Shown: positions 1 through 64,000 of the stretch, piece by piece | Position numbering within the stretch: position 1 is the first letter of the stretch | How the letters are laid out: the number at the start of each line of letters is the position of its first letter | Assembly (NCBI GenBank): GCA_965240325.2 | Contig: OZ251223.1 | Location: forward strand, 1,302,001 to 1,366,000 | Direction: 5' to 3' | Source: Rebecca billardiae RCC1528 | Taxonomy: Eukaryota > Protista > Haptophyta | Length of the DNA stretch: 64,000 nt | Notes under the pieces: model-generated | The model's database searches: none | What the model was told of the DNA's origin: nothing | Seen by the model: the letters and a program-made list of their open reading frames with translations, nothing else | Position numbers and translations under genes: made by a program

Positions 1-1560
1 CGAGCCAGCCCGCCGCGACGCACTCGAACTGCGTGCTCAGCGCCTCGCCCGCCGCCGGCCGCACCGCGAGCCCGCCCCCGTACGGCGGTAGGTTCACACG
101 CACGCGCACGGCCGCGCGCGCCTCGCGCGAGGCAGAGCCTCGCACCGTGAGCTCGAAGACGTACGTCTCGCCGCCAGAGAGCGCGCCCGGGCGGAAGGCG
201 AGCGTGGGCAGGGCCGCGCCCGTCGTCGTCACACCGCCCGCGTCTTCCAGCTCGAGCCCGGCCGCACGCCGCACGCCGCCCGCGCCGAGCGTGTACGCAC
301 GCCATTCGAACGAAAACGCTTCATCGCCGCGCGCGGCGCGCGCGCGCGAGGCGGTGTCCAGTCTCGCCTGTAGGACGACTCGTCCCGAGCTGGGCGCGAG
401 CGCGTCCCAGTCCGGGTTGGAGACGGCGCCGCCGAGGGGCGCGAGCGAGAGCCTGGGCAGCGGCAGCCCGCCCGTCCCGTTCACCACCTCCACCGCCACC
501 GAGGTGCGCGCGTTCGGCAGGTCCGGCGCGCTCAGCGTGGCACCGACCATGTACCAGCCTGCGCCGAGCGCGCCGGCCGGGAGGCGGAGCACGGCCGACG
601 CGGCGAGCGAGCCGTTGGGCAGCGCGAGCGGCGGCCCCACCGCCGCGGGCGCGCCGCCGCCGCCCGCGGGCGCGCTCGCGACCCGCACGTCCCACGCCCA
701 GCGCAGGTGCGAGCCTGCCGGCACCGACGCGGCGGGCGGCATGTTCGGGTCGTGCGAGGCCGAGGCATCGAGCTCGAGCGGCGCGGACGCGTCGACGCGG
801 CGGTCGCCGCCGGCGAGGAGGAGGACGAGCGGCAGCGTGCGCACGACGAGCACGCACCGCGCCTCCGCCGCCGCCGCGCCCGCCGCCGCCTCCGCCATCG
901 CCGCGGCCACGCCCAGCTCGTACCGGCGGCCGGCGCGCAGCGCGTGCGCAGGCAGCGACAGCGCCGCGCCGCGCGCGCTCGGCGCCGGCAGCTCGGGCCA
1001 CGGCTCCGCGGCGGTGTCGTTGAGCGGCGCGCCCGCCGCGTCGAAGACGCCGCGCAGGGTCCACGCGAACGCCACGCGCGCGCCCCCCGCCCAGCACGGC
1101 GCGAGGCTCGCGCGCGCCAGCAGCGTCGTGCGCGCGTCCGGCCTCACCGCGCGCTCGGCCGGGCCGTCGATGTCGACGGTCGGCGGCGCGCCCGGCGCGC
1201 GCGCGACGGTGACAAAGGCGGGTGCGGACCAAGCGGACGCGCCGAGCGGCGCGGCGGCGGGGTCGGCGCCCGGCTCGGCCAGCGCGTCGAAGCTCGCGCG
1301 CACGCGCATCGCAAACGTGTACCCGGCCGAGCCCGCGGGCGACGCGGCGGGCAGCCCTCGCACCGTGGGCGCGGCGGTTGTCAGCGGCAGCGATCGCAGC
1401 GCGGCGTCGATCTGCGCAGCGCCCTCTGCGTCCGAGAGTGCGCGCGCGAGACGCCACTCGTACTGCAGGCCGAACGCGCCGCCGCCGCCACTCGAGCCGC
1501 TGCCGTCGAGCGCGACGCTCTCACCCGGGCACGACGACACCGTGCGCGGCGCGCGCAGCT
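1..1560 (-). other. PKD/REJ-like (polycystin-1 type) region of the giant protein, truncated by the window edge
   Basis: Manual translation: VALDGSGSSG..LQYEW, LELDASASHDPN..LRWAW, LAFRPGALSGGETYVFELTV, VNLPPYGG.L.V.P..G.AL.T.F..W, typical of REJ domains. Confidence 0.72.
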
Positions 1561-4500
1561 CAGGCACGAGCTCCGGGCACGCGCCGAGCGCGCCGCACGG
1601 CGCGTCTGCGTCGATGGCCACTGTGGAGCTGTTGAGACGGAGCGTGGCGCAGAGGGCGGGGGCGGAGGCGCACTCCGCGGGGCGCACCGCGCCCGCGCGC
1701 ACGCCGACCACGTCGCCAGGCCGCACCGCCGCGCCCGCGCCCAGCCGCACCGCGAGCGTCGACGCGTCCGGCCAGTAGCACGCGGCCGAGGCGGCGGCGC
1801 CCGCGCGCGCGGGGTCGGCGTCGGCGTCGGCAGCGACGAGCGCGAGAGTGCGCGCGTCAAGCACCGCGGCGCAGTCGCCCACGCCGCCGCCCATGCCGGC
1901 GCGGTCGGTCTCGCGCCCCGCGTCGAAGCGGAGCAGCAGCAGCTCCACGCCCGCCGCGCGCAGCCCGCCGCCGTCCCCCGAGCTGCCCGCGACGAAACTC
2001 GCCCCCTCGAGCACCGGCGCGTGAGGGCCGTCCGTGAGCTCAAAGTACACGGCCCCCGGCCCGCCGCGCCGCGCGGGCGCGAACTGCTGGCCGTTGAGCG
2101 AGACAAGGAGCTGCGCCGGGCCGGGAGGGCCGTGCGGCGCGCGCACCACCGCCCAGTCCCCGCCCGGGCTCAGCTCGAGCGGCGCGGCCGCCGCGTGCTC
2201 CCGGCCGAACGCGAAGGCGAGCAAATGGCCCAGCCCGGCCGAGGCCAGCTCGGCAAAGCCCGAGCCGTACACCGTCACGCTCGTGTGCAGCGCCGGGCCG
2301 GCCGCGGGGACCACGGCCGTCACGTTGGGCGGCGCGTACGCGCGGAAGGGCGCCGCCGACGCGCTGCGCCCGAGCAGGCCCGCGCCGGCGGCGGACGTGC
2401 CGTTGCCGCCCGCCGTGCCGTTCGTGCCGTTGGCCGCGCCCGCGCCGCCGTCGCCGGCCGCGGCGGCGGCGGCCATGCTGGCCTCGGACCAGATCGCAAT
2501 CTCGACGCTCAGCGCGCCGGGCGCGCCGAGCGCGGGCAGGGTGCACGCGGCGCGGCTCGTGCCGTTGCGCGGCGGCAGCACCGTCGCGCCCGCCGCGCAC
2601 CCCGCGCCCAGCGCCGGCAGCACGCAGCACAGCGACAGCCCACGCCCGGCCAGCAGCCCGCGGTCCCAGCCTTGCCCCTCAAGGGTGACGACGGTGCCGC
2701 CGCCCACCGGGCCGGCGGCGGGGCCGAGCGCGCGCACGGCGAGCGCGGACGGGTCGAAGACGCGAAGCACGGGCGCGCCGAACAGCGTCGGCGCCGCGCG
2801 CGCCTCGCCGCCGCCCGCGCCGCCCAGCCACAGCGCCAGCGCGTACGAGCCCTCGCCCAACCCGCCGGCCAGCTCGCAGCTCGCCGACCCGTCCGAGAGC
2901 ACCGCCGCGGCCGAGGTGGCGGCGGGCGCGAGGCCGGCGAGGATCTCGTCGTCGGACGGCGCGGCGCCGCCGGGCGCGGCGGCGTACAGTGCGCAGTACG
3001 AGCGGCCCGCGCCCACCGCACGGCCGAAGCCCACGCCGCTCAGTGTGAGCACGCGCGCAGACGCGCCGCCGCCACCGTCCGCACTGCCGCCCGCCGCCGC
3101 GCCGCCCAGGGGCACGGCGCCGGGCTCGGCCGAGAGCAGCAGCGAGCTGAAGGAGGCCCAGGGCGGGAACGACGGCGGCGGCGCGAGCGGGGGCGGCGCG
3201 GGCGGAGGCGGCGGCGAGGGCGGCGGCGAGGGCGGCAGCGAGGGCGGCGGGCTGGGTGGCGGGCTCGGCGGTGACGCCGGCGGAAAGCTCGGCGGTGGTG
3301 ACGGTGGTGGCGACGGTGGAGGGCTCGGGGGCGGAAACGGCGGTGGGCTGGGCGGCGGGCTCGGCGGAGGGCTTGGCGGAGGGCTCGGTGGCGGCGGAGA
3401 CGGCGGCGGCGACGGTGGTGGTGATGGTGGCGGCGAAGGCGGCGGCGCGGGCGGCGGGCTCGCCGGCGGGCTCGGCGGTGGGCTCGGCGGCGGCGATGGC
3501 GGCGGGCTTGGCGGTGGCTGCAACGGAGGCGGGCTCGGCGGCGGGCTTGGTGGCGGCGCCGGTGGCGGGCTCGGCGGCGGCGATGGCGGCGGCGGGGATG
3601 GCGGCGGGCTTGGCGGCGGCGATGGCGGCGGCAAAGGTGGCGGGCTCGGAGGCGGACTTGGCGGCGGCAGTGGCGGCAAACGCGGCGGGGGCGAGGGCGG
3701 CGGCGAGGGCGGCGGATTCGGCGGCGGGCTCGGCGGTAGCAATGGCGGCGGGCTCGGCGGAGGCGAGGGCGGCGGCGATGGCGGGGGAACCGGCGGCGGG
3801 CTCGGTGGCGGGCTCGGTGGCGGGCTCGGTGGTGGGCTCGGCGGTGACGGCGGCGTGAATGGCTCCATGCGCGGCGGCGGCGGCGGCATCGGCGGTGGCG
3901 CGGGTGGCGGTGCCGGCGGCGGGGAGGGCGGGGGGCTCGGCGGGGGCGCCGGCGACACAGCGGGCGGCGGGCTTGGCGGCGGCGATGGCGGGGGCACAGG
4001 CGGCGGGTTCGGTGGTGGCGATGGTGGTGGCACCGGCAGTGGGCTCGGCGGTGGGCTCGGCGGGGGTGACGGCGGTGGGCTGGGCGGCGGGATCGGCGGC
4101 GGGATCGGCGGTGGACTTGGCGGCGGCAACGGCGGCGAAGGCGGCGGAGGCGAAGGCGGCGTCGACGGTGGCGGGCTGGGCGGCGGGCTGGGCGGCGGGC
4201 TGGGCGGCGGGCTCGGCGGAGGCGACGGTGGCGGCGATGGCGGGGGAACCGGCGGCGGGCTCGGTGGCGGGCTCGGTGGCGGGCTCGGTGGTGGGCTCGG
4301 CGGTGACGGCGGCGTGAATGGCTCCATGCGCGGCGGCGGCGGCGGCATCGGCGGTGGCGCGGGTGGCGGTGCCGGCGGCGGGGAGGGCGGGGGGCTCGGC
4401 GGGGGCGCCGGCGACACAGTGGGCGGCGGGCTTGGCGGCGATGATGGCGGCGGGCTTGGCGGCGGCATTGGGGGTGGGCTCGGCGGCGGCAAAGGGGGCA

Positions 4501-7500
4501 GGCCGGGCGGCGGGCTCGGCGGCGGGCCGGGCGGCGGGGACGGCGGCGGGCTCGGCCGTGGGCTCGGCGGTGGGCTCGGCGGCGGCGACGGTGGTGGGTT
4601 AGGTGCCGCATCTGGCGGCGGGCTGGGTGGTGGGCGTGGCTGTGGCGGGCTGGGCGGTGGACTGCCCGGCGGCGGGCTCGGCGGCGGGCTCGGCGGTGGG
4701 CTCGGCGGCGGACTGGGCGGCGGAGATGGGTGCGGGCTCGGCGGTGGCGATGGCGGCGGGCGAGGCGGCGGCGTGGGCGGCGATGATGGCGGCGGGCTTG
4801 GCGGCAGCATTGGGGGTGGGCTCGGCGGCGGCAAAGGGGGCGATCCGGGCGGCGGCGACGGCGGCGGGCTCGGCGGCGGGCTCGGCGGCGGGCTCGGCGG
4901 CAAAGACGGCGGTGGGGTCGGTGGCGGCGAAGGTGGCGGAAGTGGCGGTGGACTGGGCGGGTGTGATGGCGGTGGGCTCGGGGGCGGGCTCGGCGGCGCC
5001 GGCGGTGGGAGTGGCTGCGTGCGCGGCGGCGGCGGGGGCGCATGCGGGCTCGGCGGCGGGCTTGGCGGCGGCGAGGGCGGCGGCGCGGGCGGCGGAGACG
5101 GTGGCGAGCTAGGTGGCGCGCCAGGAGGGAAGCTGGGTGGTGGCCTGGGCGGAGGTGGTGGCGGCGAAGTCGGAGTTGGGCTGGGCGGCGGCGACGGCGG
5201 TGGTAGAGGCGGAGGCGACGGCGGGGCCGACGGTGGCGGCGAAGGTGGTGGCGAGGGCGGAGGTGGGCTTGGGGGCGGGCGAGGTGGTGGCAATGGCGGA
5301 GAGCTGGGCGGCGGGGAAGGCGGTGGGCTTGGCGGCGGCGAGGGCGGTGGCGAAGGTGGCGGCGACGGCGCTGGGCTCGGCGGCGGGCTCGGCGGAGGGC
5401 TCGGCGGCGGGCTGGGCGGCGGCGGGCTGGGCGGTGGCGATGGTGGCGGCGAGGGCGGCGGTCCCGGCGGCGGCGAGGGCGGTGGGCTCGGCGGCGCGGC
5501 CGGCGGTGGGCTCGGCGGCGAGCTCGGCGGCGGAGGCGACGGCGGTGGACTGGGTGGCGGCGCGGGCGGCGGGCTCGGCGGCGGCGACGGCGGCAAGCCG
5601 GGCGGCGGCGACGGTGGCGGCGACGGCGGTGGCGTGGGTGGCAGCGAGGGCGGCGGGCTGGGTGGCGGCGATGGCGGCGGCAACGGTGGCGGTGGACTGG
5701 GCGGCGGGCTGGGTGGAGGCGACGGCGGTGGTGATGGGGGCGGCAAGGGTTGCGGCGGGCTCGGCGGGGGCGAGGGCGGAGGCAAAGGCAGCGGGCTCGG
5801 CGGTGGGTTTGGCGGCAGTGACGGCGGCGGGCTCGGCGGAGGTGACGGCGGTGGGATTGGCGGCGGGCTGGGCGGCGGCCTGGGCGGTGGCAAAGGTGGC
5901 GGCCTGGGCGGTGGCGGGCTCGGCGGCGGGCTGGGCGGCGGTGCCGGCGGTGGGCTTGGGGGCGGCGAGGGCGGCGGCATGGGCGGCGGGCTCGGTGGCG
6001 GCCCCGGCGGTGGGCTGGGCGGCGGCGACGGTGGCGGCGCGGGCGGTGGGCTGGGCGGCGGACTTGGCGGTGGTGGGCTTGGCGGCGGGCTCGGGGGTAG
6101 CGAGGGCGGTGGTGAGGGTGGTGGCGATGGCGGCGGGCTCGGTGGGGGGCTCGGAGGCAGCGATGGCGGCGGCGATGGCGGCGGGCTGGGCGGTAGAACG
6201 GGCGGTGGAGACGGAGGTGGAGACGGCGGCGGCGTTGGCGGCGGCGTTGGCGGTGGCGAGGGCGGCGGGCTTGGCGGGGGCGGACTCGGCGGCGGGGTTG
6301 GTGGTGGGCTCGGCGGTGGCGCGGGCGGCGGGCCGGGCGGCGGGCTGGGCGGCGGGCCGGGCGGCGGCGAGGGCGGCGTCGTCGGTGGCGGGCTTGGTGG
6401 CGGGCTCGGCGGCGGCGAGGGCGGTGGGCTCGGCGGTGGCGAGGGCGGCGGCGATGGCGGCGGGCTGGGCGGTGGCAAGGGGGGCGGGCTGGGCGGCGGT
6501 GAGGGTGGCGGGATAGGCGGCGGCGACGGCGGCGGCGATGGTGGTGGCGACGGCGGTTGTGAGGGCGGCGGGCTCGGCGGCGGGCTCGGCGGCGGGTTCG
6601 GCGGCGGGCTCGGCGGCGGCGACGGGGGTGGCGCCGGCGGCGGGCTCGGCGGTGGGCTCGGCGGCGGCGAGGGCGGAGGGCTTGGCGGCGGACTCGGTGG
6701 CGGCGGCGAGGGTGGCGGTGAGGGCGGCGGGCTCGGCGGCGGCAAGGGCGGTGGCGCAGGCGGCGGGCTGGGTGGCGGGCTGGGTGGAGGCGATGGCGGG
6801 GTCGACGGTGGCGGGCTGGGCGGCGGGGATGGCGGCGGGGACGGAGGCGGCGGCGAGGGTGGCGGCGAGGGCGGCGGCGCAGGCGGCGGGCTCGGCGGCG
6901 GGCTCGGCGGTGGCGGCAAGGGCGGAGGCGACGGCGGCGGGCTTGGCGGCGGGCGTGGCGGTGGCGACGGCGGCGGCGGCGACGGCGGGGGCGACGGCGG
7001 CGGAGACGGCGGCGGGCTTGGCGGCGGACTGGGCGGCGGCGGGGAGGGTGGCGGCGACGGAGGCGGGCTGGGCGGTGGCGACGGCGGCGGGCTCGGCGGC
7101 GTGCTCGGCGGTGGGCTCGGCGGCGGCAAGGGCGGTGGCGGTGACGGCGGAGGGGACGGCGGCGGGCTCGGCGGCGGGCTTGGCGGCGATGTCGGCGGCG
7201 GCGACGGCGGTGGGCTCGGCGGTGGGCTCGGCGGCGGAGAGGGCGGCGGGCTGGGCGGAGGTGATGGCGGCGGTGCTGGAGGTCGGCTTGGCGGCGGACT
7301 TGGCGGTGGAGATGGCGGCGGCGATGGCGGCGGCGACGGTGGCGGGCTGGGCGGTGGGCTGGGCGGCGGTGGCGATGGCGGCGGGCTCGGCGGCGGGCTC
7401 GGCGGCGGGCTCGGCGGCGGGCTCGGCGGCGGAGACGGCGGCGGGCTCGGCGGCGGGCTCGGTGGCGGCGGAGATGGCGGCGGCGACGGTGGTGGTGATG

Positions 7501-10500
7501 GTGGCGGCGATGGCGGCGGCGCGGGCGGCGGGCTCGGCGGCGGGCTCGGCGGCGGGCTCGGCGGCGGTGACGGTGGCGGTGACGGCGGCGGCGAGGGTGG
7601 AGGGCTCGGGGGCGGGCTCGGCGGCGGCGATGGCGGAGGGCTGGGCGGTGGGCTGGGGGGCGGAGGCGACGGCGGCGGGCTGGGTGGCGGGCTGGGCGGC
7701 GGGCTGGGCGGTGGCGATGGCGGCGGGTCGGGCGGCGGGCTGGGCGGCGGCGAAGGTGGCGGCGACGGTGGTGGCGACGGTGGCGGGCTCGGCGGCGGGC
7801 TCGGCGGTGGGCTCGGCGGCGGGCTCGGTGGTGGGCTCGGTGGTGGGCTGGGCGGGGGCGGCGACGGCGGCGGGCTGGGCGGCGGGCTCGGTGGCGGCGA
7901 GGGCGGCGGCGCCGGCGGCGGGCTGGGCGGCGGTGAGGGCGGAGGCAAAGGCGGTGGCGACGGCGGCGGGGACGGCGGTGGCGACGGTGGAGGCGACGGA
8001 GGCGGCGATGGCGGGGGACTGGGCGGTGGGCTGGGCGGTGGGCTGGGCGGCGGTGGAGACGGCGGCGGGCTGGGCGGTGGGCTCGGCGGCGGGCTTGGCG
8101 GAGGCAGCGGCGGTGGACTTGGCGGTGGGCTGGGCGGCGGCGACGGTGGCGGCGACGGTGGTGGCGACGGCGGCGGGCTCGGCGGTGGCGACGGCGGCGG
8201 GCTCGGCGGTGGGCTCGGCGGCGGGCTCGGCGGTGGGCTGGGCGGGGGTGGCGACGGCGGCGGAGACGGCGGTGGGCTTGGTGGCGGCGATGGCGGCGGC
8301 GCGGGCGGCGGGCTCGGCGGCGGCGAGGGCGGCGGCGAAGGCGGTGGCAACGGTGGCGGTGACGGCGGCGGTGACGGCGGCGGGCTCGGGGGCGGGCTCG
8401 GCGGCGGCGATGGCGGAGGGCTGGGCGGTGGGCTGGGTGGCGGTGGCGACGGTGGCGGGCTGGGAGGCGGACTTGGTGGCGGGCTGGGCGGTGGCGATGG
8501 CGGTGGGCTGGGCGGCGGGCTCGGCGGCGGCGACGGTGGCGGCGACGGTGGCGGCGACGGTGGTGGCGACGGTGGCGGGCTCGGCGGCGGGCTCGGCGGC
8601 GGGCTTGGAGGTGGTCTTGGTGGAGGGCTTGGCGGCGGCGGAGACGGTGGCGGCGACGGTGGTGGTGACGGTGGCGGCGATGGCGGCGGCGCAGGCGGTG
8701 GGCTCGGCGGCGGGCTCGGCGGCGGGCTCGGCGGCGGAGACGGCGGCGGAGACGGCGGCGGCGACGGTGGTGGGCTTGGTGGCGGACTCGGTGGCGGCGA
8801 TGGCGGAGGGCTGGGAGGTGGGCTGGGGGGCGGAGGCGACGGCGGCGGCGACGGCGGCGGACTCGGTGGCGGGCTGGGTGGTGGCAATGGCGGCGGGCTC
8901 GGCGGCTGGCTTGGCGGCGGCGACGGTGGCGGCGACGGTGGTGGCGATGGCGGCGGGCTCGGAGGCGGGCTCGGCGGTGGGATCGGCGGCGGGCTCGGAG
9001 GTGGGCTTGGTGGAGGGCTTGGCGGCGGCGGAGATGGCGGCGGCGACGGTGGTGGTGACGGTGGCGGCGATGGCGGCGGCGCCGGCGGTGGGCTCGGCGG
9101 CGGGCTCGGCGGCGGGCTCGGCGGCGGAGATGGCGGCGGCGACGGTGGCGGCGACGGTGGTGGGCTCGGTGGCGGGCTCGGTGGCGGCGAGGGTGGAGGG
9201 CTGGGCGGTGGGCTGGGTGGCGGGGGCGACGGCGGCGGGCTGGGCGGCGGGCTGGGCGGCGGGCTGGGCGGCGGCGACGGTGGCGGGCTGGGCGGTGGAC
9301 TGGGCGGTGGCGACGGTGGCGGCGACGGCGGCGGGCTGGGCGGCGGGCTGGGCGGCGGCGAAGGTGGCGGCAACGGCGGCGGGCTCGGCGGCGGGCTCGG
9401 CGGCGGGCTCGGCGGCGGGCTCGGCGGCGGGCTCGGAGGTGGGCTCGGTGGGGGGCTGGGCGGGGGCGGCGACGGCGGTGGAGACGGCGGCGGGCTCGGT
9501 GGTGGCGAGGGCGGTGGCGCCGGGGGAGGCTTGGGTGGCGGCGAGGGCGGAGGCAAAGGCGGTGGCGACGGTGGCGGGGACGGCGGTGGCGACGGTGGTG
9601 GCGACGGAGGCGGCGATGGCGGTGGACTGGGCGGTGGGCTGGGCGGTGGGCTCGGTGGCGGCGGTGACGGGGGCGGGCTGGGCGGTGGGCTCGGCGGCGG
9701 GCTTGGTGGAGGCAACGGCGGCGGGCTTGGCGGCGGGCTCGGCGGCGGGCTCGGCGGCGGCGACGGTGGAGGCGATGGCGGCGGGCTCGGCGGCGGAGAT
9801 GGCGGTGGGCTCGGCGGAGGGCTCGGCGGAGGGCTCGGCGGAGGGCTCGGCGGTGGCGGAGATGGCGGCGGAGACGGTGGTGGTGACGGTGGCGGCGATG
9901 GCGGCGGCGCGGGCGGCGGGCTCGGCGGCGGACTCGGCGGCGGGCTCGGCGGCGGGCTCGGCGGCGGTGACGGCGGCGGTGACGGCGGCGGGCTCGGGGG
10001 CGGGCTCGGCGGCGGCGATGGCGGAGGGCTGGGCGGTGGGCTGGGAGGCGGAGGCGAGGGGGGCGGGCTCGGCGGCGGGCTAGGCGGCGGGCTGGGCGGT
10101 GGCGATGGAGGCGGGCTGGGCGGCGGGCTCGGCGGCGGCGAAGGTGGCGGCGACGGTGGTGGCGACGGCGGCGGGCTCGGCGGTGGGCTCGGCGGTGGGC
10201 TCGGCGGTGGGCTCGGCGGCGGGCTCGGCGGTGGGCTGGGCGGGGGTGGCGACGGCGGCGGAGACGGCGGCGGGCTTGGTGGCGGCGAGGGCGGCGGCGC
10301 TGGCGGCGGGCTGGGCGGCGGCGAGGGCGGAGGCGAAGGCGGTGGCGACGGCGGCGGGGACGGCGGTGGCGACGGTGGCGGCGACGGCGGAGGTGATGGC
10401 GGTGGACTGGGTGGTGGGCTGGGCGGTGGGCTCGGTGGCGGCGGTGACGGGGGCGGGCTGGGCGGTGGGCTCGGCGGCGGACTGGGCGGCGGCGACGGCG

Positions 10501-13500
10501 GCGGGCTCGGCGGCGGAGATGGAGGTGGGCTGGGCGGCGGGCTCGGCGGCGGGCTCGGCGGCGGGCTCGGCGGAGGGCTCGGTGGCGGCGGGGATGGTGG
10601 CGGCGACGGTGGTGGTGACGGTGGTGGCGATGGCGGCGGCGCGGGCGGCGGGCTCGGCGGCGGGCTGGGTGGCGGGCTCGGCGGGGGAGATGGCGGCGGT
10701 GACGGTGGTGGCGAGGGCGGTGGGCTCGGTGGCGGACTTGGTGGAGGCGATGGCGGAGGGCTGGGCGGTGGGCTGGGGGGCGGAGGCGACGGCGGCGGGC
10801 TGGGCGGCGGGCTGGGCGGCGGGCTGGGCGGTGGCGATGGCGGCGGGCTGGGCGGCGGGCTCGGCGGCGGTGACGGTGGTGGCGACGGTGGCGGCGATGG
10901 CGGCGGGCTCGGCGGCGGGCTCGGCGGCGGGCTCGGCGGTGGGCTGGGCGGCGGGCTCGGTGGCGGGCTGGGGGGCGGCGGCGACGGGGGCGGCGAAGGC
11001 GGCGGCGACGGTGGCGGTGAGGGCGGTGGCCCCGGCGGTGGGCTGGGAGGCGGCGAGGGCGGCGGCGAGGGCGGCGGCGATGGCGGTGGACTGGGCGGTG
11101 GGCTGGGCGGCGGGCTGGGCGGCGGCGGTGAAGGAGGCGGGCTGGGTGGTGGGCTCGGCGGCGGGCTCGGCGGAGGCAACGGCGGCGGGCTGGGCGGCGG
11201 GCTAGGCGGTGGGCTCGGCGGCGGCGACGGAGGGGGCGATGGCGGCGGGCTCGGAGGCGGTGACGGCGGTGGGCTGGGCGGCGGGCTGGGCGGCGGGCTC
11301 GGTGGCGGGCTCGGCGGCGGCGGTGACGGCGGCGGCGACGGTGGCGGTGATGGCGGCGGCGACGGCGGCGGCGAAGGCGGCGGGCTCGGCGGCGGGCTTG
11401 GCGGTGGGCTCGGCGGCGGAGACGGTGGCGGCGACGGCGGCGGCGAAGGTGGCGGGCTCGGGGGCGGGCTCGGCGGCGGCGATGGCGGAGGGCTGGGCGG
11501 TGGGCTGGGGGGCGGAGGCGAGGGGGGCGGGCTCGGCGGCGGGCTCGGCGGCGGGCTCGGCGGAGGCGATGGCGGGGGGGTGGGCGGCGGGCTCGGCGGC
11601 GGCGACGGTGGCGGCGACGGTGGTGGCGAAGGTGGCGGGCTCGGCGGCGGGCTCGGCGGCGGCGGAGACGGCGGTGGAGACGGCGGCGGGCTCGGTGGTG
11701 GCGAGGGCGGCGGCGCCGGGGGAGGGCTGGGTGGCGGCGATGGCGGTGGCGACGGCGGCGGCGATGGCGGAGGGGACGGCGGTGGCGACGGTGGAGGCGA
11801 TGGCGGCGGCGACGGCGGTGGACTGGGCGGTGGGCTCGGTGGTGGGCTGGGCGGCGGCGGCGACGGAGGCGGGCTGGGCGGTGGGCTCGGCGGCGGGCTC
11901 GGCGGCGGCGACGGTGGCGGGCTGGGTGGCGGGCTCGGCGGGGGGCTCGGAGGAGGGGACGGTGGCGGCGACGGCGGCGGGCTCGGCGGCGGGCTGGGCG
12001 GTGGACTCGGCGGCGGGCTCGGCGGCGGGCTCGGTGGTGGGCTCGGCGGCGGCGGTGACGGTGGCGGTGACGGTGGTGGTGACGGTGGCGGCGATGGCGG
12101 CGGCGAGGGCGGCGGGCTGGGCGGTGGACTTGGCGGTGGGCTCGGCGGCGGAGATGGCGGCGGAGACGGCGGCGGTGACGGTGGCGGGCTGGGCGGTGGA
12201 CTCGGTGGGGGCGATGGCGGAGGGCTGGGCGGTGGGCTGGGCGGTGGCGGCGACGGCGGTGGGCTTGGAGGCGGACTCGGTGGCGGGCTGGGCGGCGGCG
12301 CTGGCGGCGGGCTGGGCGGCGGGATTGGCGGCGGCGACGGTGGCGGCGACGGTGGCGGGCTCGGTGGTGGGCTCGGCGGCGGCAATGGAGGTGGGGACGG
12401 CGGTGGGCTCGGCGGCGGAGACGGCGGCGGGCTGGGAGGCGGGCTTGGCGGCGGGCTCGGCGGTGGGCTTGGCGGCGGGCTGGGCGGGGGCGGTGACGGC
12501 GGCGGCGATGGCGGCGGGCTCGGTGGCGGCGAGGGCGGCGGCGCCGGTGGCGGGCTGGGCGGCGGGCTCGGCGGTGGCGACGGCGGTGGCGATGGCGGAG
12601 GAGACGGCGGTGGCGACGGTGGGGGCGACGGCGGAGGCGATGGCGGTGGGTTGGGCGGTGGGCTGGGCGGTGGGCTGGGGGGCGGAGGCGACGGCGGCGG
12701 GCTTGGCGGCGGGCTCGGCGGCGGCGACGGTGGCGGCGACGGTGGTGGCGATGGGGGCGGGCTCGGCGGCGGGCTGGGCGGCTGGCTCGGAGGCGGGCTC
12801 GGGGGTGGCGAGGGCGGCGGTGCCGGGGGTGGGCTCGGCGGCGGGCTGGGCGGCGGTGATGGTGGCGGGGACGGCGGCGGCGATGGCGGCGGGGACGGGG
12901 GCGGGCTCGGTGGTGGGCTCGGCGGAGGGCTCGGCGGCGGCAACGGTGGGGGCGACGGCGGCGGCGACGGCGGTGGACTGGGCGGTGGGCTGGGCGGCGG
13001 GCTCGGCGGCGGAGGCGACGGCGGCGGGCTGGGCGGCGGGCTGGGCGGCGGGCTCGGCGGCGGCGAAGGTGGTGGTGAGGGCGGTGGACTTGGCGGCGGA
13101 GACGGCGGTGGACTCGGCGGCGGGCTCGGCGGCGGGCTCGGTGGTGGGCTCGGTGGCGGCGGAGATGGCGGCGGAGACGGTGGTGGTGATGGTGGCGGCG
13201 ATGGCGGCGGCGCGGGTGGAGGGCTGGGCGGCGGACTGGGTGGCGGGCTCGGCGGCGGAGATGGCGGCGGAGACGGCGGCGGTGACGGTGGCGGGCTGGG
13301 CGGCGGGCTGGGCGGAGGCGATGGCGGAGGGCTGGGCGGTGGGCTGGGCGGTGGCGGCGACGGCGGTGGGCTTGGAGGCGGACTCGGTGGCGGGCTGGGC
13401 GGTGGCGATGGTGGCGGGCTGGGCGGTGGGCTCGGCGGCGGCGACGGTGGCGGCGACGGTGGCGGGCTCGGTGGTGGGCTCGGCGGCGGCAATGGAGGTG

Positions 13501-16500
13501 GGGACGGCGGTGGGCTCGGCGGTGGAGACGGCGGCGGGCTGGGAGGCGGGCTCGGCGGCGGACTCGGCGGCGGGCTGGGCGGCGGGCTGGGCGGGGGCGG
13601 TGATGGCGGTGGCGACGGCGGTGGGCTCGGTGGCGGCGAGGGCGGCGGCGCCGGTGGCGGGCTGGGCGGCGGGCTTGGTGGTGGCGACGGCGGTGGCGAT
13701 GGCGGCGGGGACGGCGGCGGCGACGGTGGGGGCGACGGCGGTGGCGATGGCGGTGGACTGGGCGGTGGGCTGGGCGGTGGGCTGGGGGGCGGCGGCGACG
13801 GCGGCGGGCTGGGCGGTGGGCTCGGCGGCGGGCTGGGCGGCGGCGACGGCGGCGGGCTGGGTGGCGGGCTTGGTGGCGGGCTCGGCGGCGGCGATGGCGG
13901 CGGGCTGGGCGGTGGGCTGGGCGGCGGAGACGGAGGCGGGCTTGGCGGCGGGCTCGGCGGTGGGCTCGGCGGCGGGCTGGGCGGCGGCGGAGATGGCGGC
14001 GGGGACGGTGGTGGTGATGGTGGCGGCGAGGGCGGCGGTGCTGGGGGCGGGCTGGGCGGCGGACTCGGCGGCGGCAACGGCGGCGGCGACGGCGGCGGCG
14101 ACGGCGGTGGGGACGGCGGCGGGCTCGGCGGCGGGCTCGGCGGTGGCGACGGCGGCGGGCTCGGTGGCGGGGTAGGCGGCGGGCTCGGTGGCGGGGAGGG
14201 CGGCGGGCTGGGCGGTGGGCTGGGTGGCGGTGGCGACGGAGGTGGGCTTGGCGGCGGGCTTGGCGGCGGGCTTGGCGGCGGGCTTGGCGGCGGGTTTGGC
14301 GGCGGGCTTGGCGGCGGGGAAGGCGGCGGCGACGGTGGCGGGGACGGCGGCGGGCTCGGCGGCGGAGACGGAGGCGGGCTCGGCGGTGGGCTCGGCGGTG
14401 GACTCGGTGGCGGGCTGGGTGGAGGCGGCGACGGCGGCGGCGACGGTGGTGGTGATGGTGGTGGCGAAGGCGGCGGCGCCGGTGGGGGGCTCGGTGGAGG
14501 ACTGGGCGGCGGGCTCGGCGGCGGAGACGGCGGCGGCGATGGCGGCGGGGACGGCGGCGGGCTCGGAGGCGGGCTCGGCGGCGGGCTCGGTGGGGGGCTC
14601 GGAGGTGGGCTGGGCGGCGGCGGCGATGGCGGAGGGCTGGGCGGTGGGCTCGGCGGCGGGCTCGGCGGCGGCAATGGCGGCGGGCTGGGCGGTGGGCTGG
14701 GCGGTGGTGATGGCGGCGGCGACGGCGGCGGACTCGGCGGCGGGCTGGGCGGTGGGCTTGGCGGCGGAGACGGCGGCGGCGATGGCGGCGGGGACGGCGG
14801 CGGACTCGGCGGCGGGCTGGGCGGCGGGCTCGGCGGTGGGCTCGGCGGCGGGCTGGGCGGAGGTGGCGACGGCGGCGGCGATGGAGGAGGGCTCGGTGGC
14901 GGCGAGGGTGGGGGCACCGGAGGCGGGCTCGGCGGAGGGCTGGGTGGCGGTGACGGTGGCGGCGACGGCGGCGGCGATGGAGGCGGTGACGGCGGCGGGC
15001 TCGGCGGCGGGCTCGGCGGCGGCGAAGGTGGCGGGCTGGGTGGTGGACTGGGTGGCGGCGGCGACGGTGGCGGGCTGGGAGGCGGGCTCGGCGGTGGGCT
15101 TGGCGGTGGCGACGGCGGCGGGCTGGGCGGCGGGGACGGCGGCGGCGACGGCGGCGGCGATGGCGGTGGCGATGGGGGAGGACTCGGCGGCGGACTCGGC
15201 GGCGGAGACGGAGGCGGGCTCGGTGGTGGGCTCGGTGGCGGGCTCGGCGGCGGTGGGGACGGCGGCGGTGATGGCGGTGGTGATGGTGGCGGCGAGGGCG
15301 GCGGCGCCGGGGGCGGGCTCGGCGGCGGGCTGGGCGGCGGTGATGGTGGTGGCGACGGCGGCGGGGATGGCGGTGGCGACGGCGGCGGGCTTGGCGGCGG
15401 GCTGGGCGGTGGCGACGGCGGCGGAGACGGCGGCGGGCTCGGTGGCGGGTTTGGCGGCGGGCTCGGCGGAGGGCTGGGCGGTGGGCTGGGCGGTGGCGGC
15501 GACGGAGGTGGATTTGGCGGCGGGCTCGGCGGCGGGCTCGGCGGAGGCGAAGGCGGCGGGCTGGGCGGCGGACTCGGCGGCGGCGACGGGGGCGGCGACG
15601 GCGGCGGCGATGGCGGAGGGCTCGGTGGCGGGGAGGGCGGCGGGAAAGGCGGCGGGCTGGGCGGCGGGCTGGGCGGCGGACTTGGTGGCGGCGACGGTGG
15701 CGGTGACGGCGGCGGTGACGGCGGCGGACTCGGCGGCGGAGACGGAGGCGGGCTCGGTGGCGGGCTCGGTGGCGGGCTCGGCGGCGGTGGGGACGGCGGC
15801 GGTGATGGCGGTGGTGATGGTGGCGGCGAGGGCGGCGGCGCCGGGGGCGGGCTCGGCGGCGGGCTGGGCGGCGGTGATGGTGGTGGCGACGGCGGCGGGG
15901 ATGGCGGTGGCGACGGCGGCGGGCTTGGCGGCGGGCTGGGCGGTGGCGACGGCGGCGGAGACGGCGGCGGGCTCGGTGGCGGGCTCGGCGGCGGGCTCGG
16001 CGGAGGGCTGGGCGGTGGGCTGGGCGGTGGCGGCGACGGAGGTGGACTTGGCGGCGGGCTCGGCGGCGGGCTCGGCGGAGGCGAAGGCGGCGGGCTGGGC
16101 GGCGGACTCGGCGGCGGCGACGGGGGCGGCGACGGAGGCGGCGATGGCGGAGGGCCCGGTGGCGGGGAGGGCGGCGGGAAAGGCGGCGGGCTGGGCGGCG
16201 GGCTGGGCGGCGGACTTGGTGGCGGTGACGGCGGCGGTGACGGCGGCGGTGACGGCGGCGGACTCGGCGGCGGAGACGGAGGCGGGCTCGGTGGCGGGCT
16301 CGGTGGCGGGCTCGGCGGCGGTGGGGACGGCGGCGGTGATGGCGGTGGTGATGGTGGCGGCGAGGGCGGCGGCGCCGGGGGCGGGCTCGGCGGCGGGCTG
16401 GGCGGCGGTGATGGTGGTGGCGACGGCGGCGGGGATGGCGGTGGCGACGGCGGCGGGCTTGGCGGCGGGCTGGGCGGTGGCGACGGCGGCGGAGACGGCG

Positions 16501-19500
16501 GCGGGGTCGGTGGCGGGCTCGGCGGCGGGCTTGGCGGCGGGCTGGGCGGTGGGCTGGGCGGTGGCGGCGACGGAGGTGGACTTGGCGGCGGGCTCGGCGG
16601 CGGGCTCGGCGGAGGCGAAGGCGGCGGGCTGGGCGGCGGACTCGGCGGCGGCGACGGGGGCGGCGACGGCGGCGGCGATGGCGGAGGGCTCGGTGGCGGG
16701 GAGGGCGGCGGGAAAGGCGGCGGGCTGGGCGGCGGGCTGGGCGGCGGACTTGGTGGCGGCGACGGTGGCGGTGATGGCGGCGGTGACGGCGGCGGGCTCG
16801 GCGGCGGGCTCGGTGGCGGGCTCGGTGGTGGGCTTGGCGGTGGACTTGGCGGAGGTGGCGACGGCGGCGGCGAGGGCGGTGGTGATGGTGGCGGCAAGGG
16901 CGGCGGAGATGGTGGCGGTGACGGTGGTGGTGATGGTGGCGGCGATGGCGGCGGCGCGGGCGGCGGGCTCGGTGGCGGGCTTGGTGGCGGGCTCGGCGGC
17001 GGAGATGGCGGCGGTGACGGCGGCGGTGACGGCGGTGGCGACGGCGGCGGGCTTGGTGGGGGCGATGGCGGAGGGCTGGGCGGTGGGCTGGGCGGCGGCG
17101 GCGACGGCGGCGGGCTGGGAGGCGGGCTCGGCGGCGGGCTTGGCGGCGGCGACGGCGGCGGGCTGGGTGGCGGGCTTGGTGGCGGGCTCGGCGGCGGCGA
17201 TGGTGGCGGGCTGGGCGGTGGGCTGGGGGGCGGAGACGGCGGCGGGCTCGGCGGTGGGCTCGGCGGCGGGCTCGGTGGCGGGCTCGGCGGTGGTGGCGAC
17301 GGCGGTGGCGAAGGTGGTGGCGACGGTGGCGGCGAGGGCGGCGGCGCCGGGGGCGGGCTTGGCGGCGGCGAGGGCGGTGGCGACGGTGGCGGCGAGGGCG
17401 GCGGGGACGGCGGTGGTGACGGTGGAGGCGACGGCGGCGGGCTGGGCGGTGGACTGGGCGGTGGGCTCGGTGGTGGGCTGGGCGGCGGCGGCGACGGAGG
17501 CGGGCTGGGCGGCGGACCCGGTGGCGGGCTGGGCGGCGGCGACGGCGGCGGGCTGGGTGGCGGGCTCGGCGGCGGGCTCGGAGGAGGCGACGGTGGGGGC
17601 GACGGCGGGGGGCTAGGTGGCGGAGACGGCGGGGGGCTCGGCGGCGGGCTCGGCGGCGGGCTCGGCGGCGGGCTCGGAGGAGGCGGCGAGGGCGGCGGAG
17701 ACGGCGGCGGAGACGGTGGCGGCGAGGGCGGCGGGGACGGGGGCGGGCTGGGCGGCGGCGAGGGCGGTGGCGAGGGCGGCGGCGAGGGCGGTGTGGACGG
17801 CGGGGGCGACGGCGGCGGCGACGGCGGCGGCGATGGTGGTGGACTGGGAGGCGGGCTCGGCGGTGGGCTTGGAGGCGGCGGCGAAGGAGGCGGGCTGGGC
17901 GGAGGGCTGGGCGGTGGGCTGGGCGGTGGAGACGGCGGCGGGCTGGGTGGCGGGCTCGGCGGCGGGCTCGGAGGAGGCGACGGTGGGGGCGACGGCGGGG
18001 GGCTAGGTGGCGGAGACGGCGGTGGGCTCGGCGGCGGGCTCGGCGGCGGGCTCGGCGGCGGGCTCGGGGGCGGTGGCGACGGCGGCGGCGACGGTGGTGG
18101 CGAGGGTGGTGGCAAGGGCGGCGGCATCGGCGGCGGGCTGGGAGGCGGCGAGGGTGGTGGCGATGGCGGTGGCGATGGCGGCGGGGACGGCGGCGGCGAG
18201 GGTGGTGGCGAGGGCGGTGGCGATGGCGGCGGGGATGGCGGTGGGGAAGGCGGCGGGCTCGGCGGCGGGCTGGGTGGTGGCGAGGGCGGAGGGCTGGGCG
18301 GTGGGCTGGGCGGCGGCGGCGACGGCGGCGGGCTGGGAGGCGGGCTCGGCGGCGGGCTCGGCGGCGGGCTGGGCGGCGGGCTGGGTGGCGGGCTCGGCGG
18401 CGGGCTCGGCGGTGGCGACGGCGGAGGGCTCGGCGGTGGGCTCGGTGGCGGCGACGGAGGCGGGCTCGGCGGCGGGCTCGGCGGTGGGCTCGGTGGCGGG
18501 CTGGGTGGAGGTGGCGACGGCGGCGGCGATGGTGGTGGTGATGGTGGTGGCGAGGGCGGCGGTGCCGGAGGCGGGCTCGGCGGAGGGCTGGGTGGCGGCG
18601 ACGGCGGCGGAGATGGCGGCGGTGAGGGCGGTGGTGAGGGCGGCGGGCTCGGCGGCGGGCTCGGCGGCGGCGATGGCGGAGGGCTGGGTGGTGGGCTGGG
18701 TGGCGGCGGAGACGGTGGCGGGCTGGGCGGCGGCGACGGCGGCGGGCTGGGCGGTGGCGACGGCGGAGGGCTGGGCGGTGGCGACGGCGGTGGCGACGGC
18801 GGCGGCGATGGCGGAGGGCTGGGCGGTGGGCTCGGCGGTGGACTCGGCGGCGGAGACGGAGGCGGGCTTGGTGGTGGGCTCGGTGGCGGGCTGGGCGGAG
18901 GTGGCGACGGCGGCGGCGACGGTGGTGGTGATGGTGGTGGCGAGGGCGGCGGTGCCGGAGGCGGGCTCGGCGGAGGGCTGGGTGGCGGCGACGGCGGCGG
19001 AGATGGCGGCGGTGACGGCGGTGGTGACGGCGGCGGGCTCGGCGGCGGGCTGGGTGGTGGCGATGGCGGAGGGCTGGGTGGTGGGCTGGGCGGTGGCGGT
19101 GACGGAGGCGGGCTGGGAGGCGGGCTCGGCGGTGGGCTGGGCGGTGGCGACGGCGGTGGGCTGGGCGGCGGCGACGGCGGCGGCGACGGCGGCGGCGATG
19201 GTGGCGGTGATGGGGGTGGGCTCGGCGGCGGGCTCGGCGGCGGGCTCGGCGGCGGGCTCGGCGGCGGGCTCGGCGGTGGGCTCGGCGGCGGTGGGGACGG
19301 CGGCGGTGATGGCGGTGGTGATGGTGGCGGCGAGGGCGGCGGCGCTGGGGGCGGGCTCGGCGGCGGGCTGGGTGGCGGTGATGGCGGTGGTGATGGTGGC
19401 GGGCTCGGCGGCGGGCTGGGTGGTGGCGATGGCGGAGGGCTGGGTGGCGGTGATGGTGGCGGCGACGGCGGCGGGGATGGTGGTGGCGACGGCGGCGGGC

Positions 19501-22500
19501 TTGGCGGAGGGCTGGGCGGTGGGCTGGGTGGCGGCGGCGACGGCGGCGGGCTGGGGGGCGGGCTGGGCGGCGGGCTCGGCGGCGGCGACGGCGGAGGGCT
19601 GGGCGGTGGCGACGGCGGCGGCGAAGGAGGCGGCGTTGGTGGCGGCGATGGCGGAGGGCTCGGTGGCGGGCTGGGCGGCGGGAAAGGTGGCGGGCTGGGC
19701 GGCGGGCTTGGCGGCGGAGACGGAGGCGGGCTCGGTGGCGGGCTTGGTGGTGGGCTTGGCGGAGGGCTGGGCGGAGGTGGCGACGGCGGCGGCGACGGTG
19801 GTGGTGATGGTGGCGGCGAGGGCGGAGGCGCCGGGGGCGGGCTCGGCGGCGGACTCGGTGGCGGTGATGGCGGCGGTGACGGCGGGGGAGATGGTGGTGG
19901 GGACGGCGGCGGGCTTGGCGGAGGGCTGGGCGGTGGCGACGGCGGGGGAGACGGCGGCGGGCTCGGCGGCGGGCTTGGAGGCGGCGAGGGAGGAGGACTG
20001 GGCGGTGGGCTGGGCGGCGGCGGCGACGGCGGCGGGCTGGGCGGCGGGCTCGGCGGCGGGCTCGGCGGTGGTGACGGCGGAGGGCTGGGCGGCGGCGACG
20101 GCGGCGGCGACGGCGGCGGCGACGGTGGTGGGCTCGGCGGAGGGCTCGGCGGTGGGCTCGGCGGCGGCGGCGATGGCGGCGGAGACGGTGGCGGAGACGG
20201 TGGCGGCGAGGGCGGCGGCGCCGGGGGCGGGCTCGGCGGCGGCGAGGGCGGTGGCGACGGTGGCGGCGAGGGCGGCGGGGACGGCGGTGGTGACGGTGGA
20301 GGCGACGGCGGCGGCGATGGCGGTGGATTGGGCGGTGGGCTCGGTGGTGGGCTGGGCGGCGGCGGCGACGGAGGCGGGCTGGGAGGTGGACTAGGCGGCG
20401 GGCTCGGCGGTGGAGACGGAGGCGGGCTGGGTGGCGGGCTTGGCGGCGGGCTTGGCGGAGGCGACGGTGGGGGCGACGGCGGGGGGCTCGGTGGCGGAGA
20501 CGGCGGCGGAGACGGAGGCGGGCTCGGCGGCGGGCTCGGCGGTGGGCTCGGCGGAGGCGGGGAGGGCGGCGGCGACGGTGGTGGCGACGGTGGCGGCGAG
20601 GGTGGCGGCGACGGCGGCGGGGATGGTGGTGGCGACGGCGGCGGGCTTGGTGGAGGGCTCGGCGGTGGCGACGGCGGCGGAGACGGCGGAGGGCTCGGCG
20701 GCGGGCTCGGCGGCGGCGATGGCGGAGGGCTGGGCGGTGGGCTGGGCGGCGGCGGCGACGGAGGCGGGCTGGGAGGCGGGCTCGGTGGCGGGCTCGGCGG
20801 TGGCGACGGCGGTGGACTAGGCGGTGGGCTGGGCGGCGGGCTTGGTGGCGGCGACGGTGGCGGTGACGGAGGCGGGCTTGGTGGCGGACTCGGTGGTGGA
20901 GACGGTGGCGGGCTCGGCGGCGGGCTCGGCGGGGGGCTCGGCGGCGGGGGCGACGGCGGTGGCGACGGTGGTGGCGACGGTGGCGGCGATGGCGGCGGGC
21001 TGGGCGGCGGGCTGGGCGGCGGCGACGGCGGTGGCGACGGTGGCGGCGAGGGCGGCGGGGACGGCGGTGGCGACGGTGGAGGCGACGGCGGCGGGCTTGG
21101 CGGTGGGCTCGGCGGTGGGCTCGGTGGTGGGCTGGGCGGCGGCGGCGAAGGTGGAGGGCTGGGTGGCGGGCTCGGCGGCGGGCTGGGCGGCGGCGACGGA
21201 GGCGGGCTGGGTGGCGGGCTCGGCGGCGGCGACGGTGGCGGCGACGGTGGCGGCGATGGCGGTGGACTCGGTGGTGGGGACGGCGGCGGGCTCGGCGGCG
21301 GGCTTGGCGGCGGGCTCGGCGGCGGGCTCGGGGGCGGTGGCGATGGCGGCGGCGACGGTGGTGGCGACGGTGGCGGCGAGGGCGGCGGCATCGGGGGCGG
21401 GCTGGGAGGCGGCGAGGGTGGTGGCGACGGCGGCGGCGATGGCGGCGGGGACGGCGGCGGCGAGGGCGGTGGCGACGGCGGTGGCGATGGCGGCGGGGAT
21501 GGCGGTGGGGACGGCGGCGGGCTCGGCGGCGGGCTGGGCGGTGGCGAGGGCGGAGGGCTGGGCGGCGGGCTGGGCGGCGGCGGCGACGGAGGCGGGCTGG
21601 GAGGCGGACTCGGCGGCGGGCTGGGCGGCGGAGACGGCGGCGGGCTGGGTGGCAGGCTCGGCGGCGGGCTCGGAGGAGGCGACGGTGGCGGCGATGGCGG
21701 GGGGCTTGGTGGCGGAGACGGCGGCGGGCTCGGCGGTGGGCTCGGCGGCGGGCTCGGCGGTGGGCTCGGCGGCGGTGGCGACGGTGGCGGCGACGGTGGT
21801 GGCGACGGTGGCGGCGAGGGCGGCAGGCTGGGCGGCGGGCTGGGCGGCGGCGACGGCGGTGGCGACGGTGGCGGCGAGGGCGGCGGGGACGGCGGTGGCG
21901 ACGGTGGAGGCGACGGCGGCGGGCTTGGCGGTGGGCTCGGCGGTGGGCTCGGTGGTGGGCTGGGCGGCGGCGGCGAAGGCGGAGGGCTGGGTGGCGGGCT
22001 CGGCGGCGGGCTGGGCGGCGGCGACGGAGGCGGGCTGGGTGGCGGACTCGGCGGCGGCGACGGTGGCGGCGACGGTGGCGGCGATGGCGGTGGACTCGGT
22101 GGTGGGGACGGCGGCGGGCTCGGCGGCGGGCTCGGCGGCGGGCTCGGCGGCGGGCTCGGGGGCGGTGGCGACGGCGGCGGCGACGGTGGTGGCGACGGTG
22201 GCGGCGAGGGCGGCGGCATCGGGGGCGGGCTGGGAGGCGGCGAGGGTGGTGGCGACGGCGGCGGCGATGGCGGCGGGGACGGCGGCGGCGAGGGCGGTGG
22301 CGACGGCGGTGGCGATGGCGGCGGGGATGGCGGTGGGGACGGCGGCGGGCTCGGCGGCGGGCTGGGCGGTGGCGAGGGCGGAGGGCTGGGCGGCGGGCTG
22401 GGCGGCGGCGGCGACGGAGGCGGGCTGGGAGGCGGACTCGGCGGCGGGCTGGGCGGCGGCGACGGCGGCGGGCTGGGTGGCGGGCTCGGCGGCGGGCTCG

Positions 22501-25500
22501 GAGGAGGCGACGGTGGCGGCGATGGCGGGGGGCTTGGTGGCGGAGACGGCGGCGGGCTCGGCGGTGGGCTCGGCGGCGGGCTCGGCGGTGGGCTCGGCGG
22601 CGGTGGCGACGGTGGCGGCGACGGTGGTGGCGACGGTGGCGGCGAGGGCGGCGGGCTGGGCGGCGGGCTGGGCGGCGGCGACGGCGGTGGCGACGGTGGC
22701 GGCGAGGGCGGCGGGGACGGCGGTGGCGACGGTGGAGGCGACGGCGGCGGGCTTGGCGGTGGGCTCGGCGGTGGGCTCGGTGGTGGGCTGGGCGGCGGCG
22801 GCGAAGGCGGAGGGCTGGGTGGCGGGCTCGGCGGCGGGCTGGGCGGCGGCGACGGAGGCGGGCTGGGTGGCGGGCTCGGCGGCGGCGACGGTGGCGGCGA
22901 CGGTGGCGGCGATGGCGGTGGACTCGGTGGTGGGGACGGCGGCGGGCTCGGCGGCGGGCTTGGCGGCGGGGCTCGGCGGCGGGCTCGGGGGCGGTGGCGA
23001 TGGCGGCGGCGACGGTGGTGGCGACGGTGGCGGCGAGGGCGGCGGCATCGGGGGCGGGCTGGGAGGCGGCGAGGGTGGTGGCGACGGCGGCGGCGATGGC
23101 GGCGGGGACGGCGGCGGCGAGGGCGGTGGCGACGGCGGTGGCGATGGCGGCGGGGATGGCGGTGGGGACGGCGGCGGGCTCGGCGGCGGGCTGGGCGGTG
23201 GCGAGGGCGGAGGGCTGGGCGGCGGGCTGGGCGGCGGCGGCGACGGAGGCGGGCTGGGAGGCGGACTCGGCGGCGGGCTGGGCGGCGGCGACGGCGGCGG
23301 GCTGGGTGGCGGGCTCGGCGGCGGGCTCGGAGGAGGCGACGGTGGCGGCGATGGCGGGGGGCTTGGTGGCGGAGACGGCGGCGGGCTCGGCGGTGGGCTC
23401 GGCGGCGGGCTCGGCGGTGGGCTCGGCGGCGGTGGGCGACGGTGGCGGCGACGGTGGTGGCGACGGTGGCGGCGAGGGCGGCGGGCTGGGCGGCGGGCTG
23501 GGCGGCGGCGACGGCGGTGGCGACGGTGGCGGCGAGGGCGGCGGGGACGGCGGTGGCGACGGTGGAGGCGACGGCGGCGGGCTTGGCGGTGGGCTCGGCG
23601 GTGGGCTCGGTGGTGGGCTGGGCGGCGGCGGCGAAGGCGGAGGGCTGGGTGGCGGGCTCGGCGGCGGGCTGGGCGGCGGCGACGGAGGCGGGCTGGGTGG
23701 CGGGCTCGGCGGCGGCGACGGTGGCGGCGACGGTGGCGGCGATGGCGGTGGACTCGGTGGTGGGGACGGCGGCGGGCTCGGCGGCGGGCTTGGCGGCGGG
23801 CTCGGCGGCGGGCTCGGGGGCGGTGGCGATGGCGGCGGCGACGGTGGTGGCGACGGTGGCGGCGAGGGCGGCGGCATCGGGGGCGGGCTGGGAGGCGGCG
23901 AGGGTGGTGGCGACGGCGGCGGCGATGGCGGCGGGGACGGCGGCGGCGAGGGCGGTGGCGACGGCGGTGGCGATGGCGGCGGGGATGGCGGTGGGGACGG
24001 CGGCGGGCTCGGCGGCGGGCTGGGCGGTGGCGAGGGCGGAGGGCTGGGCGGCGGGCTGGGCGGCGGCGGCGACGGAGGCGGGCTGGGAGGCGGACTCGGC
24101 GGCGGGCTGGGCGGCGGCGACGGCGGCGGGCTGGGTGGCGGGCTCGGCGGCGGGCTCGGAGGAGGCGACGGTGGCGGCGATGGCGGGGGGCTTGGTGGCG
24201 GAGACGGCGGCGGGCTCGGCGGTGGGCTCGGCGGCGGGCTCGGCGGTGGGCTCGGCGGCGGTGGCGACGGTGGCGGCGACGGTGGTGGCGACGGTGGCGG
24301 CGAGGGCGGCGGGCTGGGCGGCGGGCTGGGCGGCGGCGACGGCGGTGGCGACGGTGGCGGCGAGGGCGGCGGGGACGGCGGTGGCGACGGTGGAGGCGAC
24401 GGCGGCGGGCTTGGCGGTGGGCTCGGCGGTGGGCTCGGTGGTGGGCTGGGCGGCGGCGGCGAAGGCGGAGGGCTGGGTGGCGGGCTCGGCGGCGGGCTGG
24501 GCGGCGGCGACGGAGGCGGGCTGGGTGGCGGGCTCGGCGGCGGCGACGGTGGCGGCGACGGTGGCGGCGATGGCGGTGGACTCGGTGGTGGGGACGGCGG
24601 CGGGCTCGGCGGCGGGCTTGGCGGCGGGCTCGGCGGCGGGCTCGGGGGCGGTGGCGATGGCGGCGGCGACGGTGGTGGCGACGGTGGCGGCGAGGGCGGC
24701 GGCATCGGGGGCGGGCTGGGAGGCGGCGAGGGTGGTGGCGACGGCGGCGGCGATGGCGGCGGGGACGGCGGCGGCGAGGGCGGTGGCGACGGCGGTGGCG
24801 ATGGCGGCGGGGATGGCGGTGGGGACGGCGGCGGGCTCGGCGGCGGGCTGGGCGGTGGCGAGGGCGGAGGGCTGGGCGGCGGGCTGGGCGGCGGCGGCGA
24901 CGGAGGCGGGCTGGGAGGCGGACTCGGCGGCGGGCTGGGCGGCGGCGACGGCGGCGGGCTGGGTGGCGGGCTCGGCGGCGGGCTCGGAGGAGGCGACGGT
25001 GGCGGCGATGGCGGGGGGCTTGGTGGCGGAGACGGCGGCGGGCTCGGCGGTGGGCTCGGCGGCGGGCTCGGCGGTGGGCTCGGCGGCGGTGGCGACGGTG
25101 GCGGCGACGGTGGTGGCGACGGTGGCGGCGAGGGCGGCGGGCTGGGCGGCGGGCTGGGCGGCGGCGACGGCGGTGGCGACGGTGGCGGCGAGGGCGGCGG
25201 GGACGGCGGTGGCGACGGTGGAGGCGACGGCGGCGGGCTTGGCGGTGGGCTCGGCGGTGGGCTCGGTGGTGGGCTGGGCGGCGGCGGCGAAGGCGGAGGG
25301 CTGGGTGGCGGGCTCGGCGGCGGGCTGGGCGGCGGCGACGGAGGCGGGCTGGGTGGCGGGCTCGGCGGCGGCGACGGTGGCGGCGACGGTGGCGGCGATG
25401 GCGGTGGACTCGGTGGTGGGGACGGCGGCGGGCTCGGCGGCGGGCTCGGCGGCGGGCTCGGCGGCGGGCTCGGGGGCGGTGGCGATGGCGGCGGCGACGG

Positions 25501-28500
25501 TGGTGGCGACGGTGGCGGCGAGGGCGGCGGCATCGGGGGCGGGCTGGGAGGCGGCGAGGGTGGTGGCGACGGCGGCGGCGATGGCGGCGGGGACGGCGGC
25601 GGCGAGGGCGGTGGCGACGGCGGTGGCGATGGCGGCGGGGATGGCGGTGGGGACGGCGGCGGGCTCGGCGGCGGGCTGGGCGGTGGCGAGGGCGGAGGGC
25701 TGGGCGGCGGGCTGGGCGGCGGCGGCGACGGAGGCGGGCTGGGAGGCGGACTCGGCGGCGGGCTGGGCGGCGGCGACGGCGGCGGGCTGGGTGGCGGGCT
25801 CGGCGGCGGGCTCGGAGGAGGCGACGGTGGCGGCGATGGCGGGGGGCTTGGTGGCGGAGACGGCGGCGGGCTCGGCGGTGGGCTCGGCGGCGGGCTCGGC
25901 GGTGGGCTCGGCGGCGGTGGCGACGGTGGCGGCGACGGTGGTGGCGACGGTGGCGGCGAGGGCGGCGGGCTGGGCGGCGGGCTGGGCGGCGGCGACGGCG
26001 GTGGCGACGGTGGCGGCGAGGGCGGCGGGGACGGCGGTGGCGACGGTGGAGGCGACGGCGGCGGGCTTGGCGGTGGGCTCGGCGGTGGGCTCGGTGGTGG
26101 GCTGGGCGGCGGCGGCGACGGCGGAGGGCTGGGTGGCGGGCTCGGCGGCGGGCTGGGCGGCGGCCACGGAGGCGGGCTGGGTGGCGGGCTCGGCGGCGGC
26201 GACGGTGGCGGCGACGGTGGCGGCGATGGCGGTGGACTCGGTGGTGGGGACGGCGGCGGGCTCGGCGGCGGGCTCGGCGGCGGGCTCGGCGGCGGGCTCG
26301 GGGGCGGTGGCGACGGTGGCGGCGACGGCGGTGGCGACGGTGGCGGTGAGGGCGGCGGGCTGGGCGGCGGGCTGGGCGGCGGGGACGGCGGTGGAGACGG
26401 TGGCGGCGAGGGCGGCGGGGACGGCGGTGGCGACGGTGGAGGCGACGGCGGCGGGCTTGGCGGTGGGCTCGGCGGTGGGCTCGGTGGTGGGCTGGGCGGC
26501 GGCGGCGAAGGCGGAGGGCTGGGTGGCGGGCTCGGCGGCGGGCTGGGCGGCGGCGACGGAGGCGGGCTGGGTGGCGGGCTTGGCGGCGGCGACGGTGGCG
26601 GCGATGGTGGCGGCGATGGCGGCGGACTCGGTGGTGGCGACGGCGGCGGGCTCGGCGGCGGGCTTGGTGGCGGGCTCGGCGGCGGGCTCGGCGGTGGTGG
26701 CGACGGTGGTGGCGACGGTGGTGGCGACGGTGGCGGCGAGGGTGGCGGCGCCGGCGGCGGGCTGGGCGGCGGCGAGGGCGGTGGCGACGGCGGCGGCGAG
26801 GGTGGCGGGGACGGCGGTGGCGACGGTGGAGGCGACGGCGGAGGCGATGGTGGTGGACTGGGCGGTGGGCTCGGCGGTGGGCTGGGTGGCGGGGGTGACG
26901 GAGGCGGGCTGGGCGGTGGACTAGGCGGCGGGCTCGGCGGTGGAGACGGAGGCGGGCTGGGCGGTGGACTAGGCGGCGGGCTCGGCGGTGGAGACGGAGG
27001 CGGGCTGGGTGGCGGGCTCGGCGGGGGGCTAGGGGGAGGCGACGGTGGGGGCGACGGCGGCGGGCTCGGTGGCGGCGACGGCGGCGGGCTCGGCGGTGGG
27101 CTCGGCGGCGGGCTCGGCGGTGGGCTCGGCGGCGGCGGAGATGGCGGCGGCGATGGTGGTGGCGACGGTGGCGGCGAGGGCGGCGGCGTCGGAGGTGGGC
27201 TTGGCGGCGGGCTGGGTGGCGGAGACGGTGGCGGCGATGGCGGTGGCGACGGCGGCGGTGACGGCGGCGGGCTTGGAGGCGGGCTTGGAGGCGGCGAGGG
27301 CGGAGGGCTGGGCGGTGGGCTGGGCGGCGGCGGCGAGGGTGGCGGGCTGGGAGGCGGGCTCGGCGGAGGGCTCGGCGGCGGTGACGGCGGCGGTGAGGGT
27401 GGCGGGCTTGGCGGCGGGCTTGGCGGCGGCGACGGCGGCGGCGATGGTGGCGGGCTCGGCGGTGGGCTCGGCGGTGGAGACGGCGGCGGGCTCGGCGGTG
27501 GGCTCGGTGGTGGGCTCGGCGGAGGCGGCGACGGCGGCGGAGACGGCGGCGGAGACGGTGGTGGCGAGGGCGGCGGCGCCGGCGGCGGGCTTGGCGGCGG
27601 CGAGGGCGGCGGAGACGGCGGCGGCGAAGGCGGCGGAGACGGCGGTGGCGACGGTGGAGGCGACGGCGGAGGGAATGGTGGTGGACTGGGAGGCGGGCTC
27701 GGCGGCGGGCTCGGCGGCGGGCTTGGAGGCGGCGAGGGCGGAGGGCTGGGCGGTGGGCTGGGCGGCGGCGGCGACGGCGGCGGGCTGGGCGGCGGGCTGG
27801 GCGGCGGGCTCGGCGGCGGCGATGGCGGTGGTGAGGGTGGCGGGCTCGGCGGCGGGCTTGGCGGCGGCGATGGCGGCGGCGATGGTGGCGGGCTCGGCGG
27901 TGGGCTCGGCGGTGGAGACGGCGGTGGGCTTGGCGGTGGGCTCGGTGGTGGGCTCGGAGGAGGCGGCGAGGGCGGCGGAGACGGCGGCGGAGACGGTGGC
28001 GGCGAGGGCGGCGGCGCCGGCGGCGGGCTTGGCGGCGGCGAGGGCGGTGGCGAGGGCGGCGGCGAGGGCGGCGGGGACGGCGGTGGCGACGGTGGAGGCG
28101 ACGGCGGCGGGCTTGGCGGTGGGCTCGGCGGCGGGCTGGGCGGTGGGCTGGGTGGCGGGGGCGACGGAGGCGGGCTGGGCGGTGGGCTCGGCGGCGGGCT
28201 CGGCGGTGGGGACGGCGGCGGGCTGGGTGGCGGGCTTGGCGGCGGGCTGGGGGGAGGCGACGGTGGGGGCGACGGCGGGGGGCTCGGTGGGGGAGACGGC
28301 GGCGGGCTCGGCGGTGGGCTCGGCGGTGGGCTCGGCGGCGGGCTTGGCGGCGGTGGCGACGGCGGCGGCGACGGTGGTGGTGATGGTGGCGGCGAGGGCG
28401 GCGGTGCCGGCGGCGGGCTCGGCGGCGGGCTCGGCGGCGGTGACGGGGGCGGTGACGGCGGCGGTGACGGCGGCGGTGACGGCGGCGGGCTCGGCGGCGG

Positions 28501-31500
28501 GCTTGGCGGCGGCGATGGCGGAGGGCTGGGGGGTGGGCTGGGTGGCGGAGGCGACGGCGGCGGGCTGGGAGGCGGGCTCGGCGGCGGGCTAGGCGGTGGC
28601 GAAGGTGGCGGGCTCGGCGGTGGGCTCGGCGGCGGAGACGGCGGCGGGCTCGGCGGTGGGCTCGGCGGTGGGCTTGGCGGTGGGCTTGGCGGAGGCGGTG
28701 AGGGCGGTGGCGACGGTGGTGGCGATGGTGGTGGCGAGGGCGGGGGCGCCGGGGGCGGGCTCGGCGGCGGGCTCGGTGGCGGCGACGGTGGCGGTGATGG
28801 CGGCGGTGACGGCGGCGGTGAAGGCGGCGGGCTTGGCGGTGGAGACGGCGGTGGAGACGGCGGCGGGCTCGGTGGCGGGCTGGGTGGTGGGCTTGGCGGC
28901 GGGGACGGCGGTGGGCTCGGCGGTGGGCTGGGTGGTGGCGGCGAAGGAGGCGGGCTGGGCGGTGGACTAGGCGGCGGGCTGGGAGGTGGGCTGGGCGGCG
29001 GCGAAGGCGGCGGGCTCGGCGGCGGCGAAGGCGGCGGCGACGGTGGCGGCGACGGTGGCGGGCTCGGCGGAGGGCTCGGCGGCGGGCTCGGCGGCGGGCT
29101 CGGCGGTGGGCTCGGCGGCGGGCTCGGTGGCGGAGGCGACGGTGGAGGCGACGGTGGTGGCGATGGTGGCGGCGAGGGCGGCGGCGCCGGCGGCGGGCTC
29201 GGCGGCGGGCTCGGCGGCGGTGACGGTGGCGGTGACGGCGGCGGTGACGGCGGCGGTGACGGCGGCGGGCTCGGCGGCGGGCTGGGCGGCGGCGATGGCG
29301 GGGGGCTGGGCGGTGGGCTGGGTGGCGGAGGCGACGGCGGCGGGCTGGGAGGCGGGCTCGGCGGCGGGCTCGGCGGTGGGGACGGCGGCGGGCTGGGTGG
29401 CGGGCTTGGCGGCGGGCTGGGCGGAGGCGACGGTGGGGGCGACGGCGGGGGGCTCGGTGGGGGAGACGGCGGCGGGCTCGGCGGCGGGCTCGGCGGTGGG
29501 CTCGGCGGCGGGCTCGGTGGCGGAGGCGACGGTGGAGGCGACGGTGGTGGCGATGGTGGCGGCGAGGGCGGCGGCGCCGGCGGCGGGCTCGGCGGCGGGC
29601 TCGGCGGCGGTGACGGTGGCGGTGACGGCGGCGGTGACGGCGGCGGTGACGGCGGCGGGCTCGGCGGCGGGCTAGGCGGCGGCGATGGCGGAGGGCTGGG
29701 CGGTGGGCTGGGTGGCGGAGGCGACGGCGGCGGGCTGGGAGGCGGGCTCGGCGGCGGGCTCGGCGGTGGCGAAGGCGGCGGACTGGGCGGCGGGCTCGGC
29801 GGCGGCGACGGCGGCGGCGACGGTGGCGGCGATGGCGGCGGGCTCGGCGGCGGGCTTGGCGGCGGGCTCGGCGGTGGGCTTGGCGGCGGGCTGGGTGGCG
29901 GGCTAGGCGGAGGCGGTGAGGGCGGCGGCGACGGTGGTGGCGATGGTGGCGGCGAGGGCGGGGGCGCCGGGGGAGGGCTCGGCGGGGGGCTCGGTGGCGG
30001 CGACGGTGGCGGTGATGGCGGCGGTGACGGCGGCGGTGACGGCGGCGGGCTTGGCGGTGGGTTTGGCGGTGGAGACGGCGGCGGGCTCGGTGGCGGGCTC
30101 GGCGGCGGGCTCGGCGGCGGCGAAGGCGGGGGGCTGGGCGGGGGGCTGGGTGGCGGCGGCGAAGGAGGCGGGCTGGGCGGCGGGCTGGGCGGCGGGCTGG
30201 GTGGTGGGCTCGGCGGTGGGCTCGGCGGTGGGCTCGGCGGTGGGCTTGGTGGGGGCGAAGGCGGCGGCGGGCTTGGCGGCGGCGACGGCGGCGGCGATGG
30301 TGGCGGGCTCGGCGGTGGGCTCGGCGGTGGGCTTGGCGGAGGCGACGGCGGCGGGCTTGGCGGTGGGCTCGGCGGCGGTGGACTCGGGGGCGGGCTGGGC
30401 GGCGGGCTGGGCGGCGGGCTGGGCGGCGGGCTGGGCGGCGGGCTCGGCGGCGGCGATGGTGGCGGGCTCGGCGGCGGGCTCGGCGGTGGCGGGCTCGGCG
30501 GCGGGCTAGGTGGGGGGCTGGGCGGTGGCGACGGCGGCGGCGACGGCGGCGGGCTCGGCGGTGGGCTCGGAGGCGGCGAGGGTGGCGGGCTGGGTGGCGG
30601 CGGGCTTGGAGGCGGCGAGGGCGGCGGCGAGGGCGGTGGGGATGGCGGTGGCACCGGCGGGGGCGCCGGTGGCGGCGAGGGCGGGGGGCTCGGCGGCGGA
30701 CTGGGCGGTGGGCTCGGTGGTGGAGACGGCGGTGGCGACGGCGGCGGGCTGGGGGGTGGCGGGCTGGGCGGCGGGGACGGCGGCGGGGACGGCGGCGGGC
30801 TGGGCGGCGGCGCGGGCGGCGGGCTCGGCGGTGGTGATGGTGGCGGAGAGGGCGGCGGGCTGGGCGGAGGGCTGGGCGGCGGCGAGGGCGGCGGCGAGGG
30901 CGGCGGGCTCGGCGGCGGCGGGCTGGGCGGCGGGCTGGGCGGCGGCGAGGGCGGCGGCGAAGGCGGCGGCGAGGGCGGCGGGAAGGGCGGCGGGCTGGGC
31001 GGCGGGCTGGGCGGCGGCGACGGTGGCGGGCTTGGGGGTGGTGACGGTGGTGGCGAGGGCGGCGGGCTGGGCGGCGGCGGGCTGGGCGGCGGGCTCGGGG
31101 GCGGCGAGGGAGGAGGCGAGGGCGGCGGCGAGGGCGGCGGTCGCGGCGGCGGCGACGGTGGCGGGCTCGGCGGTGGGCTGGGCGGCGGGCTGGGCGGCGG
31201 GCTCGGCGGTGGCGACGGCGGGGGGCTTGGCGGCGGCGGACTGGGCGGTGGGCTGGGCGGCGGCGAGGGCGGTGGCGAGGGCGGCGGCGAGGGCGGTGGC
31301 GAGGGCGGCGGCGAAGGTGGCGGGCTCGGTGGCGGGCTGGGCGGCGGCGGGCTCGGCGGGGGCGACGGAGGCGGCGAGGGCGGCGGGCTGGGCGGAGGGC
31401 TGGGCGGCGGGCTCGGCGGCGGCGAGGGCGGCGGCGAGGGCGGAGGGAATGGTGGCGGCGGGCTCGGCGGCGGGCTTGGCGGCGGCGACGGCGGCGGGCT

Positions 31501-34241
31501 CGGCGGCGGGCTCGGCGGCGGGCTCGGCGGCGGGCTCGGCGGCGGGCTCGGCGGAGGGCTTGGCGGCGGTGGGCTGGGCGGTGGACTTGGCGGTGGGCTC
31601 GGCGGCGGTGAGGGCGGCGGTGAGGGCGGCGGCGGGCTCGGCGGCGGGCTCGGCGGTGGCGAGGGTGGCGGCGAGGGCGGCGGGCTGGGGGGCGGGATGG
31701 GCGGCGGTGACGGCGGCGGCGACGGTGGTGGGCTCGGCGGCGGCGACGGTGGTGGTGATGGTGGCGGGCTCGGCGGGGGCGGGCTCGGCGGCGGTGAGGG
31801 TGGCGGCGAGGGCGGCGGGCTCGGCGGCGGCGAGGGCGGCGGACTCGGCGACGGGCTGGGCGGCGGCGAGGGGGGCGGGCTCGGCGGCGGGCTCGGCGGG
31901 GGCGAGGGTGGCGGGCTGGGCGGCGGAGGGCTGGGCGGCGGGCGCGGCGGCGGGCTTGGCGGCGGGCTCGGCGGTGGGCGCGGCGGTGGCGGGCTGGGCG
32001 GCGGGCTGGGCGGTGGGCCGGGCGGCGGGCTCGGCGGGGGCGACGGCGGTGGGGACGGCGGCGGTGTGGGCGGTGGGGGGCTGGGCGGCGGCGGGCTGGG
32101 CGGCGGCCGCGGGGGCGGAGGGCTCGGGGGCGGGCTCGGCGGCGGCGACGGCGGCGACGGATTCGGCACGGGTGCGGCGGGCAGGTTGTCGCCCATCGTC
32201 GCCGAGTCCGCGCCTCGGTTCGATGTGTCCCCCGTGCCGAGCTGGCCGCTGTCACCGACGCCGAAGCTGCGAGCCGCGCGGCGCCGCGCGGCAAGGGGCG
32301 TCGGATTGCGCGGCGCGGGGCGCGGCAGGCGGCGCGCGTGGCGCGCATCTGCCGCATGTGCCCGCGCACCCACCGCGCGCAGCACCCACGCAGCACCCGC
32401 GCCGCGCACCATTTGAGAGACTCGTCGTCGAGCGTGACGCAGTTGAAGTCCCCGCCCGTGCTCAGATCGACGACTGTGCGGCCTGAGCCCAGCTGCACGG
32501 CCAGCAGTGCGTCCCCCATGTCCTCCGCGTCGCGGCCACGGTTGGAGCCGTCGCCCGCGCCGTTCTGACCCGACGGGCCGAAGCCCCAGCTGCGCAGCGG
32601 CAGCGCCGGGCACGCGCGCGCGCGCACGGCGGCGCGACGCGGCGCGGCGCGGGGCAACGCCGCGCAGATTCGCGCGAGCGGCGGCGGCGGAGGCTTGAGC
32701 GAGGAGCGGGCGGGGGTGTGTTGCGAGGGCGGCCCGGCGGGCGCGCGGCGCGCGGCGGTGGCGCGCGCGCACCACTTGAGCTGCCCGTCCGTCAGCTTCG
32801 CGCACGTCTGCCGCTCACCGAGCGAGAGGAACTCAGCGGTCAGCCCTGTGCCGAGGTTGAAGCCGGCCTCGCCGGCGGGGTTCGTGATGTCGGTGTTCGT
32901 GTCCATGCCGAGCCGGCCGTAGTCGTCCTGCCCCCAGCACTTGATCACGTCGGGGCTCGTGAGCCGCGAGCACGTGTGCTCCACGCCCACCGCCACGTCG
33001 AGCGGCGTGCCCCCCGTGTTCACACTCGGCAGCCCGTCGCCCATCGAGCCGCCCGTCTTACCATAGTCGGTCTTCGAGCCGATCCCGAGCTGGCCGCCGT
33101 TGTTCCGGCCCCAGCTGCGCGATGGCAGGGCGCGGTCGTGGGGCGCGGGGCGTGAGCGCGCATGCGCCGGGCGCGCGGGCCCGCCGCGCGAGCCCGCCGC
33201 GCGCGCGCACCACTTCAGCGTGCTGTCCGTGAAGAGCACACAGCCATGCCTGCCCAGGTGAACGTCCCAGCTAGTGCCAACTGTCAGCCCGGACCCGAAC
33301 GAGAGCTGGCCGCCCGCGGTGTTGGAGGAGGCGGTGCTCTCGCTGCCGAGCTCGCCGCCGTCGCCGCGGCCGAAGCACTGGATCCCGACGGTGCCGCTGA
33401 TCGTCGAGCGCACGCACGTGTGCTGCGAGCCGCAGCGCACCTCGTGCGCGGTGGCGCCCGCGCCCAGGCTGACTGCCACGAGAGCGTTGCCCATGGCGCG
33501 CGCACCGCCCGCGCCGCTGCCCGTTTCCGTGTTGTCGCCGCTGCCCAGCTGGCCGTACGCGTTGTCGCCCCAACTGCGGCGCGCACACGCGAGCCCACGC
33601 CGCCGATCACGCGGCGGGTCGGCAGGCGGACGTCAGGCCGAGAGCGCACGGCCGCACAGCACCGCGCGAGTAGGCGCAGGGGGGCATCCGGCGGCGAGCG
33701 GGTGCGCGCAGAGGCACGCGGCGGGGGCAAATGGCAGCCGCCCGGCGTGCAGTGGGGCGAGCACGCGGGTAAGCCTGCCACGCACCATCTGACGGTACCG
33801 TCTGACAGCACGACGCACGTGTGCACTCCGCCCGAGCTGAGGTCCGTCACTGTGGTGCTGTCGGGCACAGACACGTACGGCAGGTTGAGGCCGAGCTCGC
33901 CGGGCTCGTCACCTCTCGCCTCGGTGTCCTCGTACCCGAGGCGGCCGTCGTTGCCGTTGCCAAAGCTGCGCGTCGCGCGCGCACAGCAGGTGCGCGCGTG
34001 GCCGCGGGTCGGCGCGCTCCGCTCCACGGGTTGCGTGCACGCGCAGGGGCGTCATCTCGCACGGCCGCGCGGGGGCGCACCATTTGACCTCGCCCCCAGA
34101 ATACAGCGCGCAGGTGTGCGAGGTACCCGACGCAAGCTGAGTGATGGTACTCGCGCCAGCCACGCTCGCAAACACTCCCGGGTGAATCGCCGGGGTGACG
34201 AGCGCGAGGATCGTGCCACCGAGGGCCAGGGTGGCGGCCAT
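1..34241 (-). CDS. Giant secreted/surface protein, 3'-partial: signal peptide + 7 RCC1 repeats + about 9,650-aa (SPPP)n rod + IPT/TIG domains + PKD/REJ-like region. Exons: 34241-34081, 33965-33786, 33573-33211, 33114-32773, 32589-32410, 32266-<1, with 1-nt indels near 23435 and 22970
   Basis: ATG at 34241 gives MAATLALGGTILALVTPAIHPGVFAS. Five GT-AG introns join RCC1 motifs (SHTCAL..EVKCFGNGNDGRLG, TVRCWGDNAYGQLG, LKCWGRNNGGQLG, LKCFGVGDSGQLG). The SPPP frame continues into GPAAGPVGGGTVVTLEGQGW and PPNVTAVVPAAGP..VTVYGSGF..VSLNGQQF (IPT-like), then GGDRRVDASAPLELDASASHDPN and VNLPPYGGGLAVRPAAGEALSTQFECVAAGW (REJ-like). The track lists no stop-terminated minus ORF in this frame below 22970, consistent with an open frame to the window edge. 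Confidence 0.88.
2030..3150 (-). other. Two to three IPT/TIG-like Ig-fold domains of the giant protein
   Basis: Motifs VLTLSGVGF, P.AGPVGGGTVVTLEGQGW and PPNVTAVVPAAGP..SVTVYGSGF..LLVSLNGQQF. Confidence 0.65.
3770..4440. repeat. Internal duplication with 459-bp offset in the degenerate C-terminal end of the rod
   Basis: GTGAATGGCTCCATGCGC...GGCGACACAG occurs at 3855 and 4314. Confidence 0.85.
15230..16800. repeat. 534-bp higher-order repeat (178 aa), 3 copies
   Basis: GGGAAAGGC marker with AAA at 15645, 16179 and 16713. Confidence 0.85.
20990..26330. repeat. 828-bp higher-order repeat (276 aa), about 6 near-identical copies inside the SPPP array
   Basis: Marker CATCGGGGGCGGGCTGGGAGG at 21389, 22217, 23046, 23875, 24703 and 25531; spacings 828, 829, 829, 828, 828. 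Confidence 0.92.
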
Positions 34242-34341
34242 GGCCAAACTGCCCCCCTCTCACGACCCAGGTCACGACCTGGGCACCTCTGATGAAGGCC
34301 TGTTGCCTGCCGGCTGCCGCCAAAACTCGATACACTGGATC

Positions 34342-37300
34342 TCCCCCCCCCAAGAAGGGCTCAGCCCTCGATTTGCGCGCGGGACGCGCGCCGTCGAAGT
34401 CGCGCTTTCGCCGCTTCTGAAAAGCGCCGTGGTACCTCTCCGCGCGCTGCGCGCCAGTGGGCGCACAGTGGCGGCCGCGCGCCGCCGCGCGGGCCGCAGC
34501 CTCGCGGCCACTGGCGCCACCGCGAGGCCGCGCGCTCGGGCGGCGCGGGCTGCCAGCCGCGCGTAGGAGCCCGCCGCGCGCGCTCGGCCCGGCTCGCGGC
34601 CTGCTCGCCGCCCGTGAGCTCGGCACGCGGCCGGCGCGACCCGGGCGGCGCGGCGCGCGAGGTTCGCGCGCCCGCTCGCCGGGCGCGTGAGCGAGTCGAG
34701 CGCGTTCGGTCGGCAGCGCCTGGGTGAGCGGGTCGGCCACAGGCTGTAGCGAGCCGGGCTTCCTCGCCTCGACGCCCGAGGCGGTGCGCCGCGCGCGTTC
34801 TGTGCCGGTCTGCGGCGGCGCAGCGGCTGCGCTCGCGCACGGACGGCCGCTGGGCTTGGATGGGCGCTCTCGAGCGCGTTTGGCGGCGGATCCCGCGCGG
34901 AGGGCTGGGGCAGGCACGGCAGTCCGCTCTGTCCGCGCCAAGCCCGCCTCGTGACGGAGGCCTTGCCCATCGACCGCTCGCGCGCCTCGCCGCCGGCGCT
35001 CGACCGGAGTCGGGCGTGGGCCGCACGCGCCCCGCGCGCGCCGCGCGCCCGCCCGGTCGGCCCATGAAGGCGATGCGATGTGCTCTTCACTGTGCCTGGC
35101 TCCCGCGTGCGCTGGCTGGTCGCACGCCTTCCTGGACGTTGCCTTTGGCGCGCCTCGCTCCAGCATGCGCGTCGTGTGTGTCGCTGTGCACGCCGTGGGC
35201 ACAAGTCAGAAGTGTTGCAATCGTGAGCGGAGCTTAGCCTGTGGGCTGCACGCAGCTCGCCCCGTGCCTGATGGAATCGCTGGGCGCGCGAGAGGCTATG
35301 CCACACACATCCGGGTATGCGCCAGTAGATAGCACGTGGCTACGTCCAACACGTCTAGGCGGAAGGTCGGGTGAGTCTAACAACTTGAGGCGGTGCCCCG
35401 AGTACCTGACAACATCGACGGCCGAGCCCGTGGTGCACACGCCAGCTGAGACTCTCTGGCTGACAGGTCAGAGCCGCCATCACCGATGCCGTGCCCGCGT
35501 CGGTGCGGCTAGGCACATGACCGAGCGAACATGCGCCATCACGGTGTGCCCGAGGCAGGCCCGAGGCAGCCCACCATGCTGGCCGACATCATCTCGGGCT
35601 CGGCACCGCAGGACAGCAGCTGCTGGCCGAGCAGAGGCACTCGCGTGGCCCATAGTGTGCTCGCAAGTTTGCTCGGCCCATAAGGCGCTGCCTCCCGAGG
35701 GCGAGATCGCGGTGGGCCACCGCCCGTGCGCGCCGGCCAACCTTGCCTCAATCGCCAAGCGCAAGCACCTCGCCATCTGCTGCCGCTGCAGAGGCGCGCT
35801 GAGGGCGCTAGCCAGCCTGTGTGACCGTCTGTCAGACTGAGGCATCATTGGTGACTGCTCGTGTAGCCGTGCCATCCAGAGTGCACTTCAGTGGGGCGAA
35901 ATGCTGGTGGTCAGGCGGTAGAGGCTGTGCTCCGTGTCACACGCGGACGTCGCAGTGCGAGAGAGCACGCCGAGGCGGCGCTGCAGGTAGCAAGTGCGGT
36001 TGAGAATCATGCCCGACTGACACTGCTGCCTGTATTGTCAGCGTTGCTTGCAGGAAGGGCTGGCTGCAGGTGCCACCCAGCCCACCGGCCGGCCAACCGC
36101 TGTCGCCACCACTATCGCCGCGGGCATGCCCACCACCATCACCGCCACCGTCTCCGCCGCTAAGCCCGCCGCGTAGAACGCGGCCGTCGCCGCCGCCACG
36201 CCCGCCACCGAGCTCGCAGCCGAGCCCGCAGCCATCACCGCCACCGTCGCCCCCTCCCCCCAATCCGCCGCCGAGCCCACCGCAGATCCCACTACCACCA
36301 TCGCTACCACCATCACCGCCGGCGTCGTCACCACCTAGTCCGCCGCCGTCATCACCGTCATCATCACCGCCCAGTCCGCCGCCGAGCCCAGAGCGTCGTC
36401 GCCGCCATCGTCTCTGCCACCATCGCCGCTGCCCAGCCAGTCTCAGGGTACGCGCAGCCGTCATCGGTCATCACGCGGTCGTCGTGCAGTATTCAAGTTC
36501 AACGACACTGCTACATCAGCAAACCGGGTGGCGATCCCAGGTGCGCATGGCAACGGGTGTCAAGCAGCGTCGTCCGCTCAACAGGTGTACGTTCCCTACA
36601 TCCATGCTGCTGCTCGGGCTCTGGCGAGTCTGGCAGAGCTGTCGGCACTGCGCACGCGCGGGCTCGCGCGTGCACACGCGCGGGCTCGCGCACACAGTAG
36701 CAGACTAAGTGCAGCACTGCTGAGTGAACAGCACGCGCACAGCCATGGGCACGGCGTGCCTAGCACGGCCGTGAGACGGGCGGGCACGGGTGCGCTGGGG
36801 CGGCCCAGGCTGCATCAACTGCCCCTGTCGCTCGCCAACACTCTAGCTGGGCCTGCTAGCTCAGCTTGTGTTCATGCGCTGCCGGCGCTCAGTCGGCTCG
36901 GCACAGTCACTGCAATGGGCAATAGCGCTTTGTGCCCTGCCGGCCCCGCCTGCTGGCGCTGCGCCAAGGTCAGCACAGTGGTGGGCCCATTGGGCGCGGA
37001 CAGCAGCACGCGCCGCGCATCTCATGTCTGTGACCGCTGCCAGTTCGGGCACTCAAAGGGCCACAGCCAGTGGACGGTCCAGACCCCGCATGAGCGCTGA
37101 GCAAGGCGAGGAACGAGTGCGACCGGCTGAGCAGAGATGCCAGCTGAAAAGTAGGCTGCTGCAACTGCATTGCCCTCGCGTGCCGCTGGATGCCGCGCTG
37201 CCTTCGTGGGCCGACCGGGCGGGCGCGCGGCGCGCGCGGGGCGCGTGCGGCCCACGCCCGACTCCGGTCGAGCGCCGGCGGCGAGGCGCGCGAGCGGTCG

Positions 37301-37930
37301 ATGGGCAAGGCCTCCGTCACGAGGCGGGCTTGGCGCGGACAGAGCGGACTGCCGTGCCTGCCCCAGCCCTCCGCGCGGGATCCGCCGCCAAACGCGCTCG
37401 AGAGCGCCCATCCAAGCCCAGCGGCCGTCCGTGCGCGAGCGCAGCCGCTGCGCCGCCGCAGACCGGCACAGAACGCGCGCGGCGCACCGCCTCGGGCGTC
37501 GAGGCGAGGAAGCCCGGCTCGCTACAGCCTGTGGCCGACCCGCTCACCCAGGCGCTGCCGATCGAACGCGCTCGACTCGCTCACGCGCCCGGCGAGCGGG
37601 CGCGCGAACCTCGCGCGCCGCGCCGCCCGGGTCGCGCCGGCCGCGTGCCGAGCTCACGGGCGGCGAGCAGGCCGCGAGCCGGGCCGAGCGCGCGCGGCGG
37701 GCTCCTACGCGCGGCTGGCAGCCCGCGCCGCCCGAGCGCGCGGCCTCGCGGTGGCGCCAGTGGCCGCGAGGCTGCGGCCCGCGCGGCGGCGCGCGGCCGC
37801 CACTGTGCGCCCACTGGCGCGGCAGCGCGCGGAGAGGTACCACGGCGCTTTTCAGAAGCGGCGAAAGCGCGACTTCGACGGCGCGCGTCCCGCGCGCAAA
37901 TCGAGGGCTGAGCCCTTCTTGGGGGGGGGA
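34342..37930. mobile_element. Putative non-autonomous foldback/Pack-type DNA element, 3,589 bp, with about 730-bp terminal inverted repeats and GATC flanks
   Basis: 34342-35071 is the near-perfect reverse complement of 37200-37930 (a few differences seen). Ends are TCCCCCCCCCAAG...CTTGGGGGGGGGA, flanked by GATC at 34338-34341 and 37931-37934. No transposase is recognisable inside. Confidence 0.75.
36070..36425 (+). pseudogene. Decayed SPPP-repeat gene fragment inside the TIR element
   Basis: Translates as PPSPPPSPPLSPP..PSPPPSPPPPNPPPSPP with many substitutions, then loses the frame after PSPE. Confidence 0.7.
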
Positions 37931-40662
37931 GATCGGGGTCTGGGACTCTGGGCGCGGCCTGCCGGTGCGTAACTTCGTTACTAATCATGATAAACCAATA
38001 ATACGTCGGTTGCGCGCGCTATTTTGAGCTCGCGAGCCTATCATAATACCCACCTGATTTAGCAATATGGAATGTTCGAGCATTGTTCCTATTGATGTGC
38101 CGATGTGATATGAAAGTAGGTAAAAGTGTGTTGTGCGTGGACTCGGGCAATCGGCGGGATTCGGGAATAATGTCACGTCGAACAACGGTTCCTGAGAGGC
38201 ACCCTATGATAATCGGCGCGATTTCTACCCGCGAGCGTACCCGCTTGGGATGCACAGTCCTGACTCGTACATATCACGTACTTACATACGCCAGGACAGA
38301 CTGGTATCCATAGGACGACGCAGGTCTCCCAATTCGTCGGCGGCAGTGCCCGATCGCTCGTCGACACGCCTTCACGCGATCGAATTGCTTGAGCGCGGCC
38401 TTGAGCTCCTGGAGCGCGATCCACCTGCGCTGCGCGGCTCGCATAGACCTGCTGTGCCCCGAGCGAGGGCGAGGGTGCAGGTCCGGATGTCAGCTGGCAG
38501 TCTTGATCAGCCGCTGGTAGGGTAGCAGCTGGTCGAGCGGAGCCTGGCCTCAGGCCTGGTGTTCCCCGGGCGGTCGCGTACGCGCTTGCCGCTCGAGCCA
38601 GCTGGCTGGCTGGCGGCGGCTGGCGCTGCGGCGTCGTCCAGTGTGCGCTTCGTTCGCTGCTGCGGCACCTCCTCGTCGTCAAAGTCGTCGCCCGGGGGCG
38701 AGTCTCGGTCCTCGTGGAGGGGGGCAGCAGGGACTGGCGTGGGTGCAGCGGTCGGCGCCAGGCGCGCCGCCTTGCGCGCCTGGCGTTCCTTGACGGCGCG
38801 GCGCGTCGAGGAGCGACGGCTCGATGACTCGTCGGGCTCAGGCCGGTGGCTGAAACCTCCGCCCTCCGAGAGAGTCCCGGTTTAGGCCGCGTGCCGAGCG
38901 TGCGCGCGCAGCGGTGTTCGCCTTAGAGAGCGCCCCGGGCGCTTCGCCCGGGCCGCTCGACCGATACGGCTGGGCCTCGCGGTCCGGCTGTAGACTAGTC
39001 AGCTGCCACGAGCCTGCGGTCGTTATTGCATCAGGAAGATCAGGATGCTCACGACCCCGTGTCGATTGCAACTGTCGACCGTCGACGGCCGTCCTCCACC
39101 TGCACCTCGCGAGTCGCGTAACGGTGCGGCTGGCCACCAGCGCGTAACTCTTGATGTGATCCGCGCGCCCGGTGTCGCCTGCAGCTGTTTGTAGCCATCA
39201 TCGAGTCCGGGGCTCAGGGGGCGCGCGCCCTACCCGGGTGTAGGCTGCAACTCTCCAATCTACATATGACAGCGGCGCGCCGATCCCGGCATTGCTCGAC
39301 TGGATCACTGATCAGCACCCATCATGGCATCGCGTATTCGCGTGCCGAACTGTTGATGGCCGCCTGCCAGACCTACAGTCCGAGGCCCAGTAGGCCTGCG
39401 CCCAAACCGTTGATACGTGTCCTGTGCCGATTCGGTTGTCACCCGTGGCAGTGGCTGCGCCTGCCCCAGCGCCCGCAGCTGTCTTGATGACGACGGCCGG
39501 CGGCGCCGATCGTCAGTAATAAATCCAGGCCGTGTCCTGAGCCGTACGACTCATTGGCGAGCCGCACTGTGACTGCTTACTTAAATAAATTATTATAAAA
39601 TAACGACCGCTGTCCCGTGTCCGTCAAATATATCATTGCTGCCCTGACTCAGACTTAATTACAGAGGCAAGCCGCTGTTGGACCGTGTAACTAGACTGTA
39701 GTCTGACAGGAGACAGGAGTACATGCTGAACTCACTGTCAAATCGGACCGGCCGCTTGCCGCCTTGCGCCCAGCTGCCGAGTCCACCGTGATCGCACTAC
39801 AGACTACTCGGCCCGCCCGGCCCGCCGGCGCGCGCGGGCCGAACCGCGCCGCGCCGGGTCGTCTGCTGCACTTTGACTTTGCCGATCGGTACGCTTCATA
39901 GTTCATCGGCAGCCGCGGGATATGAACCGCATTTTTATTTTATTAATGACTATCTATTCATTATCTTCTATGATTTGATAAGTACATACATAATTATTAT
40001 ATATATTAATACCTATTTTAATAAATTAATTTAATTAAGAATAGCATATTGATGCGCGGGCGGCTCCCGAGCAGAGGACTTATACCGCCAGTGCTGCCAT
40101 GACCATGAAATTTCCGCTTATACTGGCAAACTTATAGCCTTAAGCTTATTGGTGGTATTCGTGATTCGTCGTCTGCCAGTCCGCCTTATTATTGGCGGTA
40201 GGTATTCGTCGTCTGCCAGTCCCGATGAGTCCGCCACTGCCACTGGACGGCCAGTGAGGCCCGCCGAGTCGCCGCGCGCGGGCAGACGCTGGCAGCAATG
40301 CCCACCCGCCAGGCTCCGGCGCGGAGATACTCATAGTGATAGTGTCCGGCCAGCGGACCCGCTCACCGGCTCTGCACCCGCGGTCGGAGACTATTAATTA
40401 ATGAGTTATTTATGACTCAATGTGTATAATCGGCACCGCTTGGCCTTCGGCTGCGGAGCACTTAGGCCAGCCCCGAAGGCAAGCGGCGCAAATAAGGCCG
40501 ACAGGATCCATGGCAAGACGTTGGGTCGACGGTCGTGACGTCCAGCCGCCTGAGCCGTTGGCGAACGGCAGGCATGCAGCCGAGTACATCATTGCTGCAC
40601 CCGCAGCACGTAAGCGGACTGCGTGAGCACACATGAGCATGGTGAATCGGCGGTGGCTCGCG

Positions 40663-41208
40663 CTAGCGCCCGTTCCGCGCGAACATGTTGTAGATGTACG
40701 TGGCGATGCCGAGGAGGATGACCACGAGGATGAAGTCGATGATGAACCGATCTGCCGAGCGCACCTCCTTGAGCGCGTGCTTCATCTTCTTGTTGAGGCT
40801 GTGCAGGTGCTCGGTCGCGCCGTCCACCTGCCGCGCGAGCGGCGCGCGAGGCAGGGGCGTGTTGGCCCCGAGGGGCGCGGCGCGCGAGGCCGCCGCCGCT
40901 GCTGCGCGCGCGCGCGAGCGCGCACCTTGTGCGTGATCTCGTCCACCATCGCCGACTGCAGCCGCACCTCCTCCTTCATGTCCAGCGCGATGTGCCTCAG
41001 GTCGGACACGCCGCTCGAGATCTGGTCGAGATCCTGGTCGATGCGCGCGTCGGTCTGCTTGAGCGCCTGCAGCCCCTCCTGCACGTCAATGTCGGGCAGG
41101 TCGGTGTCTGTGGCGTCGCGCGGCGCCGCGGAGAGCCCCGACGGCCCCGCGCCGCCCGAGCCGGACGGCATATTGATCGCCACCATCTGCAGGCCGTCGG
41201 CGGTGCTG

Positions 41209-41245
<37 letters not shown>

Positions 41246-41717
41246 TGCTCGAGCTCGCGCCGCCGCCCAGCCCACACGCGGCGAAGAGTGAGGTGCGGTT
41301 CTGCTCCTCCTTCGCCGCGTACCGCCGCTTCTCCAGCGCCTCCACCTCCTCGATGTGCGAGAAGACGAGCTCGACGACCTCCGCGCGATGCTCCACCTCC
41401 TGCATGTTCTTGTTGCGCCGCTTCGCCGCCTGCTGGCGCTGGATGGTGGCCATCCGGTTGGCCTCCTCGCGGATGGTCTTAATCTGCGCGCGTATCCGCG
41501 CGGACATCTCCACCGTGTGCTTCGAGCCCGACGACTTGGCCAGCATCTCGTCGCGCTCGTTGATGGCAACCCGCACCGCCTTGATCTCGCGGTGCACCTC
41601 GCGCTTGAGCCGCGTGAACTCGTCGACGGCCGACTTGCCGCCCTGCGTCTTGGGCTTGGTCTGCGCGTCGGTCGTCTCCTGCTCGATCGCCTCGAGCTTG
41701 CTCATGAGCGCCTGCAT
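40663..41717 (-). CDS. Qc-SNARE syntaxin, SYP7 (SYP71-like) family; exons 41717-40926 and 40827-40663
   Basis: Helical N-terminus, SNARE motif DARIDQDLDQISSGVSDLRHIALDMKEEVRLQSAMVDEITHK|VDGATEHLHSLNKKMK, and C-terminal TM RFIIDFILVVILLGIATYIYNMF. One GT-AG intron at 40925-40828. Confidence 0.9.
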
Positions 41718-42078
41718 CGTGCCCGGCCCGAGCTTGCCGCCGCGCGCGAGGGCCAAGCAAGGTGGCGGCGGGCGCCCAGAGCTGATCTCCGACGTTGAGC
41801 AGGAGTCCTGCCGCCCGAGCGGCCGCGAGCCGGATTTGAGAGCTCACCCGCCCGGGTCGCAGCCCAGCCCCGCTTTGGCCTCTCGAGTGGGCCCCGCCGG
41901 GAGGCGTGTGATTGGCTGGCGCTCGGCCGGACCCGCCGCCCGGAGGCCGCCGCTCGAAGGCCCACGTCGCAGAAGCGCAGTGCGGGCCAAGCAAAAGGCT
42001 CCCTCGCGTGAAGCGCGCGCGCGACCACTCACGCGCCCAGAGCGCCAAGACTGCCGCGAGGCACAAGCAAGACCGCCG
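41718..42078. promoter_or_regulatory. Probable bidirectional promoter between the syntaxin and RRM-Nudix genes
   Basis: 361 bp between divergent ATGs; ATTGG (reverse CCAAT) at 41911. Confidence 0.45.
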
Positions 42079-42503
42079 ATGGGTGACCGGGAGCGGCGCA
42101 ACGACCGTGAGAAGGGCGATCGCCCGCCGAGTGCTCCCGACGCGTCGGCCGCCGCCGCCGCCGCGACCGCTGAGGGCCGCCGCCGCGACCGCGACAAGGA
42201 GCGCGAGCGCGCGCGCCCCGACGCTGACGGCAAGGTGTCGCTGCTCATCCGCAACCTGTCGAAGCGCACGAGTGCGGAGGAGATCAAGAAGTTCTTCGAG
42301 CAGTATGGCACCATCAAGGACGTCTACCTGCCCAAGGACTACTACTCAGGGTGCGCGCGCGCGCGCGCGCGCGGCAGCCGCGCGCCCGCCGCCCGCGCTC
42401 TCGCGCGCCGGGGGGCGCGTCCCCTCGTGGCTCGCGCGCTGACCATTGCCGCCCGCCCGCCGCGTGCACGCCGCCGCGCGCACGCAACTTGCACACTCGC
42501 CTT

Positions 42504-42541
<38 letters not shown>

Positions 42542-45014
42542 GCTCGCGCCTCGCGCCATGGCCTCTGGCCGGCTGCTCCAACGCTTGCGCCGCGCGTCGC
42601 GCCGTCCCCGCCGCGCGGTGCGGGGTGTCGGCGCAGCGACCCGCGCGGCTTCGGCTTCGTCGAGTTCGCCGACGCCGGCGAGGCCGAGGAGGCCCAGAAG
42701 CACCTCGACCACACGCCGCTCGACGGGCGCGAGGTGACGGTCGTCTTTGCCCAGGAGCGCCGGAAGTCCTCCAATGAGATGCGTGGCCGCGAGGTGCGGC
42801 GTGCGCGCGCGCGGCACCCTCGCGCGGGCGCGGGCGCGGGCGCGGGTGCGGGCGCGCGGGCGCGGGCGCGCGGGCGCGTGCGTGCGGCCCGCGCGCGCGC
42901 GCTGCGGAGGGACGGTGCTGGCGGCGGGGGGCGAGGCGGGCGGAGGGGTCAGAGCGCACGCGCGCGCTTCAGACGCGAGAGCGAGTACGAGCGAGCGCGC
43001 GCGCGCGCGCACGCGCCTGCCCGCTGACCGCCTGCGCCGCGGTCGCCGCACCCGTCGCCACGCGCCGCGCCGGAGCAGACTGGCGAGGGCGCGGAGACGG
43101 AGGGCGCGCCGTCGGCGGCGGGCCCTGCCGCTGTCCGGAAGCCACGCCCCGAGCCGACGGGGCCGCGCCCTGCGTCGGCCGCGCCGACTGGCAAGCCCGA
43201 GGGAGCGGGCCGTGGCGCCGGCGGCGCGGAGCGCGGGCGCGGTGCCGCGGCCGGTGGGCGCGCGGCGCCGCCGCCGGCCGTGGCCGCGGCCGGCGCCGCG
43301 GACGCGAACGGTGGCTCGCGCCCGACGACGGTGATTGCCAACTCTGCCGCCATCACGGCGCGCCCGGCGTCGGCAGTGGCGGGCGCGGGCCGCCCGGCCG
43401 CCGCCGCTCCGACCACACCGGCCTGGGGCCGTGGCGGCATCCCTTCGGGGGTGAAGGAGGCGGTGGCGCGCCCGGCGGGCGCGCCGCCGGGGGCTGGCGG
43501 CGCGGCGGCGGCGGGCGGCGCGGCGGCGCCCAAGCCGATGGGAGCGGCGGCGCCGGTGCCGACGGCGGCGCCCGGCGGCGGCGCGGTGGACGGTGCGGGC
43601 GCGGGCGGCGCGGCGGTGCCCGGCGCGGCGGAGCCGCCCGCGCCGCAGCCGCCGGCGCAGCAGCAGCCGCCGCAGGCCGCCGCCGTCGCCGCGGCCGCGC
43701 CGCCGCAGCAGCAGCCGGCCGCCGGCGCCGCCAACGCGGCCGCGGCCGCGGCCGCGGCCGCAGCGGCCGCGGCGCAGGCGGCGCAGGTTGCGGCGGCCGC
43801 GGCCGGCCCTGGCGGCCCGGCGCCCGGCAGCGTGGCGGTGCCGGTGCCGACCACCCCGATCTGGGCGACGCTCGACCCGCAGCAGCGGATCTTGATGCGC
43901 CCAAAGGTGCGTGGCGCGCGCGTGTGCCCGCGCGCTGCTGCCGCCGCATGGCGGCGGCGCCGCCTGCGGCCTTGCGCCGCGGCTGCGCCGAGCGCAGCGG
44001 TGTCTGCCGCGCCGCGCCGCGCCGCGCCGCGCCTCGCCGCGCCGCGAGCGGCCCGACGCGCCGCGCGGCCGGCCGCTGCCGGCCGCGCCGCCGCCCCCGC
44101 CCGCGCTCACGCTCCCCGTGCCCGCCCCTCGCCCCCCTCGGCGGCTGCGCGCAGGTGGGCGTGGGCGTTTTCATCACCTCGCCGCGCCACCACCCGGGCG
44201 CTGTGCTCGTCGGCGCGCGCACTGACTCCGACTCCTCCGTCATCTGGGCGCTGCCCGGCGGCCACCTGGAGTACGCCGAAGATTGGATCGCGTGCGCCGC
44301 GCGCGAGGTGCTCGAGCAGACGGGGCTCGTCGCGACCAACATCCGCTTCGCCACGCTCGACAACTCGATCGAGGTGCGCTGCCGCCGGCGTGTGTGCGGG
44401 CCCGCGCGCGCGGAGCCGACGCGCACGCGCGCACCGCGCGCTCCGCGCGCACCGCGCGCCTGCGCGCACCGCGCGGCCGTGCCCTCGCGAGACGCGCCGC
44501 GCGGCCCCGCCGCGCGCGCGCGACGCCGCTCCTCGGAATCGCGCGGCCGGCTGACTCGCTCCCTCCCTCGCCCGCCGCGCCCGCGCAGACGTCCCACTCC
44601 TACCACTACGTGGTCATCTTCTGCATCTGCGAGGTCGACTCGGAGCCGCTGAACAAGGAGCCAGACAAGATCCAGCACTGGCAGTGGGCCGTGTGGGACA
44701 GCCCCGAGTTCGACTCGATGCCCCTGTTCGCAGGGCTGCACAACGTGCGCTCCGCTGGTACGCGCGCGCACCCGAGCGCTCGGCGCGCGGCGGCGGCGGC
44801 GGCGCGCGGCCGCCCGGCGCGCAGCCGGTGGGCAAGCGCGCGGCGTTGTGTCGCCTGGCGGGGCGCGTGGCGCGGTGCGCGCGGCGCGCGGCGCGTGCGC
44901 GGCTCTCACCTGCGCGCCGCGCCCTCCCTGCGCGCCCCGCCAGGCTACCACCCCTTCAAGGGCAACGGCCAGATGCTGCCAGTGCTGCCGCCGCACGGCG
45001 CGCTCTCGTGGTGA
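42079..45014 (+). CDS. Predicted 571-aa fusion: SC35/SCL-type RRM + Ala/Pro/Gly linker + NUDT15/NUDX1-like Nudix domain; exons 42079-42350, 42637-42793, 43079-43906, 44155-44373, 44589-44757, 44944-45014
   Basis: RRM: SLLIRNL..FEQYGTIKDVYLPKDYYSGDPRGFGFVEF..LDGREVTVVFAQERRK. Nudix: RPKVGVGV..WALPGGHLE..CAAREVLEQTGL..YHYVVIF..EPLNKEPDK..WQW..GYHPF. All five introns are GT-AG and keep the frame. Confidence 0.75.
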
Positions 45015-45474
45015 GCGCGCACGGGCGCGGGCCGTGCGCACGGCGGCCGGGCGGGCTAGGGGCGTGTGCGGAGGGGGCGGGCTGGGAGGGGGGGCGTGGG
45101 GCGGGCGGAGGGCGGGGGGAAGCGGCCGCGCTGCGCCTGCATCGGGCTGCGGCGCGCTTGGCGCGGTCGGCAGCCGCCGAGCCGACGCGCGCCAAGCAGG
45201 CCGCTGGGAGGGGGGCACGACTGACGGCGGCGGGGGCGGGGCTGGGGGCGGCATGGCAGACGGCATGGCACGGCATGGCAGACGGCATGGCACGACAGAC
45301 ATTGCACACTCGTGCGGCGCGCTCGAGCGCACGGGCGCAGAGCACACGACGGCTCGGCGACGCTCGAGCACCGCGCCTTCTTGCCGGCACCGCACCGGGG
45401 CAGCGGGGCCCTGCGTGCACGGCGCGGGCGGCGGGCGGCAGGGCGATGCTGTGGCCGCAGCCGCAACTGGTGCC

Positions 45475-45477
<3 letters not shown>

Positions 45478-45512
<35 letters not shown>

Positions 45513-45517
45513 TGACG
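45478..45517. repeat. (GAC)n microsatellite
   Basis: About 13 GAC/GAT units seen directly. Confidence 0.9.
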
Positions 45518-46303
45518 GCGGTGGCGCAACTGGCGCCGCCGCACACACCCATTCTTCCACAGAGCAGCGTGCTCCATCGCATGACAACGCACGGCGCGCG
45601 CCGCCGGCTTGCGCCGCACGCCGCAGCCCTAGCCCGCTGGGGCGCCAGCCAGCTGTGCAGCGCCAGGCTGGGGGGGCTCAGGCACAGCGGCAGCGCGCGC
45701 GCCCGCGCGGCGCACGCGCGCCCACGGCCGCGCGCACTAGAGCTGCGCGGCTCGGCGGAGCGCACGGCAGCTGCAGCGCACGCGCGACCGGCCCGAGGCA
45801 GCGACACCGCGCACTCCGGCTTCTCACGCTGATCTTGACGACGGCAGCCACGTCAGACCGAGCGCTGCGGTCGGCGCGCCAGCGCGCTGTGCTCACGCGC
45901 GCCGACGACAGTTTGCGGCGAGCGCCACCACTCGGGCGGCGGGCGGCGCGTCGTGTGGCGGCAGCCGTCCCGCGCATTCGCGGCTGCGCGCGTGCTCACT
46001 GATGTTCGTATCAAAGCGGATGCTGCTGTCATACGACACGTAAATCAATATCTGATAGTAGCATGCCGGAAGCCTGAATGCCTGCGCACTACGGTGTCAT
46101 CAGCATGTGTGATTGTGTGGCCGGGCTGGCATCGTCCGGAAGGCGACAACACCGTGTTACCACACCCGCACACCGCCGCCCTTGCTGCATGTTTCATCAG
46201 GCGTGCGGCCTCGGCGGACGCTCGCAAGTTTATTATGTACAAAGTTCCGAGGTCTATGGGTACCGAGGACGATATTTACGATTAATCGCGCGTCACCGGC
46301 CGC

Positions 46304-49024
46304 ATGGCCGCGGCGCGTGCGGCCGATGAGGTCGGCGGTGACGGCGCGGAGCTGCGGCGCCAAGTGCGCGCGAGTGCCCTCACGGGCGCGGCGCTCGGCG
46401 CTCTCGGCGCTCTGCCGCGCCATCACGCAGCCTCTCGCGCCGAGCTTGCCCGCGCGCTCGCCGCGCGCTCGGCGCTTGGCGCCGTGGCTGTGCCCGTGTG
46501 GGCGCACGGTGCCGTCCCGGCCGCGATCGCGCGTGCGCGGCAGGCGTCGCACGCGTCGTGCCGCGTGGTGGACTACGCGATGGGCGCGATCGGCGGGGCC
46601 ACGACCGCCGCGAGCATCGTCGCCATCGCGCGCACGCGCACCGCGCTGCCTCTGGTGCTGATCCCGCTGGCCTACGCCTTTGCCGCGTGCCAGGAGGAGT
46701 GCCAGCTGTGGCGCAGCGCGTACTCGCAGCCGTGGGAGCGCTGCGTCGGCGCGCTCGGCGCGACGGCCCCGCTCTTCGCCTTCGCCCCGACGCGCCGGCT
46801 CGCGCCCGTCCTCGCGCCCTCGCTCGTCGGCGCGCAGCTCGCGCTGAGCGCAGTGGAGGAGAGAGCTGGGGCGCGGGCGGCGCGGGCGGCGAGCGACGGC
46901 GCGCCAGACGGCGGCGTGACGGGCAGCCCCCCGCCGGCCGACGGCGCGGAGCTCGGGGCGACGCCGCCGCCCGCCGAGCCCACCGCACTCCCGTCCGAGC
47001 ACTCCGCATGCACCGGCGGAGGGTCGCGCGACGACGTGCGCGCTCGCAGGCGGGATCGGGGTCTAGCGGCCGTGCTGCGGCCGCTTGCGCCGGCGCACGC
47101 GCGCTCTCCCGCGCCAGCGGGCGCTGCGGCGCCGGCGCCATTCGGCGCCGAGGCGGCCATCCCCGCTGCCGGGCTGTGGGCCCGGCGCCCCAGCGGTGCC
47201 GGGAGCGCGGGGAGTCCTGTTGACTTTTTGACGATGTCTTATTCAGCGCTCGGCTGCAGCAGGAGTGCTCAGGCGCTCGGCTGCAGGACTGCCAGGACTG
47301 CCAGGACTGCCAGGACTGCCGCTCAACCGCTCGGCTCCGGGGCTCTCGCTCTGGCCACGGCGTGCGCCGTCGCAGAGGCAGCCTCCTCCGAGCGGCGCGA
47401 CGCGCCTGCCGCGGGCACGCTCGCGCCGCTCGACCTCGACGTGCCGGCGCCTGGCGCGTCGCGCGACGCCGCCGCCGGCAGTGCCGCGCCGGCATCGCCT
47501 GAGCTGCCACACATCGCCGCAGCACAGGCAGAGGCCGCAGCAGCGCGCGAGGAGGAGGAGGAGAGACGCCCGCTCGGGGCTGCGTGGCGTGTGGCGGCAC
47601 GCTGGCCATTCCGAACGGCGGCCGTGCCGTCGGACGCTGTGCCGGCCGGCGCGGCGCTCGCAAGCCCGGAGTCGTTGAGCTCAGACTGCGCGCAGCCGCT
47701 TGCCGACGCAGCGTCTCTCAAGGCACTGCCGGCAACGGCGCACGCGTGGCCCGCGGACGCGCGCGCGCCGGCCGATGAGCCCGAGCCGTCGGCCGAGCCG
47801 GGTGTGCTGCTTGCCGACCCAGCCGCAGCCACGGAGCTCGAGCAGGGGCGCGGCTCGCATCTCGAGCCGCCGCATCCAATGGGCGCCGCAGACGACGTGC
47901 CGCTCGGCGGCGGCGCACGCGCGCGCTCCGCACGGAGCGGTTGGCTGCCGGAGAGCGCCGCGCGAGTGCTTGGGCCCTGGGGCTGGGCACACGCACCCGC
48001 GGGCGGCGAGGCGGAGGCCGGTGCGGCCGCGCCGCTTGGTCTGCGTGCGGCGGTCGCGGTGGTGCGCGCCCTGCGCTCGCTGGGCTTGCTGAGCGTGCGC
48101 ACGCTGCCGCCCGACGCACCGCCTGCGCCGGATGCCACACGCGAGCGAGCGCGCGCCGCGGTCTCTGACGCTACCTCCTGTGCGGAGGCGCTCGCGGCAC
48201 TCGGCGGTGAGGCCGGCCGCGGCGCGGCAAGCGCGCGGCAAGCGCAGCTGCTCGGCTACCTGCGCGCGCAGCTCGGGCGCCTGCCGCGGCGCGGCGCGCT
48301 GCCGTGCCCGCCCCTCGCCTGCCCCGCGGCAGAGGCCAGCGCGCTCGCGGCGCGCTTTGCCGAGAGCGCGCGCGCGCAGCACGCGCGGCAGTGGTGGCCG
48401 TGGTGGCCGCACGCGCCAGCTGTGCCGCGACCGTCCCAGCTCGCAGACGCGCAGCTGGCACCCGCCGTGGGCGCCGCTGCCGAGGGCCGCGAGCCGTGCG
48501 CGGCTGGCGACGCGCTGTCGAGTCCGCCTGCCGCCGTGCTGCCCACTGTGCCTGCGGAGGCGCCCACAGCCGCAGGCGCGGAGGCGGCTGGCGAGGATGG
48601 CAGCGCGCTGCCGACGGAGCGTCCAGACGTGGCGGGGGCGGCAGCGCGCGCCGGGGCGGAGGGCGAGCGCACGGCGGAGGGCGAGCGCGCGGCAGGTGAG
48701 CGCAAGCCCAGCTCCGCGCGGTGGCGCGTGCTGCAGGGCGCCGTGCACCAGCTGAGGTGGCTCCCAGGCCTCTCCCTGCTGGCGAGTAGCGAGGCTGCGG
48801 CGACGGCCGCCGTGGAGGATGCCGCTCGGCTGTCGGGCGCGGGCGCCGCCGAACCGGTCGACGAGCTCGAGTGCCTCGAGCGCGCGCGTTGGATGATCAC
48901 GCAGGTCGACGGGCGCGACGCGGGCGCGCTCTACTGGGTGATCCCGTATTCCTTCTTCCGAAACTTTGCGATCAGCGACCTGCTCGGCCTTGCGTTCCTC
49001 CTCGCGGTCAAGGAGCTGGGCTGA
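46304..49024 (+). CDS. Hypothetical 906-aa Ala-rich protein with hydrophobic N- and C-terminal segments
   Basis: Long ATG-initiated ORF with codon usage like neighbouring genes; hydrophobic stretches ALPLVLIPLAYAFAA and ISDLLGLAFLLAV. No family recognised. Confidence 0.55.
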   Translation: MAAARAADEVGGDGAELRRQVRASALTGAALGALGALPRHHAASRAELARALAARSALGAVAVPVWAHGAVPAAIARARQASHASCRVVDYAMGAIGGATTAASIVAIARTRTALPLVLIPLAYAFAACQEECQLWRSAYSQPWERCVGALGATAPLFAFAPTRRLAPVLAPSLVGAQLALSAVEERAGARAARAASDGAPDGGVTGSPPPADGAELGATPPPAEPTALPSEHSACTGGGSRDDVRARRRDRGLAAVLRPLAPAHARSPAPAGAAAPAPFGAEAAIPAAGLWARRPSGAGSAGSPVDFLTMSYSALGCSRSAQALGCRTARTARTARTAAQPLGSGALALATACAVAEAASSERRDAPAAGTLAPLDLDVPAPGASRDAAAGSAAPASPELPHIAAAQAEAAAAREEEEERRPLGAAWRVAARWPFRTAAVPSDAVPAGAALASPESLSSDCAQPLADAASLKALPATAHAWPADARAPADEPEPSAEPGVLLADPAAATELEQGRGSHLEPPHPMGAADDVPLGGGARARSARSGWLPESAARVLGPWGWAHAPAGGEAEAGAAAPLGLRAAVAVVRALRSLGLLSVRTLPPDAPPAPDATRERARAAVSDATSCAEALAALGGEAGRGAASARQAQLLGYLRAQLGRLPRRGALPCPPLACPAAEASALAARFAESARAQHARQWWPWWPHAPAVPRPSQLADAQLAPAVGAAAEGREPCAAGDALSSPPAAVLPTVPAEAPTAAGAEAAGEDGSALPTERPDVAGAAARAGAEGERTAEGERAAGERKPSSARWRVLQGAVHQLRWLPGLSLLASSEAAATAAVEDAARLSGAGAAEPVDELECLERARWMITQVDGRDAGALYWVIPYSFFRNFAISDLLGLAFLLAVKELG

Positions 49025-49279
49025 GGAGCGGTCGAGCGCCCACGTCGTGGGCGCTCGCATGACAGTTGACACTGGGCGCGGGCTGCTGTGCATGCAGTCG
49101 CGCGAGCCCATCAGCCCATCAGCTGCGCAAGCTTGGAGCCGCTTCGCAAGCAATAGGCCAATAGCCCTTGCCCAGTGCCCATGCTGCCGATTGCTGCCGC
49201 CATGCTGACGTGAGTGACGAGGTAGGCAAGGTCCAACGAACGGCCGCCCTGGCCAGCCTAGACACACACACGGGCGGGC

Positions 49280-50359
49280 CAAGGGTGGTCAGGGTCGCCG
49301 ACTCCAGTGGCGTCCGGCGCCGGAGTAGGTTCACCTCCGATTTTTTGCAGCGGCGCGGCGCGCGGGGCCGCCGCCGCTGTGGCGGGCCGCTCGGGGCGTG
49401 CACGGCGTGGGCTCGTGCGGCCGCTGCCGCGCACGCCGAGCGATTCGGCGCGGGCTCGCGGCTTGTCGATGGCCTCGCGCGCCGCAGCGCGACGCGCGCC
49501 TTGCCTAGCTTCGCCTGTCTCGCGCCTTGGCCGCCGTGCACGCGTGCGCCGCCAAACCGCAAGCTCGGCATACCTCTCAGCCGAGCGTGCACGTGCCTTG
49601 CGCGACGCGACGCGGGCATTGCCGCCAGGCGATGTAGGCGTAGTGTGAGCGCGCGCCGTGAAGCCTCAGCGCGGATCGAGAGTGTCTTCAACGTCTCGGT
49701 CAGCTGTCGACAACTGCTGACGCATCGACCACCAATGGACATCACTGTCCTCCGTTGAACGATGGGATATCGCGACGCTGCGACTCGTGAAGACTAGTCG
49801 AGCGTTGTAGCCCAAACGATGAACGCTCCTATGACGTGTGTGTGAGCCTTGCGTGACGATGCGACGTGACGATCGCCCCGGCAAGAGAGTCAGTCGTGCA
49901 GCTTTCAGCACTGCTCAACGAACAGACGGTCCACGCGCGTACGCGGCATCATTTCATTGTTCTCGATCCGCGCCGAGGCTTCACGGCGCGCGCTCACACT
50001 ACGCCTACATCGCCTGGCGGCAATGCCCGCGTCGCGTCGCGCAAGGCACGTGCACGCTCGGCTGAGAGGTATGCCGAGCTTGCGGTTTGGCGGCGCACGC
50101 GTGCACGGCGGCCAAGGCGCGAGACAGGCGAAGCTAGGCAAGGCGCGCGTCGCGCTGCGGCGCGCGAGGCCATCGACAAGCCGCGAGCCCGCGCCGAATC
50201 GCTCGGCGTGCGCGGCAGCGGCCGCACGAGCCCACGCCGTGCACGCCCCGAGCGGCCCGCCACAGCGGCGGCGGCCCCGCGCGCCGCGCCGCTGCAAAAA
50301 ATCGGAGGTGAACCTCCGGCGCCGGACGCCACTGGAGTCGGCGACCCTGACCACCCTTG
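49280..50359. mobile_element. Non-autonomous TIR DNA transposon (1,080 bp, about 400-bp TIRs, 7-bp TSD GGCGGGC), possibly P-superfamily
   Basis: 49280-49681 is the reverse complement of 49961-50359 apart from a 3-bp indel and a substitution seen. Ends CAAGGG...CCCTTG. GGCGGGC at 49273-49279 and 50360-50366. Confidence 0.85.
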
Positions 50360-50407
50360 GGCGGGCGTCCCTGGCGGAGCGCTGCGGACTTGTCTTCCTG
50401 CAGCAGG

Positions 50408-51706
50408 ATGGTGGACTTGTCCCGTCTGATGGGAAGGCTCAGGAGGCCATCGCGCGGTGGAGACGGACACGCGGCGGAAGACGAGGGCAAGTCCGCGGTG
50501 TACCCACCGTGCGCTCTACTCGAGCAGCAGATCCGCATGCTCAGCCTCGACGACGGCGAGGCACCGTCGCAAGCCGTTCAGGCGTTCAGTTCGTTGCGCT
50601 CGTGCGTCGCGCACGGCTCTGCGCTCCTGCTCCCCGAGTCACCGCGGCGGGTGCGATTCGTCCACGTGTCAGACACGCACATGCGGCACACCGATGTGCA
50701 CATCCCCGAAGGCAACGTGCTGCTGCACACGGGCGACCTCCTCGCCAACTACTCTGTCACCGCGCCTCCGGAGGAGCTGCTGGGGCAGCTGTCAGACGTG
50801 CTGGCGTGGGTGCAGCGGATGGCGCGGCGCTTCGAGCTGGTGGTCCTCATCGCGGGGAACCACGACACGCTGCTCGACGGGCGATGCTCCGTCTCACGCC
50901 GCCACCCAGAGCTGCACGCCGCCGCGCTCGCGCAGCTGGGCCGGCTGCCTCGCAACGTCGTGTACTGCAATGGCGAGCCGGCGGCGGCGGCGGCGGCGGC
51001 GGCGGAGGCCGGGGCGAGGCGCCGGCCGCGCGGCGCGGGAGGCAGCGGCAGCGACAGTGGCAGCGAGAGTGAGGTCTCAGCCGACGAGCTGGACGAGGCC
51101 TCGCTCGAGCACGCCCGGCGCGCGGGCGGCGTCCGATTCCGAGGCCTGCGGCTCTGGGGCTGTCCGGTGGGCGTGTCTCGGCTCGAGACGATGGGCTGCC
51201 GCTATCTGAGCGATGGGTTCGAGCGGCGCGCGGCCGCGCGGCTGAGGGCGTGGCGCGCGATCCCGGAGGGCCTGGACGTGCTGCTCACGCACGCGCCGCC
51301 CGCCGGCTCCGAGCTCGTCGGGCCGAGCGTCGGCGACGCTGAGCTGCAGCGCGCGATCGCTGCGCTCGCGCGCCCACCGGCGGTGCACTGCTTTGGCCAC
51401 GACCATCACCACTTTGGCCTCGCGCTGCTGGCCGAGCGGCGCGCAGCCGGTGGCGGGGACGAGGCGGACGCCGTGCGCCCGGGCATGCGCGCGCAGCTCA
51501 ACGCGTCGCAGGAGCGCGTGCTGCGCGCCGAGCGCAAGGCAGCCATGGCAGCCCAGCGCGCTGACACGGTTGGCGGCGCAGCCAGTCGCGGCGGCTGCGC
51601 GCTCGTCTTTGACTTGCTGGCGCGCGGTGCCGAAGCCCGCGATGGCGGCGAGGCCGCCAGGCTGCCGAGGCAGACTTGGATGAGCGAGCGGCTCGTTGAT
51701 GAATAA
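50408..51706 (+). CDS. Calcineurin-like metallophosphoesterase (MPPED/239FB-like)
   Basis: Motifs RFVHVSDTH, LLHTGD, IAGNHD, DVLLTHAPP and HCFGHDH; first in-frame ATG at 50408. Confidence 0.88.
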   Translation: MVDLSRLMGRLRRPSRGGDGHAAEDEGKSAVYPPCALLEQQIRMLSLDDGEAPSQAVQAFSSLRSCVAHGSALLLPESPRRVRFVHVSDTHMRHTDVHIPEGNVLLHTGDLLANYSVTAPPEELLGQLSDVLAWVQRMARRFELVVLIAGNHDTLLDGRCSVSRRHPELHAAALAQLGRLPRNVVYCNGEPAAAAAAAAEAGARRRPRGAGGSGSDSGSESEVSADELDEASLEHARRAGGVRFRGLRLWGCPVGVSRLETMGCRYLSDGFERRAAARLRAWRAIPEGLDVLLTHAPPAGSELVGPSVGDAELQRAIAALARPPAVHCFGHDHHHFGLALLAERRAAGGGDEADAVRPGMRAQLNASQERVLRAERKAAMAAQRADTVGGAASRGGCALVFDLLARGAEARDGGEAARLPRQTWMSERLVDE

Positions 51707-51915
51707 TAATGAGCTCGCCGGCCGCTGTCCGGCTGCAGCGCCGCAGTGAGTGGCAGCGCCTGGCCGAGATCCGGACTCTAATAGTAATAAGCTCAGCTAT
51801 GGCCAGGCGATACTCATCACTGCTATATATATATGTATTCGTCTAATTCGTCAATTAGATCGATATATATACTGACGAATCTCGCCTGCCTGAGCTGTGT
51901 AGTGATGCGTCGTCT

Positions 51916-51917
<2 letters not shown>

Positions 51918-51967
<50 letters not shown>
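51918..51967. repeat. (TA)n microsatellite
   Basis: About 25 TA units between convergent genes. Confidence 0.95.
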
Positions 51968-51970
<3 letters not shown>

Positions 51971-52119
51971 TGTTATTAGTAAACAATGTTAACTGGCGCG
52001 CAGTATCGCCAGGCCCCAACTTCCAATATACCGCGCCATCATCATCATCACAGATTCATCACTACGCCAGCATCAGCGCCACCGCTATATAGGACGGGTA
52101 GCAACGCGCATATCGTCGA

Positions 52120-53292
52120 CTACTCATCATCAGTGTCGCCATCAGCATGATTGGCAGCAGCAGCAGTCGTCATCACCGCCGCTGATGTGGCGCGCCACTC
52201 CGTGCATTGCGGCTTGTGCATTTTCCACGCGCTCCGCAGGTGCTCGCGGCAGCAGAAGACCGCCACGAGGCACCGCTCGCACTTCTTCACGCCACGGCCC
52301 GACTTGGCGCACACCATGCAGCACGCAGCGGCCACCTCGCGGTCTCTGGCAAAGTCGCCGAGCACCTCGCTCGGATCCACCACGGAGCCGTCAAGCTCGT
52401 GCCCGCGGCGCAGCAGCCGCACTCCCTCCGCCACGTCGCGCTGCACGGTCGCGCCTGCAAGTAGCAGGCGCGCCAATGCCGAGTGGGCTTCTGGGTCGCC
52501 GCAGTCGATGGCCAGCCGGTACCAGCGCATCGCCTCAGCCATATCCTGCGGCACGCCCTCGCCTTGTGCGTAGAGCTCACCCATGTTGTTCTGCGCAAGT
52601 GCGTAGCCCTGCTCGGCCGCCAGCCGGAACCAGCGCACTGCCTCGGCCATATCCTGCTGCACGCCCTCGCCTCGTGCGTAGCACCAGCCCAGGCTGGTCT
52701 GCGCAGCTGCAGTACCCTGCTCGGCAGCCAGCCGGTACCAGCGCATCGCCTCGGCCATATCCTGCGGCACGCCCTCGCCTCGTTCGTAGTACAGGCCCAG
52801 GATGGTCTGCGCATCTGCATTGCCCTGCTCGGCCGCCAGCCGGAACAAGCGCACTGCCTCAGCCATATCCTGCTGCACGCCCTCGCCTCGTTGGAAGCAC
52901 ATGCCCAGGTTGGTCTGCGCAGCCGCATCGCCCTGCTCGGCCGCCAGCCGGAACAAGCGCACTGCCTCGGCCATATCCTGCAGCACGCCCTCACCTCGTT
53001 TGTACAGCAAGCCCAGGCCGCACTGCGCGACTGCATTGCCCTGCTCGGCCGCCAGCCGGAACCAGCGCACCGCCTCCGCCCAATTGGCTGCGTGGAACTG
53101 GATCTCGCCCAACCGTTGCTGCGCTTGCGCAAACCCGCGATTCGCTGCGATGGCATAGAGGCGATGCGCCTCGTCGACGTCCCGCGCGACGCCGTCGCCG
53201 GATTCGGTGCGCTTCGCCAGCAGGAAGGTCGCACGTGCGTCGCCCCGCCCCGCCGCGCGCCGGAGCATGCGGACCCCGGCATCGCTCGCCAT
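52120..53292 (-). CDS. Sel1-like repeat protein with C-terminal zf-MYND, paralogue 1 (5 core repeats)
   Basis: 36-aa repeats A.AQ..LG..Y..GEGV.QDMAEAVR.FRLAAEQG; MYND motif CMVC..CERC..FCCREH..W..HK..C; ATG at 53292 matches the paralogue starts. Confidence 0.93.
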   Translation of the reverse strand: MASDAGVRMLRRAAGRGDARATFLLAKRTESGDGVARDVDEAHRLYAIAANRGFAQAQQRLGEIQFHAANWAEAVRWFRLAAEQGNAVAQCGLGLLYKRGEGVLQDMAEAVRLFRLAAEQGDAAAQTNLGMCFQRGEGVQQDMAEAVRLFRLAAEQGNADAQTILGLYYERGEGVPQDMAEAMRWYRLAAEQGTAAAQTSLGWCYARGEGVQQDMAEAVRWFRLAAEQGYALAQNNMGELYAQGEGVPQDMAEAMRWYRLAIDCGDPEAHSALARLLLAGATVQRDVAEGVRLLRRGHELDGSVVDPSEVLGDFARDREVAAACCMVCAKSGRGVKKCERCLVAVFCCREHLRSAWKMHKPQCTEWRATSAAVMTTAAAANHADGDTDDE

Positions 53293-53554
53293 CGTTGACG
53301 AGCGCCCGGGCGATGCCTCAAGCCACGGATGAAGTAGCCCAATAAGCAATTTCGGCAGGCTGACTCTTGATCCAAACGGAATAACGTAGTATGGATACGT
53401 ACCGGCATAAAGTTATATCTTGATCAGGCCGACGACAACTCTTGGAGACGATCGGAGACTCGGAGAGGCGCGCTAACGCGCCGCCCGCCGGCGCGGCCGG
53501 GCGGCGCGGCGAATCTTCCGGTCACGCGATACTGCTGAGCGGTCCTAGCCCACC

Positions 53555-55246
53555 ATGCGCGATTCGCTGCTGCGCGAGGAGGAGCGCGAGGGCGAGGGCA
53601 GCGCTCGCGAGCAGCGGCCGCGCGCCTGGACCCCCTTCGGCTCGGGCGTCCCGCTCGGCGCCGTCGTCGCCGGCTGCTGCATGAACATGATCGCGGGTGC
53701 GCCGTACGCGTTTGGCGCCTACTCGCGAGACCTGAAGCCCGTGCTCGCGCTCACGCAGCCGGAGATGGCGCACATCGGCGTCGCGTTCGACCTCGGGCTA
53801 TACCTCATCCAGCCCTTCTCCGGCACGTTCTTCGACGCCATGGGCACGCGCGTCACCGGGGCTCTCGGCGTCACGCTGCTGACGTGCGGCAACGCTGTGA
53901 TCGCGACCACGCTGCTCATGCACGCCAAGGCGGAGGGCGCGGTGGCGCCGGTGCGCACGCTGTGCGCCGCGTTCGCGGTGGTTGGCATCGGCTCGGCGCT
54001 CACCTCGGTCACCGCCCTCGGCACCAACGTCAAGCGCGCGCACATGTCCGGGCGCGCGCGCGTGATCGCCGTGCTCACCTCCTGCTTTGGGCTCGGCGCT
54101 CTGCTGGTGGTGCTCTCGCTGCCGCTGATCGTGGGGAGCGCGCCGAGCGCGCCGCGTCTCGCGGGGTTCTTCGGCACGTGGGCCGCCCTCGACGCGTGCA
54201 TCGTCGGCGGCGGCGCGCTCGTCCTCTCCGCCCTGCTCGGCGGCGCGGCGCCGCACACCATCGCACACGACGTGCCGCTGCGCCGCGGCGCGAGTATCGT
54301 GCCGCCGCTCACCGCGCGCGCGAGGCTGCTCGAGACGTGCACGCGTGGGGACTTCTGGCTGCTCGAGCTCACGCTCTTCTGCGGCTTCGGCTGCGGGCTG
54401 CTCGTGATCAACACGGTGGCCAGCTTCGTGAACAGCGCGGGAGGCACGCACGCCCACGCGCGGCTCGCCGCCGTCGCCGTGCCGCTGTGCAACTGCGGTG
54501 GCCGACTGCTCGTGGGCCTCGTGTCCGACGCGGCGCCTCGCGTGCGCCGCGGGTACTGGATGGTGTACAGCCTGGCGCTGATGTGCCTCGCGTTCGTGGT
54601 CGCGGCGTGCGCGTACGGCCCGCGCTCCGAGGGCGGCGGTGGCGTCGCGCTCGTCTTTGCGCTCGTCGGCGCGTCGACGTGCGCGTACGGCGGCGTGTGG
54701 GGCACCGCGTCGGCCGTGCTGGCAGAGTCGTACCCGCTCGCCAGCTTTGGCACGAACTTCGGCGTGACGGCGCTCACGGCGGGCGCGGCTGGGCTCGTGT
54801 TCAACGACGTGTGCGCACGTCTCTTCGAGGCAGCCACGCGGCGGCAGGGCACCGCCGAGTGCATCGGCGCAGCGTGCTTCCGGCCCGCGTTTGTGATGGC
54901 GGCCGCGTGCGCAGGCGTGGGCGTGCTGGCCGCACTCGCGCATGCGCCGCACACGCGCTATCCGGAGGAGAACCGCCCTGCGGGAGCGGGGACGAGCCGC
55001 GTGACGGCCGCCGATGACCTGGCCGGTGGCAAAGCGTCGGTGGCGCTAGCACAGCCGCCGCCCACGCGCAGATCTGTGAGCTGGGCGCTGGCGAACAAGA
55101 CCGACGATGTGGGCGGCGGCTTGTCGGCGTCGACAGGCGGGAAAGCCGCGCAGGCTCCGGCCAGCGACCAGGGCCAGGCGCCACGGCCTGCGGTGCCAAC
55201 GCCAACGGTGCGTGACATCGAAGCAGGGGATATGCCGCTGCTTTAG
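53555..55246 (+). CDS. MFS transporter, nodulin-like/NFD4/MCH1 type
   Basis: About 12 hydrophobic segments; motifs YAFGAYS..LK, DFWLL..CGFGCGLLVIN, GRLLVGLVSD, FGTNFG and CIGAACFR. Confidence 0.88.
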   Translation: MRDSLLREEEREGEGSAREQRPRAWTPFGSGVPLGAVVAGCCMNMIAGAPYAFGAYSRDLKPVLALTQPEMAHIGVAFDLGLYLIQPFSGTFFDAMGTRVTGALGVTLLTCGNAVIATTLLMHAKAEGAVAPVRTLCAAFAVVGIGSALTSVTALGTNVKRAHMSGRARVIAVLTSCFGLGALLVVLSLPLIVGSAPSAPRLAGFFGTWAALDACIVGGGALVLSALLGGAAPHTIAHDVPLRRGASIVPPLTARARLLETCTRGDFWLLELTLFCGFGCGLLVINTVASFVNSAGGTHAHARLAAVAVPLCNCGGRLLVGLVSDAAPRVRRGYWMVYSLALMCLAFVVAACAYGPRSEGGGGVALVFALVGASTCAYGGVWGTASAVLAESYPLASFGTNFGVTALTAGAAGLVFNDVCARLFEAATRRQGTAECIGAACFRPAFVMAAACAGVGVLAALAHAPHTRYPEENRPAGAGTSRVTAADDLAGGKASVALAQPPPTRRSVSWALANKTDDVGGGLSASTGGKAAQAPASDQGQAPRPAVPTPTVRDIEAGDMPLL

Positions 55247-55310
55247 CCATGCAGAAAGTACGTTCATGAGACTCCGCGACGTAGTTAGTCGTCGCCGACA
55301 AACTCTTCAT

Positions 55311-55446
55311 ATTAATAATAATAATAATAATAATATTTTATAAATTATATTAAAACGTATATAATAAATATGTATTAACGACGTGGTATGCATAATATTA
55401 ATATTAATATATATATATATACACACATATATATATATATATATAT
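55311..55446. repeat. AT-rich low-complexity tract with (AAT)n and (AT)n
   Basis: Seen directly downstream of the MFS stop codon. Confidence 0.85.
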
Positions 55447-56651
55447 CGCCGCCTATCCGGATACTATCCGGCGCATTAGCCATTACGCGCGCATATCCCC
55501 AATTCCCCAGAATCCTGGTGCATATCAGAATAATGATCGATTAATCGACGACGACTGTCAGCATCACTGACTGCTTAGAAGCTGGCGGTAGTTAGTTTAT
55601 AGTTACAGGCAATCGCGGGCAATAAGGAGCTGTCACGTTAAGAAACGGGGGCTTGCTATCTGCGGATCTGGCCTAGAAACTGAGACTAGCGATTGGCTGG
55701 TTCGCTATACGCATAGCTAGTCACACTGCTAAGATTGTATTTGTAAGAAACCGGGACTACGTCGCCCGCGGCCGATGAGACTGAGTGGTCCGCCGAGGGC
55801 CCGAGGCGCAGTGCCCGTGGGACGAGGCTCGCGGCCCGACTACGACGGTACAGGCCAAGTCCCGACTGAGTCTCCTGATGACTGACTCCTGGCCAGTGCA
55901 CCGTAGCATCCATGATTCAACATCATGCCATCAGATTTGCTCCAAAATGGCCCAAAATTTTCGTCGGCCTCGCCGCCTCCGGCCGGCCGGGCCTAAAGAC
56001 TCAGCGGGGGGCTCTGCCCCCCTGCGCCCCCCGCGCCTGCGCGGCGGGCGGACCTAGCTAAGAAACTGAGACTCCGTAGGCGCTCGGGCTACCGAACGGC
56101 TAAGAAGACCGAGACTAGCCGTGAGATCTCCATGACAATTTCTTATTGCCCGGCTTGCCCGCGAGTTGCCTGTACTGATCATTCCGATTCGCTCACAGAC
56201 ACAGTTCGGTATTCACGTCGGCGCCATATACTGTTACCAGTTTCCAGGTCTCTCTTCGGAGAGCGTGCGATGAAGGATGGCGCGGCAACCTGCCACCGTG
56301 AGCCTTACGCACGCGTTAAAACAAATAAACTGTGTCAATGTACAGCAGCGAGTACCGTCGTCGTCACTAGCTGCGTCTGCAACGAGCAGCGGACCGCCAC
56401 GTGAAACGGCGAGCACGAGCAGCAGCTGCCGGAGCAGCTCATACTGTCAACGTGGCGACGCCAGTGACCGACGAGGAAGCTCAAGCTGTGTCGTCCAGCG
56501 GATCCGATCCTACGCGATCACACGTGCAACCAGGCTGACGCGGCTCCACGTACCGACCCTCTTCATTCAAGTTGTGCTCAGCTTCACAAGCCAAACTGTC
56601 GGCATCTCCTCCGTGCGCCGCGGTGGGCCAGCGCCGAGGTCGATGCAGCCT

Positions 56652-56867
56652 TCAGAAAAGTAGAACGAACACACCCATCACGATGCAGCACATGGACACG
56701 TACGGGCTCAACCGTGTTCCGATGACGGATCCCTTGTAAACCATGGCGATCATGCCCTCCTTTTGGCGCGTGATGTATGATGGAAGCTGCGCCCGCAGGT
56801 ACGTCGACGAGCAGATGAACAGGAGGATGCACACCAAGAAGGATTGGAAGTTGAGCAACGCCGACAT
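56652..56867 (-). CDS. TMEM167: Protein kish (TMEM167/Ksh1), 71 aa
   Basis: MSALLNFQSFLVCILLFICSSTYLR..IGTRLSPYVSMCCIVMG follows the kish family pattern (MSA.FNF.S.L..ILL.IC...Y.R ... IG.R.SPYV..CC..M). Confidence 0.92.
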   Translation of the reverse strand: MSALLNFQSFLVCILLFICSSTYLRAQLPSYITRQKEGMIAMVYKGSVIGTRLSPYVSMCCIVMGVFVLLF

Positions 56868-56989
56868 GGCCGCCGGCGGCCCGCGCTCGTCGGGACAGCT
56901 CGAGTCGCGAGGCGACGAGCGATGGCGGCCGCGCTCTCAAAGCAAAAAGCCCAGCAGCAATAAAAAGCCCGCTCGGGCTAGGCGGCAGG

Positions 56990-57883
56990 ATGGCCGCCGC
57001 CGACCTTGCCGCTGCCTGTGCCATATCGCCTGTTCCGTAGCGCGCGTGGCGGCCGTTCGCCGGTCGAGCACGCGCTGCGCGAGAGCGCGCGCGAGCGCGC
57101 GCGCATGCGGGGCCACGAGCGCGCACTGCCGCCGACGGTGCCCGCGAGTGCGTGCACCTGGGTGCAAGAACTTCTCGTACGCGAGCGCGTGCACGAGCTC
57201 AGCTCTCGCATACGCGCCCCCAGTGGCCTGCGGCCATCGCTTTCGCGCGTTTGTGGACGCGGAGGGCGGGCTGCACACGCCAAGGCGCATCGAGGCGCTC
57301 GCGGATGTGCGCGCAACGCACGTGAGCGCAGCCTGGGACCAGAGCGTGGTGGTGGGTGCGGACGGGGGGTGTACTGCACTTCTCGGTGCTCGACGCTATC
57401 CCGCGCCAGGTCGCAGCTTTGAGCGTGGTGGTGGGTGCGGACGGGGGGTGTACTGCACTTCTCGGTGCTCGACGCTATCCCGCGCCAGGTCGCAGCTCCG
57501 TGCCCATGCGCGTGGAAGCGCTGGTGGGTGTGCGCGCCGTGCGCGCATACGCCAGCCGCTTCAGCAGCGTGGTTCTGGACGCGGACGGCAGCGCGCACGC
57601 GTTCAGGACCAACGGCAGCGGCGAGCTGGGGCATGCGCCCGCTGGCGCCGCCGTGTTCCTGCCGACTCTGCCGAGGCGTATTCACGCCCTCGCGCATGCG
57701 CGCGTGGTAGGTTGCGCTATTGCTAGCTCGCACGTGCTGTATGTGACTAGTGCGGATGGGCGGTGCGTGGACGAATGCGCCGCGCCGTTGGCAGCCGCGC
57801 CGTTGGCAGCGCTCGGCCTTGGCGCGATTCCGGCAGAGCCGCAGAGGGGCTGTCCGAATCGTATCGGTACATCACTCGTCTAA
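56990..57883 (+). pseudogene. Degraded RCC1-repeat gene
   Basis: RCC1-like pieces in different frames (TPRRIEALADVRATHVSA, PMRVEALVGVR..AHAF..NGSGELGH..LPRRIHALA), an early stop and an internal duplication. Confidence 0.65.
57342..57497 (+). repeat. Exact 77-bp tandem duplication (79-bp period)
   Basis: GAGCGTGGTGGTGGGTGCGGAC...CCAGGTCGCAGCT at 57342 and 57421. Confidence 0.92.
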
Positions 57884-58672
57884 TAAACAGCTCCGCCACT
57901 CCGCTGGACGACTCGTTGACTGAGCGCGGCCGCCCCGCGGTCTGCGGCTGCCGGACCGCAGCCTAACGCGGACCGCCGCCTACGGACGAGCCGGACGACG
58001 CCGGGCACCGCCGCACCGACGACGCCGGACGCAAGCGACGCACGGCATCACCGGCGCGCGCGCTGGGCGCCTGCGGCACGCAGAGCGCGCGCAGCGCTGA
58101 TCACGCCTTGATGCGTGTGCATGTATCGCGGTGGTTTTGCCGGCTGACCTGCATCCTGAGATCCACCCGCGCGCACGTCACTGAGCTGACAGTTACGGAG
58201 CATGCGCAGCGCAGGCCAGCGCAGGCGCTGGTCCCACTGGCCGGCGGCAAAAAACGAGCCGCAGTCGCCCTGCACTCACCCGACATCTGAGCCCTGCTCG
58301 CTTTCACGGTGCTGTCTTGTGACTGGCGGCTGCGCACGGTTTTCGCTGCCCTCTGTCGAGTCTCACGCTTTGCCCGTGTCTTCAAGGCCAGTGAAATCTC
58401 GCCTGCACGAGACCACAACGGCCACAGCCACCTTCACTAAGACACCGTTCAACCAGCAAGCAGGAGATGCCGAGCAAGCACAGATCTCCACCGACCAGCC
58501 CCCACTCGGGTGACACACGGGCGTGACTCCGTGCGGCGACCTGTGCTGAACGCCGGGGTTTATGAACGGTCTTCAACGCGCGATCTTGCTGCATTGTGGG
58601 TTTGCCGAGAACTTATTCGTTTCTTGTCGATTTATTCAAGAAGAAAATAAAATGACCCGAAAATCGGAATCC

Positions 58673-59206
58673 ATGGGCGTGACTCGTCGTCTCCTGAGCT
58701 CGTCGGCGCGCGCGGCGCTCGGCCGACCTGCAGCGCCGTCGGTAGCAAACTCTTGGCACCGTGACCACGTACAGCTGCTGGCGAGCTCTCTCCATCGTCT
58801 GACTGGGCGCAGCTTCCTTCCCCCCGACGGAGTGACCGACGCCGCCGCGCGCGACCTCGCGGACAACGCTGACCTGATCGTCATCTCCCATGGCATTGAG
58901 GAGGACCCGCTATTCAACTACTGCACGCGCGCAGGCCTCGAGCTTTGGGAGGTGAGCTGGGAGCAGCTCGTCAGCCTACCCTCCAAGCGCTCCGCAGAGC
59001 AGGTCGAGCGTTCCGAACGGGCCGAGCTACTCGCGCGCGTGCAACGCGATGGCTACATTGCAGACTACTCAGGCGTGCGCGTCTCCTCGACAGGGAGGCG
59101 TTTCCGCATCCACGGCGCCACGGTGTGGGAGGTGTACTGCCCGGATGGTGTGCGCAGGGGCCAGGCGTGCACTTTCGCGCGCTCGACAGTCGAGAGGCTC
59201 GACTGA
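58673..59206 (+). CDS. Standalone MEKHLA-domain (PAS-like) protein; start could also be 58652 or 58562
   Basis: SHGIEEDPLFNY..LELWEVSWEQL..LPSKRSAE..ER..LL..V...GYI.DYSGVRVSSTGRRFRI..ATVW..G...GQACTF. Confidence 0.9.
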   Translation: MGVTRRLLSSSARAALGRPAAPSVANSWHRDHVQLLASSLHRLTGRSFLPPDGVTDAAARDLADNADLIVISHGIEEDPLFNYCTRAGLELWEVSWEQLVSLPSKRSAEQVERSERAELLARVQRDGYIADYSGVRVSSTGRRFRIHGATVWEVYCPDGVRRGQACTFARSTVERLD

Positions 59207-59634
59207 TGAACGCAATGCGCGCATAACGAGGCGCTTCGACGACCGTGTGCTCGTTCGATCGATGGGACCCAGAGGCATGGCCGCAGTACACCACTGCATT
59301 GGTGCGAAGACCACATCGCCGTCGCGTGATCATCATGGCCGTGGTGGCGACGCGCGTAGGACTGAGCATATGCCCGAATGTTGACTAGCCGGCGCGAACC
59401 GGCGTTGCTGGAGTGTTAACCAGCCGTGCCCGCTGCGTCCACGGTGACGGTGACGGGTGGCGCCAGAGTCAGAGCCAGAGGCAGAGTGATCTGATGTCCA
59501 CCGCCAGACAGCTACCAGACTAGATGTCCAGCAGTGCTCCGGCCTGCTGATGATGTGTCTGTTATTATTTGTCGCGCCATTATTTATTTAGACCACTGTG
59601 CCAGGCGGACGTATGATAACGCCGTGACGAACTA

Positions 59635-60894
59635 CTACCCGTCATCAGCGCAGAAGAAGCGCTTCGCGAGTATAGCCGCGTGCATCTGGTGCTGCGTGAC
59701 GTCCACTCGCAGCGCCGGCTCCACCCGGTGGTTCTGCGCGCCGCCCACCGCGCGCCGGTCGCTCGTGTTCACCCGGCTGCGGTGCACGAAGGAGGGGTGG
59801 CCAACTTGCCAGCTCGTGAGCTTGCACAGCCCGCGCGTGATCACCATCGTGAGCTTCTTCACGTGCGCCCGCGCCGCCGCGTCCGAGCTCGGCCGCTCGC
59901 GCGCCAGCCTGTACGCGCTGACGAGGCCTTCGTACGCGTACCCGGTGTTGCGGTTGCGCGCCAGCGTGCGGTGCACGTCGATCATCCACTCGGCGAGCTC
60001 CGCGACGCGCGCGGCGTACGAGCGCGTCTCCGGCCAGCCGGCGTGGTACAGCTGCGTGAGCGCCATCGAGCCCCACTGGTACCACCCCTTTGTGATGGCC
60101 GAGTCCCTGTTCTTCTCGCGCGCGCGCTGCGCGTGCGCCGCGTACCCGGCCTCGGCGAGCTCGACGGCGGCCGAGCGCAGGTCTGTGCGGTTCGCGTGGC
60201 GTGCTGCCTTGGCGAGCGCGAGCGCCGCCTCGCCGTCGGCGTACGGATTGTTCGCGCCGAACCCGCGCGCGGCCGGGTCCGCCGAGTAGGTCGAGTGCAC
60301 CAGCCGGCCGGGCGCGGGCATGCGTTGCGTGAGCAGGTGCGCCAGCAGGCCCCGAAGCTCGCGCTCGAGCTGGAGGCGCTCCGAGCCGCTCAGCGGCGGC
60401 CTGGCGCGGAGCAGGTCGACGTGCGCGAGAACGATCAGCGCCTGCGCGCCGTTGGATCCAACCGTCTTACCGGGGTACACCACCGCACGCGCGCCCGAGT
60501 TGGTGGTGATCGTGTGCGCACGGAAGAAGGAGAGCGCGCGCAGAATGCCGCGCAGCAGCGCGGGCTCGCGCGAGTAGGAGTACAGGAACGCGAGGCCCCA
60601 GACGGAGCCGGCTTGCCGCACTGCGTTGTCCTGGGACGAGACGACACGCGAGTGCCAGTTGTACTCGTAGTGAAAGTTGCCCGTGGGCTTCTGGAAGTTG
60701 AGCATGAAGCGCGTGCCCAGCTTGATCGAGAGGTCGAGTGAGCCCGAGCACAGCGTCTCACGCGTGCACTCGTTCCGCACCGGGGCGGCAGGGGGCGTGC
60801 CGAGCTGCTGCGCGTGGCCACTGCGTAGCAGTACCAGTACGCACGCGAGCCAGATCGCGGATCGTGGGACGGCGCGGGAGCGACGCCGTGCCAT
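59635..60894 (-). CDS. Secreted 419-aa protein, probable (alpha/alpha)6-barrel (six-hairpin glycosidase-like), bacterial-like
   Basis: Signal-like AIWLACVLVLLRSGHA; motifs QKPTGNFHYEY, NAVRQAG..WGL, YADGEAALAL, NTGYAYEGL and RVDVTQH. The fold call is inferred. Confidence 0.7.
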   Translation of the reverse strand: MARRRSRAVPRSAIWLACVLVLLRSGHAQQLGTPPAAPVRNECTRETLCSGSLDLSIKLGTRFMLNFQKPTGNFHYEYNWHSRVVSSQDNAVRQAGSVWGLAFLYSYSREPALLRGILRALSFFRAHTITTNSGARAVVYPGKTVGSNGAQALIVLAHVDLLRARPPLSGSERLQLERELRGLLAHLLTQRMPAPGRLVHSTYSADPAARGFGANNPYADGEAALALAKAARHANRTDLRSAAVELAEAGYAAHAQRAREKNRDSAITKGWYQWGSMALTQLYHAGWPETRSYAARVAELAEWMIDVHRTLARNRNTGYAYEGLVSAYRLARERPSSDAAARAHVKKLTMVITRGLCKLTSWQVGHPSFVHRSRVNTSDRRAVGGAQNHRVEPALRVDVTQHQMHAAILAKRFFCADDG

Positions 60895-60994
60895 CGCTCG
60901 CTGGAATCAGTGCTCCAAGCGATTTCCACGAATAGAATGAGTCTTCACCCGACGCGCAGTCGCGCACCGATTCACACGTGGGTGCACTGCCACG

Positions 60995-62710
60995 ATGGCG
61001 GGCGACGATGCCGGGGTCCGCATGCTCCGGCGCAGGGCGGGGCGGGGCGACGCGCGTGCGACCTTCCTGTTGGCGAAGCGCACCGAATCGGGCGACGGCG
61101 TCGCGCGGGACGTCGACGAGGCGCATCGCCTCTATGCCATCGCAGCGAATCGCGGGTTTGCGCAAGCGCAGCAACGGTTGGGCGAGATCCACACGGCCAC
61201 GCCGAATTGGGCGGAGGCGGTGCGCTGGTTCCGGCTGGCGGCCGAGCAGGGCGATGCACGTGGGCAGTACAGCCTGGGCGTATGCTACCGACGAGGCGAG
61301 GGCGTGCCGCAGGATATGGCCGAGGCGGTGCGCTGGTTCCGGCTGGCGGCCGAGCAGGGCGATGCACGTGGGCAGTACAACCTGGGCGTGTGCTACCAAG
61401 AAGGCAAGGGCGTGCCGCAGGATATGGCCGAGGCAGTGCGCTTGTACCGGCTGGCGGCCGAGCAGGGCCATGCAGATGCGCAGATCAACCTGGGCGTGTG
61501 CTACAATCAAGGCAAGGGCGTGTCGCAGGATACGGCCGAGGCGGTGCGCTTGTACCGGCTGGCGGCCGAGCAGGGCGATGCAGTTGCGCAGACCAACTTG
61601 GGCATGTGCTACGCACGAGGCGAGGGCGTGCCGCAGGATGTGGCCGAGGCGGTGCGCTGGCACCGGCTGGCTGCCGAGCAGGGCGATGCAGAAGCGCAGA
61701 GCAACCTGGGCTGGTGCTACGACCGAGGCGAGGGCGTGCCGCAGGATACGGCCGAGGCGGTGCGCTTGTACCGGCTGGCGGCCGAGCAGGGCGATGCAGA
61801 TGCGCAGACCAACCTGGGCGTGTGCTACAAACACGGCAAGGGTGTGCCGCAGGATACGACCGAGGCGGTGCGCTGGTACCGGCTGGCTGCCGAGCAGGGC
61901 GATGCAGTTGCGCAGACTCGCCTGGCCTGGTGCTACGAACGAGGCGAGGGCGTGCCACAGAACTGGGCCGAGGCTGTGCGCTTGTACCGGCTGGCGGCCG
62001 AGCAGGGTGGTGCAAATGGGCAGACCAGCCTGGGCGTGTGCTACGAACGAGGCGAGGGCGTGCCGCAGGATATGGCCGAGGCGGTGCGCTTGTACCGGCT
62101 GGCTGCCGAGCAGGGCGATGCAGCTGCGCAGAACAACCTGGGCTGGTGCTACGATCGAGGCGAGGGCGTGCCGCAGGATATGGCCGAGGCGGTGCGCTTG
62201 TACCGGCTGGCGGCCGAGCAGGGCGATGCACGTGCGCAGACCAACCTGGGCGTGTGCTACGAACACGGCAAGGGCGTGCCGCAGGATACGGCCGAGGCGG
62301 TGCGCTGGTACCAACTGGCCATCGACGGCGGCGAGTCAGAAGCCCACTTGGCATTGGCGCGCCTGCTGCTTGCAGGCGGGGCCGAGCAGCGCGACGTGGC
62401 GGAGGCAGTGCGGCTGCTGCGCCGCGGGCACGAGCTTGACGGCTCCGTGGTGGATCCGAGCGAGGTGCTCGGCGACTATGCCGGAGATCGCGAGGTGGCC
62501 GCTGCGTGCTGCATGGTGTGCGCCAAGTCGGGCCGTGGCGTGAAGAAGTGCGAGCGGTGCCTCGTGGCGGTGTTCTGCTGCCGCGAGCACCTGCGGAGCA
62601 CGTGGACATTGCACAAGCCACACTGCACGGAGTGGCGCGCCGCGGCGGTGGTGACGACCGCTGCCAATCAGGCTGAGACTGATGCTGTCGACGATGACGA
62701 CTGCTCATGA
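60995..62710 (+). CDS. Sel1-like repeat + zf-MYND protein, paralogue 2 (10 core repeats)
   Basis: 108-bp repeat units; same N-cap, C-cap and MYND as paralogue 1. Confidence 0.94.
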   Translation: MAGDDAGVRMLRRRAGRGDARATFLLAKRTESGDGVARDVDEAHRLYAIAANRGFAQAQQRLGEIHTATPNWAEAVRWFRLAAEQGDARGQYSLGVCYRRGEGVPQDMAEAVRWFRLAAEQGDARGQYNLGVCYQEGKGVPQDMAEAVRLYRLAAEQGHADAQINLGVCYNQGKGVSQDTAEAVRLYRLAAEQGDAVAQTNLGMCYARGEGVPQDVAEAVRWHRLAAEQGDAEAQSNLGWCYDRGEGVPQDTAEAVRLYRLAAEQGDADAQTNLGVCYKHGKGVPQDTTEAVRWYRLAAEQGDAVAQTRLAWCYERGEGVPQNWAEAVRLYRLAAEQGGANGQTSLGVCYERGEGVPQDMAEAVRLYRLAAEQGDAAAQNNLGWCYDRGEGVPQDMAEAVRLYRLAAEQGDARAQTNLGVCYEHGKGVPQDTAEAVRWYQLAIDGGESEAHLALARLLLAGGAEQRDVAEAVRLLRRGHELDGSVVDPSEVLGDYAGDREVAAACCMVCAKSGRGVKKCERCLVAVFCCREHLRSTWTLHKPHCTEWRAAAVVTTAANQAETDAVDDDDCS

Positions 62711-62879
62711 TGCTCATGATGCTGATGAGACTCCACTGCCAGGAGTCGTAGTAGTTAGTACGTATCCATCTACTAGACAAGATGATATGTTCAATGTACC
62801 GGTACTGCATGCTCGTCTCCCCAATGGGGTTCAACCGTCATTCACAGTTCACACACGTTCAACGTGGGTCACTGCCACG

Positions 62880-64000
62880 ATGGCGGGCGACGATGCCGGG
62901 GTGCGCATGCTCCGGCGCAGGGCGGGGCGGGGCGACGCGCGTGCGACCTTCCTGCTGGCGAAGCGCACCGAATCGGGCGACGGCGTCGCGCGGGACGTCG
63001 ACGAGGCGCATCGCCTCTATGCCATCGCAGCGAATCGCGGGTTTGCGCAAGCGCAGCAACGCTTGGGCGAGATCCAGTTCCACGCAGCCAATTGGGCGGA
63101 GGCGGTGCGCTGGTTCCGGCTGGCGGCCGAGCAGGGCGATGCAGTTGCACAGTCCAACCTGGGCGCGTGCTACCATCTAGGCGAGGGCGTGCAGCAGGAT
63201 ATGGCCGAGGCGCTGCGCTGGTTCCGGCTGGCGGCCGAGCAGGGCTTCGCAGCTGCGCGTTACAACCTGGGAAGGTGCTACGAAGAAGGTAAGGGCGTGC
63301 TGCAGGATATGGCCGAGGCGCTGCGCTTGTACCGGCTGGCGGCAGAGCAGGGCGATGCAGATGCACAGATCAACATGGCCGTGTGCTACAAACAAGGCAA
63401 GGGCGTGCCGCAGGATACGGCCGAGGCGGTGCGCTGGTACCGGCTGGCGGCCGAGCAGGGCAATGGAGCTGCGCAGAGCAACCTGGGCTGGTTCTACGAC
63501 CGAGGCGAGGGCGTGCCGCAGGACTGGGCCGAGGCGGTGCGCTGGTACCGGCGGGCGGCAGAGCAGGGCGATGCAGAAGCGCAGAACAACCTGGGCGTGT
63601 GCTACAAACGAGGCGAGGGCGTGCAGCAGGGTATGGCCGAGGCGGCGCGTTGGTTCCGGCTGGCTGCCGAGCAGGGCAAGGCAGTTGCACAGTACAGCCT
63701 GGGCCGGTGCTACGAAGACGGCAAGGGCGTACAGCAGGATGTGGCCGAGGCGGTGCGCTGGTACCGGCTGGCGGCAGAGCAGGGCGATGCACAAGCGCAG
63801 TACAACCTGGGCGTGCGCTACGCACAAGGCGAGGGCGTGCCGCAGGATATGGCCGAGGCGGTGCGCTGGTACCGGCTGGCTGCCGAGCAGGGCACTGCAG
63901 CTGCGCAGAACAACCTGGGCTACTGCTACGCACTAGGCGAGGGCGTGCAGCAGGACTGGGCCGAGGCGGTGCGCTGGTACCGGCAGGCGGCCGAGCAGGG
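62880..64000 (+). CDS. Sel1-like repeat protein, paralogue 3, 3'-partial (at least 8 core repeats); not in the ORF track
   Basis: ATG at 62880 gives MAGDDAGVRMLRRRAGRGD..., open to the window end. Confidence 0.92.
   Translation, partial: MAGDDAGVRMLRRRAGRGDARATFLLAKRTESGDGVARDVDEAHRLYAIAANRGFAQAQQRLGEIQFHAANWAEAVRWFRLAAEQGDAVAQSNLGACYHLGEGVQQDMAEALRWFRLAAEQGFAAARYNLGRCYEEGKGVLQDMAEALRLYRLAAEQGDADAQINMAVCYKQGKGVPQDTAEAVRWYRLAAEQGNGAAQSNLGWFYDRGEGVPQDWAEAVRWYRRAAEQGDAEAQNNLGVCYKRGEGVQQGMAEAARWFRLAAEQGKAVAQYSLGRCYEDGKGVQQDVAEAVRWYRLAAEQGDAQAQYNLGVRYAQGEGVPQDMAEAVRWYRLAAEQGTAAAQNNLGYCYALGEGVQQDWAEAVRWYRQAAEQ

What the first reader, a model, noticed from the sequence alone, without database searches (positions are those of the whole stretch)
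1..34241. An 11,000+ aa protein: RCC1 propeller on a micrometre-scale polyproline rod, ending in an IPT + polycystin-REJ base
Seen: one spliced frame with signal peptide, 7 RCC1 blades, about 9,650 residues of SPPP, IPT/TIG domains and a REJ-like module, with no stop before the window edge. The last exon appears to be at least 32 kb. Known: SPPP arrays are extensin/HRGP-type hydroxyproline O-glycosylation substrates forming polyproline-II rods (about 0.31 nm per residue). REJ modules usually precede GPS/TM regions in polycystin-1-like receptors. Green-algal agglutinins and mastigoneme core proteins use head-on-shaft designs. Inference: a single chain about 3 micrometres long that holds a binding propeller far from the membrane, acting as a flagellar hair, tether or long-range mechano/contact sensor. 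RCC1 propellers are normally intracellular, and I do not recognise this domain combination.
Basis: partly seen in the sequence, partly recalled or inferred. Interest (0 to 1): 0.93.

Follow-up and report, generated by a model that had tools for sequence, protein, structure and literature searches.

The report
Giant stalked polycystin-like surface protein gene
A very GC-rich alga, probably a pavlovophyte haptophyte, has one gene that appears to encode a protein of over 11,000 residues: a binding propeller, a Ser-Pro-Pro-Pro rod of about 3 micrometres, and a polycystin-1-type base; the design resembles the Chlamydomonas flagellar-hair core protein but is far longer, and it is not yet shown to be expressed.

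Summary
The observation mostly holds. The gene is on the minus strand. It has an ATG and a signal-like segment at 34241. Five phase-2 introns (GTGCG...CAG) each split the Cys codon of the RCC1 "KCWG" motif. Splicing gives a 7-blade RCC1-like head that runs in frame into about 9,670 residues of SPPP/SPPPP (32163-3161). Three IPT/TIG-like domains, a conserved Cys-rich module and a REJ domain follow (Pfam E 1.9e-14), open to base 1.

One correction: the frame is not continuous. Two single extra G's, at 23434 and 22968, shift it. Each is unique to one copy within a run of otherwise identical 828-bp higher-order repeats, so consensus error is the likeliest cause, but this is unproven.

The nearest relatives (about 40% identity) include Diacronema lutheri and Pavlovales sp. 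proteins, and paralogues from this organism's own reads. They continue as GPS (conserved H-L-T), about five hydrophobic segments and an EF-hand pair. No channel domain was detected.

The closest functional analogue is Chlamydomonas MST3/Mstax. I read this as the longest member of a lineage-specific family of stalked, polycystin-1-like receptors or tethers. The scan has already noted many such genes elsewhere in this genome. There is no RNA evidence, and the C-terminus lies outside the window.

The parts
34081..34241 (-). Exon 1: start codon, hydrophobic signal-like N-terminus, and the first RCC1 blade up to the K-C split codon
   Evidence: An in-frame stop lies just upstream of the ATG. The donor is GTGCG. 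RCC1_2 hit. The N-terminal pattern is conserved in paralogue L004.
33786..33965 (-). Exon 2: one RCC1 blade
33211..33573 (-). Exon 3: two RCC1 blades
   Evidence: About 69% identical to paralogue P0161.
32773..33114 (-). Exon 4: two RCC1 blades
   Evidence: Pfam RCC1 scores 29.3 bits against a cut-off of 21.7. UVR8 is the best solved match at E 5e-14.
32410..32589 (-). Exon 5: one RCC1 blade
   Evidence: Splice sites and the C[WF]G motif. This piece alone gave no Pfam hit.
32164..32266 (-). Start of exon 6: end of the seventh blade and its junction to the rod
   Evidence: The same junction is seen in paralogue L004.
3161..32163 (-). Ser-Pro3 array of about 9,670 residues, read in three frame segments (32163-23435, 23434-22969, 22968-3161)
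23434..23434 (-). First +1 frame break: an extra G on the + strand inside a G run
   Evidence: It is the only difference from the identical 828-bp copies. Read-derived contigs lack it, but this is ambiguous.
22968..22968 (-). Second +1 frame break: an extra G on the + strand inside a G run
21746..25887 (-). Five tandem 828-bp (276-aa) higher-order repeat copies with 0-4 mismatches. This is the least secure part of the assembly.
2036..3160 (-). Linker and three IPT/TIG-like beta-sandwich domains, with a Gly/Ala/Asn-rich N-glycosylation patch
   Evidence: The Pfam TIG hit lies at 2737-2666. These domains align to the TIG region of relatives. The AF2 model shows beta domains. NxS/T sites are listed.
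1526..2023 (-). Conserved Cys-rich module between TIG and REJ, with no Pfam name
   Evidence: Invariant Cys, Trp and Thr columns occur across 16 relatives.
1..1525 (-). PKD-like/REJ region. The Pfam REJ hit covers about 922-5 and is cut by the window edge at profile position 340 of 452.

Best explanation
I read this as one gene for a protein of at least 11,160 residues, probably about 12,300 once the missing tail is added.

Shown:
- A 7-blade RCC1-like propeller sits behind a signal-like N-terminus.
- About 9,670 residues of Ser-Pro3 follow, kept at the peptide level. The array has no Tyr and no Cys.
- Next come three IPT/TIG-like domains, a conserved Cys-rich module and a REJ domain.

Inferred from relatives, including paralogues in this organism's own reads:
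- The tail beyond the window holds a GPS autoproteolysis motif (H-L-T), about five membrane segments and, in most relatives, a cytosolic EF-hand pair. No channel domain is present.

Inferred from established HRGP and MST3 knowledge:
- The prolines are hydroxylated and O-glycosylated, which would give an extended polyproline-II rod of up to about 3 micrometres. That is on the order of the cell's own size.
- The propeller sits at the distal tip.

Proposed mechanism:
- The head binds a ligand or surface.
- Tension travels along the stiff glycosylated rod to the REJ/GPS module. As in polycystin-1 and adhesion GPCRs, this module is a force-sensitive, cleaved junction coupled to Ca2+-linked signalling.
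- Even without signalling the molecule would act as a long membrane-anchored tether or hair.

The two frame breaks are most likely consensus errors inside identical repeats. The gene looks like the longest member of a lineage-specific family in which a short Pro linker between a variable head and a TIG-REJ-GPS base has been expanded by tandem duplication.
For: - Gene model and head.
- Array size and peptide-level constraint: the two Ser codon families and 93-99% canonical units on both sides of the breaks.
- Base: Pfam REJ and TIG. 352 relatives, the best at E 5e-86 and about 41% identity over query residues 243-1029. The AF2 model best matches PKD1L1 (E 8e-23), suREJ and PKDREJ. Conserved Cys residues and 9 NxS/T sites fit an ectodomain.
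- Tail inferred from relatives: TIG-REJ-GPS-EF-hand, hydrophobic segments in a 1+2+2 pattern, and invariant H-L-T. P0008 and P0012 come from run ERR14847148, which also holds this window's own MFS gene.
- Head-to-rod junction repeated in a paralogue contig of the same run.
- Expanded-linker idea: a D. lutheri relative has a C-type lectin head and a Pro-rich (SPP-type) linker of about 25 aa before TIG.
- Frame breaks: each is one extra G, unique to one of three otherwise identical 828-bp copies.
- Precedent for a head, Hyp rod and polycystin-type anchor: MST3/Mstax.
Against: - As assembled, the frame is broken twice, and the literal ORF never reaches the base.
- The read evidence at the two sites is ambiguous, because the version lacking the extra base also occurs exactly in neighbouring copies.
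- No RNA run was listed, so splicing, expression and head-base linkage are untested.
- GPS, TM and EF-hand lie outside the window and could not be fetched.
- The AF2 model of a relative's membrane part was too poor to classify, at pLDDT 53.
- Hydroxylation and glycosylation in this lineage rest only on a literature hint that haptophytes have ExAD-like GT47 genes.
- The repeat copy number is unverified.
Confidence: 0.6

Rival explanations
1. It is a purely structural fibre: a flagellar hair core, cell-coat or mucilage fibril anchored in the membrane. In this reading it is like the MST3/Mstax axis of the Chlamydomonas mastigoneme, possibly sheathed by another protein, and has no sensing role.
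For: MST3 has the same N-terminus-distal head, Hyp rod and polycystin-type anchor. The array has no Tyr or Cys, so it would be a free rod rather than a cross-linked wall. From memory, Pavlovales carry fine non-tubular hairs on the long flagellum. The scan's notes list other giant SPPP proteins in this genome.
Against: Relatives keep a GPS cleavage motif and cytosolic EF-hands, which suggests signalling. The uniform SPPP lacks the MST3-specific repeat that docks MST1. No localisation data exist.
Confidence: 0.25
2. The frame breaks are real. The locus would then be a recently broken gene, or it would make a secreted RCC1-SPPP protein whose tail is out-of-frame Arg/His-rich sequence, unconnected to the TIG-REJ base.
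For: The assembly shows both extra bases. All three frames of the array lack stops, so a shifted product would still be long.
Against: Each extra G is the sole difference from identical neighbouring 828-bp copies and lies in a homopolymer. SPPP purity is 96-97% immediately after the breaks. The 1,050 downstream non-repeat codons stay open in the SPPP frame while the other two frames there hold stops, and they keep family-conserved residues.
Confidence: 0.15
3. The gene is real, but the assembly mis-sizes the array through collapse or expansion of near-identical higher-order repeats. The 3-micrometre figure would then be wrong.
For: Five 828-bp copies differ by 0-4 bases, and other 390/438/1218-bp periodicities are present. 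The available read contigs are tiny and cover little of the array.
Against: About 86% of the array lies outside the five near-identical 828-bp copies and is diverged at the DNA level, with about 71-75% unit-to-unit identity. That makes it assemblable with long reads. The suspect block is only about 4.1 kb.
Confidence: 0.2
4. It is a gamete-recognition or agglutinin-type adhesion molecule used in mating rather than in general sensing.
For: REJ-GPS proteins act in sperm-egg recognition in sea urchins, and an Ectocarpus male-gamete candidate has REJ plus GPS. From memory, Chlamydomonas sexual agglutinins are head-on-Hyp-shaft proteins.
Against: The family is large and has many head types in this genome and in D. 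lutheri, which fits broader roles. There are no expression data.
Confidence: 0.1

Closest known systems
Chlamydomonas reinhardtii MST3 / Mstax, and the seven other Pro-rich 'SIP-binder' proteins (PMC11015965; bioRxiv 10.1101/2024.12.24.630281)
   Same: A giant single chain (about 8,000 aa) with globular binding domains at the distal N-terminus. A very long hydroxyproline-type extended rod sets the length of the structure. A polycystin-family membrane anchor sits at the C-terminus.
   Different: The MST3 anchor is a partial PKD2-like channel fold completed by SIP. Here the base is REJ(-GPS), of polycystin-1 type, and relatives show no channel domain. MST3's stem uses a 64-residue Hyp11-(X2Hyp)n-Hyp12 repeat wrapped by MST1, whereas this rod is uniform SPPP. 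The head is an RCC1 propeller rather than lectins. The rod is about 4-5 times longer than the MST3 stem. The lineage is different (haptophyte-like). No sequence homology between the two was shown.
Polycystin-1 family (PKD1, PKD1L1, PKDREJ, sea-urchin suREJ; Ectocarpus Esi0130_0068)
   Same: A REJ domain is preceded by Ig-like domains, and the best fold matches fall in this family. Relatives have GPS with H-L-T directly before the first membrane segment.
   Different: Relatives show no PLAT and no PKD_channel hit. They have about 5 hydrophobic segments instead of 11, and an EF-hand pair between membrane segments. A 9,670-residue Pro rod lies between head and base.
Extensins and algal HRGPs (plant extensins, Chlamydomonas GP1, sexual agglutinins)
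   Same: Ser-Pro3-4 repeats, which are the classical substrate for prolyl hydroxylation and Hyp-O-arabinosylation/Ser-O-galactosylation. A head-on-shaft design.
   Different: There are no Tyr cross-linking motifs (0 Tyr in 9,669 aa). The rod is tens of times longer. It sits on a membrane receptor base and is found in a haptophyte-like genome.
Adhesion GPCRs (GAIN/GPS mechanosensors)
   Same: A long adhesive ectodomain is joined to the membrane part through an autoproteolytic GPS, and the accepted mechanism is force-dependent.
   Different: Relatives show no 7TM domain. The GPS of this gene itself has not been seen.
Secreted bacterial and archaeal RCC1-type propellers
   Same: These are the best full-length matches to the head (about 30% identity, E to 1e-60). 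They often occur with Ig-like, fn3 or He_PIG domains, i.e. in an extracellular context.
   Different: They are prokaryotic and have no Pro rod. The head here carries five spliceosomal introns.

Membership tests
Polycystin-1 / REJ family | REJ domain | tested here: met
   Pfam PF02010 at E 1.9e-14, 53.6 bits against a cut-off of 25, covering profile positions 55-340 and cut by the window edge. Fold matches to PKD1L1, suREJ and PKDREJ.
Polycystin-1 / REJ family | GPS/GAIN autoproteolysis site before the first TM | not testable with these tools
   It lies beyond base 1. It is present with an invariant H-L-T in relatives. Attempts to extend the contig failed.
Polycystin-1 / REJ family | PLAT domain and an 11-TM body with a channel-like C-terminal half | not testable with these tools
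   It lies outside the window. Relatives gave no PLAT or PKD_channel hit at E up to 5 and show about 5 hydrophobic segments. The AF2 model of a relative's membrane part was unreliable.
IPT/TIG domains | Ig-like beta-sandwich matching PF01833 | tested here: met
   26.7 bits against a cut-off of 20.9, but over only 24 residues. Three G-G-T-x-V-T-V-x-G-x-G-F-type motifs align with the TIG domains of relatives. The AF2 model shows beta domains.
RCC1-like 7-blade propeller | Seven RCC1 repeats | tested here: met
   Seven C[WF]G motifs at blade spacing in the spliced head. Pfam RCC1 is above the cut-off on exon 4 and below it on the other single-exon pieces. UVR8 and HERC are the best PDB hits. RCC1 proteins reach E 1e-60. 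The whole spliced head was not scanned or folded because it has no reference.
Extensin-type HRGP | Ser-(Pro)3-5 repeats | tested here: met
   1,996 SPPP and 145 SPPPP units.
Extensin-type HRGP | Tyr-containing cross-linking motifs | tested here: not met
   0 Tyr and 0 Cys in 9,669 residues.
Extensin-type HRGP | Prolyl hydroxylation and O-glycosylation | not testable with these tools
   Only a literature hint that haptophytes carry ExAD-like GT47 genes.
MST3/Mstax-type mastigoneme axis | Mstax-specific Hyp repeat, Hyp11-(X2Hyp)n-Hyp12 | tested here: not met
   The array is uniform SPPP/SPPPP. The repeat is defined in the paper read.
MST3/Mstax-type mastigoneme axis | Partial PKD2-like transmembrane domain completed by SIP | not testable with these tools
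   The tail is outside the window. Relatives show no PKD_channel hit.

The most novel reading that the evidence does not exclude
A single polypeptide forms a glycosylated polyproline-II 'whisker' of about 3 micrometres, on the order of the cell's own size, with a propeller sensor at its tip and a cleavable REJ-GPS, Ca2+-linked base. It would be the extreme member of a large, undescribed haptophyte family of stalked polycystin-1-like receptors. In that family, heads are swapped and stalk length is tuned by tandem repeat number, giving the cell long-range contact or mechanical sensing of particles, bacteria, mates or grazers.
Probability: 0.3. Interest if true: 0.8.

Novelty: new variant of a known kind. 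Interest (0 to 1): 0.6.

Why it matters
If real, this would be one of the longest single-chain extracellular rods known. It would also be a second, independent-looking case, outside green algae, of a binding head mounted on a hydroxyproline-type rod and anchored by a polycystin-family module. That bears on several questions:
- How polycystin-1-type REJ/GPS modules sense force.
- How repeat number sets the dimensions of cell-surface structures.
- What haptophyte flagellar hairs and cell coats are made of.

It also shows that gene callers break or miss such genes: public relatives start inside Pro stalks, and none of this gene's own protein was found in the public collections.

Tried and rejected
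1. **Green-alga origin.** I assumed this at first. All named best relatives are Pavlovales, and the high GC fits D. lutheri's 73%.
2. **Reads at the frame breaks.** Contigs of run X1 lack one base at exactly 22968 and 23434. The corrected sequence also occurs exactly in neighbouring repeat copies, so I do not count this as proof.
3. **Introns that could bypass the breaks.** The array contains no GTGCG-type donors, so I rejected this.
4. **RNA evidence.** No RNA run was listed.
5. **Extending leftwards.** An exact-pattern scan of metagenome contigs found nothing. A word-based search with the last 300 aa found nothing.
6. **RCC1 heads among the relatives.** None of the 152 REJ-family relatives fetched by then carries one. 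Only a same-organism paralogue contig does.
7. **UVR8-like UV-B sensing.** UVR8 is merely the nearest solved RCC1 fold. From memory, UVR8 relies on Trp-rich GWRHT-type motifs, and I saw none on reading the head. This was not tested formally.
8. **Membrane part of a D. lutheri relative.** The AF2 model had pLDDT 53 and was unusable.
9. **Plus-strand giant ORFs.** ORFs such as 2034..26924 are mirror artefacts of the composition.
10. **Whole spliced head.** I did not submit it to Pfam, structure prediction or homology search as one sequence, because it has no reference and I did not type it in.


Full report
**Where the gene is.** From about 3.2 to 32.2 kb the window is 82-86% G+C with a strong G excess on the + strand, so the coding strand is the minus strand. 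Mechanical ORF listing gives huge ORFs in several frames on both strands. This happens because the composition almost excludes stop codons, so ORF length alone means nothing here.

**Head.**
- On the minus strand, an ATG at 34241 follows an in-frame stop.
- Six exons can be joined through five introns of 115, 212, 96, 183 and 143 nt. All start GTGCG and end CAG. All split the Cys codon (TG|C or TG|T, phase 2) of the RCC1 'K-C-W/F-G' motif.
- The spliced product has seven C[WF]G motifs at blade spacing and runs in frame into the Pro-rich frame of exon 6.
- The exon pieces hit Pfam RCC1, RCC1_2 and WD40_RLD.
- One 113-aa exon matches UVR8 and HERC propellers in the PDB at E 5e-14.
- A stop-free read-through of exons 3-5 finds RCC1 proteins at up to E 1e-60. 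These are mostly bacterial secreted types carrying Ig-like, fn3 or He_PIG domains. Extracellular RCC1 propellers are therefore not unusual outside eukaryotes.
- The N-terminus is hydrophobic and signal-like, but I ran no predictor.

**Rod.**
- From 32163 to 3161 the Pro-rich frame encodes about 9,670 residues: 1,996 SPPP, 145 SPPPP, and a few hundred variant units.
- Units are only about 71-75% identical at the DNA level.
- Ser is written with both AGC (1,075) and TCN codons, and Pro with all four codons. It is the peptide that is conserved.
- Purity is 93-99% canonical units along the first roughly 7,800 residues and decays only in the last roughly 1,200 residues, next to the base.
- The array has no Tyr and no Cys, so it lacks extensin-type cross-linking motifs.
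- At 0.31 nm per residue (429 residues = 133 nm in PMC11015965), the rod would be about 3.0 micrometres if fully extended.

**Frame breaks.**
- The Pro-rich frame changes at 23434 and 22968. Read literally, the ORF that starts in the SPPP frame drifts into Arg/His/Ala sequence and ends at 3042, never reaching the base.
- Both breaks lie inside five tandem 828-bp higher-order copies (21746-25887) that differ by 0-4 bases. Three of these copies are identical except for one extra G each, and those two G's are the breaks.
- Read-derived contigs of the only listed run lack one base at exactly these two places. The same corrected sequence exists in the neighbouring copies, so this does not settle it.
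- No plausible donor sites occur in the array.
- SPPP purity is unchanged after the breaks.
- Over the 1,050 non-repeat codons downstream, the SPPP frame stays open while the other two frames there hold stops. Family-conserved residues are also kept there.
- I put about 75-80% on consensus error. The alternative is very recent mutation.

**Base.**
- After the array, 1,053 codons remain open to base 1.
- Pfam finds TIG (above cut-off, short) and REJ (E 1.9e-14). REJ is cut at the window edge, at profile position 340 of 452.
- An exhaustive search found 352 relatives. The best reach E 5e-86 at about 41% identity over query residues 243-1029.
- An alignment of 16 relatives shows three TIG-like motifs, a conserved Cys-rich module and the REJ region, with many invariant Cys, Trp and Gly.
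- The AF2 model (pLDDT 70.6) is a string of beta domains. Its best Swiss-Prot-AFDB matches are PKD1L1 (E 8e-23), suREJ and PKDREJ. PDB matches are generic Ig-like strings.
- Nine NxS/T sites and 16 Cys fit an ectodomain.

**What should follow beyond the window.**
- Every sufficiently long relative continues with the rest of REJ, then about 300 residues, then a GPS motif. A first hydrophobic segment sits about 45 residues after GPS, followed by two more, an EF-hand pair, and two further segments in the complete relatives.
- H-L-T of the GPS is invariant in nine relatives.
- No PLAT or PKD_channel hit appears at E up to 5. An AF2 model of one membrane part was too poor to use.
- By analogy, about 1,050-1,200 residues are missing, for a total of about 12,300. 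That fits in the roughly 9 kb before the next noted genes.
- I could not fetch that DNA.

**Organism and family.**
- All named top relatives are Pavlovales: Diacronema lutheri KAG8459354.1, KAG8462819.1 and KAG8463750.1, and Pavlovales sp. CCMP2436 KAJ1635852.1 and KAJ1633484.1. D. lutheri is 73% G+C. The organism is therefore probably a pavlovophyte haptophyte, though not one of those two strains.
- The window's own MFS gene is found only in run ERR14847148.
- The same run carries two rod-less TIG-REJ paralogues with five hydrophobic segments.
- It also carries a paralogous RCC1 head with the same N-terminus and the same intron positions, which runs into SPPSPPPSPP at the contig end.
- A D. 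lutheri relative has a C-type lectin head and a Pro-rich (SPP-type) linker of about 25 aa before TIG. Others have 115-165-aa Pro segments. The rod therefore looks like an expanded linker.
- The scan's own notes list 36 REJ/GPS and 57 SPPP-rod items in this genome, several with RCC1 heads. I treat these as leads, partly checked by the paralogue contigs.

**Comparison with the known.**
- The closest functional analogue is Chlamydomonas MST3/Mstax. It is about 8,000 aa with its N-terminus at the distal tip, lectin domains, a Hyp rod that sets mastigoneme length, and a PKD2-like anchor. Seven further Pro-rich partial-PKD2 proteins are described with it.
- The present gene shares that design. It differs in its base (REJ-GPS, polycystin-1 type, no channel detected), its repeat type, its head, its length and its lineage.
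- REJ-GPS proteins in algae have one precedent, an Ectocarpus male-gamete candidate.
- A full-text search for 'REJ domain' together with 'haptophyte' found no paper.
- I classify it as a new variant of a known kind.

**Mechanism, and what is inferred.**
- Shown: the domain order and the peptide-level conservation.
- Inferred: secretion; hydroxylation and glycosylation (literature hint); an extended rod; the GPS-TM-EF-hand tail; and force or ligand sensing through a cleaved REJ/GPS junction, by analogy with polycystin-1 and adhesion GPCRs.
- A passive hair or tether role is the main rival.
- Nothing here shows expression.

Noticed in passing
window 21746-25887: Five tandem 828-bp (276-aa) higher-order repeat copies with 0-4 mismatches. 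Elsewhere in the array the periods are 390, 438, 534 and 1218 bp. The array edge next to the base is the most diverged, as expected for an array that grows from its interior.
   Followed up: partly
L004:1-2187 (Logan contig of ERR14847148): A paralogous gene from the same organism's reads. It has the same signal-like N-terminus, an RCC1 head with introns at the same K-C-W-G positions, and it ends in SPPSPPPSPP at the contig end. It shows no DNA-level similarity to the window.
   Followed up: partly
window 32412-33572 (-): The best full-length matches to the RCC1 head are bacterial secreted RCC1 proteins from Myxococcota, Bdellovibrionota and various MAGs, at about 30% identity and E to 1e-60. 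Eukaryotic nuclear RCC1/HERC types score lower. This could be database bias or an old transfer. The head carries five spliceosomal introns.
   Followed up: no
window 32267-34080 (-): All five introns share GTGCG...GCAG ends, are 78-88% G+C, and sit at the same codon position of successive blades. This suggests either blade-plus-intron duplication or repeated intron gain at one motif.
   Followed up: no
window 2034-26924 (+) and other giant ORFs: ORFs of thousands of codons on the + strand and in the off-frames of the - strand are composition artefacts. One off-frame has no stop across the whole 29-kb array.
   Followed up: yes
window 53555-55246 (+): A single-ORF MFS/nodulin-like transporter gene of 563 aa. 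Its only match in the 5.8-billion-protein collection at E <= 1e-10 was its own copy from run ERR14847148, which shows how poorly sampled this lineage is.
   Followed up: partly
P0156 (D. lutheri KAG8463750.1), residues 1-700: The layout is signal peptide, C-type lectin head, a Pro-rich (SPP-type) linker of about 25 aa, then TIG-REJ-GPS. This is a short-linker version of the same architecture, and its head choice mirrors animal polycystin-1.
   Followed up: partly
window 34338-37934: Another note of the scan places a long-TIR element with an SPPP fragment just upstream of the start codon. I did not examine it.
   Followed up: no
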